Shown here: in pieces, positions 1-64,000 of the stretch | Numbering within the stretch: position 1 is the first letter of the stretch | Layout of the letters: every line of letters begins with the position of its first letter | Program-made: the position numbers and the translations under genes | The notes under the pieces: model-generated | Database searches by the model: none | Seen by the model: the letters and a program-made list of their open reading frames with translations, nothing else | What the model was told of the DNA's origin: nothing | From: Raja brachyura | Lineage: Eukaryota | DNA length: 64,000 bases | Reading direction: 5' to 3' | Assembly: GCA_963514005.1 (NCBI GenBank) | Contig: OY740804.1 | Span: 19,344,001-19,408,000, forward strand

Positions 1-29
1 CAATCCACAATATTCCAAATGTGGCTGGA

Positions 30-415
30 CCAACGCCTTGTGGAGCCTAGGCAGTCCATCCTTGTTTTTGTGTACAACCCCTTTTGAGATAAATGCTGGC
101 ATTGCATTTGATTTCTTTACTACCGATTCGATTTACAGATAAACTTTTTGGGAAGCATGCACCAGCACTCCCAAGTCCCTTTGCACCTCTCATTTCTGCA
201 TTCTCTGCTCATTTAGAAAATAGTCTACGCCTTTATTCCTGCTACCATAATGCATGACTCCACACTTTGCTACACTATATTCCATCTGCCACTTCTCTGC
301 CCACTCTCCCTACCTATCCAAGTCCTTCTGCAGAGTCCCTGCTTTCTCTGCACTACCTGCCCCTCCACCAATTTTCATATCATCCACAAACATGGCCACA
401 AAGTCTTCAATCCCC
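30..415 (-). mobile_element. CR1-type LINE ORF2 fragment
   Basis: Same sequence family as the CR1 copies at 27490-27720 and 10020-10400 (RT C-terminal region, WQMEYSVAKCGVMH). Confidence 0.75.
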
Positions 416-1223
416 ACATACAAATCAAAGCTGAATGTAAACTGTCACCTCCAGTTGCTGCCAGTTTCTTGGCAGGCTTCCTCCACAATACAATTAGAGG
501 AGGTGGGTGTTGCTTTATGTTTTCTCTGCCACATGCTTGACCCCTCACTGACTTGCTACGATCCCATAACATTTCTCACATTTGTGCATTGAGGAATACA
601 TGGAGCAGAATACCTGCTGGCAAGCACATATTTCACAGGTCAACAGGAGGAAAGGATCAATAACATTACATGGCAGAATGACACCTCTGTCTGGCCCATG
701 CAGAACCAAATATGACAATCTTTCCCTCAGCTGCTACAAGAATGGCTCCAGGCAAAGGGAATGCAATGGCAGGACATGGGGCATCCTTGATGCATTCCTG
801 TCTCAAAGTGAAGGGTGCTCTCCTCCCACATCCTGAAGATGTACAGATTTGTACGTTCATTGGTCTCTGTAAAATTGCTCCTAATGTTCAGGGAGTGGAT
901 GAGCAAGTGAGATTGTATAGAACTCGTGTGAACGAATGATCAATGGATAGCGTGAACTCGTTGGACCGAAGGGTCTGTTTCCATGCTGCAAAACTAAGTT
1001 AAGGGTGCTTTCAGGAGCCCGTTTACCATCACCAACAGAATCTTCACTCTGTTCCCCCCGTGGGTTCACTGTGTGATGTAGGAACTGTGGGCCGAGTATC
1101 TCACGGAGCCGGGAGCCAGACGATGGGCCGCATGGCCTGCTCCTGTGCTCTGTGATTCTCCCAGCTCCGATTCCTCCTCCAGTCACTGTGCTCTCCTGCT
1201 GACTGCCTCTCTTGTCTCCTCAG

Positions 1224-1541
1224 CTGGGACCGGGGCCGCCACTAGCACCGTGACCGGAGCTCGGGGACACTCGGTCTCTTTACCTGCTGGGATCACAGTC
1301 ACACCGAACATTACGAACGTTGTGTGGAGGCGGGCATCCCCCAGATTCAAGATAGCAGAACACTCAAAAGGGAACATTGAATATTATAACGCCAATTACA
1401 GGGGACGGGTAACTCTTCACCCCAGGAACTTCAGTCTGGAAATCCATGATCTACGGGGAGAGGACGCTTGTGAATATGAGGTGACTTTTGGAACAAGTTC
1501 AGGAGATGAAACTCAGGCAAGAATCCGACTGGAGGTGTACG
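1224..1541 (+). CDS. Gene A (SLAM/CD2-family receptor, ITSM-bearing): IgV exon
   Basis: Acceptor ctcttgtctcctcag|ct and donor tac g|gtgagt, 318 nt, phase 1/1. Translation AGTGAATSTVTGARGHSVSLPAG...VVWRR...YRGRVTLHPRNFSLEIHDLRGEDACEYEV...IRLEVY is a V-set domain lacking the canonical B-F disulfide, a hallmark of CD2/SLAM N-terminal domains. Leader exon not found in the window. Confidence 0.92.
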
Positions 1542-2159
1542 GTGAGTGAGACTGCCACAGAGGTCCCGGGTTTCACCGGCTCCTGAACCCGTCTAATTAA
1601 TTGGTGAGGGCAGATCCTGTGCGTTCCCCAGTTTACTGAACCCCACCGACTGCCAGTGTGTGGAGTGGGGGTCACGGCTGTAGTGCGACTGGGGCAGTGC
1701 CAGGCTGGGGGACAGACCCACCACATCCCCGGAGACTGGGCCAGGGGCCGCCAAGGAACAAAGTGTCAATGGGAAACCTCGTAGCTCCGAGGCTGAAGGA
1801 GCTGACACATGGGGAGGAAGGAAAGGATAGGGTGGGAGGGGTAGTTTAGATGGGCTGAACAGTCTGTATCTCTGAGACCTAGTTAAACAGACCCCACTGT
1901 ATCCACAGGTCAAAGGCCTTGTATGTTATGTTCAGGAATCCCAATTGTTCCATCAGTTTCCCACAGCTCTGCCTGTTCATTCCCAAGACCGCGGAGTAAG
2001 TTCACCAAGGTTTTTATTCCTCAGCCTCCATGCTTTACTGAGCGATGCCCTGTGTATTTATTCCACAGAATATGGTCCCAATCAGTGAGGCAGTGCACGT
2101 ACACAACAGCACACTCACACCCAGCAATATTGTTCCTATCTCACTCTTACAATAATATG

Positions 2160-3310
2160 TGCTTTGGAAGGTTAGATCGCATGGGATCCAAAGAGAGATA
2201 GCTGAATGGATAGCAAAGTGGCTCCATGGAAGGAAGCAGAGGGTGATGGTAGAAGGTTGCTTCTCGGACTGGAGGCCTGTGACTAGCGGTGTGCCTCAGA
2301 GTTCGGTGCTGGGCCCTTTACTGTTTGTCATCTACATCAATGATTTGGATGAGAACATTCAAGAGGGCAAGATTAGCAGGTTTGCTGATGATGCAAAAGC
2401 GAGTTGTTTTGCAGATAGTGAAGATGGTTGTGAAATATTGCAGCAGGATCTGGATCATTTGGCCAAGTGGGCGGAGGAATGGTTGATGGAAATTAATACA
2501 GAAAAGTGTGAGCTGTTGCATTTTGGGACGTCGAACACGAGCAGGACCTGCACAGTAAATGGTAGGCCTCTGGGGAGTGTTGTAGAGCAGAGGGATCTAG
2601 GAGTGTAGGTGCATAGTTCCTTGAAGGTCGAGTCGCAGGTAGATAAGTTGGTCAAAAAGACTTTTGGCACATTGGCCTTCATCAGTCTGTGTATTGAGTA
2701 TAGAAGTTGGGAGGTCATGTTGCAGATGCATTTGTATAAGTCGTTGGTGAGACCGCATTTAGAATATTGTGTTCAGTTCTGGGCACTATGTTACAGGAAA
2801 GGTATTGTCGAGCTTGAAAGGGTTCAGAAAGGATTTACGAGGATGTTGCCAGGACTAGAGGGTGTGAGCTGTTGGGAGAGGTTGAGTAGGCTGGGTCTTT
2901 ATTCCATGGAGCACAGGAGGATGAGGGGAGATCTTATAGAGGTGTACAAAATCATGAGAGGAATAGATTGAGTAGATGCACCGAGTCTCTTACCCAGAGT
3001 AGGGGAATCGAGGACTAGAGGACATAGGTTCAAGGTGAAGGTGAAAAGATTCAATAGGAATCTGAGGGGTAACATTTTAACCCAAAGGGTGGTGGGTGTA
3101 TGGAACAAGCTGCCAGAGGAGGTCGTTGAGGCTGGGACTATCCCATCGTTTAAGAAACAGTTAGACAGGTACATGGATAGGACAGGTTTGGAGGGATATG
3201 GACCAAGCGCAGGCAAGTGGGGCTAGTGTTGCTGGGACATGTTGGCCGGTGTGGACAAGTTGGGCTGAAGGGCCTGTTTCCACACTGTATCACTCTATGA
3301 CTCCGACTCT
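2160..3310 (+). mobile_element. CR1-type LINE 3' portion
   Basis: SGVPQSSVLGPLLFVIYINDLD, FADD, LVRPHLEYCVQFW and TQRVVGVWNKLP, with stops and a short tandem tail (ctctatgact). Confidence 0.9.
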
Positions 3311-4309
3311 ATATAACGTTCACAATAATCTCACCCAGCAGCGTCTGGCTGGGAAATCTTCCCTCCTTCATCCCAGGGATAACCAGTTCCCATGGTAGGG
3401 GGGAGAACATCAGAGCATGGAATATGAGCAGGAAGAGGCAATTTGGCCCTTCAAGCCTGCTCCCCACTCATTGAGATCAGCAATGGTCTGACCTTGGCCT
3501 CAGCTCCACTTTCCTGCCTGTATTGCACTTCAATATTTTTGCACTATTCCAGTATTATTGGGGGTTTTCTCTTGCACCATTCCACAGTATTGTGCCAGTC
3601 GTATATTTATTATTCTCTTATTGTTACTACGCACACTGCTTACGCCATGTCATGTAAGCAAGGAATTTCACTGCACCTTGACCAGATGATAATAAATTAA
3701 TCTAAACCTGACAATTGAGTGATTGATTGGTTGATGCTTTCTTGTTACATACACTCGGTGCAGTGAAATTATTTGTTTTGCATACAATACACACATGCGC
3801 AAAGAGTCGCCACATATAGGCTGCCGACGAAGTTACAAACGTCTTCAATATAGTCCCGATGGTCCCTTGTTGCTCTTGGTGCCCCCACACTCCCCCATCC
3901 CCCATGCCGGGTCCCTCTTTGTTCAGAATCAGAATCGGAGTCTGAATCTATTGCACACATTCCCGCCTTCCCTCCAGAACAAAGTTCTATCTGTCTTGGC
4001 CTTAAATACTTTTCCCGACTTGGCCTCCACAGCTCTCCGAGGGAGAATTCCACTGATTTCTAACCCTCAGCGAGAAGGAATTTCTCAATTTCCCCATCTG
4101 ACAAGGACAGCCCCTTATCCTGAATCTCTAACCCATGATCCCATTCCGCCTGTCTCTGTTTCTTGTCCTCCCCCACTGGAGGTCGTTTCTCTCAGTCCCC
4201 TCTGCCCATACTGATCAATACGTTAAAAATGTCCATCAGGTGTGTAAGAGACATGGGGACCACTCACAGGAGTGACAAAATACATGGAACTGAGGAGAAT
4301 TCCCAAGAT

Positions 4310-4580
4310 AAAGAGCCATGAAACCTGTGCAGACAGGAGATTTTGCAGAGATCTTCATTCTCTCATTACTGAAGTCTGAGGTTCCCACCTGCTTTAAGAG
4401 GGCATCTATAATAAAAATTCTGGTAAGGCAACATACTCTTCCAAAAGAGTAGGGCGACATGCCTCAATGATTATCGATCTGTGGCACTAACGTCCGTGGC
4501 GATGAAGTTCTTTGAGAGATTGGTTATGGTGCATATCAACTCCTACCTCAACAAAAACCTCAACCCATTACAATCTGCGC
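4310..4580 (+). mobile_element. Rex1/Babar-like non-LTR RT fragment
   Basis: CLNDYRSVALTSVAMKFFERLVM resembles the Rex1-type RT motif. Confidence 0.65.
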
Positions 4581-4966
4581 ACTGCAAATTTCTCATGTTT
4601 ATTATATTATTTACAGATTACTATGTTTACATATTCTGTTGTGCTCCTGAAAGTAAGAAGTTCATTGTTCTCTACGGGACCTTTGATAATATCACACTTT
4701 TGACTCTTGGCTGTAAACAGGACACTGTTGGGAGTTTGAGGATGATTGCGGGCAGTGGTCGGGAAGGGAGCACAGCACGTGTGGACTTCCTCCAGCAACA
4801 ACTGTCTGAACTGTCTGAAGGGGGAGGGAAGAGATAAACTGATGGGTGGAAATGAACTGGCATTGACTTAAAGCTCACTGGTGACTGTTGGAGACAGGAT
4901 GTTGGGTTTCGAGGGGTCGACAAGGATCTCCTTTACTCATCTTTCTTCTTTCTGCCCCAACCTCAG

Positions 4967-5245
4967 AGCCCGTGGCAGGAACACAGATCGAGGCTGACAT
5001 CACCGAGATCTGCAACTTCACCCTGACCTGCTCCGTAACCTCCGGTGGCCCCATCAGCTTCACGTGGTGGAGGGAAGCTTTGGGAAACGACAACACCCGT
5101 CACCTCGAGGGGCACGGAAATACAACACATGTTTATCAGACAGCAGAGGTCGGGGACGTTGTGTACAGGTGTGAGGCCAGTAACCCGGCCAGTGAGGGCA
5201 CGGCAGAGATCCAGCTGAAGGATATCTGTAACCGGACCACATTTG
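4967..5245 (+). CDS. Gene A: IgC2 exon
   Basis: Acceptor ctttcttctttctgccccaacctcag|ag and donor ttt g|gtgagt, 279 nt, phase 1/1. EPVAGTQI...CNFTLTCSVTSGGPISFTWWRE...YRCEASNPASEGTAEIQLKDICN has the four-cysteine C2 pattern and the CxASNPxS motif typical of SLAM/CD2 domain 2. Confidence 0.92.
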
Positions 5246-5555
5246 GTGAGTGTCAAAGTGATGATCCCAGGTTATTGGGAGGACAGTAATGTGTTTGTTC
5301 ATTGGGAGAGTGTATTGGGAGTGTGGGATGGAACAGTGTGGAGGGAGCTACACTCTATATTTAATCCATGCCTCAGGAGTGTGTGGAATTATGGCATAGA
5401 GGCACTAGGCCACATCTAATCCATGCCTTGGAAGGGATTTAATAAATAATTGAACATTATTCTGTTCCCAAACCTTTCAACGCCATCTTTTTAAGCCACC
5501 GCTGAGGTTGAAGTGTTACCTCTGCCCAGAATGCACTTCAGCTTTGTGGATTCAT

Positions 5556-6232
5556 CTCAGATGGTCCCTTTGCTAATCCACTGCGTGGCCTTGTACAGGA
5601 GCAGAGTGATGAGAAGGTCCTTGTCCCCTTCTGCACGGACTGTCTATAGTTCAGGAGCAAGGGGCGAAGTAGAGCCAAATCTTGATGACAGACCCTTTAA
5701 ACATTTAAACAGGCTGCAACCTCGCACTATCTGTGTGTACATGGAACATGTACTTGTCCCGGCTGCAGAAACTCAGGCAGGCTAAGGGTCCATGGGAGAA
5801 TTAAAATTGTGTTAAACGAGACTGCTCTAAAACTAAAACTAAAAATACTTTTAAAAAACTGGTCCCTGAATGCCTCCAATGAACCAGTGGGCACTGCTTG
5901 CTCTCGCTTCTTTAACACCCATGGACGGATGTATCCTTGGAAGAAGGGCAGGCAGTCAGCTCAGATGGTACCTTCGCCAATCCACTGCCTGGCCATCTAC
6001 AGGATGCAGAGTGATGAGAGGTCCTTGTCCCCTTCTGCACGGACTGTCCACGGTTCAGGAGCAAGGGACCAAGTAGAGACAAATCTTGAAGACAGACCCT
6101 TTAAACATTTAAACGGGCTGCAACCTCTCACACGCTGTGTGTACATTGAACCTGTACTTGTCCAGGCTGCAGGAAGGCAGGCAGGCTAAGGGTGCGTGGG
6201 AGAATTAAAATCCTGTTGAATGGGACTGCTCT
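5556..6232. repeat. Direct duplication of a ~273-nt unit (5556-5828 and 5960-6232)
   Basis: Collinear copies ctcagatggt...aggtccttgtccccttctgcacggactgtc...gacagaccctttaaacatttaaac...actgctct. Confidence 0.85.
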
Positions 6233-6314
6233 CTGCCACACTCTCCACCCTTGGTCCCATTCAGGCAGGGCTCCTCACCCGCATCCACCATGCAGAATGA
6301 TCATCACAGTTTAA

Positions 6315-7175
6315 GTTTGGTTTTAGTTTAGAGATACAACAGGGAAACATACCTTCACCAGACATCGATCACCCGTTCTCACTAGTTCTATGTTATCCCA
6401 CTGTTCACATTGACTCCTTCCACACTAGGGGCAACTTACAGAGACCAATTAACCTACAAACCCACACATCTTTGGGATGTGGGAGGAATGCGGAGCACTT
6501 GAAGAAACCCACGTGGAGACAGGGAGAACATGCAAACTACACTGGTCTCCAAATCTGAGGAAGGACATTATTGCCATAGAGGGAGTGCAGAGAAGGTTCA
6601 CCAGACTGATTCCTGGGATGTCAGGACTGTCTTATGAAGAAAGACTGGATAGACTCGGTTTATACTCTCTAGAATTTAGGAGATTGAGAGGGGATCTTAT
6701 AGAAACTTACAAAATTCTTAAGGGGTTGGACAGGCTAGATGCAGGAAGATTGTTCCCGATGTTGGGGAGGTCCAGGACAAGGGGTCACAGCTTAAGGATA
6801 AGGGGGAAATCCTTTAGGACCGAGATGAGAAGGACTTTTTTCACACAGAGAGTGGTGGGTCTCTGGAACTCTCTGCCACAGAGGGTAGTTGAGGCCAGTT
6901 AATTGGCTATATTTAAGAGGGAGAGATGTGGCCCTTGTGGCTAAGGGGATCAGAGGGTATGGAGAGAAGGCAGGTACGGGATACTGAGTTGGATGATCAG
7001 CCATGATCATATTGAATGGCGGTGCAGGCTCGAAGGGCCGAATGACCTACTCCTGCACCTAATTCCTATGTTTCTATGTCTATGTTTCTACACAAAGAGA
7101 ACACCTAAGAGGATCAAACCCAGGTCTCTGACATTGTGAGGCAGCAGTTATACCAACTACACCATGGTGCCGCCC
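6315..7175 (-). mobile_element. V-SINE-like tRNA-derived SINE split by a CR1 insertion
   Basis: SINE body 6315-6540 continues at 7090-7175; ctacac flanks both sides of the inserted CR1. Confidence 0.65.
6542..7090 (+). mobile_element. Young CR1 3' end with (tatgtttc) tail
   Basis: WSPNLRKDIIAIEGVQRRFTRLIPG...FFTQRVVGLWNSLP; near-identical to the inverted copy at 14561-15108. Confidence 0.92.
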
Positions 7176-7559
7176 CAGTGTTTGTAAATGGCAAACAATG
7201 ATGAAGGACTGGAGTGGGTGCTGGAACGGGTCATACAGGGAACAAAACCCTGTGGTGTGGAGCAGCATGGAAGGCATTTTTGGGAGACAGGACCACATTG
7301 TGTCAGATCCAAAGAGGGTTTCAGAGCTGGAGTCCAATGAGCAATCACAGCCAAACAAGCTGTGTTCAGTTGGGAACATGTCACACACCACCCTCCACTA
7401 CATACAGTGATGTGGATCCCAAAAACATCAGCAACAAGACTTGTTCAGCTCACTCCTCCTCCACTTCATCTTTTCCCTGCCCAGTTACTGTGACTGGAGA
7501 TGACCATGTCCCAGTCTGTGGAAAGATTCCAGTAAAAGACAGGCAATTCCCACCTAGCA

Positions 7560-10500
7560 GCACAGCTATAAGGGTAAAAAATACCCTAATGGGAGTTATT
7601 TATAGGTTCCCAAGATAGCCAGGATTTAGGGTCAAGTTACATCAGGCAATAAATGTGGCTTGTAAAAAAGGCAATGCTGTGGTCATCGGAGATTTCAATA
7701 TGCAGATTGACTGGGGAAACCAGGTTGGTATTGGACCCCAAGAAATCAAATTTGTAGAGTGCCTACAAGGTGGATTTTTAGCAGCTTGTAGTGGAGCCTA
7801 CCAGGGAAAAGGCAATTTTGGATTTAGCGTTATGGAATGAACCAGATATGATAACGGGAAATCAAGGTAAAGCAACCAATTGGAGGTAGCAACCACAACA
7901 TGATAAGTTTTAATCTGCAATTTGAGAGGGAGAAGATGAAATTGGGTGTGTCAGTATTGCAGCTGGGCAAAGAGGACTCATGAGGCGTGAGGGAGGAGCT
8001 GGCCAAAGTTGACGGGAAAGGGACCCAAGGAGGGATGACGGTGGAACAGCAATGGCAGGATTTTCTGCAAATAATCCGGAAGATGCAGGATTTTTTCATT
8101 CCAAACAGGAAGAAAGATTCTAGGGGGAGAAAGAGGCAAACGTGGCAGACAAGGGAAGTCAAGGACAGTATAAAACCAAAAGAGAAGGCGTATAACATTG
8201 CAAAGATTAGTGGGAAGCCAGAGGATTGGGAAGCTTCTAAAAAGCAACGGAGGGTAACTAAAAAACCAAAACGGGGTGAAAAGATGAAATACGAAGGTAA
8301 GCTACCCAATAATTTAAAAGAGTTTCCTCAGTTACATAAAGAGTTAGGAAGAGGCTAGAGTGGACGTTGTAGAATGATGCAGGAGAAGTGATAATGGGGA
8401 ATAAAGAAATGACAGAGTTGAATAACTTTTTTGCATTAGACTTCACAGGGCAAGACACCAGCAACGTGCCAGAAATTCAAAAAGGGTAGAGGTTAGTGGA
8501 GTGGCTATTACCAGGGAAAAGGTCAGTTTTCCAGGCCCCCATCTCCCTCATCTTCACCATGGATGTCCAGTCACTCTAAACCTCCATCCCCTACCAGGAG
8601 GGTCTTAAAGCCTTCCATTTCTTCTTCGACCGCAGAACCAACCAATCCTTGTCTACCAATGCTCTCCTCCACCTAGTGGAGCTGGTCCTCAACAACTTTT
8701 CCTTTGACTCCTCCCATTTTCTCCAAAACCAAGGCGTAGCTATGGGTACATGCATGGCCCCCAGCTATGCCTGCATCCTTGTAAGGTACATCGAACAATC
8801 CTTGTTCAAGGCATACCCTGGCAATATCCCCGAAGTCTACCTCCGGTACATTGACGATTGCATTGGTGCTACCTCCTGCACCCATGCAGAACTCACTGAC
8901 TTCATCCATTTCATAACTAACTTCTATCCGGCACTCAGGTTCACCTGGACCATTTCCGACATCTCCCTACCATTTCTAGACCTCACTATCTCCATCACAG
9001 GTAACAGACTACTGACTGACATCTGCCACAAACCCACTGACTCCCATGGCTATCTGGATTACACTTCTTCCCACCCTGCTTCCTGTAAGGACTCTATCCC
9101 CTACTCCCAATTCCTCGGGCTATGCCGCATCTGCACCCAGGATGAGGTGTTCCAAACCAGTGCATCGTAGATGTCCTTATTCTTTAGGGAATGGTGGTTC
9201 CCCTCTCCAACGATAGATGAGGTTCTCACCAGGATCTCTTCCATATCCAGCAGCTCCGCTCTCAATCAGCCCACTGTCTCCACCTCTTCTTTTCCTCTTC
9301 CCCCCCCCCCTCCCCCCATCAGTCTGAAGAAGGGTCTCGACCTAAAACATCACCTATTCCTTCGCCCCATAGATGCTGCCTCACCCGTTGAGTTTCTTCA
9401 GCTGAAAGGGCTGAAGGTGGATAAGTTACCTGGGCTGGATGGTACTAAGAGAGATGGCTTTAGAGATTGTGGAGGCACTGATGGTGATTTTTCAGAAATC
9501 TCAGGAGTGGTCCCAGATGACTGAAAAATTACCAATATTACCACGCTGCACAAAAAGGGAGCAAGGCAGAATAATGGGAACTACCGGCCGGTTAGTCTGA
9601 CTTTGGTGGTTGGTAAAATTTTAGAGACCATTATAAAGGATGAGGTTAGAGGTTCACGATAAAATAAGCTGATGTCAGCATGACTTTGTGAAGGGGAAGT
9701 CTTGCTAGACCAATTTGTTGGAAATCTTTGAAGAAGTAAATAGCAGGACGGACAAAGGTGTCAGTAGAAGGTGTTTACTTGGATTTTCAGAAAGCCTTTG
9801 ATAAGATGCCACACGTTAGGCAGCTTAGGAAGATGAGAGTCCCCGGTATCAAAGGGCAGATACCAGCATGGATAGCAGGTTGGCTGAATGGCAGAAGACA
9901 AAGAGTGGCAATAAAGGGGGCTTTTTCTGGTTGGCTGCCAGTCACTAGTCGAGTTCTGCAAGGGTCGGGACAGGAGGTCGCTACTATTCACGTTGTATAT
10001 TAATGATTTGGATGACGGGAAAGTTTGTCAATGATATGAAAGTAGGTAGAGGCACAAGTAGTGTTGAGAAAGCAGGGACTCTGCAGAAGGACTTAGACAG
10101 GTTGGGAGAGTGAGCAAAGAAATGGCAGATGGAATATAGTGTAGCAAAGAGTGGAGTCATGCATTTTGGTCGTAGGAATAAAGGGTAGACTATTTTCTCA
10201 ATGGGGTGAGAATCCACAAATCGGAGGTGCAAAGGGACTTGGGAGTGCTGGTGCAGGATTCCCAAAAAATTAATCTGCAAGTTGAATCGGGAGTAAAGAA
10301 AGCAAACTCAATGCTAGCATTTAGTTCAAGAGGGCTTGTGTACAAAAACAGTGATGTAATGTTGAGGCTCCATCAGGCGCTGGTCAGGCCGCCTTTGGAA
10401 TATTGTGAGCAATTTTGGGCACATTATCTGAGGAAGAATGTGCTGGCTCTGGAGGCGGTCCAAAGAAGGTTTACAAGAATGATCCCAGGAATGAGTAGGT

Positions 10501-10950
10501 TAACCTACGAGGGGCGTTTGTCGGCACTGAGCCTGTACTCGCTGGAGTTTAGAAGAGGAGTTAAGGGGGGGGACCTCATTGAAACATACAGAATAGTGAA
10601 AGGCTTGGATAGAGTGGATGTGGAGAGGATGTTTCCACAAGTGAAAGAGTCTACGACCAGAGGTCATAGCCTCAGCATTAAAGGATGTTATTTTATGAAG
10701 GCGATGATGAGAAGTGTCATTAGTCTGAAGGTGGTGAATCTGTGGAATTCTTCACCACAGAAGGCTGTGGAGGCCATGAGTGGATATTTTAAGGCAGAGA
10801 TAGATTCTTGATTAGTACAGGTGTCAGAGGTAATGGGGTGAAGGGAGGAGAATGGGGTTAGGAGGGAGAGATATATCAGCAATGAATGAATGGTGGAGTA
10901 GGCTTGATGGGCCGAATGGCATAATTCTACCCCTATTCCTTATGACCTTA
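7560..10950 (+). mobile_element. Degraded CR1 (endonuclease through 3' UTR) interrupted by a Penelope fragment
   Basis: VIGDFN endonuclease motif, YLDFQKAFDK, LVRPPLEYCEQFW and a (cttatga) tail; the sequence resumes at about 9400 after the insert. Confidence 0.85.
8530..9262 (+). mobile_element. Penelope-like retroelement RT fragment
   Basis: GVAMGTCMAPSYA, YLRYIDD, LPFLD and KPTDSHGYLDYTSSHP are Penelope/Poseidon RT motifs. Confidence 0.88.
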
Positions 10951-11499
10951 TGAGCTGTCACTTGCCACTGGGAACTGCGTGTTGTCCTAAAGGCAGCGCA
11001 CCTGGAGGAAGAAATTCATCACCAGTGCATGACATCTGGGAGGATACTCAGTGTACAGAGTCCCCAAGGCAGAGAGTCGCCACCTGGGTATGGACGCACA
11101 CCTGCGACTGACTGCCCTCCTCAATCAGGAGATTCAGAACAGCAGCAGAGTCACATTGCTTCTCTTGCCCTGGAACAAAATCTCCATTGCTGGATCTTGG
11201 TGACAAAGACAGCGAGTGGAACCAAAGTGACCAACTGGTACCACAGCATGGTGATCACATGTAGGTTTATGATCAGCGATCAGCCCCTTTTGGAAAACAC
11301 TTGGAACAGGCCTGAACAATGTGGGCGATTTCTACCTCCAGCTCTTGCCAGATAGTGAGAGTGCCAGTTTCCTGCATCCACACCGTAATCCCCAAAATAT
11401 CTAAAATTCTGTCAAACTCTGTATTGACTAAAATAAAGGCACAAAGTGCTGCAGTCAAGAGTCAAGTGAGTTTATTGTCATGTGTCCCAGATAGGACAA

Positions 11500-12212
11500 T
11501 TATAACCATATAACAATTACAGCACGGAAACAGGCCCTCTCGGCCCTTCCAGTCCGAGCCGACCATTTATTTTCCCCTAGTCCCATCTACCTGCACTCAG
11601 ACCATACCCCACCATTCCCTTCCCATCCATATACCTATCCACTTTACTTTTAAATGTTAAAATCGATCCTGCCTCCACCACTTCTGCTGGAAGCTCATTC
11701 CACACAGCCACCACTCTCTGAGTAAAGAAGTTCCCCCTCATGTTACCCCTAAACTTCTGTCCCTTAATTCTCATGTCATGCCCTCTTGTTTGAATCTTCC
11801 CTACCCTCAATGGGAAAAGCTTATCCACGTCAACTCTTGTCTATCCCTTTCATCATTTTAAAGACCTCAATCAAGTCCCCCCTTAACCTTCTGCGCACCA
11901 AAGAATAAAGACCTAACTTGTTCAACCTTTCCCTGTAACTTAGTTGCTGGAACCCAGGCAACATTCCAGTAAATCTCCTCTGTACTCTCTCTATTTTGTT
12001 GACATCCTTCCTATAATTAGGCGACCAAAATTGTACACCATACTCCAGAATTGGTCTCTCCAATGCCTTGTACAATTTTAACATTACTTCCCTACTCCTA
12101 TATTCAATGCTCTGATTTATAAAGGCCAGCACACCAAAAGCTTTCTTTACCACCCTATTTACATGCGATTCCACCTTCAGGGAACTATGCACAGTTATTC
12201 CTAGATCCCTCT
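11500..12212 (-). mobile_element. CR1 3' portion
   Basis: ERDLGITVHSSLKV...LERPILEYGVQFWSP...FFTQRVVAVWNELP. Confidence 0.88.
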
Positions 12213-12349
12213 CTTTTGGTTCTGCAGATAGCTGTCCATTCTGGCTCTCTAATGGTCCATTGCATTCTTGCAGCACAACAGGATATTGTAGTCATAAATA
12301 CAGATCAGATCAGTGTGTCCAAATACCATAGAATATATATATATATATA

Positions 12350-12672
12350 TAGAAGCAGAGAAACATAGAAAATAGGTGCAGGAGGAAGCCATTTGGCCCT
12401 TCGAACCAGCACCGCCATTCATTGTGATCATGGCCGATCGTCCCCAATCAATAATCATAGAATACCTTCTCCCTGCCTTCTCCCCATATCTCTTGATTCC
12501 ACTAGCCCCTAGAGCTCTATCTAACTCTCTCTTAAATCCATCCAGTGATTTGACCTCCACTGCCCTCTGTGGCAGGGAATTCCACAAATTCACAACTGTC
12601 TGGGTGAAAAAGTTTTTTCTCACCTCAGTCTAAAATGGCCTCTCTTTATTCTCAGACTGTGGCCTCTGGTTG
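12350..12672 (-). mobile_element. CR1 3' end
   Basis: RKNFFTQTVVNLWNSLPQRAVE plus (tatgtttc) tail. Confidence 0.85.
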
Positions 12673-12739
12673 TTGATATACACACATCAATAAACAGATG
12701 AAGTGCACTTGGCTGTTATAGTTCGGAGTTTGTTTGAAG

Positions 12740-12985
12740 TTGTGTTTAATGGTCTGATGGCTGTGGGGGAAAGCTGTTCCTGAACCTAGATGTTGCAGGC
12801 TTCAGGCTCCTGTACTTTCTACCTGATGGCAGCGGGGAGATGAGGGTGTGGCCAGGATGGTTTGGGTCATTTTGAGGCAGCGACTACGATAGATCCCCTA
12901 GATGGTAGGGAGGTGAGAGCCGATGATGGACTGGGCAGTGGTCACAACTTTTTGCAGTATTTTCTGCTCCTGGACACTCAGTAAC
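12740..12985 (-). mobile_element. Rex1-like 3' fragment
   Basis: VQEQKILQKVVTTAQSIIGSHLP and an LPSGRKYRSL-type C-terminus; homologous to 56930-57105. Confidence 0.6.
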
Positions 12986-13109
12986 TCAGCGGAAGAGGCA
13001 GCATCCCTGAAGAACGTGTGTAGGTGAGGTTTCCGTTGGGATACTTCTTTAGACTGATTGAGGCAGGGTGGGAAGATGTATTGTCCACATAACTGTGGGA
13101 GTTGATAGG

Positions 13110-13355
13110 TTCTCACAGCCAGCTGTGAGTCTGTGGAATTTCTTGCCTCAGAGGGCAGTGGAGGCCGGTTCTCTGGATACTTTCAAGAGAGAGCTAGATT
13201 GGGCTCTTAAAGATAGCGGAGTCAGTGGATATGGGGAGAAGGCAGGAACGCAGTACTGATTGGGGATGATCAGCCATGATCACATTGAATGGTGGTGCTG
13301 GCTCGAACGGACAAATGGTCTACTCCTGCACCTATTGTTTGTTGCCTATTGTCTA
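13110..13355 (+). mobile_element. CR1 3' end
   Basis: SLWNFLPQRAVEAGSLDTFKRELD, conserved 3'UTR and (ctattgt) tail. Confidence 0.82.
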
Positions 13356-14105
13356 TTTACAGTAGTCTTGACTATCATCAGCGACCAAGTCTAAACATCC
13401 TCAGGGCTGTAAATTACAAACATTTACCCCTCTGGGTGAATACATTTATTCTCTAACCTGAGATGGTGTCCCGTGGGTCCAGAGACACCAGCCAAGGAAA
13501 ACATCCTTCCTGGGTCTAGTCTGTCAATCTCTGTTAAATTTAAAGACCTCAAAGCAATTGCTTCTCATTCTTCTGCTAAATTCTACAGGGTTCAGGCCAG
13601 GTCTGCTTCATCTCTCCTCATGGGACATCCCCACCATCACAAGAATCATTCTGCTTAACCTTTGGGCCATTGCCCCAAATCCACAAATATCCTTCCATAG
13701 GTTGGGAGACCAGATCCAGGACAGTGTCAAGGGTGCTTCATTCTGTATCTGACCAGTGCCCTGGGAGTGAGTGTTTATATCTGGGCATACGGTTAACTAC
13801 CCAGTACTGCGGGGGAAGAGGTGGTGACTGAAAAATTGAGAGCTGATTTTGAATCAGAAGAAAAATAGTCAGTATCAGAGGATGAGGAGGAGATGGGCTA
13901 CTGAGGGGCAATGTTCAGAGAGGCAGAATTTTGCATGGGGAGGGATACAGGGGTGTGATGTGAGGGGTGGTTGGGGAAGCTGAGGCAGGGTGTTGGGGTG
14001 ATGGGGATTTTTCCCCAGCCTGAGGTGGGATGGAGTGGATCCATTGATCCCGTGTCCCTCAGAGCGCGAGGATGGAGTAATCACAGAATCTTTTCTCATC
14101 TCCAG

Positions 14106-14225
14106 GTACAGTTAATAAAACATTGATACCGGTCGTTGTCAGTGTGAGCGTTGTGGTCCTTGTCGTTGTGGTCTCTGCCATTGTGATTCGCATCAAACGC
14201 CATTCTAGAAGGGACAGGCCAGCAG
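14106..14225 (+). CDS. Gene A: transmembrane exon (uncharged TM)
   Basis: Acceptor ttttctcatctccag|gt, phase 1. GTVNKTLIPVVVSVSVVVLVVVVSAIVIRIKRHSRRDRPA is a hydrophobic span followed by a basic stop-transfer cluster. It ends at a non-canonical donor cag|GCAAGT, phase 1. Confidence 0.85.
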
Positions 14226-14560
14226 GCAAGTGTCTGACCCCTGAGGGCCAAAGGTCACAGCCCAGGGGGGAATATGGGGCGAGGGAGGAGGGGTGGTGTT
14301 CAGGGTACAGAAAAATCTCAACACGCTCTGTAAACCAGGGGACTCAGTCCAGGGGAAAAGGGTGAGGTGGGGTTGGCAGTGCAAGGTACAGGAAAGTGTC
14401 CCACACACACAGCCTCTGGACCAAGGGTTACCGCCCAGGGGAGGAGGTTAGGAGTGGGTGGGGTTCAAGATACAGGAAAGTCACAGCTTGAGAGGTCACA
14501 GCTCTGGACAGGATATAGAAAGGGGGCTGGGGTCAGGGTGAGGGGCCGGGGTGACGGGAA

Positions 14561-15708
14561 ACATAGAAACATAGAAACATAGAAATTAGGTGCAGGAATA
14601 GGCCATTCGGCCCTTCGAGCCTGCACCGCCATTCAATATGATCATGGCTGATCATCCAACTCAGTATCCCGTACCTGCCTTCTCTCCATACCCTCTGATC
14701 CCCTTAGCCACAAGGGCCACATCTAACTCCCTCTTAAATATATCCAATGAACTGGCCTCAACTACCCTCTGTGGCAGAGAATTCCAGAGACCCACCACTC
14801 TCTGTGTGAAAAAATTCCTTCTCATCTCGGTCCTAAAGGATTTCCCCCTTATCCTTAAGCTGTGACCCCTTGTCCTGGACGTCCCCAACATCGGGAACAA
14901 TCTTCCTGCATCTAGCCTGTCCAACCCCTTAAGAATCTTGTAAGTTTCTATAAGATCCCCTCTCAATCTCCTAAATTCTAGAGAGTATAAACCGAGTCTG
15001 TGCAGTCTTTGTTCATAAGACAGTCCTGACATCCCAGGAATCAGTCTGGTGAACCTTCGCTGCACTCCCTCTATGGCAATAATGTCCTTCCTCAGATTTG
15101 GAGACCAGAACTGTACGCAATACTCCAGGTGTGGCCTCACCAAGACCCTATACAACTGAAGTAGAACCTCCCTGCTCCTATACTCAAATCCTTTTGCTAT
15201 GAAAGCTAACATACCATTGGCTTTCTTCACTGCCTGTTGTACCTGCATGCCTACTTTCAATGACTGGTGTACCATGACACCCAGGTCGCGCTGCATCTCC
15301 CCTTTTCCTAATCGGCCACCATTTAGATAGTAGTCGGTTTTCCTATTTTTGCCACCAAAGTGGATAACCTCACATTTATCCACATTATACTGCATCTGCC
15401 AAACATTTGCCCACTCACCCAGCCTATCCAAGTCACCTTGCATTCTCCTAGCATCCTCCTCACAGCTAACACTGCCCCCCAGCTTAGTGTCATCCGCAAA
15501 CTTGGAGATATTGCCTTCAATTCCCTCATCCAGATCATTTATGTATATTGTAAATAGCTGGGGTCCCAGCACTGAGCCTTGCGGTACCCCACTAGTCACT
15601 GCCTGCCATTGTGAAAACGATCCGTTAACTCCTACTCTTTGCTTCCTGTTTGCCAGCCAGTTCTCTATCCACATCAATACTGAACCCCCAATGCCATATG
15701 CTTTAAGT
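14561..15708 (-). mobile_element. Young 5'-truncated CR1 with an uninterrupted 338-aa ORF2 C-terminus
   Basis: [31 protein letters not shown] and LVRPHLEYCVQFWSP; (tatgtttc)n tail at 14561-14585; lies in the gene A intron after the TM exon. Confidence 0.95.
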
Positions 15709-15929
15709 TTAAGAAAAGGGACAAAGATCCAAGAAATGGTGTGGGAGGGAGAGGGGATGAAGGTTGGAGGACGAGGCTGGGAGGGTAGAAATAGCAGACG
15801 GTGCGTGTAGTTGGCATGGAGGGAGGGAGAGAGAGGGGTGATCGGGAAGCGTCTGGGTGTGACTGGAGTGTGAAGGAGTTGTTGTATGGTGCGGGCAGGT
15901 CCTCATTACTCTCTCTCTCTGCCCCACAG

Positions 15930-16018
15930 ACCCAGGGCCCACAGAGACTATCTACGCACAGGTTGAGCAACCACAGAGACGTCCTGCCAAACGGCAGCCT
16001 CCGGAGGGATACGAGACG
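15930..16018 (+). CDS. Gene A: cytoplasmic exon 1 with ITSM (TIYAQV)
   Basis: Acceptor ctctctctctgccccacag|ac; phase 1 matches the TM exon. Reads DPGPTETIYAQVEQPQRRPAKRQPPEGYET, with donor acg|gtaacg in phase 0. This frame is not in the ORF track. Confidence 0.85.
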
Positions 16019-16124
16019 GTAACGGGACACGTTCTGACCCATGGGAGAGGGGATCAGTGGGACTGAACCCTCAATCCTAGAGACCACTCTCAGTATCCCC
16101 AGCCAGGCCAGGGTTAAAAATGGG

Positions 16125-17070
16125 CACACACCCAGCTACTGGGGTTCACTGTCCCCACACTGCCAGTTACTGGGGTACACTGTCCCCACACACTAGTTAC
16201 TGGGGTACAGGATCCCTCGCACACCCAATTACTGGGGTTCACTGTCCCCACACTGCCAGTTACTGGGGTACACTGTCCCCACACACTAGTTACTGGGGTA
16301 CAGGATCCCTCGCACACCCAATTACTGGGGTTCACTGTCCCCGCACACTAGTTACTGGGGTACAGGATCCCTCGCACACCCAATTACTGGGGTTCACTGT
16401 CCCCGCACACTAGTTACTGGGGTACAGGATCCCTCGCACACCCAATTACTGGGGTTCACTGTCCCCGCACACTAGTTACTGGGGTACAGGATCCCTCGCA
16501 CACCCAATTACTGGGGTTCACTGCCCCGCACACTAGTTACTGGGGTACAGGATCCCTCGCACACCCAATTACTGGGGTTCACTGTCCCCGCACACTAGTT
16601 ACTGGGGTACAGGATCCCTCGCACACCCAATTACTGGGGTTCACTGTCCCCACACCGCCATTTACTGGGGTACACTGTCCCCACACCGCCAGTTATTGGG
16701 GTACACTGTCCCCCACACACCCATTTACTTGGGTACACTGTCCCCACAGACCCAGTTACTGGGGTACACTGTCCCCCACACTGCCATTTACTGGGGTACA
16801 CTGTCCCCACACCGCCAGTTATTGGGGTACACTGTCCCCCACACACCCATTTACTTGGGTACACTGTCCCCACACACCCATTTACTTGGGTACACTGTCC
16901 CCACACACCCAATTACTGGGGTTCACTGTCCCCACACCGCCAGTTACTGGGGTTCACTGTCCCCACACCGCCAGTTACTGGGGTACACTGTCCCCACACC
17001 ACCAGTTATTGGGGTACACTGTCCCCCATACACCCATTTACTGGGGTACACTGTCCTCACACACCCAGTC
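16125..17070. repeat. Minisatellite of 30-32-nt monomers with higher-order (93-nt and 62-nt) organisation
   Basis: Monomers such as ggggtacactgtccccacacactagttact and ggggtacaggatccctcgcacacccaattact are tandem with no unique spacers. Confidence 0.95.
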
Positions 17071-17159
17071 ACTGTGCTATGCCTACTTCTCTTTACACAG
17101 TTGAGTGTGTCCAGAGCGCAACGTCCCTTTGCTGTAAGCACTCTCTGCTTTCTCTACAG

Positions 17160-17318
17160 GTTCAGAGACAGGAGGAGAGAATTGAGATCCTTGCCTCCGT
17201 GTATGATACTGTCACCTCTCCTGGGACCTCAGGCATTGGATCACTGGCCACCCCTGGAAACTCCCCGCACTGTGAGCCAGGAGACGTCCATCCTCCACCC
17301 CAGCCCGGGGCCCACTGA
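17160..17318 (+). CDS. Gene A: terminal cytoplasmic exon with SVYDTV motif and stop
   Basis: Acceptor ctctctgctttctctacag|gtt; phase 0 matches the previous exon. VQRQEERIEILASVYDTVTSPGTSGIGSLATPGNSPHCEPGDVHPPPQPGAH* with TGA at 17316-17318. Confidence 0.8.
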   Translation, partial: VQRQEERIEILASVYDTVTSPGTSGIGSLATPGNSPHCEPGDVHPPPQPGAH

Positions 17319-18014
17319 TCCCAGACCGGGGCAGCAGTCCTACAGCACAGAAGAAGGCCCTTCAACACACCATGCGCATGCTGACTATCCATTTAATACA
17401 TTTGCTCTGGGGCCATCTGTGCCTTGGTTATTTAAGTGCTCCATAAACAGTGTGAGAGTCTCTGCCTCCACCACCAAAGATACTAGAGCAGAGCAAGATA
17501 GACCACTCCTGCAAAATCCAATGGACTGATGAGTAGTACGCTAGGGAGTCAGTGCTGGACTTACCTATAAGCTAAATAAGCTATAGCTTAGGGCCACACA
17601 CCATCGGGGGCCTCAGTTTTTGAAATATATTTTTATTTTATCATTTTTTACCCAAATTATTTTAGAGAAGGGCCTCATATTTCATGCAGCTTAGGGCCTC
17701 AGCAGGTGAAAGTCCGGCCCTGTACGAAGTGTAACTTCCGCCATTTCAGTGAACCCGACCCACTTCAGTTATGCGTCTCGTAGTGTAATCAACATTGCGG
17801 GGGTAGAGTGTGTGTTTTTGATGTTTTAAATGTTTTTTCAAATGTTCTTTTTAAATGGCTCATGTCCTGTGTTTGAATCGATTTTTGTAGTAACATATAT
17901 AAAGGAGAATATATATATGAGGGTTACACAAAAAGCTGTAACTCAGAGAAACTCAGCGGGTGCAGCAGCATCTAAGGAGCGAAGGAGATAGGCGACGTTT
18001 CGGGTCGAGACCCT

Positions 18015-18290
18015 TCTATATATAAATGTGATATAGATGCATATAATTATATAACACACATATATATTTCTCTAGTTTCTTATATATATAAACACATATA
18101 TATTAATTATATATTATATATATACATATGATGCATATATATGTGTGACATAATGTATGTACATCTATGTACAATTATGTACATCTATGTACATAAATAT
18201 ATAACACACATATATATATATTCTGGTTTCTTTCTTGTAATCTCGAATTATTTGTTGAGCTTTCTTTCTTTCTTTCTTTCTTTCATTCAT
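18015..18290. repeat. AT-rich low-complexity and (TTTC)n/(TTCA)n tract
   Basis: (TA)n-like and tttc repeats visible directly. Confidence 0.8.
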
Positions 18291-18330
18291 TCAACCTCTC
18301 TCTGTCCCTCTATGAAATCCTAATATTGTG

Positions 18331-18336
18331 AATAAA
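18331..18336 (+). promoter_or_regulatory. Candidate polyadenylation signal for gene A
   Basis: First AATAAA I could find downstream of the stop at 17318, implying a 3'UTR of about 1 kb. Confidence 0.35.
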
Positions 18337-19154
18337 ATATCAATGAACACAAAGGCTGGCGGAACAGGATCAAGGGTTTGGTTTAGTCCAGGGATTGGCA
18401 ACGTTTTTTGCATAGGGGCCAGGACCCCATATTTTTCACATAGAAGGAGGGGGTGGAATATATATATATAATACAGTATATGGAATGCTGCCAGAGGTAG
18501 GTACATCGTAACATTTAAGACTTTTGGACAGGTACGTGGAATGGTTTAGAGGGATAAGTCAAATGTGGGCAAATGTTAACAGCTTAAGTTAGGAAGGATG
18601 AGTTGGGTCGAAGAGCCTATCTTCTTGGAGAACCAAGGAATTGCTGAATCTGGTTTATTATAAAGACGTACAGTGCAAAGTGGCAAAGGGCCAGGATGCA
18701 TGGCTGGACAGGTGATATTTCAGGTTAACACCTTTCTTCAGATTGATTGTAATAGTGAATTGGGGTTGGGGGGGCAGTTGGGTGGAGATGTAGATAGCTG
18801 GAAGAGAAGTGGGGGCAGGACAAAGTTTGGGAAGTGATAGGTTGGTGCAGGTGAGGTGGGATTTGATTGGCAGTTGCATAATTCTCCAACATTTCCGCCA
18901 TCTTTAATGTGATCCCACCACTAGTCTCATCTTCCCATCCCCACCCCTTTCCACCTTCTGAAGAGACCACTCCCTTCACAACCTGGTTTCATTCATCCCT
19001 TCCCACATTTTCCACCCCTTCCCTCGTTACTTCCATGTGACACCTGCCCTATAATGTGAATGCTCGGCAAGAATTAGGTGGGCCAAAGGGCCTGGTCCAT
19101 GCTGTATCTCCTACCTAAACTAAAATATATTTAAATATATTAAAATTTTGTAAC

Positions 19155-21628
19155 CATTTGCTGTTTTTCTTGCTCTCATATTCTGGTTCCCCTTTCTTTA
19201 TCAATGTCTTGATCCTTTGCTCAACTGTGAAATGTTTTGCAGTCCTTGGGTCTAATATTCATTGGTAACATTTTGAGTTTATAATTGTTATGTGTGGTGA
19301 GCTACAGTGTAAATCTTTATTTTGCACGCTACCCAAACAGATCAGATAGTCCATGCACAGACACAATCATTTCAAACTGAGTACAGTAGATAGAGCAAAG
19401 ACAAAGATACAGAGTGCAGCATATCGTTCCCACCAGTTTTCGACATTTCCTTTGATCTAACCTCTTTAATCTTATTAACCACAGCTGTCGTACTTATGTT
19501 TGTGTTCCGGTGTGGAAATCTTTCTAACTACTGGCTCAGTCTAGTTAAAGGGTGCTATTACTGGCTCCTACCGTGTTTTTGAAGGTAGAAACTCAGTCAA
19601 ACAGTGTCTGTGCTCTCAGTTTGCTTTCTTCAGATATATTCACACTACAGTCAGGGGGGGGGGGGATATGTCCGTCGTTACAGACAAACTGGAAATTTCA
19701 TCACAGAACAAACACAATTGGAGACCTTTGCAACTGCCGTTGGTTCCAGGAACAGTCCATTGTTTCTTGGGATCATTGATCTGGCACAGGCTCTGTTCTG
19801 ATCCCGTGCCCACGGCGTTATCCCTCTCCCGGTCTCACCTGCTCCACTCTCCATCCCCTCCCTAGGTATTTACATGTACTGTAACAAATGCCCGATAGTG
19901 TGAACAGGTAATCGATGGTCTGCATTGACTGGGTGGGCTGAAGGGCCTGTTTCACGCTGCATTTCCGACCTAAATTAAGATATTGATTCTCCTGTCTCAG
20001 TCGTGATGGTTCCATATCAACATTAGTCAATCATTGCCACTCGACAGATCCACAGCTGTTGGTAAACATTTGCTGTTTTTCTTGCTCTTTTATTCTGCTT
20101 CCCCTTTCTTTGCCAATGACTTGATCCTTTTCTCAACTGTGAAACGTTTTACAAACTTCGGTAACATTTTAAGTTTGCGTTTGTTATTGCCACGTGTGCA
20201 GAGGTACAGTGGAAAGCTTTATTTTTCATGCTACTCAAACAGAGTAGATAGTCCATACACAGACAATAACTTCAAACTAAAGTACAGTAGATAGAGCAAA
20301 TGTGAATATATAGCGAGCAGAATATAGTTCCCAGCAGTGCAGCACATCAGTTTTAGCCCTTTTTTAAAAAATCTCTTTAATCTTATTAGCCACAGCTGTA
20401 GTACTTCTTTTGTTTGTGTTCTGGTGTGGAAATCTTTTGAATTACTGGCTCAGTGTAGTTAAAGGGTGCTGTAACTGGCTCCTACCGTGTGTTTGAAAGT
20501 AGTTTCTCAGTCAACCAGAGTCATCTCATTCTCAATGGTTTCATAGTTTGCTTCAGATATATTCACACTTAAGGGCCTGTCCCACTTGGGCGACATTTTT
20601 GGCGACAGCCTGAAAAGAGGTTGTCGCGGCGTGACGCGGGATGGCTCATGTAGTGACGCGCGGTGTCTCCCTGCCGCCCCTGGATTTTGGAATGTTCAAA
20701 GTCTTCAGGCAACATCTGGGTGTCTAGTCATGTCACACGCCCTGTCACACGCTGACGTATGCTGCCCTGCGGGTGATGCCCGGTGACGCGGGTATATAAA
20801 GCGCCGACTTTCAAAGCTTTTTAGATTATTTGGCTGAAGATAGCCAGGGCCAAAGTCCCCATAAAGAATGAAAAGTACAAAAGTACATAAATGTACAAAG
20901 TACATTATTAAGAACAAATAAATGAAAAAATAAAGATCTTTTTGTCTTGTTGAAGTTCATTGATGTAAATTGTAACGTTATTGTCAGATCTAACTATTGC
21001 TGTTAAATAAAATTTTTGCATAAGTATGATGTTCTTTGAAATATGCCGCTAAAGATATACAGTTACTTTTGTTGATGTTAAACCTTTCTTGTTAAACAAA
21101 TTGTTGTTTTTCAATATGATATTATTTTTAAGCTGACGTTAAATAAACAATTTATTTCTTTAAAAGTTATTGGTCCTTAGATTTATTGTAGATAAGATCA
21201 CTTCCAATGTGATTATTATACTTCAGTGTAAACTTCTTGTGTTGTGAAGGCGGGTGACGCAGATTGACGCAGCCCGTCGTAGATTGACGTACAACTTAAC
21301 GTTTTTAAGGGCGACTACGGGCGTCAGTCACTGACACTCACAGTCGCCGAAAAAAATCGCAAAGTGGGACAGACCCTTTACAGCTGGGAAGGGGGAAGGG
21401 GGAAGGAGGGGGAGAGTGAAGGTAATGAGGAGGAAGGAGGGGAGGATGGGATGTCTGGTCATTACAGACAAACTGGCAATTTCATCACAAGACAAACCCA
21501 ATTGGAAACCTTTGCAGCCGTCTTTGGTCCCAGGAACGGTCCGTTGTTTCTTGGGATCATTGGTTGGACACAGGCTCTCTTCTGATTCTGTGCCCACGGC
21601 ACTCTCCCTCTCCCGGTCTCACCTGCTC
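19155..21628. repeat. Tandem segmental duplication (19155-19844 and 20067-21628; second copy carries a MITE)
   Basis: Collinear blocks catttgctgtttttcttgctct...tactggctcagt...cagatatattcacac...acagacaaactgg...tgtttcttgggatcattg...ggtctcacctgctc occur in both copies. Confidence 0.88.
20572..21377. mobile_element. Non-autonomous PIF/Harbinger-like TIR element
   Basis: TIRs agggcctgtcccactt...aagtgggacagaccct, TTA on both sides (20569-71 and 21378-80), AT-rich non-coding interior; absent from the paralogous site at about 19645. Confidence 0.85.
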
Positions 21629-22300
21629 GACTTGCAGTCACAACACATTGCCACCTCAAACCCTCCTCTTCTTCCAAGACTTTCTCACACTCCAACCTCT
21701 GTCCTACCTCCTCCCGGTTTCCCGACCCCTGCTCACTCTGTCATCTGCCATTCCCAATCAACACTCTCTCCCTCTCTCCCCATCAGGCAGCCTCCTTTCC
21801 CATATTCTCCCAATCTACAGCCCCACCCAGCCATCCTCACTCTACTCTTTACACCTCGAGACCTCCTTCTGCTCTGTCCTTCTCCCACTCTCTGTCCCTA
21901 TGATCTTCCCTCATTCCTCTGTCCTTCCCGATGCCACCCATCTTCCTTCCAACCGCTCCATCTCCCCTCTTATTTCTGACACCTCTGCCCACCCCCCCAC
22001 CCCCGAACCCTCTACATTCATTCCCTCTTATCCTTTGTCACTTCTCTCTATCTCTCCTCCCTATCCGCCCCTCACCCTCCCCACCTCTGTCTGCCATAAC
22101 TCTCCTCACCCTCCTGACCTTCCTGCTGACTTCCCTTTCTAGAGTAGGGAATGCGAGAGGGGAAGTACGGAGAGGTGTGCAGGGAAGGAGAAGGACGGGA
22201 AAGAGAAAATGGGTAAGGGGAGAGGAAGGGAAGTGAGTGAGGAGCAGAGGCAGAGGGAAGTGGAAAAGCAGATATGGAGCAGGAAAGAGGTGAGGGGAAG

Positions 22301-22350
22301 TCATTCAGTCTTGTGAGGCCTGTCTGCAGTTCCACTGACAGGGCGGGCGC
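22301..22350 (-). CDS. Gene B: terminal exon, short tyrosine-free cytoplasmic tail
   Basis: Branch-point-like ctgac plus ctctcctatctctctccccacag|gc, similar to the acceptor of gene A cytoplasmic exon 1. Phase 1 gives SARPVSGTADRPHKTE*. Confidence 0.7.
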
Positions 22351-22689
22351 CTGTGGGGAGAGAGATAGGAGAGGTCAGTGCACCCTACGGGGGTCTGCTG
22401 GAGATGAACCACCTGTCCGTATACCTTCACCTCGCCTCTATCCAGTGACCCGAGCATTCCTGCCAGCTGAGAAAGACATTCACATGCACCTCCTCTAACC
22501 TCAATTAATACATCCAGTTTTCCCAATAGAGCCTCCTGTATACTGGGGAGACCAAGCATGGACTCTTTGTCTGTTTCAATGAACCGTTCCGTTTGGTCGG
22601 CCAATGACTATTGGATTTCCCATTTGCTAACATTTTAACTCCCCTTCCCATTCCCACACTTACTTTTCTGTCCTAGGCCTCGTCCACTG

Positions 22690-23042
22690 CCACCCTCTCA
22701 CTCTCTCTCCTTCCCTTCCTCCCTCGTACCCCTCCCTCTCTTTCCCTCCCTCCCTTCCTTTTTCCCTCCCTCATTCCCTCCTTTGCGCCCTACCTCCCTC
22801 CATCTCCCTCCCTCTCCCTCTCTCTTCCTCCATCTCTCTCTTCCTCACTTTCTTCCTCCCCCTTTTGCCCCCCTCCCTCCCTCTCCCTCCCATCTTCCGT
22901 CTCTCCCACGCTCCATCCTCTCCCTCCCTCCCTCCATCCCTCTCTCCATCCCTCCATCTCCTCTTTCCCCCTCCCTCTTTCCATCCCTTTCTCTCTGTGC
23001 CTCATTCCCTCCCTCCACCTCTCCCTCCCTCCCTCTGTCTCC
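22690..23042. repeat. CT-rich low-complexity tract
   Basis: Nearly pure pyrimidine (ccct/ctct) run. Confidence 0.85.
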
Positions 23043-23544
23043 CAGGTGAAAACAGAGGGAGTGTCAAGAGGAGCGGGATGGAGTGCTGGGGGATGAGGAA
23101 TGGCGGAGGATAGGAGTAGGAAGAGAGATGGCGAGGTAATGGAAATATTACATGCAAAGTTTTTAACTTTAACTTAACTTCTGCCGTTAGTGCAGGACTG
23201 TCAGCCGATCATGCGCAGTTGGGGGCTTTGGCTCAGTGGTGGAATATTGCGTTGGAAGACCAGGCCTCCCATGTGACCACTTGCTAATTATCCCCATCTG
23301 CCTATCAACATCCCCCCCTCTCCGCCTTTGTCAATCTTTTACCTGCTATGCTTTGTCCAGCCTTCCCTGTTTCCAACTTTCTGCTCCCGCCCCTACAAAC
23401 AAGGATCTCGAACTGAAACGTCACCTATCCATGTTCCCCAGAAATGCTGCCTGAACTGCTGAGCTACTGTTATACTGTTTAAAGCCCATAGCGCTGTGGC
23501 CAGTAGCACTGTATTTAAACCCCATAGCGCTGCAGCCGGGGGAG

Positions 23545-24625
23545 GAGGTGGTTTGAGTGGGAAGGGACAAGTTGACCAGGGAGTTGTCGAGGGAACGGTC
23601 TCTGCGGAAAGCAGAAAGGGGTGGAGATTGGGAAGAAGTTGCCAGTAGTGGGATCCCATTGGAGGTAGTGAAAGTGTTGGAGGATTATATGCTGTTAGCA
23701 ACGGCTGGTGGGGTGGAAGGTGAGGACGAGGGTAGCTCTGTCCTTGTTGTGAATGGGGGGAGGGGGAGCAAGAGTGGAGCTGCAGGATATCGGGAGAGCC
23801 TAGTGAGAGCCTCATCTATAATGGAAGAGGGGAACCCCCAATTCCTAAAGAATAAGGACTTCTACGATGATCTAGTATGGAAAACCTCGTACTGGGCGTA
23901 GATTAGCATAGAAACATAAAATGGGTGCAGGAGGAGGCCATTCGGCCCTTTGAATCCAGCACTGCCATTCATTGTGATCATGGCTGATCATCCCCAATCA
24001 ATAACCCGTGCCTTCTTTCTCCCCATATCCCTTGATTCCACTAGCTCCTGGAGCTCTATCTAACTCTCTCTTAAATCCATCCAGTGATTTGGCCTCCACT
24101 GCCCTCTGTGGCAGGGAATTCCCCAAATTCACACCTCTCTGGGTGAAAAAGTTTTTTCTCACCTCAGTCTTAAATGGCCTCCCCTTTATTCTAAGACTGT
24201 GGCCCCTGGTTCTGGACTCGCCCAACATTGGGAATATTTTTCCTGCATCTAGCTTGTCCAGTCCTTTTATAATTGTATATGTGTCTATAAGATCCTCCCT
24301 CATCCTTCTAAACTCCAGTGAACACAAGTCTAGTATTTTCAATCTTTCCTCATATGACAGTCCTGCCATCCCAGGGATCAATCTCTGCACTGCCTCAATC
24401 ACAAGGATGTCCTTCCTCAAATTAGGAGACCAAAACTGTACACAATTAAGGAATTGGGAGTAGATGATAGAGTCTTTACAGGAAGCAGGGTGGGAAGAAG
24501 TATAGTCTCAATAGCTACTGGAGTCCGTAGGTTAGTAATAGATGTCAGTCAATAGTCTATCTCCTGTGATGGCGAGGGCAATATTCAGAAATGGTAGGGA
24601 GATGTCAGAGATGGTCCAAGCGAAC
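23545..24625 (-). mobile_element. Penelope fragment interrupted by a CR1 3' end (23908-24445)
   Basis: Reverse complement matches the Penelope at 8990-9260 (PTDSSSY..., FPSSIIDEALTR, LVLTFHP). The CR1 insert reads KDILVIEAVQR...FFTQRGVNL. Confidence 0.8.
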
Positions 24626-24737
24626 CTGCTCCCTTGCTACAGATACTCCAGCACTTTGTGACCTTTTCTGAACTAACCAGTGCCTGCAGTTCTTTGTTTC
24701 TACATTTTCACTGGAAACACTTAAAAACAACACTCAC

Positions 24738-24836
24738 TGATGATGTGGGTGATGACAATGACTGAGAGGAGAATCAGAAGCAGGACGGCAGCAATCGTGG
24801 CCCTCAGCCAACATCCACAGAGACAGCTTCTCAACC
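24738..24836 (-). CDS. Gene B (or relic third gene): transmembrane exon with intramembrane Arg
   Basis: Acceptor gagtaatcccctctctttcaccag|gg, resembling the gene A TM acceptor gagtaatc...ctccag. Phase 1/1, donor atc a|gtgagt. Reads GLRSCLCGCWLRATIAAVLLLILLSVIVITHII. Linkage to the 44784 exon across about 20 kb is inferred from phase, strand and the absence of another TM exon that I could find. Confidence 0.8.
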
Positions 24837-24964
24837 CTGGTGAAAGAGAGGGGATTACTCATCAGGGAGACTGCACTGGGCCTTGTTCACAAACTCGGCA
24901 AGAACTCGGGGCCCGCACTGTAGACTGACATCAAATAACTGTGACAGCGCTGTCCATTCACACA

Positions 24965-26152
24965 CTCCCAGAGCATGGACTGAACACTGCTGCAGAGTGC
25001 CTTGTCAAGATCAACGGCTCTTTGTTGGCCCCCATTCACTTTGGGAGGGGGTTTGTCAGGGATGTCCCATTTCCGGCCATCTATATTCTATCTGTGTGGA
25101 GCCATTCCTGTGCCTCCTACGGAGGCGGTTGGCAGAACTGGTTTTGCAGGGGCTGGGGTGGAGGTGGTTCTCTTGGCCTACGCCGATGATGTCATTTTGA
25201 TGTTCACCGACCCTGTTGATCTGCGGAGGATGCGTGAGTGCCAGCAGGATTTCTCGGCTGCGTCCTCCGCCAAGATCAACTGGGGGAAGTGTTCTGGTCT
25301 CATGGTGGGTCGGTGGCAGGTGGACTCCCTGCCGGAGGAGATGGCAGGTTTTGTGTGGATGCCCAGTGTACCGTTCCGTGACGCGAAGAGGCGCGTGTTG
25401 TGCAGGCCGCTCCTGCACACTCTCCACGTCCTCGCCCTCGTCGTATGTCCTGACACACCCTGGCGGTCCGTGTTACCACCTGACGGCGGGAGCGGTCCAC
25501 AGTGGAGGTCTCTCTACAAGGGAGTCCTCCCCCTTTACATCGGGGACCTGGGGTGGAGAGTGTTGCACAAAGCCATGTCCTGCAACAGGTACTTGAGCCG
25601 GTTCACAGACTCGTCCGCCGCCTGTCACTTCTGCGGCGAGGAGGAGTCCGTGTACCATTTGTACACGCAGTGTGAGAGGTTGCAGCCCATGTTCCAGTAT
25701 TTGAAGGGGCTGCTCCTCAGGTATTGGCTCCATTTTAGTTGGACGCTCCTGACTTTTGGGCACCTGGTACAGAGGGGGGAGAGTCGGGAGGAGGGAGGGG
25801 CGTCTCCCTGTCGGTCTGCTCCTGGGCCTAGCCAAGATGGCCATTCGCGGGTCCAGGCAGCGGGCAGTCAATGGCCGCACCGGGCTTGACTGCCTGCCCC
25901 TTTTCCGGGGTTACGTCCGTGCCCGTGTGTCCCTGGAGAGGGAACATGCGGTGTCGACAGGGACGCTGGAAGCCTTCCGTGAAAGCTGGTCACCGTGGGA
26001 GGTCGATTGGATTATAGACAAGGATGGCAGGTTTTTAATTTGAATTTTTGTCTTGTTTGTAAACTGCCGATACAGGCAGTTTTTGATATGAATGCTATAC
26101 TACTTTGTATGTTAATTTTGTTTTTGGAATAAAGTATTTGTAAAAAAAAAAA
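24965..26152 (+). mobile_element. Tx1/L1-clade non-LTR retrotransposon, internally deleted 3' part with polyA
   Basis: GVCQGCPISGHLYSICVEPFL, LAYADDV, DLGWRVLH and CHFCGEEESVYHLYTQC (C-terminal zinc finger); aataaa followed by an A-tail at about 26128-26152. Confidence 0.88.
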
Positions 26153-26548
26153 GCATTGACAGACACTGTGTGAGGCTCCCTCTACATTGACCCATCACAC
26201 AGTCCCAGAACATGGATCGACACAGAGTGAAGCTCTCAAGGTCGGATACAGACTGGCACTGCTCCGATGGCTGAGAGTTTTTAAATAGCTTTTGAAAGGT
26301 TTTCGTCAAAGGAAGAGGGACAGAAGCAATGAGATTTCAAGGTTAGACATAACGTCGGACTGCAAGGACTTTTCCTTTCAAAGGATTTCTCCATTTAGCG
26401 AGGAATTCCGGCGCTTTTCTGGAGTGCCGTGGTAGCAGCAGTGGCTGGTGAATTGCCAACTGTACCTGGAGACTGGGAGTCGAATAAAAAAGCGGTGTTT
26501 GTGGTTTCTGGCATCGTAACCCTGCTCCCAGACCGTTTTGCCCAGACC

Positions 26549-27040
26549 AGGTCACGGAGCTGGTCAGATTGAAGTTGCAGATATCAGTGATGTTCTGTGG
26601 CCTGATCTGTGTTCCTGACACTGGCTCTGAGGAGATACTTGTAAACCCCTTGATACCCAATAACCCGTCTCCAACAGCCACGAGCCACGAATGAGCCGAT
26701 CCCAGTTCATTTCCACCCACTAGTTTAATTCTTCCCTCCCCATTCAGTTCAGCCAGTTGTTGCTGGAGGAAGTCTACACGTGCGCTGCGCCTCCTTCCCG
26801 ACTACTGCCCGCACTCATCCACAAACTCTACACTGTGTCCTGTTTGTGGCTCTGTATCCTGGGAATTCTCTCCAGTTCCATGTCTTTTGTCACTCATTAA
26901 AAACCTGAGGGTGACCCAGCTCAGACCGGCCCTGAAACTGGCCAACAGTGGCAGCCCTGGGACTGTGATGGGCACAGACCCAGACTGGGTAGCGTGCTGT
27001 GTTCCAGAGTGAATCCAGCACATGCAGCTCCTGGGTCACA
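26549..27040 (-). pseudogene. Relic of a third SLAM-like copy: truncated IgC2 exon (26626-26549) plus homologous upstream intron
   Basis: Reads EPVSGTQIRPQNITDICNFNLTSSVT (B-strand Cys changed to Ser), then homology is lost. 26630-27040 aligns with the gene B intron 45065-45590 and partly with gene A 4720-4966, but the polypyrimidine tract is deleted. Confidence 0.85.
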
Positions 27041-28681
27041 TATTGTAGTAGGATCTTGTTTGGTTGGGCAGGTGAGCTGACGAATGGTTAATGGAGTTCA
27101 GGTTTGGTCACCCTGCTACAGGAAGGATGCTGTTCAGCTGGAAAGAGTGCAGTGAAGATTTATGGGGTGGAAGATTGCAACCTACACGTGGTCTGCGCTG
27201 TTACGACTAATGCAATCAACTCGACATGCACAAATGGAAGATCAAATAGAACAAATTGTCCAACAACTTTAGGCTGTGCGCGGCACACGAAAGAAGAAGC
27301 AGAAGAAGATTTACAAGGATGTGAGGGCCAACGCTATAGGGAGAGTTTGAGCAGGCTGGGACTTTATTCTTTGGCGTACAAGCAGATGATGTGTATAATA
27401 TACATCTTATAGAAGTTAAATTTAGTTTAGAGATACTGTAGAAACAGGCCCTCCTGCCCACCGAGTCCACACTGAACATCAAGCTCCTACAATTTCTGGA
27501 TTCTCTCCCCATTTAGAAAATAGTCTACGCCTTTATTTCTACGACCAAAATGCATGATTCCACACTTTGCTACACTATATTCCATCTGCCACTTGTCTGC
27601 CCACAATCCCAAGTCCTTCTGCAGACTCCTTGCTTTCTCTACACTACCTGCCCTTCCACCTATTTTCATATCATCCACAAACTTGGCCACAAAGCCTTCA
27701 ATCCCCTCGTCCAAATCATTCATTTACAACTAGAAGAGTAGCAGCCCCAGTACCAACCCCTGCGGAACTGTGCTAGTCACTGGCAGCCAACCAGAAAAAA
27801 AACCTTTTATTGCCACTCTTTGTCTTCTGCCATCCAGCCAACCTGCTATCCATGCTAGTATCTGCCCTTTGATACCGTGGGCTCTCATCTTCCTTATCAG
27901 CCTCACGTGTGGCACCTTATCAAAGGCTTTCTGAAAATCGAAGTAAATAACATCTACTGACTCTCCTTTGTCTGTCCTGCTATTTACTTCTTCAAAGAAA
28001 TCCAGCAAATTTGTCAAGTAAGACCTCCCCTCCACAAACCCATGCTGACTTTGGCCTATTTTATCGTGAACTTCTAAGTACTCCGTAACCTCATTTTTTA
28101 TAATGGACTCAAAAATCTTATCAACCACCGAAGTCAGACTAACTGACCTATAGATCCCACTTTTCTGCTTGGCTTCCTTCTTGTGCAATAGGTTATATAT
28201 TGGCTACTTTCCAATCATCTAGGACCTCTCCTGTCTCTAGTGATTCTTGAACAAAAAGTAAAATTGTAGTTTAGGAGGCAGAGATCAATCATGATTGAAT
28301 GGTGGACTCGATGGGCCGAATGGCCTAGGTGACTTATCCACCTTCAGCCTTTTCAGTTTACCAAGTAATAACCGCTCCACTAACTTCCAACCCCTGACTC
28401 GCTTGAATGTCAGGGACGTTGCTGGAGTCTCCTACTGTGTAGACTGATGCAAAAAAGTTATTCAACTCCTCTGCCATTTCTTTATTCCCCATTATCACTT
28501 CTCCTGCATCATTCTCCAGTGATCCAACTTCCACTCTTGCCTCTTTCTTACTCTTTATATAACTGAAGACCTTCCTGCTATCCGCTTATATTATTGCTAT
28601 CCACTTAGCTTACCTTCGTATTTCATCTTTCCTCCCGGTATTGCTTTTTTTTAATTACCTTCTGTTGTTCTTTCAAAGCTT

Positions 28682-29612
28682 TTTACTATATACATCAATA
28701 ATTTAAGTGAAGGGATTCAAGGTAACATTAGCAAATTTGCAGATGACAGATGAGAATGCAGGGTGACTTGGAAAGGTTGAGTGAGTGGGCAGATACAGTT
28801 TAATGTGGATAAATGTGAGGTTATCAACTTTGGTAGCAAAAACAGGAAGGCAGATTACTATCTAAATGGTGTCACGTTGGGAAAAGGGGAAATACAACGG
28901 GATCTGGGGGTCCTTGTTTATCAGTCAATGAAAGTAAGCATGCAGGTACAGCAGGCAGTGAAGAAAGCGAATGGCATGTTGGCCTTTATAACAAGAGGAG
29001 TTGAGTACAGGAGGAAAGAGGTCCTTCTGCAGTTCTATAGGGCCTTAGTGAGACCACACCTGGAGAATTGTGTAGAGTTTTGGTCCCCTAAATTGAGGAA
29101 GGACATTTTTGCTATTGAGGGAGTGCAGCATAGGTTTACAAGGTTAATTCCCGGGATGGCGCGACTGTCATATGCTGAGAGAATGGAGCGGCTGGGCTTG
29201 TATACTCTGAAGTTTAGAAGGATGAGAGGGGATCTTATTGAAACATATAAGATTATTAAAGGTTTGGACATGATAGAGGCAGGAAACATGTTCCCGATGT
29301 TGGGGAGTCCAGAACCAGGGGACACAGTTTAAGAATAAGGGGTAAGCTATTTAGAACAGAGACGAGGAAACACTTTTTCTCACAGAGAGTTGTGAGTGTG
29401 GAATTCTCTGCCTTAGAGGGCGGTGGAGGCCGGTTCTCTGGATACTTTCAAGATAGAGCTAGAAAGGGCTCTTAAAGATAGCGGAGTCAGGAGATTATGG
29501 ATAGAAGGCAGGAATGGGGTACTGATTGGGGATGATCAGCCATGATCACATTGAATGGCCATGCTGGCTTGAAGGGCCGAATGGCCTACTCCTGCACCCA
29601 TTGTCTATTGTC
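28682..29612 (+). mobile_element. CR1 3' portion nested in the minus-strand CR1
   Basis: FNVDKCEV...LVRPHLENCVEFWSP...RGDLIETYK and a (ctattgt) tail. Confidence 0.88.
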
Positions 29613-30026
29613 TTCCCAATCCTCTGGCTTCCCACTAATCTTCGCTATGTTATATGCCTTATCTCTTATTTTTATACTGTCCGTGATTTCACTTGTCAGC
29701 CACGGTCGCCTCTTTCTCCCCCTAGAATCTTTCTTCGTCTTTCGAATGAAAAGAGCCTGCATCTTCCGGATTAAGCCCAGAAATTCCTGCCATTGCTGTT
29801 CCACCGTCACCCCTGCTGGGGTCCCTTTCCAGTGAACTGAGTCCAGCTCATGCCTCTGTAGTCCCCTTTGCTCAGCTGCAATACCGACACATCCGATTTC
29901 ACCATCTCCCCCTCAAATTGCAGATTAAATCTATCACGTTACCTCCTAATGGTTCCTTTACCATAAGTTCCCTTATTCAATCCAGTTCATTACATAACAC
30001 TAAATCCAGAATTGCCTTTTCCCTAG

Positions 30027-30657
30027 AGGGTGGTTGCACGTAAGGTCATCGGGCCAAAGGGCGTGACACCAGGAGCAGGTTAATCCTTCTGGAGGACATG
30101 GCAGCCTCCGGCATACACTGTTAACACACAAAATGCGTACTTTCTTACCTGTTAAAAACTGCCGAAATGGTCAATTTTTGCGCTGGAAATAATTGTGGCG
30201 GGTGACTGAGCGCGCTGAACCAGATGCTCTTTGCTCTGAACCAGAGCACCAAGGCGTAAGCGGCCGAAGGAGCGCATCCCTCAGGACCGCCCCCATTCTC
30301 CCCCCGGGGTCAGCATTGTCCGGCCACAGCCCCCCTGACCAACCCCACCCCCCACGGCAACCCCCCAGTCTGGTCCCTCAGCCCACCCAGAGGCACTGAC
30401 CACGCTGCACCGGCACCCCGACCTCCGAACCCCCTGACCTCCGAACCCCCCCACCCCGGCCACGGGTATAGACGGCCCGGGGTCCACGAATGTGAAACCA
30501 GTCAGCGTGAAGTCCGGATGCTGGGACAGAAGAAGGGCCCGCTGTACTGACAGCCATAGTAAGTGCTTACCTGACGTTCACCATGTGTACTCCAGAAGGC
30601 GTTGCGTGGCAACAGTACGGTCACGGGTCATGACCTCAACTGCCGTGCAACCTCCCT
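30027..30657. mobile_element. Non-autonomous TIR DNA element (family uncertain)
   Basis: Imperfect TIR agggtggttgcacg...cgtgcaacctccct; the CR1 sequence resumes on both sides. Confidence 0.7.
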
Positions 30658-31689
30658 ATTAGGCTCCAGTACACGCTGCTCCAAGAATCCTTCTTAGAGG
30701 CACTCTATAAATTCCCTTTCTTGTGGTCCAGTAACAACCTGATTTTCACAGTCTATCTGCATATTGAAATCTCCTATGACCACCGTTGCATTGCCTATTT
30801 TTAAATACCAATTTTATCTCCTGATGTAACTTGTACCCTATATCCTGGCTACTGTTTGGGGCCTGTAATTAACTATCATTGGAGTCTTTTCACCCCTATA
30901 ATTTCTCAGCTCTATCCACAATGACTACATCTTCTGATCCTATGTCACCCCTCGCTAAGGACTGAATTTCATTCCTAACCAACAGAGCTACCCCACCCCT
31001 CTAGCCACCTTTCTATATTTCCGATAGGACGTATAACCTTGAATACTTGAATAGCCAAATGGCGTACTTCTACTCCTAGAACCTATGATTGTATGATATT
31101 TAGTTGATGCCAAATCGCAAAGACATGACAAAGTGTTCTCCAAAATACAGAGGGTGATGGAGCTGATATCTGACCACAGGTGGATGACGCAGGTGGGGAG
31201 GAGGAGCTCATCAGGTATGAAGAGCAGGACGTTGTAAACATTGTGTTTATAGGCTCAGATGTTCATAAGCGATAGGAACAGAATTAGGCCATTCGGCCCA
31301 TCGACTACTATGCCATTCAAACATTGCTGGTCTATATTTCCCTTTTTAACCCCATTCTTCTGCTTTCTCCCCCTAAACTCCATTGGAACATCATATGCCC
31401 AGTGGCAGGAAAACCTCACCAATCGCGACCCCCTCACTCGGGGCTAGGCACGGTTTTCATAGGCTTTCCTGACATCTTGGAGGCTGCGACAATGGCTGAA
31501 GGGCCAACAACCCCAGCCCATCGCTTTCACACAGCTATCTCTATTTACTCATGTCGGGATGCACATACTTTTCAAATCACTTTGCTCAGACTGCTACTCA
31601 AAGACCTGATGCTGAAAATCCTTTCTACACAACTAAAAACGCCTTCAACCCCTTCACCATCACGGATCGCAAGTGCAGGACAAAGCAAA

Positions 31690-33103
31690 AGGTATGTAGT
31701 TTATTTAACCATTTTTCCCAGTCCCTACCTGGGTGAGGATGCGTCCTTCCTCCCAGCGGCCAGCCGAACCTCGCCGCCCCACTGGGGCCCACTCACCTCG
31801 CCGCCGCACCGAGTCCTACCCACCTCGCCCGCTGCACCGGGGCCTACTCACCTGCTCACTTGGGGCCTACCCACCTCGCCGCCGCACCGGACCCACCGAA
31901 CTGCGCTGCCGCACCGGGGCCCACCGAACCTCGCCACCTCACCGGACCCACTGAGCCTCGCCGCCCCACCGACCACCCGCCCACTGGGACCTCCCACGCT
32001 TTGCCCGCTGACCCGGACTCCACTTCCTGTGGTCTTCCACCATCGATTCCACCAACCCGCGCCACTTCCCCGCTCTACAGTAGCAATGTTAAAAAAATTT
32101 GAGATTTTAAAAATCAAGTTTGCAATTTATCCCATCAGATAAAGCATAAAAAGAAGTTTAATTTGACACCTAATTCACTTTCATATCTTCAGTATTAAGA
32201 AAGTTATGGCCATTTTCATACTCGGAAATTAGCATCTTGTTCCCCATTGCCTTTCAATTGACTTAACTCAAAAGCTGTGATCTGGAACAGTTAAAAGCCC
32301 ATAACTTTCTTAAAAATTAAGAGAACTCTATGAAATTTTCAGTTATTATAAATTGAAGCATTCTGAAACAAATATGAAACAATCTTACTTGGATGACCTG
32401 AAATTAAAGCATATAATTAGTTAGTTATCTAATTGTAGCTAATTACAAAATTCAATGAGCAGATGTAAACATCTATCCATTTCTTAAGAAAAGATAAACT
32501 TTTTTAAAATTGCCTAAGTGTCCAAATGACATTCACACAATAATCCACAATATAACATAATTTTTAAATCTCATTTTCATGAATTTCTGGGCCAAATGGA
32601 AGGAATTTAGTGTTTGATTCCTGTAAATTAATGGCGATTAAATCAACTAGCGAGTGGGTTTTAGTGGAATGCAGTGGATTGGAACGTTGCGGTTAGCAGT
32701 GAAGTCAGGAGGAAAAATACTGTTTGTTCATACATTTTTTTGGACCCCATTTCGCAACATGAAAATGTTATTAAAGCCTCCCAAAAAACCAACTTTTAAT
32801 ATAAAAATAAACTATTTACCTTTTTTTCTCCCCTACGCAAAATCCTTCCGGTTGTTGGCGCTCACGGCTTTTGAAGGTGATTTTTAAATTACTCTAGTTA
32901 ATAAATAATTTAAAAATACCTTAATTCACAAAATGTTGGAGCGATTTTTCTTCAGCAACGAAATCGCCCGACATGGATCGATTTTCCCTGCTTGTGGAAA
33001 AACGGCACTTTAAGCCCGCCCCCCTCTGAAAGGCGCCAAAGTCGCGCACACGGGGAGCGGCAGAACTGCAGCGCTGCTCAAGGTAAGTTTTGTAACATAC
33101 CTA
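31690..33103. mobile_element. Probable non-autonomous DNA transposon (GC-rich repeats plus AT-rich core)
   Basis: Short inverted ends aggtatgt...acatacct, GC-rich degenerate repeats (cacctcgccgccgcacc) and an AT-rich interior. The left boundary is uncertain. Confidence 0.4.
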
Positions 33104-33104
33104 T

Positions 33105-34078
33105 CTACAGCAGCCCGCAGACGTCGCCTTACCTGCAGCCTGGACTCAGCACCGGGCCTGAAGCTTCCACCTGCAGACTCCCACTCCCCTGGGTTTGACA
33201 GCGCTGGGTCCTCGTGCCAGTCCCCCCAACCCTGGTAACATCCGTGGTTGTTCCACTGGGTCTTCCCCATCCCCTTCAAACCATGTGACCGCAGCTCTTC
33301 CCCACCCACACCACAGTCCCTATACACCCCCTGACCACCCCCCCCCCCCCCCCCCCCCACCAGACATCGCCTCGGCCTCAGTCCACTCACCTGCCTTCCT
33401 CCGGCCCCAACCCCCATCCATGCCGTATGTTCACCGTCCCCCCTGACCTCCCCCTCTCAGATACCGAATGGTTTGTCCTCAGCAGAGGCATCACCTTTGT
33501 CCCCCTCTGTCCCCACCTCAATGAGTTCCGTGCACGACACGATTTGGAGCTCTTTTTCCGTCGCCTCCACAAAACAGCGTTCTTCCAAAGGGTTTGGGTA
33601 TAAGAGCAGGGAGGTCCTACTGCAGTTCTACAGGGTCTTGGTGAGACCACACCTGGAATATGGCAGTGCAGGCTCGAAGGGCCGAATGGCCTACTCCTGC
33701 ACCTATTTTCTATGTTTCTATGTCTATGTTTCTAAGGAGTCCTCGCCCCCCCATTGATGATCTCTTTTCCCATCTCCAACGGACCCCTGCCTCTTGGACC
33801 CCCCATCAAGGCCATCTTCCGGCTTTAGACCTTTTTATTTTTAACTGCCGGCGGGACATCAACCACCTCAACTTCTCCACTCCCGTCTCACTCTAACCTC
33901 TCCCCCCCTGAACGTACAGCCATCCACTCACTCCGCAACAACCCAGACTGGGTTATCAAACCCGCCAACAAGGGAGGTGCCGTGGTAGTCTGGCGCGCTG
34001 ATCTCTACAAGGCTGAGGCCACGCGCCAACTCTCAGACACCTCCTTCTCTACTTATCATTGGACCATGACCCCACAGA
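33105..34078 (+). mobile_element. Penelope-like N-terminal/RT-upstream fragment (with a small CR1 insert at about 33586-33733)
   Basis: PPDLPLSDTE..VLSRGITFVP..HLNEFRARHDLELFFRRL and IKPANKGGAVVVW are Penelope-type motifs. Confidence 0.75.
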
Positions 34079-35954
34079 ATTTGAAATGCGTCTACCAATT
34101 GATGAGAGAGGAAGCCTAGATTAATCCCAGTAAGGGGTATTGAGACAATGTCTGATGCCTTTGAGGAATGCAGTGAAATTTGGGGTCACCATCCGACGTT
34201 GGAATGGGAGAACATTCTCAGCAGCTTGGACTTCCGAATCCGCCACTTCCTACCGGAGACCACGGCTCCCGAAGTCCACAGGCTGAGCTGGGCGGAGATT
34301 CACGCTGACGGCCCTCGGAAAAAGGATCCCAGGGCTCCGCGATGTTGGAATCAGCGCAGCCCGAGGCGGGGAGCTCCGCAAACCACAGCTCCATGATGTT
34401 GAAGCAGCAGGCCCAACACTCCGGAGCTTCAATCGGCGATCCAGGTAAGGCATCGCCCGCTAAGCGGTGAATCCAATATGTATTTAAAAACCAACTGTTT
34501 AATGACAACATACAGTAGGATCTAAAAGTGTCACACTGTCACTGTCGGGTAATCATGGTCCTCTTGTCTTGGGGATGGGGGATTGGGAGGGGGGGGGGGC
34601 CCTTACAAGTGAAATAGTCTAGGGCCTCTCTTTATCTAAATCCAGCCCCGCCTGCCGGGTTGGCCGGCAGCCCTCCACCTCCAACCCCCCTCCCCTCAGT
34701 CTGACACCGAGAACCTGCTGAAGATGGGCAGCCGCCGGTGTTGCTCGAAACCGGGAGACTTGGAGCCGCTGCTGCTGGAGTTGTCCTGGTCGGAGAGAGA
34801 GTCTGTGGACGGGCTCCTGCCGGCCAAGGGCAGGCTGGGCACTCGCTGGAGCTGCTGTCGGTGGTGCTGGCGGCAGCAGCTACCTCCTCCCCTCCCATGC
34901 CCAGCCCCAAGCCGAGTCCGGGCCAGCACCAACTCCAGGTTGGAGGAGGCTGAGCCCAGGCTGGCGCCCTGGTGCAGGTGAGGCCGGGGCCCTCGCTCCT
35001 CCTCAGGGTTGTGGATGAAGTGGTAGTGGGTACCATAGAGGCAGAAGCCGGTGGTGTGCAAGGCACGGCTTGTACTTGGGCTGGCGGCTGAGCATGGGTG
35101 GAAATCCTGGGGGGGTATAAGGGGGACACGGGCCTCGCATGCATCTCCCTCTCTCCTCCAGCCCAGCACGCCGCTTGACTCGGGGGTGATTCGGTACAAC
35201 ATGGAGTCGGTGCCCGATGAGCAGAGGGAACCGGGACCGGGTCACGGCCAGAGATGTGGTTCTCTATCTGGAAGGCGGAGGGTCTGCTGCGGCAGCTGGC
35301 AGGTACAGAGAGAGAGAGAGAGAGAGGATACCCTGCCCGCGCGTTGCTGCTGCCTCACAGCGCCAGGGACACAGGTTTAGATCCTGACTCCGGGCACAGT
35401 CTGTACGGAATCTTTTTCTCCCCACTAGCGCCTTGTCTGATGTTGATCTCACCCTTGCTGCTGAACAGACCGAGCACCAGTACCGAGTGCTCGCTCCGCC
35501 ACCTCTCTCGCTTAAGTTTATTTTGACAGTGAGTCTCCACAGGGCCCACGGCTGAAGCCTCCGAAGCCGCGCGTGTTTGTGTGAGTGTGCGCATGCACGC
35601 GAGGCCGCCAAGAAATTGTGTCCCCCCCGGTCCCCCCCATGTTTTGATAGCGATTTACGTGACTGCACCCGGAGAACCATCTTTCTCCATTTTAATTAAA
35701 CTCGATGGAGGAGCCTCTACCGCCTCGAGGAAAGAGAATAAAATAAATCGTGGGGGGGGGGGGGGGGGGGAAATTTCTTCTCTTCCGCCAAAGTTATAAA
35801 TGACTGACCCCTCATGCTCAAACTATACTTCCAGGTCTAGATTCCTCAACTAGGAGAAGCATCCTGAGAGAGAATACAGTCCCAATCGGTTATCGAATTA
35901 GTTCAGGAAAATGGGACTGTTAAAAGTTCAGATGTGTTCCGAATTTGTGAATTA

Positions 35955-38230
35955 TTATTCCTTTAACAGGGTGACCAAAACTGAACACAGTACTCTAAAT
36001 GCAGCCTCACCAATGTCTGTACAACTGTAACATCCCAATATCCTAACTGGTGAAGGCCAATGTACCAAAAGCCCACTATCTACCTGTGACACCAGTTGCA
36101 AGTAACTACATTCCTGCACTCCTTGATACCTCTGCTCTACAACAATCCCCAGAGCCTTGCCATTCACTGTGAAGGTCATGCCCTAGTTTGCATTTCCAAA
36201 ATGCAACACTTTACACTTATCTGCATTAAACTACATTAACAATTCTTCAATCCACTTTCCCAACTGATCAAAGTTCCTGCTGTTATTTTTGATAACCATC
36301 TTCGCAATGTACAATACCACCCACTTTAGTGTCATCTGCAAACCTATTAATCACACCTTGAACATTCTCATCCGTTGATATAAAGCTATAAACCGCAATG
36401 GGCCCAGCACTGATCCTTGAGCCTGTGCCTCACTAGCCACAGGCCTCCAGTTGAAAAACAGTCTTCCACATCACCCTCTGCATCCTTCCATCAATCAAAA
36501 TCTCTTTCCAGCCAGCTGTCTCTCCCTGGATCCCATGTGATCTAATCTTCCAGAACAGCCTACAACTTTGATTTTTTATCAAAGGCCATGCAGAAGTCCA
36601 TTTAGACGACGCATATGGCTTTAAGCTTGTCAACCTTTTTGGTTAGTTCTTCAAAAAACGTAATCAGATTCAAAAGCCATGATCTCCCACATGCAGAACA
36701 TCCCTCATCAGCTGCTGTCTCCCTTAATGCATATATCTCTTACTCTTTAGCATCCTCTCCGGTAACTTGGCCACCACAGATATTATCCTCACCACTCTAT
36801 AGTTCCCAGGCTTTTAAGATGTAGCCCTTCTTAAATAGAGGCACAACATTAGCCACCCTCCTGTCTTCCAGCACCTTACTCATGTCTAATGATGATTCGT
36901 ATATTTCAGCCAAGACTCCTGCAGTGTCCTTTGCTTCCCAGTGTTCTCAGATATCTGATCAGGCTGGGGAGATTTATCTACCTTCATGAGCATTACATTA
37001 GGATATCCATCACCTACTCGACCATAATGACTGTCCTCAAGACATTTTCATATCATGACGTTCCCCAGCCTTCATGTCCTCTCCATGGTAAAAACAGTGG
37101 GAAAATACTCAGAGGATTTAATGCATCTCCTGTATCTCCACACAGTCATGACAACATTAGTTTCTGAGGTGCCTTATTATTTCTCTGGTTACCCATTTAC
37201 TTAAACAATCTAGATTTTCCTTAATATTGTCTGCCAGAGCTATCTCTTGCCCAATTTTCTATTTAAGTATGCTCCCGAAACTGCTCTGGAGATACAGTTG
37301 CTCCCATCCACCTGTATGGGACCATGCCTCTTTTCTCCTGACCAGAGCTTCAATTTCTTTCATCATCCAGGCTTCCTTACTCACACTTGGCTTGCCCTTC
37401 ACTCTAACAGGACCATATATGCCCTGAACTTTTGTCATAATGCTTAAAAGCATCCCTCTTTCTGGATGTTCCTTTACCCACAAACAACCTGCTCCAATCA
37501 ACTTGAGCACGTTCCTGCCCAATATTCAATATTGTCTCAATTCAGAAATTCACCATGGGCTTTCCCTGTCTTTATTCATAACTATTTGACAGCTAATAGA
37601 ACTGTGGCTACTGGTCCCAAAAGGCTCTACCACTGACACTTCAGTTACTTGCCCTTCCCAATTTCCAACAGGTAGATCAAGCTTTGCCCTCACCCCTGTA
37701 GGTCCACCCTGTCTAAAATCTCGGCACTATGACAGTCCGTCCATATTTGGAAAGTTAAAACCTCTCATTATGACAACCCTAATAGTCTTACAGCTGCTTG
37801 AAATGTCCTGACATATTTGTTCTCCTGATTCCCATTGCCTATTTTGAGGTTTGTAATACACTGCTAACAAGATGGCCATCCTTTCACCACCCCCCCCCCC
37901 CCCCCTCAATTTGATCCATATAGCTTCACTGGACAAACCATCAGTTATGTCACATTGGGCACTTTAATCAATACTCCCTTTCCTCATGGTCACACATTTA
38001 CTTTCTTCCTGTACGTTGGCAGTGATCACATCGCTATAACTCTTGTTTATGATGCTCACATTCACTTGATGATCTTGAGGTTGTCCAGCCTCAGTTCCAG
38101 CTCCCTAGCGTGGTCTGAAAGGCACCTGGACACATTTCCCATAGGTATAGTCATCAGAGATACCAGCAGTTGCCCTGACTTCTAACTTTTTGCAGGAAGA
38201 ACATTTCACCATTCTATCTGCCATCTCTAC
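35955..38230 (-). mobile_element. Heavily degraded CR1
   Basis: EAIWIKL, VIMRGFNFP, GIQGE..WKEIL and RPHLEYCVQFWSP-like remnants; a CSSC zinc-finger-like ORF1 start near 38200. Confidence 0.75.
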
Positions 38231-38393
38231 TCCACTAAAACTAAGAGGGGAAAAAACACAACAATCAAGGACAAAGAAACAGAAACTACCTTTACCTTCT
38301 ATCAATCTCAGCAAAGTCTCCTGGGACAAAGCCCTTCACTTAACCTGAACACAGCACCTCAACACACCTTCACCTCAACAGTACTTTACCTCA

Positions 38394-38712
38394 GTACGAT
38401 GGCGCAGCGGTACAGTTGATGCCTTACACCCCTTGCAGCACTGGAGATCCGGGTTCGATCCTGACTACGGGTGCTGTCTGTACGGAGTTTGTACGTGCTC
38501 CCTGTGACCGCGTGGGTTTTCACCAAGAACTTCTGTTTCCTCCCACACTCCAAAGACGTACATGTTTGTTGGTTAATTGGTTTGGTGTAAGTGTTAATCA
38601 TCCTTAGTGTGTGTAGAATAGTGTTAATGTGCAGGGATCGCTGGTCAGTGCGGACTCGGTGGGCCAAAGGGCCTGTTTCTGCACTGCATCTCTAAAACTC
38701 TAAAAACTAAAA
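38394..38712 (+). mobile_element. V-SINE-like tRNA-derived SINE
   Basis: Box A-like tggcgcagcggt, box B ggttcgatcc, central tgctgtctgtacggagtttgtacg...tttcctcccacactccaaagac, LINE-like tail (ctaaa)n. Confidence 0.85.
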
Positions 38713-39894
38713 CAACTTCACTCTCAATGGACCATTCTGCTACATTTTATCTTCCTTTTATTGGCTGCTCAATATGCCAATTTATTGGTCGCTCGTTTAG
38801 CCAATCCAATGGCTAGCTTTGGAAATCCACTATTGCTCAGGCATTGAAATACAGTCACTTATCCAATCCAATCCTTTTGCATCCAATGGCTCTCTTTTGA
38901 AGAGATTAAAGGAGGTGTATGTGAACATCTATTTCACCTGTACCGACTACGGGTCTTTGATGGATGAGAGGGAGAAGGTGCAGGGACAGGTGTTTAATCT
39001 CCTGCATTTGCAACGTCCCCAGAGAGGAGGTAACGAGGCGAATGCGACGACAATAAACAGACATTTATAAATAAAAAGACGTTTTTTGGAAGATATATTA
39101 TTCTACTGAAAAATTCCCAATGCATTCCATTAAAACCAACTGCAAACTATGAAAGTTTAAAAAAAATACATGCAGTGAATCTAAAGCAAAAATGGAGCAA
39201 AACAATCAGCAGGTCAGACAGCAAATGGAAACAGTTAACGATTCAGGCCTTAAAGGTTATAATAGGTTTACATCTGAACTGTGAAAAATACCAAAATGTT
39301 TGTTTTAATTTGCAAAGGAAGTGGGAGAGTGATGGTTTGAACAGTGAATCTCTGATAGGATGAAGCCATGGTTACCATGGTAATTAGGAAGTTAGAAAAT
39401 GACAAAGAAAAGTAAGTAGCAGGTCAGTGTGTGCTAACGGAGAGGCGACCAAAACCTGAGCCAATGTCACAGACAAATGATTCTCAGCAAAAACCCAGCA
39501 CTGCTGATAACTCTGCCTGCATCAGACGATCATGAATTCATTATTGGGTCAGAAGGCTGTATCATTGCCGCACCACCTGTCCTTGGTTGAAAAGTTCTTA
39601 AAGCCTCACACATTTGACTGAAATATAGAAACAAAGAACTACAGATGTGGATGTATATCAAAGATAGACACAAAATGCTGGAGTATCTCAGAGGGACCTG
39701 AATCATCACCCATCCTTTTTCTCCAGAGATGCTGCCTGACCCGCTGAATTACTCCAGCACTTTGTATCTATGTATCTTTGACCATGAGTCCATTGGGTAG
39801 TGGTCAGCATGGAACATTCTGCGAGTTTACAAGACAAGGTTTTAATTGATCCTGTGGCATGGTTTCCTGAGCAGATTATTTTGTCGTGTATTTA

Positions 39895-40500
39895 CCAAAA
39901 TGCCTCATCGCCAGAACCCACCAACAAGCACCAAGACCTCATGTGACTCACGATAAGAGGGACCCTCCCTGTAAAATCCTCCTTGTACTCTCGGAATCTT
40001 ACACGCTGCCCTCTGCACAGCTGCTACAGACAGTCTGAAGAAGGGTCTCAACGTAAAATATCATGTATCCACATTCTCCAGGGATGCTGCCTGACCCGCT
40101 GAGTTACTCCAGCACTTTGTGGCCATTTGTGTATTAACCAGCATCTACAGTTCTTATTTCCACAGAGAGGACACTGTTGCCCACCTCTTCAATGAGTGTG
40201 CATTTGCGAAGAGGGTTTGGAGAATGATGCAAGGGTCCATCCCGAGCAGCTCCATAACTGAGCACTATCTGAAATATGGGCTGCTCCCATGCCACATTCG
40301 GAGATGGACATCAAATGCTGCTGAGCGATCATCAACTCTGAAAGACGCTGTTTGGTCTGCCTGAAACCTGACCTCCCAGTACACCGAGATGTCCATGTTG
40401 AGGATCTCGCTGATGTTTGGTGCGGCCAACACCAAGGCTCTGTGGGGGAGGATCACAGTCTTGGGTGCTTCAGCTGCTGGACACTGTGGGATGGAGTCTG
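39895..40500 (+). mobile_element. Tx1-like ORF2 C-terminal remnant
   Basis: ASSPEPTNKHQDL and EDTVAHLFNECAFAKRVW (zinc-binding C-terminus), interrupted by a short repeat. Confidence 0.65.
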
Positions 40501-40679
40501 GTGGGGATACCCCTCAAACATGGGGCTTAAAACTGCTCAGAATTTGTCTGCACCTCTGCTTCCCTATCTTCTGCTGGGACACCTGTGGTTGACCTTTCAG
40601 AAATGTTTCTACCCACATGGCCTCATTTGAAGAGCCTTGGATTTCCTTCCTCTTTTCTGAAGCAATGGACTCATTTCGA

Positions 40680-40985
40680 CTTTACTTGAGAGATACAGCA
40701 CAGAAACAGTCCTTTCGGTCCAATGGGTCCGCGCTGGCCAGCAATCGCCCCGTACATTAACACTACCCTACATACGAGGGACAATCTTACAATTTTACTG
40801 AAGCCAATTAATCAACAAACCTATACCTCTTTGAAGTGTGGGAGGAAACCGGAGCACCAAGAGAAAACCCACGCGGTCACAGGGAAAACGTTCAAACTGC
40901 GTACAAACAGCATCCATAGTCAGGATTGAACCTGGGTCTCTGGCGATGTAAGGCAGCCACTCTACTGCGGTGCCACTGTGCTGCC
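40680..40985 (-). mobile_element. V-SINE-like SINE
   Basis: Reverse complement of the family at 38394-38712. Confidence 0.8.
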
Positions 40986-41089
40986 ATGCATCAATACTGC
41001 ACTGTCACTTCCTTTTTTAAATCCTCCTTTCCCAACTTGCATGGTGTTTAGACATTTCTACGAAAAGGAAAGCTGTCCCCAGAGAAGGT

Positions 41090-41995
41090 GAAGTGAAATA
41101 TTCCCCATGTTGGCGGAGTCCAGAACCAAGGGTCACAGTTTAAGAATAAGTCGTAGGCCATTTAGGACTGAGATGAGGAAAAGCGTTTTCAGCCAGAGAG
41201 TTGTGAATCTGGCGGAATTCTCTGCCACAGAAGGCAGTGGAGGCCAATTCACTTGACGTATTCAAGAGAGAGTTAGATATAGCTCTTAGTGCTAATGGAA
41301 TCAAGGGATATGGGGAGAAAGCAGGAACATGTTACTGATTCTGGATAATCAGCCATGACCATATTGATTAGCGGTGGTGGCTCGAAGGGCCGAATGGCCG
41401 TCTCCTGCACCTACGGGTGCTTATCTGTACGGAGTTTGTACGTACTCCCTGTGACCTGCATGGGCTTTCTCCATGAACCTCAGATTCCACCCTCACTCCA
41501 AAATCATAACAGGTTTGTAGGTTAATTGGCTTGGTATAAATGTAAAAATTGGCCCTAGTGTAGGATAGTGTTAATGTGCGGGGATCACTGGTCAGTGCAG
41601 ACTCGATGGGCCGAAGTGTCTGTTTCCGTGCTGTGTCTCCAAGCTAAACTAAACTATTTCCTAAACAATTATGCAGGCCTACTTATAGGCTGGTTACAGC
41701 TACAATGTTTCAAAGAGGAAAGCAAGTTAGGCACAGCCATGGTGTTCCTGCACAGGAATACACTGTGGTAGAGTTGTTGCCTTCAGAAACCCGGATCCTG
41801 GCTACCAGTGCCTTCCGTATGCTGTTTGTATGTTCTGCCTTTCACTCTGAGTGCCTCCAAAGCAGTACGGAAGTGTGGGCTAACTGGTTTCTGTAAATTG
41901 TCGTGTGTAGGATAGTGCTCTTGGATGGTGTGATTGCTGATTGGCGCAGACTCGATGGGTCGACGGGCCTGTTTCCACACTTAAAGTCTAAAGAT
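41090..41995 (+). mobile_element. CR1 3' end (41090-41412) followed by V-SINE pieces (41413-41655, 41760-41995)
   Basis: CR1 3'UTR homologous to other copies; SINE core tctgtacggagtttgtacg. Confidence 0.75.
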
Positions 41996-42494
41996 AATTT
42001 AGTCACTGGGTTGTTTTTGGTACATGACCACCAGGGGCGCCGGGGGTGATGGCAGCCCTGCCGGCAGTCCATTCGTTTTTTTCATCTTTTGTTATTTTTA
42101 GCGTTTGTTAAAAGTTTGTTTTAATGTTGCTTGGTTTCTTTCATGTGGGGGGGGGGACTGGAGGAAGCCTTTTTTTTCAAGTTCCTACCCTCCCGGAGTT
42201 GTGATAACTTTTCCAATCACATTCTCAGAACAACAAGAAAGGACTTGAACTTTAGTTCGCCATCGATCACAGTGAGGAATGTGCAGGAGTCACTGTGGTG
42301 GATGTTCATGTTAAAATGTATTTTTGAGTCTGTTGCTGTTAATTGTATGACTGACCTGGCCAGTGAAATTCCCTGTATGATGCAAAACATACTTGGCGAA
42401 TAAAATTGGATTCTGATTCTGAATTGAGATGACTGATTTTATTTTATAGTCAATAATTAAAATGTTATAACTGACACTTGCAGTAATGAGCATA

Positions 42495-43500
42495 CAGTGG
42501 CTTGCAAAAGTATTCATACCCCGTGAACTTTTCCACATTTTGTCACGTTACAACCACAAACGCAAATGTATTTTATTGGGATTTTATGTGATAGACCAAC
42601 ACAAAGTGGCGCATAATTGTGAAGTGGAAGGAAAATCATACATGGTTTCCAAATTTTATTACAAATAAAAAACTGAAAAGTGTGGCGTGCAAAAGTTTTC
42701 AGCCCCCCTGAATCAATACTTTGTAGAACCACCTTTTGCTGCAATTACAGCTGCAAGTCTTTTGGGGTATGTCTCTACCAGCTTTGCACATCTAGAAACT
42801 GAAATTTTTGCCCATTCTTCTTTGCAAAATAGCTCAAGCTCAGTCAGATTGGATGGAGAGCGTCTGTGAACAGCAATTATCAAGTCTTGCCAGAGATTCT
42901 CAATTGGATTTAGGTCTGGACTTTGACTGGGCCATTCTAACATACTAATATGCTTTGATCTAAACCATTCCATTGTAGCTCTGGCTGTATGTTTAGGGTC
43001 GTTGTCCTGCTGGAATGTGAACCTCCGCCCCAGTCTCAAGTCTTTTGCAGACTCTAACAGGTTTTCTTCCAAGATTGCCCTGTATTTGGCTCCATCCATC
43101 TTCCCATCTACTCTGACCAGCTTCCCCGTCCCTGCTGAAGAAAAGCATCCCCACAGCATGATGCTGCCACCACCATGTTTCACATTGGGGTTGGTATGTT
43201 CAGGGTGATGTGCAGTGTTAGTTTTCCGCCACACATAGCGTTTTGCATTTAGGCCAAAAACTTTAATTTTGGTCTCATCAGACCAGAGCACCTTCCTCCA
43301 CATGTTTGCTGTGTCCCTCACATGGCTTGTGGCAAACTGCAAACAGGACTTCTTATGGCTTTGTTTCAACAATGGCTTTTTTCTTGCCACTCTTCTATAA
43401 AGGCTTGATTTGTGGAGTGCACGACTAATAGTTGTCCAGTGGACAGATTCTCCCACCTGAACTGTGGATCTCTGCAGCTCCTCCAGAGTTACCATGGGTC
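42495..43500 (-). mobile_element. Tc1/mariner transposon, 5'-truncated, DD34E transposase ORF 43495-42713
   Basis: LWSDETK, FQQDNDPKH and SPDLNPIE with D-34-E spacing. One end TA|CAGTGGCTTGCAAAAGTATTCA with an inner direct repeat at about 42687 (IR/DR type). The N-terminal part and the other TIR are missing. Confidence 0.93.
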
Positions 43501-44783
43501 AAACCACTGAATGGTCCACCCATAAGCCAGGTATAATCCTGATCTTCCAATCTACCACATTGCCAACATTGGACTTTTTCTTTGAAAATGCTGCAAAAAT
43601 ATATTCTGCATTCTGGTATTTTTCTTTTTGCTTGTGTATAGCTTGATAGTAGTTATGTATGTTTAAGAAGGAACTGCAGATGCTGGAAAATCGAAGGTAG
43701 ACAAAAATGCTGGAGAATCTCAGCGGTGAGGCAGCATTTATGGAGCGAAAGAAATAGGCAATGTTTCGGGTCGAAACCCTTCTTCAGTCTGAACATGTTA
43801 CCCACATTATTCTACATTTGTTAGATCCTTGCCCGCTCACTTATCTTGCCTTATTATCCTTTAATAATTACCTTATGTCCCCTTCATAACTTACTTTCCT
43901 ACGTTTTCGGCCTTTTACACGAGTCATGTTAAAATTCATATACTAGTGGAGGCTCCAGAACGAGCCCTCTGGCAATATTATATGTTGCTCATTTATGCCT
44001 ACTCTGTTTCCTGCTATCCTGCCAGTCCTCTGTTCATTCCAACACAAATCTTGCTGCACTACAAGCTTTTATTTTCTTCAATAACGTTTGATGGAACATC
44101 TCCATCAAATGCCTTGTGGAAATCTAATAACAGTGCACCTTCATTAGTTTCTGCTCCTTCTTGTTTGTAACAAAGTGCCCAGACACATCTCCTGCCTCAG
44201 TGACTCTCTCTGGAGCTAACTTAGTTCGCATAGATTCCATTTGCAATTTCACTTTTTGTATTTAGGACCCACCGAAGCTTGCAGATCTGTTCAGCATGAT
44301 GTTGAATAAAGGTTTGGAATCCTACAGTTCCAGCATGGACTTTGAGACTTTTGCCTTCCATCACAGTGAGGAGGTGCCTGGTAGACTCACTGCGGTGGAT
44401 GTTAAACGGTGTTATCTGTGTGTTTTGTTATTTTATTCTATGTTATGACTGCAAGGTATACAATTTCGTTCAGACTGAAATGTCTGAATGACAATAAAGG
44501 ATTTATTACTTTACATCACCATCTCCCAGCCAGCACCACCATCGCCTCTGTTATGTGTGTCTCTCTGTCGCTATCATTGGTATTCTCTCTGTATTTCCGA
44601 TTCCAACTTTCTGTCATATAAAATACATTTGATTTCTAACTTTTCCAATTTCTGACATAAAATCATTGACCTGGAATGTTGTTTATCTTTCTCTCATATC
44701 ATTGGCTGTTGAACCTTCGGAGTATTTCCAATTTTATCTGTTTTTATTACACATTTCTAATATCAGCAGTGTGTTTCACTCAC

Positions 44784-45062
44784 CAGGTGTGGCCTGTTTG
44801 CAGTTGTCCATCAACCAGATCTGTGCCGTGCCCTCACTGACCAGGTTCCTGGCCTCACACCTGTACTCAACGTCCCCGACCTCTGCTGTGTGATGAACCT
44901 CTATCGTCTCTCCGTGTCGCAGGGGGTGATGGGTGCCGTCCTTTCCCAGAGGTTTTCCCCACCACCACCTGAAGCTGGTGGAGTCACCAGAGGTCACGGA
45001 GCAGGTCAGGGTGCAGTTGCCGGCGATGTTCTGAATCTTAATCTGTGTTCCTGCCACGGGCT
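44784..45062 (-). CDS. Gene B: IgC2 exon
   Basis: Acceptor ctttcttctctctgccccaacctcag|ag and donor cct g|gtgagt, 279 nt. EPVAGTQIKIQNIAGNCTLTCSVTSGDSTSFRWWW...YRCEARNLVSEGTAQIWLMDNCKQATP, four Cys. Confidence 0.9.
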
Positions 45063-46249
45063 CTGAGGTTGGGGCAGAGAGAAGAAAGATGAGTAAAGGA
45101 GATCCTTGTGGACCCCACGATACCCAACAGCCACAAGTGAACAATCCCAGCTCATTTCCACCCACCAGTTTAACTCTTCTCTCCCCCCCCCCCCCACTTC
45201 AGTTCAGCGAGTTGTTGCTGTACGAAGTCCACATGTGATGCGCCCCCTTCCCGACTACTGCCCGCAATCATCCACCAACTCTCCACCATGTCCTGATTAT
45301 GGCCCTGTATCATGTGATAGGAGTAGAATTAAACCATTTGGCCCATCAAATCTACTCCGCCATTCAATCATGGATGATTGAACCTGGGGATTCTATCCAG
45401 ATGCAGGGTTTTTTTTTCACTTATGCAAATGGTCCCCGTGTCCCTTATGCACCCGAGTGTGACCCAGCCCAGGCCTGTCCAGAACCTGGTCCAAGAGAGT
45501 CAACCCTGGGACTGTGGTGGGCACTGACCCAGACTGGGATAGCGTGCCATGTTCCAGAGTGAATCCAGCACCATGCAGATCCTGGGTCACATGGCCTCTC
45601 TCCCACAGAGACTGAAACAGCTCACAAATCGGGGGTATAAATAGCGAGTTATTCCCAGTCTTGTGATGGGACACATTCTGAGAGGGGAACCAAGGAGTCA
45701 GAATGGAGAAAATGTCACAAGGGACAGAGCGGAGATCTGGAGCTGCAGAGTCACCCTCACTGAAAGCAGATACATGGGTAGAAAGGGCAGGGAAATCTCC
45801 TGATCACTGCCCCCCATCCTCAGCGGATGAACTAGATCTCCCCCATGTTGGACCACACTTAGAAAATGTCCTGAGACCAGCAAAGGCCAGAATGTCCTCT
45901 AGGTGGGGATTTCAATGTCCAACATGGGAGTGGGTTGGTAGCACCTCCACAGACTGAGCCGCCGACTCCTGACGGACAGACGGGCCAGAGTGGGCTGAGC
46001 AGGGGTAATCTGGCCTGACCTGGCCATCCCCAGGCTACCAGTGGCAGGTGCATCAGTCCCTGACACTAATGATGAGAGTTACCACTGTACAGTCCTTGTG
46101 GAGACAAGTCTGGTCTTCGCACCGAAGGCTCATCCCCATCATATTGTGTGGCACCTACAATTGTGCTCAGTGTGAGAGGCTCAGAAGAGATCATGCAGCT
46201 GACAACTGGGGTCCATATGGTCCTGCGGACAACAGCAGAACTGTCCACC

Positions 46250-48110
46250 ACGCAGTCTGTAACCTCATGGTTCACGCCACCATTCCTGTCACCGAGGGGT
46301 TCAACCCTGGTTCACTGAGGATCGCAGAGGACATGAGGAAGCAGCACCAGGTAGAAATAAACACAACGAGGTGCCAGCCTGGTGAAGCTGCGACACAGGA
46401 CGACATGCGACAACAACAGCCTCAAAAAAAGAGCTGAGGGACCTCGCGGCCTATGGCTCAGGTCACAGTTCTACAGTCCTACTACATCTGGACATGAATA
46501 GTGGTGGACAATTCAATAGCTCATCGAATGCAGCAGCCAAAAAAGCATCCCCATCCTCAGTGATAATGTGACCCAGCACGTGAGTGCTGGAGACAAGGTT
46601 GATCATTTACAACCGTGTTCAGTCAGAGTGCTGGAGTGGATGATCTCTGATCTTCTGAGATCCTACCGTCAAAGAAACCAGTGTCCAGACAATTTAGTTT
46701 ACTCCATGCAAAATCATGTTTATAAGTTATAGGAGCAGAATTAGGCCATTTGGCCCATCAAGTCTAAGCCGCCATCTAATCACAGTTGATCTATCTTTCC
46801 CTCAAACCCATTCTCCTGCCTTCTCCCCATAACCTCCGACACCTGTACTAATCAAGAATATATCAATCTCCACTGTAAAAATATCCATTGACTTTGCCTC
46901 CAAAGCCTCCTGTGACAATTAATTCCACAGATTCATCACCTTAAATAAATTCATCTTCATCTCCTTTCTAAAGGTATTGTATGTCCTTTTATTCCAAGGC
47001 TATGGCCTGTGGTCCTAGACTCAATTATCAATGGAAACATCTTCTCCACATCCAGTCTATCCAGGAAACACAGAGAGCCCCTATACATATCCAGCTCCAG
47101 GCAACATCCCAGCTATAGTACTGAAGACCTGCACTCCTGAAGTCGTGGCATGTCTCCCCAAGTTGTTTTTGCAACATTGGTATCCAGTGACAATGTGGAA
47201 AATTGACATCATCTTTGCAGTTCATAAACAGGATGAATCCAATCAGCTGATCACCTTCCAATTGATCTAGTATTGATCATCAGCAAAGTGAGAGAAGCTA
47301 TTGTTGACACTTTTATCATGCAGCACTCACTCGCCAATAACCTGCTCACTGAAGCTGAAGATCTTATCTGAAGACCTCATCACGGCTTTGGTCCAAGACT
47401 GAAACGAAAAACTGACTTGCAGAGATAAGGCGGAGCTGACTGTCCTCAACATCAACGCATTGTTTAACTGAGTCTGACATTAGGGAGCCCTTGTAAAACT
47501 AAAGTCAATGAACATCCAGGGGATAACACTCTGACGTGGAGTCACCCCTCACACGGAGGAAGATGGTTGTGGTCATTGGAGGCCAGTCAACCCAGCCACA
47601 GGTCATCGCTGCAGGTGTTCCTCAGGGCAGTATCCTGGGCCCAACCAGCTGCTTCATCAATGACCTTCCTGGCATCGCAACGTTTGACTGATGATGGCAC
47701 AATGTTGAACTCAACTGCATGCAGCAGGACCCAGAAAACATTCAAACAGGGGCTGATAAGTGGGAAGTTTGCAACCACGTGATGGAAGTGTCAGCAGGAG
47801 ACAGCCCAGTGCTTGAGACTCAATGATTCTCCCAGCAGCAAGCCCCACATTATCAAAACAATCGAACAGCAACTCAACAATACTAATTACACATACTCTG
47901 TGGCTACTGGAGAAAGTTTGAGGCTGGGTATCCCGTAGGAGTGACTCACTTCCTGACAGCCTGACCTTTCCCCGTCTACAGGACATGTCAGGAGTGTAAG
48001 GGAACACTCTTCCAATACCTGGGTGAGTGCAGCTTCAACATCTCTCGAGAAGTTGCCATCACCTGCAACTGAAGCAGCTGCTTAATCAGATCCCTACCCA
48101 CTACCCTAAA
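46250..48110 (+). mobile_element. Old degraded CR1/L2-like LINE (with a CR1 tail insert at 46720-47065)
   Basis: PGNIPAIVLKTCTPE and AGVPQGSILGP-like remnants with many frameshifts. Confidence 0.6.
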
Positions 48111-48627
48111 TACTCCCACCCTCCGCCAGCCTAAGCACTTCCTCCCCCATCCTAACATCATCCTTCTGCCAATCTAAGCACTTCCACCAAAACCTCAAGC
48201 ACTCCCTCTGTCCAATCCCTAAACATTCCATCCCTCTATCGACCCGAAACGTTGCCCATTTCCTTTGCTCCATAGATGCTGCCTCACCCGCTGAGTTTCT
48301 CCAGCATTTTTGTCATCCTTCCACAAATGTGGGTGGTGTGCATGTAATCCAGAAAATTCACCAGGGAGCCTGGAGGAAATTCCCTTCCCCATGGAGCAGT
48401 GGGAACCGTTGACGGTTCGATGGCCCAGTGACCGGGGATGTGGTGGGCCTGTCCCCCAGCCTGGCACTGCCCTAGTCCCACTACACTGGGACCGGGACCC
48501 CCACTCTGCACATTGGCAGTCAGTGGGGTTCAGTAAACTGGGGAACGCACAGGAACTGCTCTCGCCCATTAATTAGGGAGGTTCAGGAGCCGGTGAAATG
48601 CGGGGCCTCCGCGGCAATCTCACTCAC

Positions 48628-48945
48628 CGTACACCTCCAGTCGGACTCTCGCCGAAGTTTTATCTCCTGAACTTGCAACAAAATCCACCTCGTAATCACC
48701 AGCGTCCTCTCTCCGTAGATCACGGATTTCCAGAGTGAAGTTCCCGCGGTGAAGAGTTACCCGTCCCTTGTAATTGGTGACATAGTATTCAATATTCTCA
48801 TTCGAGTACTTCGCTATCATGGTTCTGGGTGATGGCCGCCTCCACGCAACGCTGGCATTGTCCGGTGCGACTGTGATCCCAGCAGGTAAGGAGACCGAGT
48901 GTCCCCGAGCTCCGGTCACGGTGCCAGTGGCGGCCCCGGTCCCAG
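48628..48945 (-). CDS. Gene B: IgV exon
   Basis: Same acceptor, donor and 318-nt length as the gene A IgV exon. AGTGAATGTVTGARGHSVSLPAG...VAWRR...YKGRVTLHRGNFTLEIRDLRREDAGDYEV...VRLEVY has no cysteine, giving a CD2/SLAM-type V domain. Confidence 0.92.
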
Positions 48946-50641
48946 CTGAGGAGACAAGAGAGGCAGTCAGCAGGAGAGCCCAGTGACTGGGGGAGGAATC
49001 GGACCTGGGAGAATCACACAGCACAGGAGCAGGCCATGCGGCCCATCGTCTGGCTCCCAGCTCTGTGAGAGACCCGGCCCACAGTTCCTACATCACACAG
49101 TGAGCCCACGGGGGGAACAGAGTGAAGACTCTCAGCACCCGGGGCCGAGGAAGGAAGTTGCAGCCGGCAGCCAGATATTGACGGACGGGTCAGGGGGGAA
49201 CAGACACGGCAAATGGGTCTGAAAAAGAAGGGGGATGGGGTGAGTTTGGAGAGAGTGAACATGGTGGAGGAACGGGGTAAATGGGAGGGTGTGAGTAGTA
49301 TGGGGGGGGGGGGGGGGGGGGGAGGAGCAGACCCCTGGAGTGCACTTACACAGATCCCTGAAGGAGGAAGTAAGGACAGGTGGGTGACTGAATACCACAC
49401 AAGCAACGACCAAAAGGTGAGAGCAACACGATCCAGGGAAAATTGGCAAATCGGATGCAAAATTATCTGGGTGATTGGAGGCAGAAGAAATTGGTAGAGG
49501 GTTGGTTTTGTTATTGGAACCCTGTGACCAGTCGTGTACTGCAGGGATTGTTGGGATTCTTACTCCCTGTGTACAATTAAAATGTTTAATTTGTAAATTT
49601 GCAGATGACACAAAAAAATCATTGGTGTCATTGGTAGGAGCATGGTCATAGACTGCAGAATGTACTATTTAGTCTTTGTTACGCTTGATCTAATTGTGTT
49701 GCCACTTTCAGGGAGTTGCGCATTTGGACCCCAAGTTCCCGCAGTATGTCAATGATGTTAAGGGTCTTGCAACGAACAATATACTTTTCCCTTACATTGG
49801 TCCTCCCAAATTGTAACACCTCACCCTTGCTTAGTTAGATCCAACCAGCTGCCATTTATCTGCTCATTTCTGTAGTTGATCTATATTCTGCTGTAATCTT
49901 TGACACCTTCCTCACTGTCTGCAACTCCACCAATATAAAATGTTATATATAATATTAAACACCCAACACAGATCCTTTTGGAACTCCATTGGTCCCAGAC
50001 CTCCAGCCAGAATATAACACACTTCTCCCACAACCTTCTGCCTTCAACGAGCGAGCCAGTTCTGAATCTGAATGACCAAGTCACTATGGATCCCATGAAT
50101 CTTAAATCAGGCCCTTCAGCCCAGTGCTACGAAACTACCTGGCTTCTCACCTCTCAATTCCAAACACCAACCATTTGCTGGTGAAAAGGCTCTTCATTTA
50201 TTGTGTATTCCCAACCTTGTTTTGACTCTCCAAACATCTCACCCCACACCTCAGGAGAAAACTTCATTTCCCTGCCCAGCTGACTGGATTCTCCTCCTCA
50301 GTTCTTCATTCTCCTCCTCATTGTCAATGACACTCAATTGTTGAACCTGCAAATTGACCCCTCTCTCTCTCTGTCTCTGTCTCTCTCTTTTTTCTCTCTC
50401 TCCCTCTCTTCATCTTCCCCCTCCTCCTCTCCCGTTTGCGTGTGTGAGAGGAACTGTCTCTGCTGTGCTGTGCCATTCTGTTATTAGACAGTTCACTTGG
50501 AGTTGGAGTTCATTGCTGTTATCCATCAGAGCTGATGATCTGAATGCCCAGAGCCCTGTAGAAGTCAGAAGCTGCTGTCAGGGTGCAATGACCTGGTTCT
50601 GATTGGGAAGGTGTTTGGTCAAACATTGCATCAAATAGTGG

Positions 50642-50653
50642 CAGGAAGTGGTT
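50642..50653 (+). promoter_or_regulatory. ETS-RUNX-like composite motif in intron 1 of gene B
   Basis: CAGGAAGTGGTT: an ETS core GGAAGT overlapping RUNX-like GTGGTT, in apparently non-TE sequence. Confidence 0.3.
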
Positions 50654-51416
50654 CAGGCACAGAACACTTTGCTGAACAAGAAGTATGTAAAGCGAAAAAT
50701 AGAGCTGGACTGTGGATGTAAAACGAGAGTTGTGGAGTGGGAGGTTGTTGAAGGGAGAGAGGGAGGGAGAGAGATAGCGAGGCACAAATGGCAATATTGT
50801 AGCAGCACCATACGTGGCGAATAAAGAGGAGACATCAGGTTGGTGCAACTGGTTCTTTATTCTGTTGTCACACATATAGTGGGTGCGCTAACTATATGTA
50901 GAGTTGTTGTAGCTGAGCGAGGTTGTGCCCTCGGGCTCAGCTACCGGTAGAAACTCCTGATGGATCTCGTGGTGAGAGAGCTTATGTACCAGGACACTCC
51001 CTCTGCCCATGACGTCGTGTGCCCGCCCTCTCCTGACGAGGGTTCGAGCTTAAGTGGCTGACGCCACAATATGATATTAACTACAGAGAGAGGTTTGTAG
51101 AGATGTCAGGAACCAGCAGAAAGTGACAGAGCTGGAGAAAGAGGCACAGAAATAGGGACAGTGAGAGAAGGAGTGTTTGGATAGAGAGATAAAGAAAGAT
51201 AACATCAGCAGAATGGAAGAGGGGCTGTGAATGACAGAGAGAGGGATGGAATGAGAGGCCAGTGTGTCCCACCTTTATGACAGTGTGGCAGCATTTGGGC
51301 TAGCATAAAGCCAGGAAATGACCACAATGGGTTGAATGGCCTTTATATGCACTGAAAACCTGCACAAGCCTCACACTCATCGATAACCAGAGTTGATCAT
51401 TAATATCTGTACTTAC

Positions 51417-51477
51417 CTACACAGACAGCAATGAGTGATGCACAGAGCAGGGAGGGCATCCTCCTCAAAGAAAACAT
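51417..51477 (-). CDS. Gene B (SLAM/CD2-family receptor, charged TM): leader exon
   Basis: aagATG (A at -3), then MFSLRRMPSLLCASLIAVCV and g|GTAAGT, a perfect phase-1 donor. Joined to the IgV exon it gives the signal peptide ...LLCASLIAVCVAGTGA. Confidence 0.85.
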
Positions 51478-51640
51478 CTTGAAGTGATGTTTCAGCACTG
51501 CGAGATTTATAATAAGAGTGAAAAGATCAGGAACTGACTCCTCCTCAGACCCGCCTGTGATAGGGTAATAGGCAGCATGTTCTGCATGTGACAGATGATA
51601 CATACAGAGCAGAAACACGTTGCACTGACCTCTTCCGTAC
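51478..51640 (-). promoter_or_regulatory. Putative proximal promoter/5'UTR of gene B
   Basis: Lies directly upstream of the leader ATG. TATAAAT on the minus strand at 51511-51505, ETS-like caggaac near 51528, GATA-like tgatag near 51558. Motif matches only. Confidence 0.35.
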
Positions 51641-51809
51641 CAACATTCTGACGTGTTTGCTTTCTCATTTTGTTTTAATTCGAATCTCTATCTCAGTCTC
51701 TATACATCAGTTGCTCTCTCAGTCTCATGGACCCTATTTTTTAACTCTCTACATGTGTGACTCTCTCTACATCGTTGCATGTATCACTCCATACACACAT
51801 CCACGCACA

Positions 51810-52359
51810 GTCCCTCTCCCTCTCCCTCTCCCCCTCCCCCTCCCCCCTCCTTTCTCTCCCCCTCCTTTCTCTCCCCCTCCTTTCTCTCCCCCTCCTTTCT
51901 CTCCCCCTCTTTCTCTCCCCCTCTTTCTCTCCCCCCCTTTCTCTCCTNNNNNNNNNNNNNNNNNNNNNNNNNNNNNNNNNNNNNNNNNNNNNNNNNNNNN
52001 NNNNNNNNNNNNNNNNNNNNNNNNNNNNNNNNNNNNNNNNNNNNNNNNNNNNNNNNNNNNNNNNNNNNNNNNNNNNNNNNNNNNNNNNNNNNNNTCCCCC
52101 TCCTTTCTCTCCCCCTCCTTTCTCTCCCCCTCCTTTCTCTCCCCCCCNNNNNNNNNNNNNNNNNNNNNNNNNNNNNNNNNNNNNNNNNNNNNNNNNNNNN
52201 NNNNNNNNNNNNNNNNNNNNNNNNNNNNNNNNNNNNNNNNNNNNNNNNNNNNNNNNNNNNNNNNNNNNNNNNNNNNNNNNNNNNNNNNNNNNNNNNNNNN
52301 NNNNNNNNNNNNNNNNNNNNNNNNNNNNNNNNNNNNNNNNNNNNNNNNNNNNNNNNNNN
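51810..52359. repeat. 15-nt pyrimidine minisatellite (ctccccctcctttct)n with two assembly gaps (N 51948-52094 and 52148-52359)
   Basis: Seen directly. Confidence 0.95.
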
Positions 52360-52409
52360 TTTTATTTGTCCTCATTTAGTCCCTGTCAGCTTTAGTTTAG
52401 TAGCATCAG

Positions 52410-54100
52410 TATGGGTGCAACTGTGAAGTAGCCAAGGGCTAAAAACGCTTGTTCGAGTTGTATAAAGACCACTAAACAGCAGTAGGGAGGTTGGGGATAG
52501 CATCAAACAGGAAATTAGAGATACATGCAGCAAAGCTACAGTGGTTATCATGGTGACTTTAATCTACATATAGATTGAGCCAACCAAATTGGTAAGAGTG
52601 CTGAGGAGGAGGATTTCCTGCAATGTAGATGGGATTGGTTTTACAAACAAAGATGTAGAGGAACCGACTGGAGAGCAGGCCAATGGGTATTGTGTATTAT
52701 GTAAGGATTAGTTAACGATCGTGTTGTGCAAGGCTGCTTGGGCAATAGTGACCACCATAATATGGTGGAATGCTGCATGAGGATGGCGAGTGACATGGAC
52801 AACTCAGAGACTAGAGTCCTGAACTTGAATAATGGAGATTTTGAAGGTATGAGGCGGGAATTGGCTAGGATAGACTGGCAAATTATACTTAAAGGGTTGA
52901 CAGTGGAGATGCAATGGCGAAGATTTAAAGACCACGTGGATGAACTCCGGAAATTGTTCATCCCTGTCTGGCGAAAAAATAAAACTGGGAAGGCGGCTCA
53001 ACCGTGGCTGATGAGGGAGGTGAAGGACAGCATTAAAGCCAAGGAAGAGGCATGTAAATTGGCCAGAAGAAGCGGAAAACAAGAGGACTGGGAGAAATTT
53101 AGAACAAATCAGAGGAGGACAAAGGGGTTAATTAAGAGGGGGGAAATGAGCATGAAAGAAAGCTTGCGGGAAATATAAAAACTGACTGCAAGAGTTTCTA
53201 TAGGTTTGTAAAAAGGTAAAGATTAGTGGAGATGAATGGACACAAACAATCTCCCGGAAGTACAAGGGGACTGAGGATCTACTTGTAGGGAACTGAAGGG
53301 AATTCACATGAGTCAGAAAATGGTGTTAGGTAAACTCTTGGGACTGAAGGCAGATACATTCCCAGGGCCTGATGGTCTGGATCCCAGAGTACTCAAGGAG
53401 GTGACCCAATAAATCGTGGATGCATTGGTGATCATTTTCCGATGTTCTCTTGGCTCTGGATCAGTTCCTGTGGACTGGAGGGTAGCCAATTTTAAGAATG
53501 GAGGGAGCGAGAAAAGGGGGAATTATAGACCAGTTAGCCTTACATACAATACGGTTTTATTTGTCACATTGCACATAAAGTGCAAGTGAAATGAATTTGC
53601 CAGCAGTGGTACAATTATAAATAACACACAAAAACACACTACAAATTTAACACAAACATCCACCACAGCATTCATCACTGTGGTGGAAGGCGCAACATTT
53701 GGCCAGTCCTCCTCCATTTTCCCCCGTGGGGGAAAGGGGATCTTATAGAAACATATAAAACTCTTAGAGGATTGGACAGGGTAGATGCAGGAAAAATGTT
53801 TCCGATGAGTCCAGAACCAGGGGTGACAGTTTAAGACCATTTAGGACTGAGATGAGGAAAACCTTTTTCACCCAGGGAGTTGTGAATCTGTGGAAATCTC
53901 TGCCATAGAAAGCAGTGGAGGCCAATTCACTGGATGTTTTCAAGAGTGAGTTAGATTTAGTCTTATGGCTAAGGGAATCATGGGATTATGGGGTAAAAGC
54001 CAGAATGGGGTGCTGATTTTGGATGATCAGCTATGATCATATTGAATGGCTGTGCTGGCTCAAAGGGCCGAATGGCTTACTCCTGCACCTATTTTCTGTG
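52410..54100 (+). mobile_element. Degraded CR1 (endonuclease to 3' end, internally deleted)
   Basis: LGNSDHHNMVE, PWLMREVKDSIK, PGPDGLDPRVLKE and NYRPVSLT, with a CR1 3'UTR at 53740-54100. Confidence 0.85.
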
Positions 54101-54989
54101 TTGCTTTGGTTCTCTCTCACTTAATCTCTCTGCCAACATCACTCGTACTTTAATTTAGCCGGTCTGTCTGTTCCAATATATGTCTCCATCCATCCCTCTT
54201 ATTCTCACTTTCAGTTGCTCTGGATCTCTCTCTATGTGTCTCACCCTGTCAGTCTACACCCTTCTTTCTCAGCATCTTCCTCTCTCAATCTCTTTCTATA
54301 TCACTCTCACAGTTTTAACCTGAGTTTGCCTCTCTCTCTCCCATCTCCTTTCTTAATTTCTCTGGACCTCTCTTCTACGTCAGTTTCTCTGCTCTTCCCT
54401 CTTAATGTTGGTACATCCTCCCTTACAATCTATGTAATTGTCTCAAATATTTTTGTGTCTCACTCTCAATATTAATGCATCTCCTCTATCTCTCTGCATC
54501 TCTCTTCCTCTATCTTTGCGTTTCTCTCTATCTCTCTGTGACTCATTCCCTCAATCTCTCTGTGTTGCACTGACTCTCTGTCTCCTTGTCTACATGCAGT
54601 TGGTACAGGCTGGAGGGGCCAAGCAGTGTCCTTCTGTGCTGCAACCATCCTGTATCCATCTGTGACAGATCTGAGGTCAATGTCCAGCCTTGCACCAGAA
54701 TGGTGCATTGTGTGGATCCCAGCTGGAGATGCCCAGTTCAGACTGATGACTGGGTGATGTTACATGCAGATTTGATGAACCCAATATACTCTGGGTTACT
54801 GTGATTTCCTGTCATGTCCACAGGGAACCGAGCACTGCACAAACCACTCTTCAGAGCCTGCATAGTTTCTGTTCCACTTGTTCAACACATTCCGGACCAG
54901 ATTTTCAAAGGCAGGCACTGGATTGGTTGAGTAAATCAATTTCAGTGGGAGAGCGAAGGGAGGTTTCAAAACGTTAGAGCTGTTGTGGT

Positions 54990-55630
54990 AGGTAACTCGT
55001 TAGTTACGAGGGGGACACAGGAGAATTTGTGGCAGCAATCGAGACTCCCAGATGGTGTGAGGCCTCCCTGGTGCCAGAGCCCAAGATGTCTCTGAGCGGT
55101 TGCGTGGCATTGTCAAGGGGGAGGGGGAGCAGCCAGAAGTTGTGTGCCTGTTGGCACAAATTACATAGGCAGAAAAAGGGATGAAGTCCTGCAAAATGAA
55201 TATAGGGAGTTAAGCAAAAGGGCAAAAAGCTGGTAAGGTAGTGATCTCCCGATTACACCTAATGGCACATGCTGGGGGTAGGTTTGCTTTATTGTTTAAA
55301 GAGAATGTCACAACAGCAGTCCAGATGATGTTACTGGTAGTTCGCCCAGTGAGGCTATAAGGGCGGAGCTGAGAAGTAAAATAATTAAAATAGGGAAATT
55401 TGAGAGTTTGTTGGGAGTTTATTTTAGGCCCCCAAAGGAAATTAGAAGAACAAACTTGATGGCTAATTTCCAGGCAGCTGCAAGGCTAATAAGATTGTCA
55501 TAGTCGGGAATTTTAACTTTCCCAACATAGACAAGGAATGTCATAGTGCTAAGGGAATTTGTTAAATGTGTCCAGGAAAGTTTCCTTGGGCAATATATAG
55601 AGGGCTCTACAAGGGAGAGGGCAACGTTTG
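54990..55630 (+). mobile_element. CR1 ORF1 (esterase-like) / ORF2 start remnant
   Basis: LPGARAQDVSERLRGIVKGEGEQPEVV resembles the CR1 ORF1 SGNH-type domain; followed by an IVGNFNFP endonuclease remnant. Confidence 0.7.
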
Positions 55631-56739
55631 AAATGCATAACGCATGGTAAGTGTATTCCTTCGTTTTTATATGAGGTTGATATTAGTAGCGTTACGATTG
55701 TTTGATGGAGGATTGGGATAAATGTAAGACAGGACATGCGTGTTTAGCATTTGTTTGAGTCCTGAATCAATCATCTGTAGTTTATTTTACTTAGTAGATC
55801 TTTACATACTTGGTTGCTTAGTACTGGCATCATAGTTGGTAAGTATGTATTGAGGGAAAGGGATCTGTTGCATCTTCCTGAGGTGTCATGGGCTTAACTC
55901 AATGAAGCACTAGTGAAGGGAGGTGCCCACTTGATAACCTCAATGATATACTGGCATCTACACGTCTAGTTTTACTTGTTCTGTAGTTCAACAGAATAAA
56001 GATGTGTTAGTTTCTTATGTGGCATTGGGATTAGGTTTCTTGGTTAAACACTTAGCTTATGTTTGTTGTCAACATGTAGAAAGCTTATTACTAAATATGA
56101 AGTTAGTTATTGTCCTCAAGCATAAGTGTGTATAGGTAGTTGAGATACTACTTTGGCATTGGGCTTGGTTTTCTTGGTTGGGCACTTATCCTGGTATTAT
56201 AGCACGTACTTTGTGTTTTAAAGTAATTAAGATCTCACCCATAAGTTCATAAGTTACAGGAGCAGAATGAGGCCATTTGACCCATCAAGCCTACTCTGCC
56301 ATGCAATCATGGCTGATCTATCTTTCCATCTCTACTCCATTCTCCTGCCTAAGAACAATGCAGATCAGAAAACGATTCATAGCATTGTAGAAAAGAGGAA
56401 GTGCACACAATGAGTCAGTGCATGTTCCTGGTAGAACATCTGATCAGGCACATCCTTGCAGGTTATTCTTGTGTCTGATCGCGTCCCTTTCTGAGGACAT
56501 TAATTTTATCCCTAAATGGTCCTGAGTTCCAGATCTTGGTAGCTGTCTGAGCAAATGTTTTAGAACTGAAGAGACAAACAGACTGCCGGCGGTGCTGCCA
56601 TTGTACGGTGCCCCTGGTTGTATTATGTTTCAGTCTTATGGTACATTGATCAGATATATCTGGAGTAAAATATTGATGTAATTTAAGAAATGATGTAACA
56701 GCACTGGAAGCAGCTCAGGGAAGGTTTACCGATCTGAGA

Positions 56740-57105
56740 TTCAAGATTCAAGAGAGTTTATTGTCATGTGTCCCTGATAGGACAATTAAATTCTTGCTTT
56801 GCTTCAGCACAACAGAACATAGTAGGCATCGACTACAAAACAGATCGGTGTGTCCATATACCATTATATAAATATATACACACATGACTAAATAAACTGA
56901 TCAAGTGCAAATAACAGATAAAGGGCTATTAATGTTCAGAGTTTTGTCTGAGCCAAGTTTAATAGCCTGATGGCTGTGGGGAAGTAGCTATGCCTGAACC
57001 TGGTCATTGCAGTCTTCAGGCTCCTGTACCTTTTACCTGAAGGTAGCGGGGAGATGAGTCTGTGGCTAGGATAGTGTGGGTCCTTGATGATACTGCCAGC
57101 CTTAT
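56740..57105 (-). mobile_element. Rex1-like 3' end
   Basis: IIKDPHYPSHRLISPLPSGKRYRSLKTAMTRFRHSYFPTAIRLLN plus a (tcttgaa) tail. Confidence 0.75.
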
Positions 57106-58024
57106 ACAGCCTCCAGCGAACGGACATAAAATTGTGTAGTACAGGCTTACTCTGTGTAACACATTCCGCCCCAGGTCTCAAATGTAAAAGGTGAAAGACT
57201 CCCGCATGAAGAGACTGTTTCCTCACCAATAGATTGCAGAATAGACTACCATGGCATGTTTGAATGGTAGATGACTGCAAGAGAGTGCAGTACAGACAGG
57301 AAACTGTGTGATATAGAACAGCACAACCAGTGCTTTGAGAGTATTTTATGAGATGGTGTGGCAGGAACTACTCTATGCCTTACCTGTGTCGTGGCAGTAT
57401 GTGATGGGACACTACAGGGGATAATTCCTCATCTACATACCTCTGCTCCAATGTTGGCCAATGTGAACAGGGCCATATTAACAATATCTCAGCAGAAAGA
57501 GAGCAGAGCTGGAACTAAAGGCTGACATGAGCTGTATTTTAGCTTGTCTCCTGCTTGCTCCAATCTGCTCCCTTCCTTTATACCATCCTTCCTCCAGACC
57601 TTCCTCCCCAACATGCTTTCTTCCCACTGATCCCATGAAATTTCCCTGGTTCAGATCCTAGTTTCCCAATTCTGAGGCGACTTTGGCCACTTTCTAATAC
57701 TCTTGGAAAGTCTCCAGTGAGCCAGCGGACACTGCATGCACCACAACACATGCACACAAATGTATGCTTGGAAGTGGGACAGGCAGTCGGGTCGAGTGGA
57801 TGTAAAGTATTCAGTACATGGAAATAGGATAATGTTGCAATCATACAAATTGTTTGAAAGAAGGACAGGGATGGCAGCTCAATGTTTCAGGTAAAGATGC
57901 TTCAGGAGTGATAGGTAGAAAGGTAAAAGAGGATGGGAAATTGAAATAATGCAGTACATAGGAATGATTTAGGATGGCTCTTCCAATGTGGCCACATGGG
58001 TAGAACTTAGAAATAAGGACATAG

Positions 58025-58806
58025 CTGCCAGTGTTGTGACCGGGTAGCGCCATCAGCAATGGCAGCCACGCTAACCATCTGTCTGGCTTTTCGTCTTTTT
58101 TGTTATTTTTAGTGTGTTTTAAAAGTATATGTTAATGTTCTCTGGCTTGTTTTATGTGGGGGGCGGATGGGCCGGGGGGAACATTTTTTTTCAATCTCTT
58201 ACCTTGCCGGAGATGCTATTGTCTTCTGGATCGTATCTCTGGTTGCTCTGCGGCCTAACATCATGGAGCTGGTGGCCTTGCTCGAGACTGACTTTGAGCC
58301 CCAACGCGCTGCCGTGGACTTACCATCGGAGCCTGCGATCCCTTGTGTGGGATCAACGCTCCAACCGCGGCCTGTGGACTTCGAGGAGCTCGCAGTCTTG
58401 GGAAGGAACTGACGTCGGGAAGCTCCAAAGTCCAAGGAGGTTCGACTAGCCCCGACCCGGGGTCTGATCACCCGGTGCGGGGGAGCTGAGACCCCCCCCC
58501 CCCCCCGATGTGGGAGCTTCATCGCCCCAATGCGGAGGGCTCGACCACTGTTGTGGGAGCCAAGATCATCCCGACAAAGGAAAGCTTGAGGCCCCAACCA
58601 CGGGAGGACAAAGAAGAAAAGAGATTGAAGTTTCTTTTCGCCTTCCATCACAGTGAGAAATGTGGAGGAGTCACTGTGGTGGATGTTTATGTTAAAATGT
58701 ATTTTGTGTGTTTTGTTGCGTTTTATTGGTATGACTGTATGGCAAATCAAATTCCTCGTATGTTGCAAAACATAATTGGCTAATAAAGTATGATTCTGAT
58801 TCTGAA
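58025..58806 (+). mobile_element. Non-autonomous interspersed repeat with (gattct)n tail
   Basis: Shares 5' and 3' parts with 42025-42425 and the 3' part with 44340-44500 (catcacagtgag...tcactgtggtggatgtt). Confidence 0.65.
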
Positions 58807-59904
58807 TATGATATTACAGGACTCCGTACAGTCAGCTGGAGATAGACAAGCAGATAAAAGGACAAATATTGAACAAATCATGGGTGTGTAAAATTTTATA
58901 GTTGTGGATTTTAACTTCCCCAATAATGACTGGGATTACCAGAATGAGAAGAATTTCAACAGGATTGTTTTTAGCACCACAAAGTCGCATATCCTACGAT
59001 AGAAGAGATTCCACTGGAATTAATGCTGGGCAATTTTAATAAGAGTGGTCATACTTATTCAAGTTCCAAGCTGGTTATGCAGAACGATAAGAATGGTCTG
59101 CATGTTTGACTCTTAAATTGGGCGAGGTTGATTTAAATAATTTAAGGTAGGATCTGGTAAAGGTAGCTTGGACCAGTAGCTTTCAGGTAAAATAACATCT
59201 AATAAGTGGGAGGCTTTTTAAAGGGAAGTAGTGAGGGTTCATGACTACCATGTTTTGATGAAGGTGAAAGATCAGGATAGCATGATTAGTGAATCCTGGG
59301 TGACAAATGTTGTGGATGCAGAGGAGTTGATGATGAAGAAAAAGAGGCATATGACAGTATAGGCAACTGAAAGTAACAGGGTCCAGTCATGGCCGGATTT
59401 AGATGAAGAGAGGCCCTAAGCTGTTCCACTTGTGAGAACCCTCCCAATCCCCCACCCCCACGACTAGAGGCAGGTGGTCCACCAGATTGACACTGATTTG
59501 CAGCCGAGCGTGGCCAATGAGATAAGGGGCTGGAAAGCTGCGCTTTTTAAATGTTATTTATTTATTGCCAGTGCTAGTGTCGAGTTATTGGCTTAAAACA
59601 CTATTATTCTGAAATGGAGGGCAAGGAAAATTAATGAAGGGTTGTTCAGAGACTACAGTGCGATGCGACAGCATATGTAAGAAAGGCCTATGACTGTCAA
59701 AAATATTATACATCTTGCCGGGCTCTCACTTAATTAAGAGCGAGCCCAGCTTAAATTAAGAGCCCGACTTAAATTAATTTAATTAAGAGAGAACCCTAAA
59801 TACCATAATAGTGTCATTTCCGATCACTCTCCACTAACCTTCTCCTTACAACTAGAAGGAATGTTCAATAAAAAATCATTTTGGAGGTTCAATCCTCAAA
59901 TATT

Positions 59905-60738
59905 GCTTACTTTCAATGACTGGTGTACCATGACACCCAGGTCTCATTGCATCTCCCCTTTTCCTAATCGGCCACCATTCAGATAATAGTCTACCCTCCT
60001 GTTTTGCCACCAAAGTGGATAACCTCACATCTATCCACATTATACTGCAACTGCCATGCATTTCCCCACTCACACAGCCTATCCAAGTCATCTTGCAGCC
60101 TCCTATGATCCTCCTCACACCTAACACTGCCCCCAGCTTTGTGATATCCGCAAACTTGGAGATGTTGCATTCAATTCCCTCGTCCAAATCATTAATATAT
60201 ATTGTAAATAGCTGGGGTCGCAGCACTGAGCCTTGCGGTACCCCACTAGTCACTGCCTGCCATTCTGAAAAGGACCCGTTTACTCCTACCCTTTGCTTCC
60301 TGTCTGCCAGCCAGTTCTCTATCCACATCAATACTGAACCCTCAATACCGTGTGCTTTAAGTTTGTATTAGTAAACTATGTGGGACCTTGTCGAAAGCCT
60401 TCTGAAAGTCCAGATATAACACATCCACTGGTTCGCCCTTATCCACTCTACTAACATCCTCGAAAAAGTCTATAAGATTCGTCAGACATGATTTACCTTT
60501 CATAAATCCATGCTGACTTTGTCCAATGATTTCATCACTTTCCAAATGTGCTGCTATCCCATCTTTAATAACTGACTCTTGCAGTTTCCCCACTACCGAT
60601 GTTATACTAACTGGTCTATAATTCCCCGTTTTCTCTCTCCCTCCTTTTTTAAAAAGTGGGGTTACATTAGCTACCCTCCAATCCTCAAGAACTACTCCAG
60701 AATCTAAAGAGTTTTGAAAAATTATCACTAATGCATCA
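59905..60738 (-). mobile_element. CR1 RT fragment
   Basis: WRVANVTPLFKKG, YLDFQKAFDKVPH and GVPQGSVL. Confidence 0.9.
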
Positions 60739-60739
60739 C

Positions 60740-63700
60740 GAAAACCTATTTATAATGCAGAATAATAAGGAAAAAAAGAATGGAGGAGTCACATTTTGCA
60801 GTTGGAATATTAGGGATGCGAATGATCCAATTAAAAGGGGCAAGATTATGGCCCATTTAAAATCTTTAAAGGTGGACATCGCTTTTCTGCAAGAAACGCA
60901 TACGAAACTACAAACACAGATGAGACTAAGGGCAAACTGGATAGGCCAAACGTATCATTTGTCATTTACTGCTAAAGCTAGAGGAACAGCTATTATTATT
61001 CGGAAAGGTATACCGTTTATATTAAAGAATACAATATCTGATAAAGAAGGAAGATACACGATAATGGCGGGAAAAATTTATTCCACTCCACTGACTCTGA
61101 TAAATATTTATCCACCAAAATTTGATAATCCCCAATTTTTAAAGAAAATTATGGATAAAATAGATGAGTATAATTATCAAAATGTAATATTGAGGGGGGG
61201 GACTTTAACTGTGTTATACATTCATACTTAGACAAATCAATAAAATTAAGGAAGGGTAGCGCTAAATCCAAATCTAGTGAATTCTTAAATACTTATATTA
61301 AAAACACTAATATAACATATGTATGTATAATAGCTAATCCAACAGGAAGGGAATATTTATTTTACTCATCAGTACACAAAACTTATTCAAGAATTGATTA
61401 TTTCTTAGTGGACACAAAATTAATACCATAGACGATTAATCCTAAATACCACAATAGTATTATTTCTGATCACTCTCCGCTGACTTTTACTTTAAAATTT
61501 GAGGGACTGCCAGGTATAAAATTATTTTGGAGATTTAACACACAAATAGCTAATGACTCACAAGGTTACGAGTATGTAAAACAACAAATGAAATTTTCTT
61601 TTGAAACAAACGAGACACCAGGTATTTCACCATTTTTATTATGGGAATCTTTTAAGGCATTTATTCGTGGAGTTATAATTTCGTATCAAAGTTTTCTAAA
61701 TAAAAAAAATAGGACAGAACAATGGACGTTAGAAAAGGAAATTAAATTATTAGAATTAGGAAACGCAAAAGACCCAACCATAGACAAACATAATAAGATA
61801 ACATTATTGAAATTTAAACTTAATCGAATATTATCGGCAAGGGTAATAAGATTATTTCAGATCACAAAACAAGTACAATTTGAATTTGGGGATAAACCAC
61901 ATAAACTTTTAGCAGGACAATTGAAGAAGCAGGAAAAGGAAAAAACAATTAGTAAAATTAAATCAGAGAATGGGGAATTGTTAACTGTACCTAAGGACAT
62001 TAACAAAAGGTTTGCTCAATTTTATCAAAATTTATATACATCTAAAACTAACATTGAAGACAATAAAATTATAAATGTTTTAGATAAGTGTAACTTGCCA
62101 AAATTGGATATCTTAGAACAAGAGGAATTAGGAGCTCAGATTACAAATAAGAGAAACAATAAAAGAACTGAAAAATGGGAAGACACCAGGGCCTGATAGT
62201 TTTAATAATGAATTCAATAAAAGATTTCAGGAGTTAATGGTACCGCGATTACTTAAATTATATAGCTATGCTTTTACTGAAAAGAAATTACCAGAAACTT
62301 TAGCAGAATCTACAATAATGCTTATACCAAAAAAGATAAAGATCTAGAAGATCCCGGCTCGTATAGAGCTATATCACTCTTAAATACAGATCAAAACATT
62401 TTAGCAAAGGTTTTAGCAAAAAGATTGAGCAAATATATTAATAAATTGATAAACCAGGACCAAACAAGGTTTATACCCAAAAGACAATCATTTAACAATT
62501 TGAGACGACTTTTTAATATAATGTATTCACATAAAGGGGAAAAGGAAGACATCAGTTATATCTTTGGACGCAGAGAAAGCATTTGACCATGTAGAGTGGC
62601 AGTATTTATACATAGTACTCCAAAAATTTAATATGGGAGATAATTTTATTAGATGGGTAAAATTATTGTATGATAATCCAACAGTAAGAATATTAACTAA
62701 TAATATGTTGTCTCCAAAATTCCAATTATCACGAAGCAATAGGCAGGGATGTGTATTATCACATAAAGGATAAGAACACATCCGAATATTCAGGAATACA
62801 ATACTAAGGACGCTAATAATAAAATTTCATTATACGCGGATGATATGCTTTTATATATTAGAAATTCAGAAACGAGTATCCCAAATTTATTAAATGTAAT
62901 AGAGGAATTTGGCTCCTTTTCTGGATATAGAATAAATTGGAATAAAAGTGAAATTGTGTCATTACAGCCCCAGAAAGCAAATCATCTATTAAAATTTCCT
63001 TTTAAAATTGCAACAGAAAAATTTAAGTATTTAGGTATTCAAGTTATCAGAAGGTATAAATCATTATTTAACACTAATTTTAGTCCTTTGTTAAATAAAT
63101 TGAACGCTTTGATTAAATTTTGGAAAATGCTACCATTATCATTAATTGGCAGAATAAATACTATAAAAATGATAGTGCTACCACAAATAATATATTTATT
63201 TCAATCCATACCAATATATATATACCAAAATATATATATTTTTAAACTAGACTCTAATATTACTAATTTTATATGGGACTACAAAGCACATATAATTAAA
63301 ATAAATCATTTGTGTAAACCTAAAGATGTAGGGGGACTTGCACTGCCTAATTTTTAATGTCATTATTGGGCAGTGCATATTAAGAATATTATTTATTGGT
63401 TGGATTGTCCTTCTTAACAGATGGAATGGATAAGAATGGAGAAAGAGGATTGCTTTCCTTACGATTTAGGAGTGATCCTCTTCTCCCTGATAAAATTGAA
63501 TAATATATTATATACGAAGAATCCAATCATACACAATATAATTCGAATTTGGAAACAAATAAAATTAACTTTAAAATTAAGAAACTTATCATCATTAACA
63601 CCAATAGCCAATAGTAAAACATATAGACAATGGCAAAGATTGGGAATTAAAAAGTTGGGTGACATGTATGAAATGGGAAATGTATTATCATTTCAACAAT

Positions 63701-64000
63701 TAAAATCAAAATGCAATCTGAATAATAACCAATACTGTAAATATTTACAGATATGTGACTTTATAAAAAAATATATACCAAGATTTAAGAATATAACGAT
63801 AGATCCACTGGAAGAAGCAATGAATATTAAGGCGGACTCACAAAAATTAATATCATATCTATATAACAGTATTCTTAATAGAGAATTGCCATCAACAGAG
63901 GCAATTAGAGAAGACTGGGCAAAAGATTTAATGATAAAAATTTCTAAAGAAACATGGGAGAGATATTTGATATATATACATAAATGTTCGATTAACACTA
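60740..64000 (+). mobile_element. AT-rich L1-clade LINE ORF2, degraded, runs off the window
   Basis: Endonuclease SWNI, FLQETH, YSRIDYF and SDHSP; RT SLDAEKAF and YADD; C-terminal GGLALPNF; multiple stops and frameshifts. Confidence 0.93.

Follow-up and report, generated by a model that had tools for sequence, protein, structure and literature searches.

An intron end homogenised across a SLAM/CD2-like gene cluster of the skate Raja brachyura, and the divergent IgV exon beside it

In a cluster of SLAM/CD2-like genes of the skate Raja brachyura, a short intron end is more alike between paralogs than the IgV (V) exon that follows it, and the outlier is this intron block, not the V exon. The history of the block matches the expectation for gene conversion, not that for constraint. 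We think it probable that conversion between paralogs overwrote the intron end, and that selection for different binding surfaces kept conversion from most of the exon. Support for diversifying selection acting on the GFCC'C'' face is itself weak. Two genes of the cluster, A and B, lie on opposite strands of the window, the whole stretch of 64,000 nucleotides that was analysed, with the following parts:

1224..1541, + strand: IgV exon (phase 1-1) of the SLAM-like gene A, whose leader exon falls outside the window (-2285..-2219)
1037..1223, + strand: 3' end of gene A's leader-V intron, homogenised, with a branch-point-like CTGAC, a pyrimidine tract and an AG acceptor
1037..1300, + strand: tract of low divergence between A and B, from the intron to codon 25 (12/264 differences; MaxChi breakpoint 1301)
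1542..1743, + strand: 5' part of gene A's V-C intron that can be aligned with gene B, from which it differs by 11.9%
1362..1718, + strand: piece of gene A (exon, donor and intron) shared with an element with terminal inverted repeats (TIRs)
4967..5245, + strand: Ig constant-type (C) exon of gene A
14106..14225, + strand: transmembrane (TM) exon of gene A, with a GC splice donor at 14226-14231
15930..16018, + strand: cytoplasmic exon of gene A, with the ITSM-type motif TIYAQV
17160..17318, + strand: final coding exon of gene A, carrying SVYDTV
51417..51477, - strand: leader exon of gene B
48946..49128, - strand: homogenised intron block of gene B
48628..48945, - strand: IgV exon of gene B
44784..45062, - strand: Ig constant-type exon of gene B
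26550..26627, - strand: second constant-type exon, truncated, ends approximate
24738..24836, - strand: transmembrane exon with Arg at its outer end (CWLR), assigned to gene B by inference
22301..22350, - strand: short last exon of gene B, without tyrosine

With predicted splicing, the six coding exons of gene A join into an open reading frame of 343 amino acids with zero internal stops. Gene B is predicted to splice to the TM-Arg exon at 24738..24836; with that exon and the short tail, its joined frame has 268 amino acids and, again, zero internal stops. The leader-V introns are 3.44 kb long in A and 2.47 kb in B, and the block is their last 183 nt. Homology between A and B around the V exon spans only ∼710 nt. 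Retroelement remnants adjoin the block of gene A (window 821-1036), which is without a further ∼90 nt of upstream homology common to other paralogs. A ∼31 nt tandem repeat in the cytoplasmic intron of gene A (window 16125-17074) has relatives in arrays that lie downstream of E and F.

Eight full V exons, those of genes A-H, lie at 19.345-19.708 Mb on contig C24, with A and B inside the window, and both genes belong to this eight-member SLAM/CD2-like cluster; the CD2/SLAM assignment made in a first-pass annotation of the sequence holds. Both V exons match the Pfam V-set domain above its cut-off, and the only two PDB sequence matches are CD84 and CD48. With the AlphaFold model of the V domain (pLDDT 91), Foldseek placed CD166 at rank 1 and CD84, CD48 and 2B4 at ranks 2-9, and also matched CD2. 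The V exon, constant-type exon, TM exon and tail exons sit in open frames in the CD2/SLAM layout. Receptors of this class bind themselves or other family members through the GFCC'C'' face and recruit SAP. The IgV domains of CD2/SLAM proteins lack the canonical B-F disulfide, and the invariant V columns contain zero cysteines; Cys82 of gene A is private to A among the eight paralogs. This residue (window 1469-1471), the sole cysteine of A's V domain, takes the place of a glycine that is almost invariant in the family, and is possibly destabilising or possibly part of an inter-chain bond. Tail motifs of the ITSM type (consensus TxYxxV/I) occur in A (TIYAQV) and D (TIYDTV), and gene B has none. 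In mammals the SLAM locus neighbours NCSTN and VANGL2, and Nicastrin adjoins the human SLAM locus. In the skate, gene A and Nicastrin are 0.44 Mb apart on C24; the sole Strabismus locus found in the genome is on C12, not C24.

The closest of 54 longer homologous proteins come from Amblyraja (81%) and Rhinoraja (77%). Mammalian SLAMF5/CD84, CD48, 2B4 and CD2 are described as combining a V plus constant-type ectodomain with ITSM-type tails in a tandem cluster, in which SLAMF8/9, like gene B, are without ITSMs (PMC4718992). They give the best sequence and fold matches, but at ∼25% identity and with no one-to-one ortholog shown. A figure legend in work on the shark MHC marks an slamf gene (PMC10751288); a literature search, with most subscription journals outside its reach, found no study of SLAM cluster evolution in cartilaginous fishes. 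The cluster also holds debris without a V exon: the truncated C exon at 26550-26627 and two orphan exons, one C and one TM-Arg (C24:19430935-19431042 and 19442432-19442822). On either side of the cluster, at C24:19285429-19285596 and 19723578-19723970, lie Ig constant-type exons of lower similarity (32% identity), possibly of other CD2/SLAM members.

Global alignment of positions 1037-1743 with 49132-48421 reproduced the counts first reported for this region. The intron blocks (1041-1223 versus 49128-48946) differ at 9 of 183 positions (∼95% alike) and the V exons (1224-1541 versus 48945-48628) at 45 of 318 (∼86% alike), with 30 replacement and 8 silent changes among 105 codons, or 34 and 11 differences at the nucleotide level. 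The contrast is significant (Fisher p = 0.001; p = 0.003 without CpG sites), so the annotation's statement that the exon is more diverged than the intron holds, but for the 183-nt intron end only, since the V exon is matched in divergence by its downstream intron, which differs at 24/201 positions (p = 0.51 against the exon). In the V exon, dS is 0.143, dN 0.164 and omega 1.15 (replacement versus silent sites, p = 0.86). The C exon differs at 55/270 positions (20%; dS 0.167), more than the V exon (p = 0.048). Since divergence in the downstream intron, silent sites and C exon equals or exceeds that of the V exon, it is the block that stands out. The early codons are near-unchanged, as had been noticed, with two differences in the first 25 full V codons, and a MaxChi scan placed a break at 1301 (codon 26), with 12/264 differences before it and 43/241 after (permutation p = 0.001).

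These numbers bear on the view that the intron records the true age of the duplication and that positive selection accelerated the exon threefold. The excess of replacement over silent differences in the A-B exon agrees with it, as does an omega of ∼3 for front-class codons in A-B over all codons (p = 0.011). However, the A-B split looks older than the block suggests when dated by silent sites (11/84.3, 13%), by the 3' intron (12%) or by the C exon (20%, dS 0.17), the A and B leader exons are likewise far apart, and outside the low-divergence tract the A-B front test is not significant (omega 2.2, p = 0.07). Silent exon divergence above that of the block (p = 0.024) has already largely refuted exon acceleration, which we regard as very improbable. 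The intron is thus no neutral yardstick, and the contrast between block and exon alone cannot be read as positive selection. Among other readings of the block, a coding leader was rejected: in both G and H a TGA interrupts the frame continuous with V, indel lengths are not divisible by three, and the real leader exons lie 2.5-3.4 kb upstream. A dispersed repeat was likewise rejected (10 genome matches, 9 inside the cluster), as was a structured RNA (two Rfam matches, both far under the gathering score).

Comparison of the eight paralogs within the one genome, in 28 pairs, helps to tell conversion from constraint: constraint would give a slowed copy of the exon tree, and conversion would leave recent change at its normal rate and erase the deep branches. 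Blocks differ by 3-16% in all 28 pairs, even at 44% protein identity, and remain within that range in distant pairs with an exon dS of 0.35-0.7. For example, A and E differ at 14/181 block positions with an exon dS of 0.51 and 44% protein identity; in the distant pair A-G, the 3' flank differs by 11% against an exon dS of 0.45. The block tree is star-like, its internal branches making up 12% of its length as against 41% in the exon tree. The terminal branches of E and F are 0.040 and 0.042 in the block versus 0.042 and 0.037 at exon third positions; their common stem is 0.022 in the block versus 0.242 at exon third positions. Proportional branch lengths for block and exon were rejected (2dL = 43.5, df 12, p = 1.8e-5); AU tests were borderline on so short a block. 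The star depth of ∼4% per lineage is compatible with steady conversion or with a single past sweep.

Young pairs tell against the idea that the block is a functional intronic element, an enhancer or splicing control under purifying selection that makes conversion unneeded. E and F differ at 14/183 block positions (7.7%) and 80/1063 positions of the upstream flank (7.5%; p = 1.0), with 218/3485 far downstream; B and D differ at 6/183 versus 29/526 upstream (p = 0.32), with 50/1447 far downstream. The block thus evolves at the neutral rate in young pairs, and uniform constraint, which would give an E-F block divergence of ∼1.7%, differs from what is observed (p = 3e-6). The star-like block tree, non-proportional to the exon tree, also argues against a functional element, as do tolerated indels of 2-29 nt and low divergence that extends 25 codons into the exon. 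On its side stand the confinement of the block to the cluster (9/10 genome matches on C24), its GC-rich composition (60%) and the pyrimidine tract and branch point that it contains. In A-B, the end of the intron leading to the C exon is also more alike than the C exon itself (4/66 versus 20%; ∼4900-4966 and 45063-45130). For the block as a whole we consider this explanation improbable; constraint on its last ∼40 nt is likely. The same intron end before the C exon differs at 3/73 positions between E and F, against 16% for their C exons.

Tracts and breakpoints are also visible. B-E divergence steps abruptly from 8% to 29% at -270, and three segment trees beat a single tree for the V exon by 54 log units. 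The conversion-tract check proposed by the first-pass annotation came out in part: a Sawyer-type test on intron plus third positions found no significant identical A-B run, and 2/28 pairs passed. A recent tract is visible in E-F, with 10/784 differences (1.3%) against 6-8% on either side (Sawyer-type Bonferroni p = 0.006):

C24 19.569-19.570 and 19.608-19.609 Mb: E-F conversion tract, covering the 3' V exon and ∼800 nt of intron

The annotation's suggestion that gene conversion homogenised the 5' flank is thus well supported by the star-like tree, the neutral rate in young pairs and the breakpoint at 1301. In the mechanism that we favour, interlocus conversion among tandem and inverted paralogs would reset the flanks and would be purged or blocked over the C-C'-C''-F-G region. 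Either selection, which we favour, or a mismatch barrier may exclude conversion from the exon, and the outcome would be a divergence peak at the exon with both dS and dN raised. Because silent and replacement sites rise together, overall omega would stay near 1.

Selection on the V domain was examined with site models, which our own GY94 implementation fitted to the eight V exons with one tree or three segment trees. With one tree, M0 gave an omega of 1.07, and the comparisons gave p = 0.11 (M1a/M2a), p = 0.045 (M7/M8) and p = 0.034 (M8a/M8); with three segment trees, omega was 1.02 and the p-values were 0.18, 0.09 and 0.07. This check thus favoured selection on one tree in the M8 comparisons and did not reach significance in M1a/M2a or on three trees. 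The class with omega > 1 is broad (76% of sites at 1.44), and the NEB site lists from M2a and M8, which flag most variable sites on account of that breadth, were set aside. The C exon, for which seven genes were used, gave an omega of 1.15 (with the C exons of C and F taken 4-6 codons short).

Surface classes rest on model strands; the side that each residue faces was assigned by strand alternation, counted from the invariant residues of the core, and by CD2 topology. Over all eight genes omega was 0.59 for the core, 1.14 for the back, 1.33 for the front (p = 0.12) and 1.63 for the BC loop (p = 0.04, uncorrected). By gene group, the front class gave 1.3 over all eight genes (p = 0.17), 0.8 in C/E/F/G and, over codons 26-105, 2.47 in A/B/D/H (p = 0.009; p = 0.03 against the back), a subclade chosen post hoc. 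The surface is at or above an omega of 1, and the front face exceeds 1 in the A/B/D/H subclade only. In the A-B front codons silent change is also raised, at 5/21.9 versus 17/62.1 for replacements. The four motif pairs singled out in the annotation lie at residues 28-33, 41-49, 87-90 and 95-97. Its clustering of replacements on the front face stands against the remainder of the domain with its buried core (front plus BC loop 18/38 versus 12/67, p = 0.003) but loses significance against the back surface when the 25 homogenised codons at the start are excluded (14/28 versus 8/20, p = 0.57). In an alignment of 41 related sequences, the eight paralogs plus 33 of the 54 proteins with multi-V models left out, amino-acid entropy was 1.72 bits on the front versus 1.17 on the back (p = 0.004). 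The verdict is a V domain with a constrained core (omega ∼0.5-0.6), a freely changing surface and a modest front-face excess. The diversifying selection proposed for the GFCC'C'' face has weak support: a signal appears in the post hoc A/B/D/H subclade, and the A-B omega and most site models are not significant.

The main competitor for the exon keeps conversion in the flank and dispenses with adaptive selection: the surface would drift near-neutrally, and mismatches would halt tracts in the exon. Omega values near 1 for the V exon, on one tree or segment trees, and for the C exon fit such drift, as do the back-surface omega of 1.1, the 86% of sites that M1a assigns to omega = 1 and, in gene A, Cys82 at the nearly invariant glycine together with several off-face changes. 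Pure drift does not sit well with the constrained core and the two intact reading frames, the front omega of 2.5 in A/B/D/H, or a B-D V exon in which all four nucleotide differences are replacements. Moreover, distant pairs are homogenised in the introns on either side and not in the exon between. We rate near-neutral drift as rather unlikely, and retain selection for different binding surfaces as the probable reason why conversion spared most of the exon.

The headline pattern is already known from opsins and from CEACAM32. Bovine CEACAM32 and CEACAM1 have strongly different IgV (N) exons and are most alike in the surrounding introns; conversion restricted to the flanks was described there, with candidate selected codons on the CFG face and modest formal evidence of selection (PMC7042247). 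The diverged IgV exon between alike flanking introns is described there in almost identical terms (PMC7042247), but the family and lineage differ, and here eight paralogs share the block and the tract reaches codon 25. In primate red and green opsins, conversion-homogenised introns accompany an exon divergence peak (PMC3924837); selected sites and a between-species test are known for opsins, whereas the skate pattern rests on paralogs within one genome. The features of these systems found in the cluster are flanks more alike than exon silent sites, more strongly so in distant pairs, and a flank history that differs from the exon history (the likelihood-ratio test above).

The 3' half of the exon also exists outside the genes. 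Of 40 genome protein matches to the V exon, 32 were partial, nearly all of the 3' part, and dispersed; these partial copies reside in an element of 1.5-2.9 kb with TIRs (e.g. L081-L100), and a derived element family retains only about 1521-1718. Among 20 copies, TIR ends were found on the left in 12, on the right in 9 and on both sides in 3, and the arms align. TA flanks both ends in 2/3 complete copies, where it is indistinguishable from a terminal TA. The one element examined has a single stop-free stretch of 80+ amino acids, antisense to the captured exon, and no transposase; at the gene loci the element match covers the captured part alone. In 21 copies (near-duplicates L022, L023, L025 and L028 and the split L030 excluded), the three codon positions have changed equally, and among the paralogs gene A comes closest. 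Exact genome matches number 343 for one intron 18-mer, against 0 for a control, which with 7% decay implies an estimated copy number of roughly 1,000. The element is likely a high-copy, non-autonomous Pack-TIR. Multicopy Pack-TIRs are reported as 4 cases among 370, the example described having three derived copies (PMC8277862); the skate element is likewise non-autonomous, carries a piece of a host gene between TIRs and was multiplied by transposition, here with hundreds of exact 18-mer matches. Element pieces occur in contigs from 4/4 DNA runs and element junction letters in 3/4, so capture likely predates the split of those species; orthologous blocks were not separable in these contigs, where paralogs and transposon copies are mixed. 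The copies were rejected as strict ancestors of gene A since several of their differences from A are common to other paralogs; the donor may therefore be a sister gene, and the copies were not used for polarising. CpG mutability was rejected as the cause of the block-exon contrast, which persists at non-CpG sites, and the transposon-borne copies decay alike in their exon (7.0-7.8%) and intron (6.9%) parts.

A second pattern concerns gene B and its close relative:

C24:19512051-19527722, - strand: gene D, paired with gene B (window 22301-51477, - strand)

The V exons of B and D differ at four nucleotides, giving 4/105 amino-acid changes. Their leader is common and their tails differ: that of D is long with tyrosine motifs, and B, with its splicing inferred, has a TM Arg and a tail of 15-16 amino acids. 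In Amblyraja, the model with TM-Arg (P0019) and the one with a tyrosine tail (P0017) differ at 2/105 V positions, against 20-23/105 between species, and trees of V and C, in which 17 of the 54 proteins were used, place B/D and P0019/P0017 by species. B and D thus look like candidate paired receptors with predicted opposite signalling. Paired opposing receptors are described as showing 'merohomogenization' (PMC3210942), a pattern that the B/D and Amblyraja pairing would fit: B and D have near-identical V domains and different tails, and A and B are instead diverged on the predicted binding face. Short-tailed CD2/SLAM members with a TM Arg in the motif NxxR are reported for Xenopus (PMC4536121); the TM exon assigned to gene B shares the Arg but carries CWLR, and so half of the activating motif. 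It is possible that the B/D likeness reflects independent exon shuffling or faulty gene models. One protein model, P0009, is an apparent fusion of two genes. As a tentative larger picture, skates may have a paired activating/inhibitory SLAM-like system at the ancestral SLAM locus. In it, conversion would keep the ITSM-tailed D and the short-tailed B matched in their V domains in every species, pathogen-driven selection would push A, B/D and H apart at the front face, and the mass-amplified transposon copy of the A-type exon would be a dated neutral record of that face.

The cluster is a clear case in which a flanking intron misleads as a neutral clock, and for the exon's 3' half the transposon copies can serve as a neutral control. 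The locus is of value to comparative immunology, where the B/D pair suggests a paired-receptor logic for the SLAM family in an early-branching lineage of jawed vertebrates.

What the first reader, a model, noticed from the sequence alone, without database searches (positions are those of the whole stretch)
1224..51477. Convergent paired-receptor system: an ITSM/ITIM SLAM-like gene facing a charged-TM, tyrosine-free twin
Seen: two genes with closely related IgV-IgC2 ectodomains (V about 72% aa identity) point toward each other but end in opposite signalling modules. Gene A has a neutral Val-rich TM and a tail of about 94 aa with TIYAQV, YETV and SVYDTV. Gene B has CWLR-ATIAAVLLLILLSVIVITHII and a 16-aa tail with no Tyr. 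Every junction is phase-compatible. Established: this is the logic of paired receptors (LILRB/LILRA, PIR-B/PIR-A, KIR-L/KIR-S, SIRPa/SIRPb), and mammalian SLAM receptors signal through ITSMs and SAP/EAT-2 rather than through a charged TM. Inference: a SLAM/CD2-based inhibitory/activating pair in a probable cartilaginous fish, possibly a counter to pathogen decoy ligands. Charged-TM CD2/SLAM members may already be reported in amphibians or teleosts, so novelty needs a literature check.
Basis: partly seen in the sequence, partly recalled or inferred. Interest (0 to 1): 0.9.

Follow-up and report, generated by a model that had tools for sequence, protein, structure and literature searches.

The report
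Skate SLAM-like receptor pair, switch-motif versus arginine-TM
This stretch of a skate-like genome holds two convergent immune-receptor genes of the CD2/SLAM family, one with tyrosine switch motifs and one probably ending in a conserved arginine-bearing membrane anchor; the design is real and shared by sharks and rays, but whether the second gene uses that anchor here is unproven.

Summary

**Gene A (+):**
- V, C2 and a neutral TM, followed by a 94-aa tail carrying TIYAQV, YET|V and SVYDTV.
- Its leader exon lies off the window.

**Gene B (-):**
- Leader, V and C2.
- About 20 kb further on, past a dead C2 exon, a 99-nt Arg-TM exon and a 16-aa Tyr-free tail exon.

**Family:** sequence profile, Pfam, disulfide pattern and predicted fold all place both genes in CD2/SLAM.

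**The Arg-TM module:**
- It reads SCx3Cx2[R/K]...H plus a short tail.
- It recurs on V-C2 gene models in eight elasmobranch species.
- Those V domains cluster with ITSM siblings of the same lineage (up to 95% identity), the signature of paired receptors.

**Weak points:**
- No RNA evidence was obtainable, so the 44784-to-24836 junction rests on homology only.
- The Arg-TM exons may be left over from a third gene that lost its ectodomain.
- A and B are modest "twins", at 71% (V) and 59% (C2) identity.

**Prior knowledge:** arginine-TM CD2/SLAM receptors are already reported in Xenopus. Unchecked notes from this scan mention more SLAM genes, including another Arg-TM exon, on the same genome outside this window.

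The parts
1224..1541 (+). Gene A, IgV exon (318 nt, phase 1-1); no canonical B-F disulfide
   Evidence: Pfam V-set E=2.7e-8. 83% aa identity to the second V domain of Amblyraja XP_032898071.
4967..5245 (+). Gene A, IgC2 exon (279 nt, phase 1-1) with four Cys
   Evidence: Keeps 28 of 28 conserved family positions.
14106..14225 (+). Gene A, TM exon (120 nt): uncharged Val-rich TM followed by RIKRHSRRDRPA; GC-AG intron donor
   Evidence: The junction RDRPA|DPGPTE is matched by the Logan mRNA-contig protein P0157 and by Rhinoraja P0014.
15930..16018 (+). Gene A, cytoplasmic exon 1: ITSM TIYAQV; ends ...EGYET
   Evidence: 85% identical to the P0014 tail.
17160..17318 (+). Gene A, last coding exon: completes YET|V, holds SVYDTV, stop at 17316-17318
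   Evidence: 72% identical to the P0014 C-terminus.
51417..51477 (-). Gene B, leader exon (MFSLRRMPSLLCASLIAVCV, phase 1 donor gtaagt)
   Evidence: 15 of 20 residues identical to the leader of Amblyraja XP_032898521 (P0008).
48628..48945 (-). Gene B, IgV exon (318 nt, phase 1-1), no Cys
   Evidence: Pfam V-set E=3e-12. Best PDB match is SLAMF5 (CD84), E=3e-7.
44784..45062 (-). Gene B, IgC2 exon (279 nt, phase 1-1), four Cys. Reading through its donor gives G-E-stop.
   Evidence: 82% identical to the C2 of P0008.
26549..26626 (-). Dead C2 exon. The acceptor and first ~26 codons are kept (EPVSGTQIRPQNITDICNFNLTSSVT), the B-strand Cys is now Ser, and the rest of the domain is lost.
   Evidence: Keeps only 9 of 19 conserved positions. 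Most like the C2 of the Rhinoraja Arg-TM model P0154 (22 of 26).
24738..24836 (-). Arg-TM exon (99 nt, phase 1-1): LRSCLCGCWLRATIAAVLLLILLSVIVITHII; canonical ag/gtgagt sites
   Evidence: 30 of 34 identical to Amblyraja P0155 and 32 of 36 to Rhinoraja P0154.
22301..22350 (-). Short tail exon: (S)ARPVSGTADRPHKTE then stop; no tyrosine
   Evidence: 15 of 15 identical to the P0155 tail.

Best explanation
The window is part of a CD2/SLAM-family gene cluster of a skate-like cartilaginous fish.

Gene A is a SLAM-type receptor: V, C2, an uncharged TM, and a tail with one canonical ITSM plus two further Tyr motifs. By analogy with mammalian SLAM receptors it would recruit SAP/EAT-2-type adaptors or SH2 phosphatases.

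Convergent to it lies gene B, with an intact leader, V and C2. The only usable membrane anchor downstream on its strand is a conserved Arg-TM exon plus a 16-aa tyrosine-free tail exon. It lies 20 kb away, beyond a decayed C2 exon.

Most likely B is spliced to these exons, skipping the dead exon. That gives a V-C2-ArgTM receptor that cannot signal by itself and pairs through its membrane Arg with an Asp-bearing ITAM adaptor of the FcR-gamma/CD3-zeta/DAP12 kind.

Shown here: the exons, their phases, family membership, conservation of the Arg-TM module across elasmobranchs, and its attachment to SLAM V-C2 ectodomains in other species.

Inferred: the B-to-TM splice in this genome, adaptor coupling, and opposite signalling output.
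For: - Exon anatomy and canonical splice sites.
- CD2/SLAM membership:
  - The V domains lack the canonical disulfide and the C2 domains have four Cys.
  - Best PDB sequence match is SLAMF5, E=3e-7.
  - A family profile best matches the SLAMF6 V-C2 ectodomain at 3e-17, then CD48 and CD2.
  - The Pfam Receptor_2B4 family is hit by 19 of 32 relatives.
  - The AlphaFold model of homologue P0155 best matches NTB-A, CD2, CD48 and CD58, with TM-scores of 0.76-0.80.
- Gene A's tail and junctions match P0014 and the mRNA-derived P0157.
- The Arg-TM and tail recur on V-C2 models in Amblyraja, Rhinoraja, Hemitrygon, two Mobula species and Pristis. A Lys or Arg form occurs in Cetorhinus and Heptranchias. 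SC, C, R/K and H are invariant.
- No other credible TM exon, V relic or leader relic lies on the minus strand between 22 and 45 kb.
- B's V falls in the clade that also holds the Rhinoraja Arg-TM model P0154.
- B keeps 21 of 22 (V) and 23 of 26 (C2) conserved family positions.
Against: - No RNA run holds the locus. So no transcript supports 44784 to 24836.
- The intron would be 19.9 kb and holds a dead C2 exon with an intact acceptor. Its nearest donor-like site (cag|gtacag) would shift the frame.
- B's nearest relative, Amblyraja XP_032898521, is modelled as ending right after C2.
- The Arg-TM and tail exons match Amblyraja XP_032898070. That model has its own V-C2, and its accession number sits next to that of the gene-A-like XP_032898071.
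- The Arg lies at the outer edge of the TM, and there is no NxxR motif.
- Adaptor pairing is purely by analogy.
Confidence: 0.55

Rival explanations
1. The Arg-TM and tail exons, together with the dead C2 exon, are the remains of a separate third gene, the orthologue of Amblyraja XP_032898070. It lost its leader, V and most of C2. On this reading gene B is a TM-less product: a secreted V-C2 ending PGE-stop by read-through of the C2 donor, or a dying gene. There is then no functional A/B pair in this window.
For: - The dead C2 exon sits 1.7 kb upstream of the TM exon and resembles the C2 of Arg-TM models in other skates (22 of 26 to P0154).
- B's leader, V and C2 are closest to P0008, which is modelled without a TM.
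- The Amblyraja Arg-TM model has its own V-C2, and its accession number is adjacent to the A-like gene's.
- B's C2 has three changes at conserved positions.
Against: - NCBI models of this family often stop at the C2 donor even for A-type genes (P0152, P0153), so the truncated P0008 model says little.
- The TM and tail exons are intact, with perfect splice sites, and are 88-100% identical to Amblyraja, at least as conserved as the ectodomain exons.
- B has an intact leader and open V and C2 exons.
- All exons are phase 1-1, so skipping the relic keeps the frame.
Confidence: 0.3
2. B is joined to the Arg-TM exon but is not an activating receptor. It would be a tail-less SLAMF8/SLAMF9-like or decoy receptor, with the boundary Arg, His and Cys residues serving dimerisation or membrane positioning rather than ITAM-adaptor pairing.
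For: - NCBI names several of these models SLAMF8-like or SLAMF9-like.
- The Arg lies at the very start of the hydrophobic core, and the motif is CxxR, not the FcR-gamma-linked NxxR (PMC6557307).
- Two invariant extracellular Cys residues suggest disulfide-linked dimers.
Against: - A basic residue is invariant (R or K) at the outer-leaflet end of a type I TM across sharks and rays. That position goes against the positive-inside rule and is typical of adaptor-coupled receptors (established knowledge of LILRA, NKp46, GPVI and Fc-alpha-R).
- V domains stay matched to ITSM siblings within lineages, which is the behaviour of paired receptors.
Confidence: 0.15

Closest known systems
Mammalian SLAM-family receptors (SLAMF1, SLAMF5/CD84, SLAMF6/NTB-A, 2B4)
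   Same: - V domain without the canonical disulfide, followed by a four-Cys C2 domain.
- One Ig domain per phase-1 exon.
- A tail built from small exons carrying TxYxxV/I switch motifs.
- Best sequence and fold matches are SLAMF5, SLAMF6, CD2 and CD48.
- Gene A's TIYAQV fits the ITSM consensus TxYxxV/I/L (PMC3958483).
   Different: - No one-to-one orthology to any mammalian member was shown.
- The elasmobranch family is expanded and evolves fast: dN/dS is about 1 between A and B.
- Mammalian members are not known (my own knowledge) to use a charged TM. B-type members do carry one.
Xenopus CD2/SLAM-like receptors with NxxR transmembrane regions (Guselnikov et al. 2011, as cited in PMC4536121 and PMC6557307)
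   Same: An expanded CD2/SLAM family in which some members carry ITSM-type tails and others an Arg-bearing TM with a short tail. This is the paired activating and inhibitory logic on a SLAM scaffold.
   Different: - The elasmobranch TM reads SCx3Cx2[R/K]...H[IV]I. It has Cys, not Asn, three residues before the Arg, a conserved His at the inner end and two juxtamembrane Cys.
- Homology of the two TM types was not tested.
- The 2011 paper itself could not be read.
Classical paired receptor families (KIR, LILR/PIR, SIRP, CEACAM)
   Same: An inhibitory or switch-tailed member and a charged-TM short-tailed member share related ectodomains. Ectodomains stay matched within a lineage while the signalling modules are old.
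   Different: - The Ig scaffold is different.
- In this window the two ectodomains are only 71% and 59% identical.
- The activating arm is separated from its ectodomain exons by 20 kb and a dead exon.
SLAMF8 / SLAMF9 (short-tailed SLAM members)
   Same: V-C2 ectodomain, TM, and a short cytoplasmic tail without tyrosine motifs. NCBI's automatic names for several B-type models are SLAMF8-like or SLAMF9-like.
   Different: No evidence of orthology. The conserved basic residue, His and Cys signature of the elasmobranch TM is not a described feature of SLAMF8 or SLAMF9 (my own knowledge, not tested).

Membership tests
CD2/SLAM family | N-terminal V-set domain lacking the canonical B-F intradomain disulfide | tested here: met
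   Translations. V of B has no Cys. V of A has one Cys at a non-canonical position. Pfam V-set hits.
CD2/SLAM family | Membrane-proximal C2-set domain with two disulfides (four Cys) | tested here: met
   C2 of A and of B each have four Cys at conserved columns.
CD2/SLAM family | Closest sequence and fold relatives are CD2/SLAM ectodomains | tested here: met
   SLAMF5 3e-7. Profile against PDB: SLAMF6 3e-17, then CD48 and CD2, with CEACAM1 close behind. Foldseek: NTB-A, CD2, CD48 and CD58 on top. Pfam Receptor_2B4 hit in 19 of 32 relatives.
SLAM subfamily (ITSM signalling) | Cytoplasmic TxYxxV/I/L switch motif(s) | tested here: met
   Gene A has TIYAQV. GYETV and SVYDTV are non-canonical because they lack Thr at -2 (consensus from PMC3958483). 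Gene B's tail has no Tyr.
SLAM subfamily (ITSM signalling) | Binding of SAP/EAT-2 to the phosphorylated motif | not testable with these tools
   Needs biochemistry.
Paired activating/inhibitory receptors | Two members with closely related ectodomains | tested here: inconclusive
   A against B: V 71.4% and C2 59% aa. In other elasmobranchs the charged-TM member is 83-95% identical in V to an ITSM member of the same species. Monophyly of the charged-TM V domains is rejected (p-AU 4.5e-60; the group was named after the tree was seen).
Paired activating/inhibitory receptors | One member has a charged TM residue and a short tail without signalling motifs | tested here: inconclusive
   The exons exist and are conserved. 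Their splicing to B's V-C2 in this genome could not be tested.
Paired activating/inhibitory receptors | The charged-TM member associates with an ITAM adaptor | not testable with these tools
   No adaptor sequence of this species was available. Needs co-expression assays.
NxxR-TM, FcR-gamma-coupled receptors (LRC type, Xenopus FCRL and SLAM) | Asn three residues before the TM Arg (NxxR) | tested here: not met
   The window has C-W-L-R. All 12 elasmobranch homologues have C-x-x-R/K. Motif definition from PMC4536121 and PMC6557307.

The most novel reading that the evidence does not exclude
Elasmobranchs carry an old activating module for SLAM-family receptors: a TM exon reading SCx3Cx2[R/K]...H plus a ~16-aa tail. 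It has been conserved since sharks and rays split and is distinct from the tetrapod NxxR type. Its V exon is repeatedly re-matched, by conversion or exon exchange, to an ITSM-bearing sibling. In this skate the module has lost its own ectodomain exons and has been captured by the upstream V-C2 gene B. That would place SLAM-based paired receptors at the base of jawed vertebrates.
Probability: 0.4. Interest if true: 0.65.

Novelty: new member of a known kind. Interest (0 to 1): 0.5.

Why it matters
Mammalian SLAM receptors are taught as ITSM and SAP/EAT-2 signalling devices. Paired activating and inhibitory versions on this scaffold are so far described only in Xenopus.

A conserved charged-TM SLAM arm in sharks, rays and skates, kept matched to ITSM siblings, would show that this design is either ancient or repeatedly invented. 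It would also give comparative immunologists a defined module to test with elasmobranch ITAM adaptors.

For this particular window the value is smaller. It is one moderately diverged example, and its activating arm is structurally compromised and unverified.

Tried and rejected
**RNA evidence**
- The run search found only DNA-like holders and none on record as RNA.

**Other membrane anchors for B**
- A hydropathy scan of the minus strand from 17 to 51.6 kb gave only 24822 (the Arg-TM exon) and three poor candidates: 47886, 38289 and 20923.
- Those three were rejected because they are flanked by stops or lie in repeats or intron.

**Relics of a second V or leader exon between 26.9 and 44.7 kb**
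- None was found by tblastn or sensitive blastn.
- A 30% match at 30232-30351 (E=7.7) was treated as chance.

**Vestigial exons**
- There is no vestigial ITSM exon on B's strand and no Arg-TM exon on A's strand.

**Further database searches**
- A search for more skate Arg-TM proteins, or a four-domain version, found only P0155 and P0154.
- No protein encoded by the window itself is in the protein database.

**NxxR membership:** not met.

- Spliced models were searched exon by exon only.
- The Xenopus 2011 paper is not held, so it is cited only through PMC4536121 and PMC6557307.

Full report
**1. What is in the sequence**

The window is vertebrate DNA rich in LINE reverse-transcriptase and Tc1/mariner fragments.

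A self-comparison shows an inverted duplication:
- 1037-1743 (+) matches 49132-48421 (-) at 88% over 712 bp.
- 4714-5252 (+) matches 45299-44777 (-) at 78%.
- A third, partial copy of the second unit lies at 26845-26549 (-).

Reading the DNA gives these exons.

| Gene | Exon | Coordinates | Notes |
|---|---|---|---|
| A (+) | V | 1224-1541 | |
| A (+) | C2 | 4967-5245 | |
| A (+) | TM | 14106-14225 | GC donor, cag\|gcaagt |
| A (+) | cytoplasmic 1 | 15930-16018 | |
| A (+) | cytoplasmic 2 | 17160-17318 | ends in stop |
| B (-) | leader | 51477-51417 | |
| B (-) | V | 48945-48628 | |
| B (-) | C2 | 45062-44784 | |
| B (-) | TM | 24836-24738 | |
| B (-) | tail | 22350-22301 | ends in stop |

- All acceptors are AG. 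All donors are GT except the one GC donor.
- All Ig, TM and tail junctions are phase 1.
- Gene A's leader exon is not in the window. In B the leader lies 2.5 kb upstream of V, which for A would fall before base 1.
- Gene A's tail after the TM is 94 aa. It contains TIYAQV, a YET|V built across the last junction, and SVYDTV.
- Gene B's TM exon reads LRSCLCGCWLRATIAAVLLLILLSVIVITHII. Its tail is S-ARPVSGTADRPHKTE, with no Tyr.
- V identity is 71.4% and C2 identity 59%.

**2. Family**

- Both V domains lack the canonical disulfide, and both C2 domains have four Cys.
- Pfam gives V-set and Ig hits, plus a sub-threshold Receptor_2B4 hit for B.
- Against solved structures, B's V is closest to SLAMF5/CD84 (3e-7). 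CD2, CD48 and SLAMF6 also appear.
- A search of 1.8 billion representatives found 90 proteins at E<=1e-10. The closest single-V ones are NCBI models from skates, rays, sawfish and sharks. Their automatic names are SLAMF5/8/9-like, CD48-like or Ly-9-like.
- A profile of 32 of them best matches the two-domain SLAMF6 ectodomain (3.3e-17), then CD48/CD2 and CEACAM1. Of the 32, 19 hit Pfam Receptor_2B4.
- An AlphaFold model of the Amblyraja homologue P0155 (pLDDT 82.6) is closest to NTB-A, CD2, CD48 and CD58.

Membership in the CD2/SLAM family is well supported. The nearest relatives (79-83% in V) are from Rajidae, so the source is most likely another skate.

**3. Gene A**

- Rhinoraja P0014 and P0157 have the same architecture and tail as gene A. 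P0157 is a 333-aa protein from a 1361-nt Logan contig, so it derives from mRNA.
- Their tail reads ...PADPGPxETxYAQVEQPQ...PPEGN..V...YDT...
- This confirms the GC-donor junction (RDRPA|DPGPTE) and the cyt1-to-cyt2 junction by homology.
- TIFAQV-type checking against the consensus: TIYAQV fits the ITSM consensus TxYxxV/I/L (PMC3958483). That motif binds SAP and EAT-2, or SHP-1/2 and SHIP when those adaptors are absent. The tail is thus a switch, not simply inhibitory.

**4. The Arg-TM module is real and old**

The same TM and tail occur on V-C2 models in these species:
- Amblyraja: P0155, 270 aa.
- Rhinoraja: P0154 and P0160.
- Hemitrygon: P0164, plus a V-only form P0016.
- Mobula birostris and M. 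hypostoma: P0162 and P0173.
- Pristis: P0169.
- Sharks: a Lys form in Cetorhinus (P0071, P0190, P0202) and an Arg form in Heptranchias (P0201).

In an alignment of 12 of these sequences with the window's exon, the invariant positions are S-C-x3-C-x2-[R/K], two Leu and a His 19 residues after the basic residue.

The window's TM exon is 30/34 identical to P0155, and its tail is 15/15 identical.

The motif is CxxR, not the NxxR of LRC-type and Xenopus receptors.

**5. Paired-receptor behaviour at family level**

- On the V tree, charged-TM members sit next to ITSM members of the same lineage in Pristis, Hemitrygon, Mobula, Cetorhinus, Heptranchias and the skates.
- There are 10 changes of state for 11 charged against 25 ITSM rows. 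Forcing the charged-TM V domains into one clade is rejected (delta lnL 458, p-AU 4.5e-60). The caveat is that the group was named after the tree was seen.
- V identity between a charged-TM member and its nearest ITSM member:

| Lineage | V identity |
|---|---|
| Hemitrygon | 95% |
| Cetorhinus | 93% |
| Mobula | 88-90% |
| Heptranchias | 83% |
| Pristis | 73% |
| Rhinoraja | 72% |

- On the C2 tree the ray charged-TM and ITSM lineages are sister clades that predate the species. In rays, therefore, it is the V exon that has been homogenised within species.
- This is the signature expected of paired receptors.

**6. A versus B in this window**

- The intron in front of V is 94.7% identical. The V exon is 85.8% identical and the intron behind it 88.1%.
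- dN/dS is 1.06 for V and 1.17 for C2.
- B keeps 21 of 22 (V) and 23 of 26 (C2) family-conserved positions. A keeps 21/22 and 28/28.
- At 71% and 59%, the two ectodomains are the least alike of all the pairs seen.

**7. Does B own the Arg-TM exon?** This is the weak point.

In favour:
- It is the only credible TM exon on the minus strand downstream of B.
- No V or leader relic lies between 26.9 and 44.7 kb.
- The TM and tail exons are intact and conserved.
- All exons are phase 1-1, so skipping the relic keeps the frame.
- B's V clade contains the Rhinoraja Arg-TM model.

Against:
- A dead C2 exon at 26626-26549 lies 1.7 kb upstream of the TM exon. Its Cys is replaced by Ser, only 9 of 19 conserved positions are kept and the rest is lost. 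It resembles the C2 of the Arg-TM models of other skates.
- B's leader, V and C2 are closest to Amblyraja XP_032898521, which is modelled as ending at the C2 donor (PGE-stop).
- The Arg-TM exons match XP_032898070. That model has its own V-C2, and its accession number is adjacent to that of the A-like XP_032898071. This is only a weak hint about gene order.
- Models of this family often stop at the C2 donor (P0152, P0153), so the truncated model is weak evidence either way.

The most economical history is that a deletion or decay removed the inner leader, V and C2 of an Arg-TM gene. That left B's V-C2 as the only ectodomain able to use the module.

I put the B-to-TM splice at roughly 55%.

**8. 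Evidence I could not get**

- No RNA run was found.
I worked beside them and sent none of their letters to any search tool.
- Spliced proteins were never joined. Exons were searched one by one by reference, and the joined step was left out.

**9. Literature**

[quoted passage not shown] This comes from PMC4536121 and PMC6557307, both citing Guselnikov et al. 2011, which is not held.
- slamf genes are noted inside the elasmobranch MHC region (PMC10751288).
- I found no paper describing charged-TM or paired SLAM receptors in cartilaginous fish. The library is incomplete.

**10. Verdict**

- The principle is known from amphibians, and the sequences exist as unnamed automatic models. What is new is the recognition of a conserved elasmobranch Arg/Lys-TM SLAM arm kept matched to ITSM siblings.
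- This window is a structurally compromised, unverified example of it.
- Other unchecked first-reader notes on the same genome report further SLAM genes, including an intact six-exon tyrosine-free one with a 99-nt Arg-TM exon about 39 kb beyond the window.

Noticed in passing
window 26549-26845 (-): Dead C2 exon with about 220 bp of its upstream intron still alignable to the C2-upstream introns of A and B (72-73% nt). The acceptor is intact, the B-strand Cys is now Ser, and the 3' two thirds of the domain are missing. A cag|gtacag site at about 26467 would shift the frame if used as donor.
   Followed up: yes
window 16125-17074 (+): Long tandem array with many offset self-matches at 80-89% identity, lying in the intron between gene A's two cytoplasmic exons. 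It translates as repeated ...YWGTLSPHT... units.
   Followed up: no
window 6542-7088 and 14558-15108: Two LINE reverse-transcriptase fragments 96.9% identical to each other in opposite orientation, both inside gene A introns. This points to recent retroelement activity in the locus.
   Followed up: partly
window 42713-43495 (-): Open 260-aa Tc1/mariner transposase ORF (HTH_Tnp_Tc3_2 2e-15, DDE_3 7e-13) inside the proposed 20-kb intron of gene B.
   Followed up: partly
window 25002-25889 (+): LINE RT and zf-RVT fragment between the dead C2 exon and the Arg-TM exon. It may be linked to the loss of the exon's 3' part.
   Followed up: no
window 51948-52094 and 52148-52359: Two runs of N (assembly gaps or masking) in a low-complexity Pro/Ser/Leu-coding repeat 0.5-0.9 kb upstream of gene B's start codon, so B's promoter region is incompletely known. 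They were not filled.
   Followed up: no
window 1037-1223 and 48946-49132: The intron in front of both V exons is 94.7% identical, more than the exons, and holds a short motif that recurs at the ends of retroelement copies elsewhere in the window (for example 28309, 29571, 33675, 41604). The A/B duplication or conversion tract therefore postdates that insertion.
   Followed up: partly
Rhinoraja model P0154 (XP_078277104), residues 1-112: The N-terminus of this NCBI model translates the antisense strand of a C2 exon start and its upstream intron. It matches window 4884-4970 (-), and 45059-45606 and 26941-26988 (+). This is probably a gene-model artefact and also a sign of an inverted C2 fragment upstream of that gene.
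   Followed up: partly
Hypanus P0168 and Mobula P0175: These 'isoform X2' models join C2 directly to the short tail (..KLDKSG|S[RH]PGTGAE..), skipping the 99-nt TM exon in frame. They are possible soluble isoforms of the Arg-TM receptors.
   Followed up: no
They lie in a low-complexity repeat about 400 bp upstream of the tail exon and were not sent to any search tool afterwards.
   Followed up: no

Follow-up and report, generated by a model that had tools for sequence, protein, structure and literature searches.

In mammals, SLAM receptors rely on ITSM-bearing tails of their own for signalling. The family also has V-C2 members without an ITSM, among them SLAMF9, SLAMF8 and the GPI-linked CD48, and SLAMF9 carries a Lys near the outer end of its transmembrane (TM) segment. 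The signalling route of SLAMF9 is described as unclear, with adaptor use suggested, in a section of PMC7078004. Outside this family, FcaRI/CD89, GPVI, LILRA, OSCAR, NKp46 and TARM1 have a type I TM segment with one Arg close to its top and carry no tail motif; CD89 pairs via this Arg according to an extract of PMC13107469, and a passage in PMC6557307 describes NxxR together with an acidic C-terminal end for TM segments of the FcaRI/GPVI/LILRA type. FcR-gamma-type TM segments are ascribed to Xenopus SLAM-like receptors in parts of PMC6557307 and PMC4536121, and FcR-gamma dependence was shown for XFL2 (excerpts of PMC2413239 and PMC4536121). As far as these excerpts describe them, the Xenopus CD2/SLAM-like and XFL receptors resemble the skate gene reported here in combining a SLAM-family ectodomain, an outer basic TM residue and a short tail, and in being intermingled with tyrosine-motif relatives. 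In catfish, a receptor whose TM segment holds a Lys binds FcR-gamma and CD3-zeta-like adaptors, and the TM charge proved dispensable, as stated in a portion of PMC4810170. A search of open-access running text returned no paper on elasmobranch SLAM pairs or on the Cys-x-x-Arg/Lys-x18-His anchor described below.

The window analysed here is the whole stretch of 64,000 nucleotides at C24:19344001-19408000 of a 2.7 Gb skate genome. It contains gene B, which belongs to a cluster of CD2/SLAM-like genes that we mapped across C24:19.24-19.82 Mb. Judged from its sequence, gene B is a CD2/SLAM-family gene: it has a V domain (Pfam V-set, E 3e-12, plus a weak Receptor_2B4 match) and a C2 domain, each domain on one exon, with phase-1 introns. 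Among named proteins, its V exon is closest to those of the skates Amblyraja and Rhinoraja (at most 81% identity) and next to those of rays, and the RefSeq names of its relatives, which like all homolog models used here are automatic RefSeq predictions, are mostly SLAM-, Ly-9- or CD48-like. Profile A1 matches SLAMF6, CD2, CD48 and CD84 at E values of 4.5e-13 to 1.3e-9, and CEA/CEACAM1 score equally high with the same profile (top match 4.8e-15). The V translation is free of Cys, and the canonical B-F disulfide of V-set domains is thus absent. The exons of gene B and the neighbouring features are as follows.

51417..51477, minus strand: signal-peptide exon of gene B (ATG at 51477; GT donor, phase 1)
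48628..48945, minus strand: Ig V-set exon of gene B, CD2/SLAM type (Pfam V-set; 96% amino-acid identity to paralog D)
44784..45062, minus strand: Ig C2 exon of gene B (AG/GT, phase 1; 90% amino-acid identity to paralog D)
43502..51827, minus strand: block derived from paralog D by copying or conversion (signal, V and C2 exons with introns; blastn pieces 85.5-96.2% identical to C24:19528075-19514827)
26540..26626 (26540 approximate), minus strand: broken second C2 exon (tblastn; acceptor compared with those of intact C2 exons)
24980..26170 (borders approximate), plus strand: LINE-like retroelement fragment between the broken C2 exon and the TM exon (RT-like frames 24844-25197 and 24984-25886, with an RT motif)
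24738..24836, minus strand: TM exon (Cys at -7, -5 and -3, Arg(0), 18 uncharged residues, His(+19))
22301..22350, minus strand: last coding exon, encoding a short tyrosine-free cytoplasmic tail (AG acceptor; stop at 22303-22301)

Joined together, the signal, V, C2, TM and tail exons of gene B give a stop-free, in-phase model of 268 aa with AG/GT at four of four introns. The signal exon is identical to that of paralog D at all 60 of the 60 nt compared, and the 15 codons of the tail exon (22350-22301) encode the same residues as Amblyraja P0024 at 15 of 15 positions. The D-derived block ends about 1 kb short of the TM exon of D; gene B thus appears to be a D-type ectodomain set ahead of an older anchor. 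The step on which the model depends most is the C2-to-TM intron, modelled at 20 kb compared with 230 bp in gene C (see below); on the modelling, this splice is probably made. A scan of all phase-1 acceptors gave 12 hydrophobic candidates in the window, and 24836-24738 is the sole one on the minus strand between the C2 exon of gene B and position 8257; acceptor scan and cluster mapping together yielded no competing TM exon between the C2 and TM exons of gene B.

The long intron, together with the broken C2 exon and the retroelement directly upstream of the TM exon, also fits a different view, in which the TM and tail exons are remains of a dead gene whose V exon has been lost and whose C2 exon has been broken, the signal-V-C2 exons are a separate truncated copy of gene D, and the receptor class works only via gene C. 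The end of the D-derived block before the TM exon of D agrees with this, as does Amblyraja P0020, a TM-less model of the same type. A further point in its favour is an orphan third copy of the TM exon nearby (C24:19430935-19431033, L002), which was duplicated together with the adjoining retroelement and has 5 amino-acid changes, located in the inner half of the helix; a search for its tail exon found none. The broken C2 exon retains about 30 codons and has lost the B-strand Cys and the polypyrimidine tract. Since contigs of three public runs (X1, X2 and X4) cover it unbroken, the lesion is not an assembly slip. The loss of the polypyrimidine tract favours skipping of this exon, which argues for the five-exon model and against a dead gene, and the same can be said of the five stop-free, in-phase exons with canonical borders and of the identical tail in Amblyraja. 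Amblyraja P0019 shows the same order of parts: it too joins a D-type signal-V-C2 stretch to the same anchor, with the second C2 exon intact, this being an automatic RefSeq prediction that may be a fusion. Public-run contigs over 24600-26900 (four runs), which inform on the arrangement of the DNA only, pass through the exon borders, and a splice joint is absent among the matches listed; the retroelement fragment has very high depth in these contigs. Taken together, we regard a dead anchor behind a truncated copy of gene D as improbable.

The TM exon itself (24836-24738) comprises 99 nt, is in phase 1 at both ends and is bordered by an AG acceptor with a pyrimidine-rich tract and by a GT donor. 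A preliminary description of this DNA had placed an Arg codon (AGG) at 24804-24802 and a His codon (CAC) at 24747-24745 of the minus strand, and both are there; reading the codons also confirmed the proposed TM segment, with 18 uncharged residues between the two. To this we add the Cys residues at -7, -5 and -3 before the Arg and the tail exon at 22350-22301, which that description did not contain. The TM exon and the tail were found in Amblyraja, Rhinoraja, Hemitrygon, Hypanus, two Mobula species and Pristis, and since the same exon is present in the RefSeq models of these 7 other batoid species, it is not a product of chance. A profile search over 1.84 billion representatives extended the set of homologs to basking-shark P0072 and turtle P0155, which have the same spacing with Lys in place of Arg. 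We aligned 14 rows, namely 3 exons from this genome, 9 batoid proteins, the shark and the turtle, dropping Rhinoraja P0207, which has no TM exon. Three positions of the exon stand out in this alignment.

24811..24813, minus strand: Cys(-3), in the place of the Asn of NxxR (14 of 14 motif rows)
24802..24804, minus strand: Arg(0), at the outer end of the TM helix (Arg in 12 of 14 rows, Lys in 2)
24745..24747, minus strand: His(+19), at the inner end of the TM helix (14 of 14 rows)

All 14 rows have Cys(-3), a basic residue at 0, Leu(+8) and His(+19), counts that are partly circular because three of these residues define the pattern. As Arg is found in 12 of 12 batoid rows and Lys in the shark and the turtle, it is the charge rather than the residue that is kept. 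The full pattern, Cys-x-x-Arg/Lys-x18-His, occurs in 10 of 93 TM-bearing matches, and the basic-His spacing without the Cys in none of the 93; SLAM matches with neutral TM segments do not have it. For a pattern chosen, as this one was, after seeing the data, simulated TM segments give a frequency of 1 in 200,000 per protein, compared with 2 of 82 matches outside the 8 named batoid rows. Leu(+8), Leu(+11) and His(+19) are highly conserved, and the conserved positions lean to one face of the helix (moment at 30 degrees, shuffle p 0.033), a signal lost on leaving out the three residues that define the pattern (p 0.18). In 5 of 14 rows another Arg occupies -2, and gene C has a Pro at -1. Searches with the TM exon gave 0 matches at E 10 in the PDB and 0 Pfam families; with TM exon and tail combined, the best ESM Atlas score was 0.80, which is chance level, and a word-index search returned only 3 batoid proteins among 27 candidates. 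The teleost (characiform) protein P0156 was scored as a motif miss, having an Arg with His at +18. Its stalk bears Cys, its TM segment contains an Arg and ends on the inner side in Asp-His, and the spacing departs from that of the skate anchor by one residue; this TM segment is possibly a related anchor.

Beyond the Arg and the His, it had been suggested that without the last splice the protein might end in a CD48-like GPI signal. Read-through of the donor at 24737 does give a hydrophobic end, with a stop five codons later at 24723-24721. The suggestion turned out to be weak: the read-through ends of the other two copies in this genome are long and different, a good small-residue cleavage site is absent by the general rules for such sites, and the donor and the tail exon are conserved in the 7 other species. 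A GPI-anchored form is very unlikely, because the conserved next exon supplies a short tyrosine-free tail. The TM exon would thus serve as the membrane anchor of a short-tailed CD2/SLAM-family protein.

Does this anchor couple to an adaptor? The preliminary description had taken the TM segment for an Arg-bearing anchor of the FcaRI/GPVI kind, with the His as part of the signature. In favour of adaptor coupling are the conservation of the basic charge, the tyrosine-free tail, the adaptor exons in the genome and, as in activating members of receptor pairs, a tyrosine-motif twin. Two features differ from the FcaRI/GPVI kind: Cys stands at the Asn position, and the acidic residue at the C-terminal end of the TM segment is absent, His(+19) being followed by hydrophobic or small residues. 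For these two reasons we do not class it as an NxxR anchor. The His is not a known element of the FcaRI/GPVI-type signature. Compared with the FcaRI/GPVI group, which is also a different Ig family, the skate anchor adds the Cys cluster, the His and a longer hydrophobic run after the Arg. It likewise differs from the Xenopus receptors, which have NxxR rather than Cys-x-x-Arg/Lys...His, and its tail is on a separate exon, whereas TM1 and tail of XFL share one exon according to part of PMC2413239.

The position of the Arg relative to the membrane bears directly on this question. With an insertion scale under a home-made weighting, the Arg falls between -2 and +3 relative to the start of the helix in the best hydrophobic windows, which is the membrane edge, and the best 19- and 21-residue windows begin after it; the 18 uncharged residues and His-Ile-Ile suffice to cross the bilayer with the Arg left out. 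In the adaptor 16 residues separate the Asp from the first inner basic residue; in the anchor the distance from the Arg is 19 to the His and 24 to the next Arg. With a spacing of 19 versus 16 the Arg may sit too high to meet the adaptor Asp. The second Arg at -2 and the Pro at -1 of gene C would fit either an interface or a helix start. When the TM exon was modelled together with a pair of FcR-gamma TM chains, without alignments, the complex scored 0.02 against a mark of 0.34, which speaks neither for nor against pairing.

The position of the Arg is in line with the main rival to adaptor coupling, in which gene B encodes a membrane-anchored, non-signalling decoy or ligand that uses no ITAM adaptor: the Arg would be an edge anchor residue, the Cys cluster would form disulfide dimers, and the shared V domain would compete with the tailed twin or act as its ligand. 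The Arg at the helix edge and the second Arg in 5 of 14 rows both suit such a protein, and RefSeq isoforms of Hypanus and Mobula birostris in which the TM exon is skipped point the same way (alternative isoforms skipping the TM or the C2 exon are P0040, P0032 and P0076). A passage of PMC7078004 adds that tail-less SLAMF9 may act simply as a ligand. Anchoring alone, on the other hand, leaves unexplained why the Cys(-3)/basic(0)/His(+19) spacing is fixed from sharks to turtle and why SLAM matches with a neutral TM do not have it. On balance, we consider a decoy or ligand unlikely, though a reading to be taken seriously.

Exons of candidate adaptors are present in the genome. Pfam TCR_zetazeta matches two exons, both of which keep the TM Asp. 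One is an FcR-gamma TM exon at C24:19852044 (L037), on the same contig as the SLAM cluster and 483 kb from the TM exon of gene B, with an ITAM-like exon 2.5 kb downstream; its best PDB matches are FcR-gamma chains, and of its seven protein matches four are so named and three are unnamed or uncharacterised. The other is a CD3-zeta TM exon at C12:63077436 (L036), on another contig. A DAP10 family search of the genome gave two weak matches, which we read as noise, and no credible DAP10 match. The latter result weighs against pairing through the Cys-Arg-Leu-His face with some other membrane partner, be it DAP10/DAP12, another SLAM chain or a further protein, as does the mid-helix position of the basic residue in DAP10/DAP12 partners (an extract of PMC13107469). 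Such a partner would fit the conservation of His(+19), Leu(+8) and Leu(+11), which lie outside the reported NxxR signature, and for the exchange of Arg for Lys in shark and turtle; we nevertheless think it quite improbable.

Coupling of the Arg to FcR-gamma or CD3-zeta is plausible, and we put at about an even chance the reading that gene B is the adaptor-coupled activating member of a paired SLAM receptor, acting via one of these two chains. In the proposed mechanism the 20-kb C2-to-TM splice would be made with the broken C2 exon skipped, the outer Arg would reach the Asp pair of an FcR-gamma (or CD3-zeta) dimer, and pairing of these charges would transmit the signal. A much bolder extension, to which we assign a low probability, is that Cys-x-x-Arg/Lys-x18-His is an ancient SLAM adaptor-coupling anchor as old as jawed vertebrates, and in batoids a fixed activating chassis for ectodomains repeatedly copied from ITSM receptors. 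On this view the invariant Cys, at -3 from the Arg, would be level with the interchain Cys of FcR-gamma, at -4 from the Asp, and might link receptor and adaptor covalently.

The assignment of gene B to a receptor pair rests on its relation to gene D (C24:19527722-19512040), an intact 360-aa model with a neutral TM segment and a tail with ITSM-like motifs that contains three tyrosines, one of them in a T-x-Y-x-x-V context. The two V exons lie about 130 kb apart and differ by four base changes, each of which alters an amino acid in the stretch of residues 37-55, a number insufficient to test for selection. The introns are 94-98% alike as well, which indicates that the whole block was copied in this genome and means that the likeness of B and D can be explained by recent block duplication without selection. 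The end of the gene D TM exon (C24:19513757) appears to use a GC donor. The same arrangement recurs in other batoids: for 7 of 11 anchor-bearing receptors the nearest V domain is that of a tyrosine-motif receptor of the same species, with identities of 96% in this skate, 98% in Amblyraja, 95% in Hemitrygon, 90% in Mobula hypostoma, 88% in Rhinoraja (tied with a TM-less model), 84% in Hypanus and 73% in Pristis. For the remaining four, namely gene C of this genome, P0045, P0024 and P0032, a same-species twin is absent among the rows. A 38-row V-domain tree, from which P0042 was left out because the V-domain pattern missed it, groups all seven pairs, six of them with starred support; Rhinoraja appears as a four-member same-species clade, and the Mobula hypostoma pair (93/87) is unstarred. 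A single clade of the 9 Arg-type V domains was rejected (p-AU 3e-54).

An anchor that is conserved while its ectodomains match by species is what gene conversion or repeated duplication would be expected to produce in paired receptors. Siglec pairs are paired receptors under concerted evolution. CEACAM1 and CEACAM3 are alike in this respect, in that the ligand-binding domain is reportedly closer within a species than between orthologs and the membrane and tail parts differ; they are unlike the skate pair in that the motif-less skate member has no ITAM of its own. Ectodomains may have been copied repeatedly, species by species, from a tailed gene onto the conserved anchor. B and D might then bind one ligand with different outputs, perhaps in defence against microbes that exploit the tailed twin. 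Opposite outputs are not implied, because ITSM tails can activate as well as inhibit.

Coupling of this anchor to FcR-gamma, if real, would mean that SLAM receptors which borrow an adaptor, and arms races between paired receptors, go back to cartilaginous fish, and that the borrowing there used an anchor distinct from NxxR. If, on the bolder view above, tail-less tetrapod SLAM members such as SLAMF9 derive from this anchor, their mode of signalling would be accounted for. The B/D pair offers a compact test case, with four V-domain differences and a linked candidate adaptor gene.

Several further SLAM-like genes were noted in and around the window. Gene C (C24:19454472-19447108) is intact and compact, encodes 268 aa and has the same anchor, with the Arg kept and Pro at -1; it is the ortholog of Rhinoraja P0045, and none of the V exons found is a close twin of its own. 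Gene A encodes a SLAM-like receptor whose TM segment is neutral and whose tail is of the tyrosine-motif type; it and gene B lie tail to tail, and the signal exon of gene A falls immediately to the left of the window.

1223-1540, 4966-5247, ~14106-14227, 15923-16021 and 17160-17315, plus strand: exons of gene A

At C24:19707502-19712909 there is a SLAM-like gene whose V domain is 82% identical to that of gene B and for which a C2 match is absent; it has a Thr-rich stalk and an in-frame stop in the last tyrosine-motif exon. The Ly-9-like ray proteins P0001-P0007, P0012 and P0014, with repeated V-type domains, neutral TM segments and tails without a tyrosine motif, represent a further tail-less SLAM-like class. 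Finally, the 3' half of the SLAM V exon (window 48807-48512), often with the start of the next intron, recurs at about 28 scattered places in the genome as copies of 209-364 bp that are 77-86% identical. All eight copies that were checked (L083-L090, on C6, C5 twice, C37, C11, C1421, C16 and C24) were confirmed, and they share flanking repeat sequence with L083, which suggests that these fragments belong to a mobile element that captured part of a gene.
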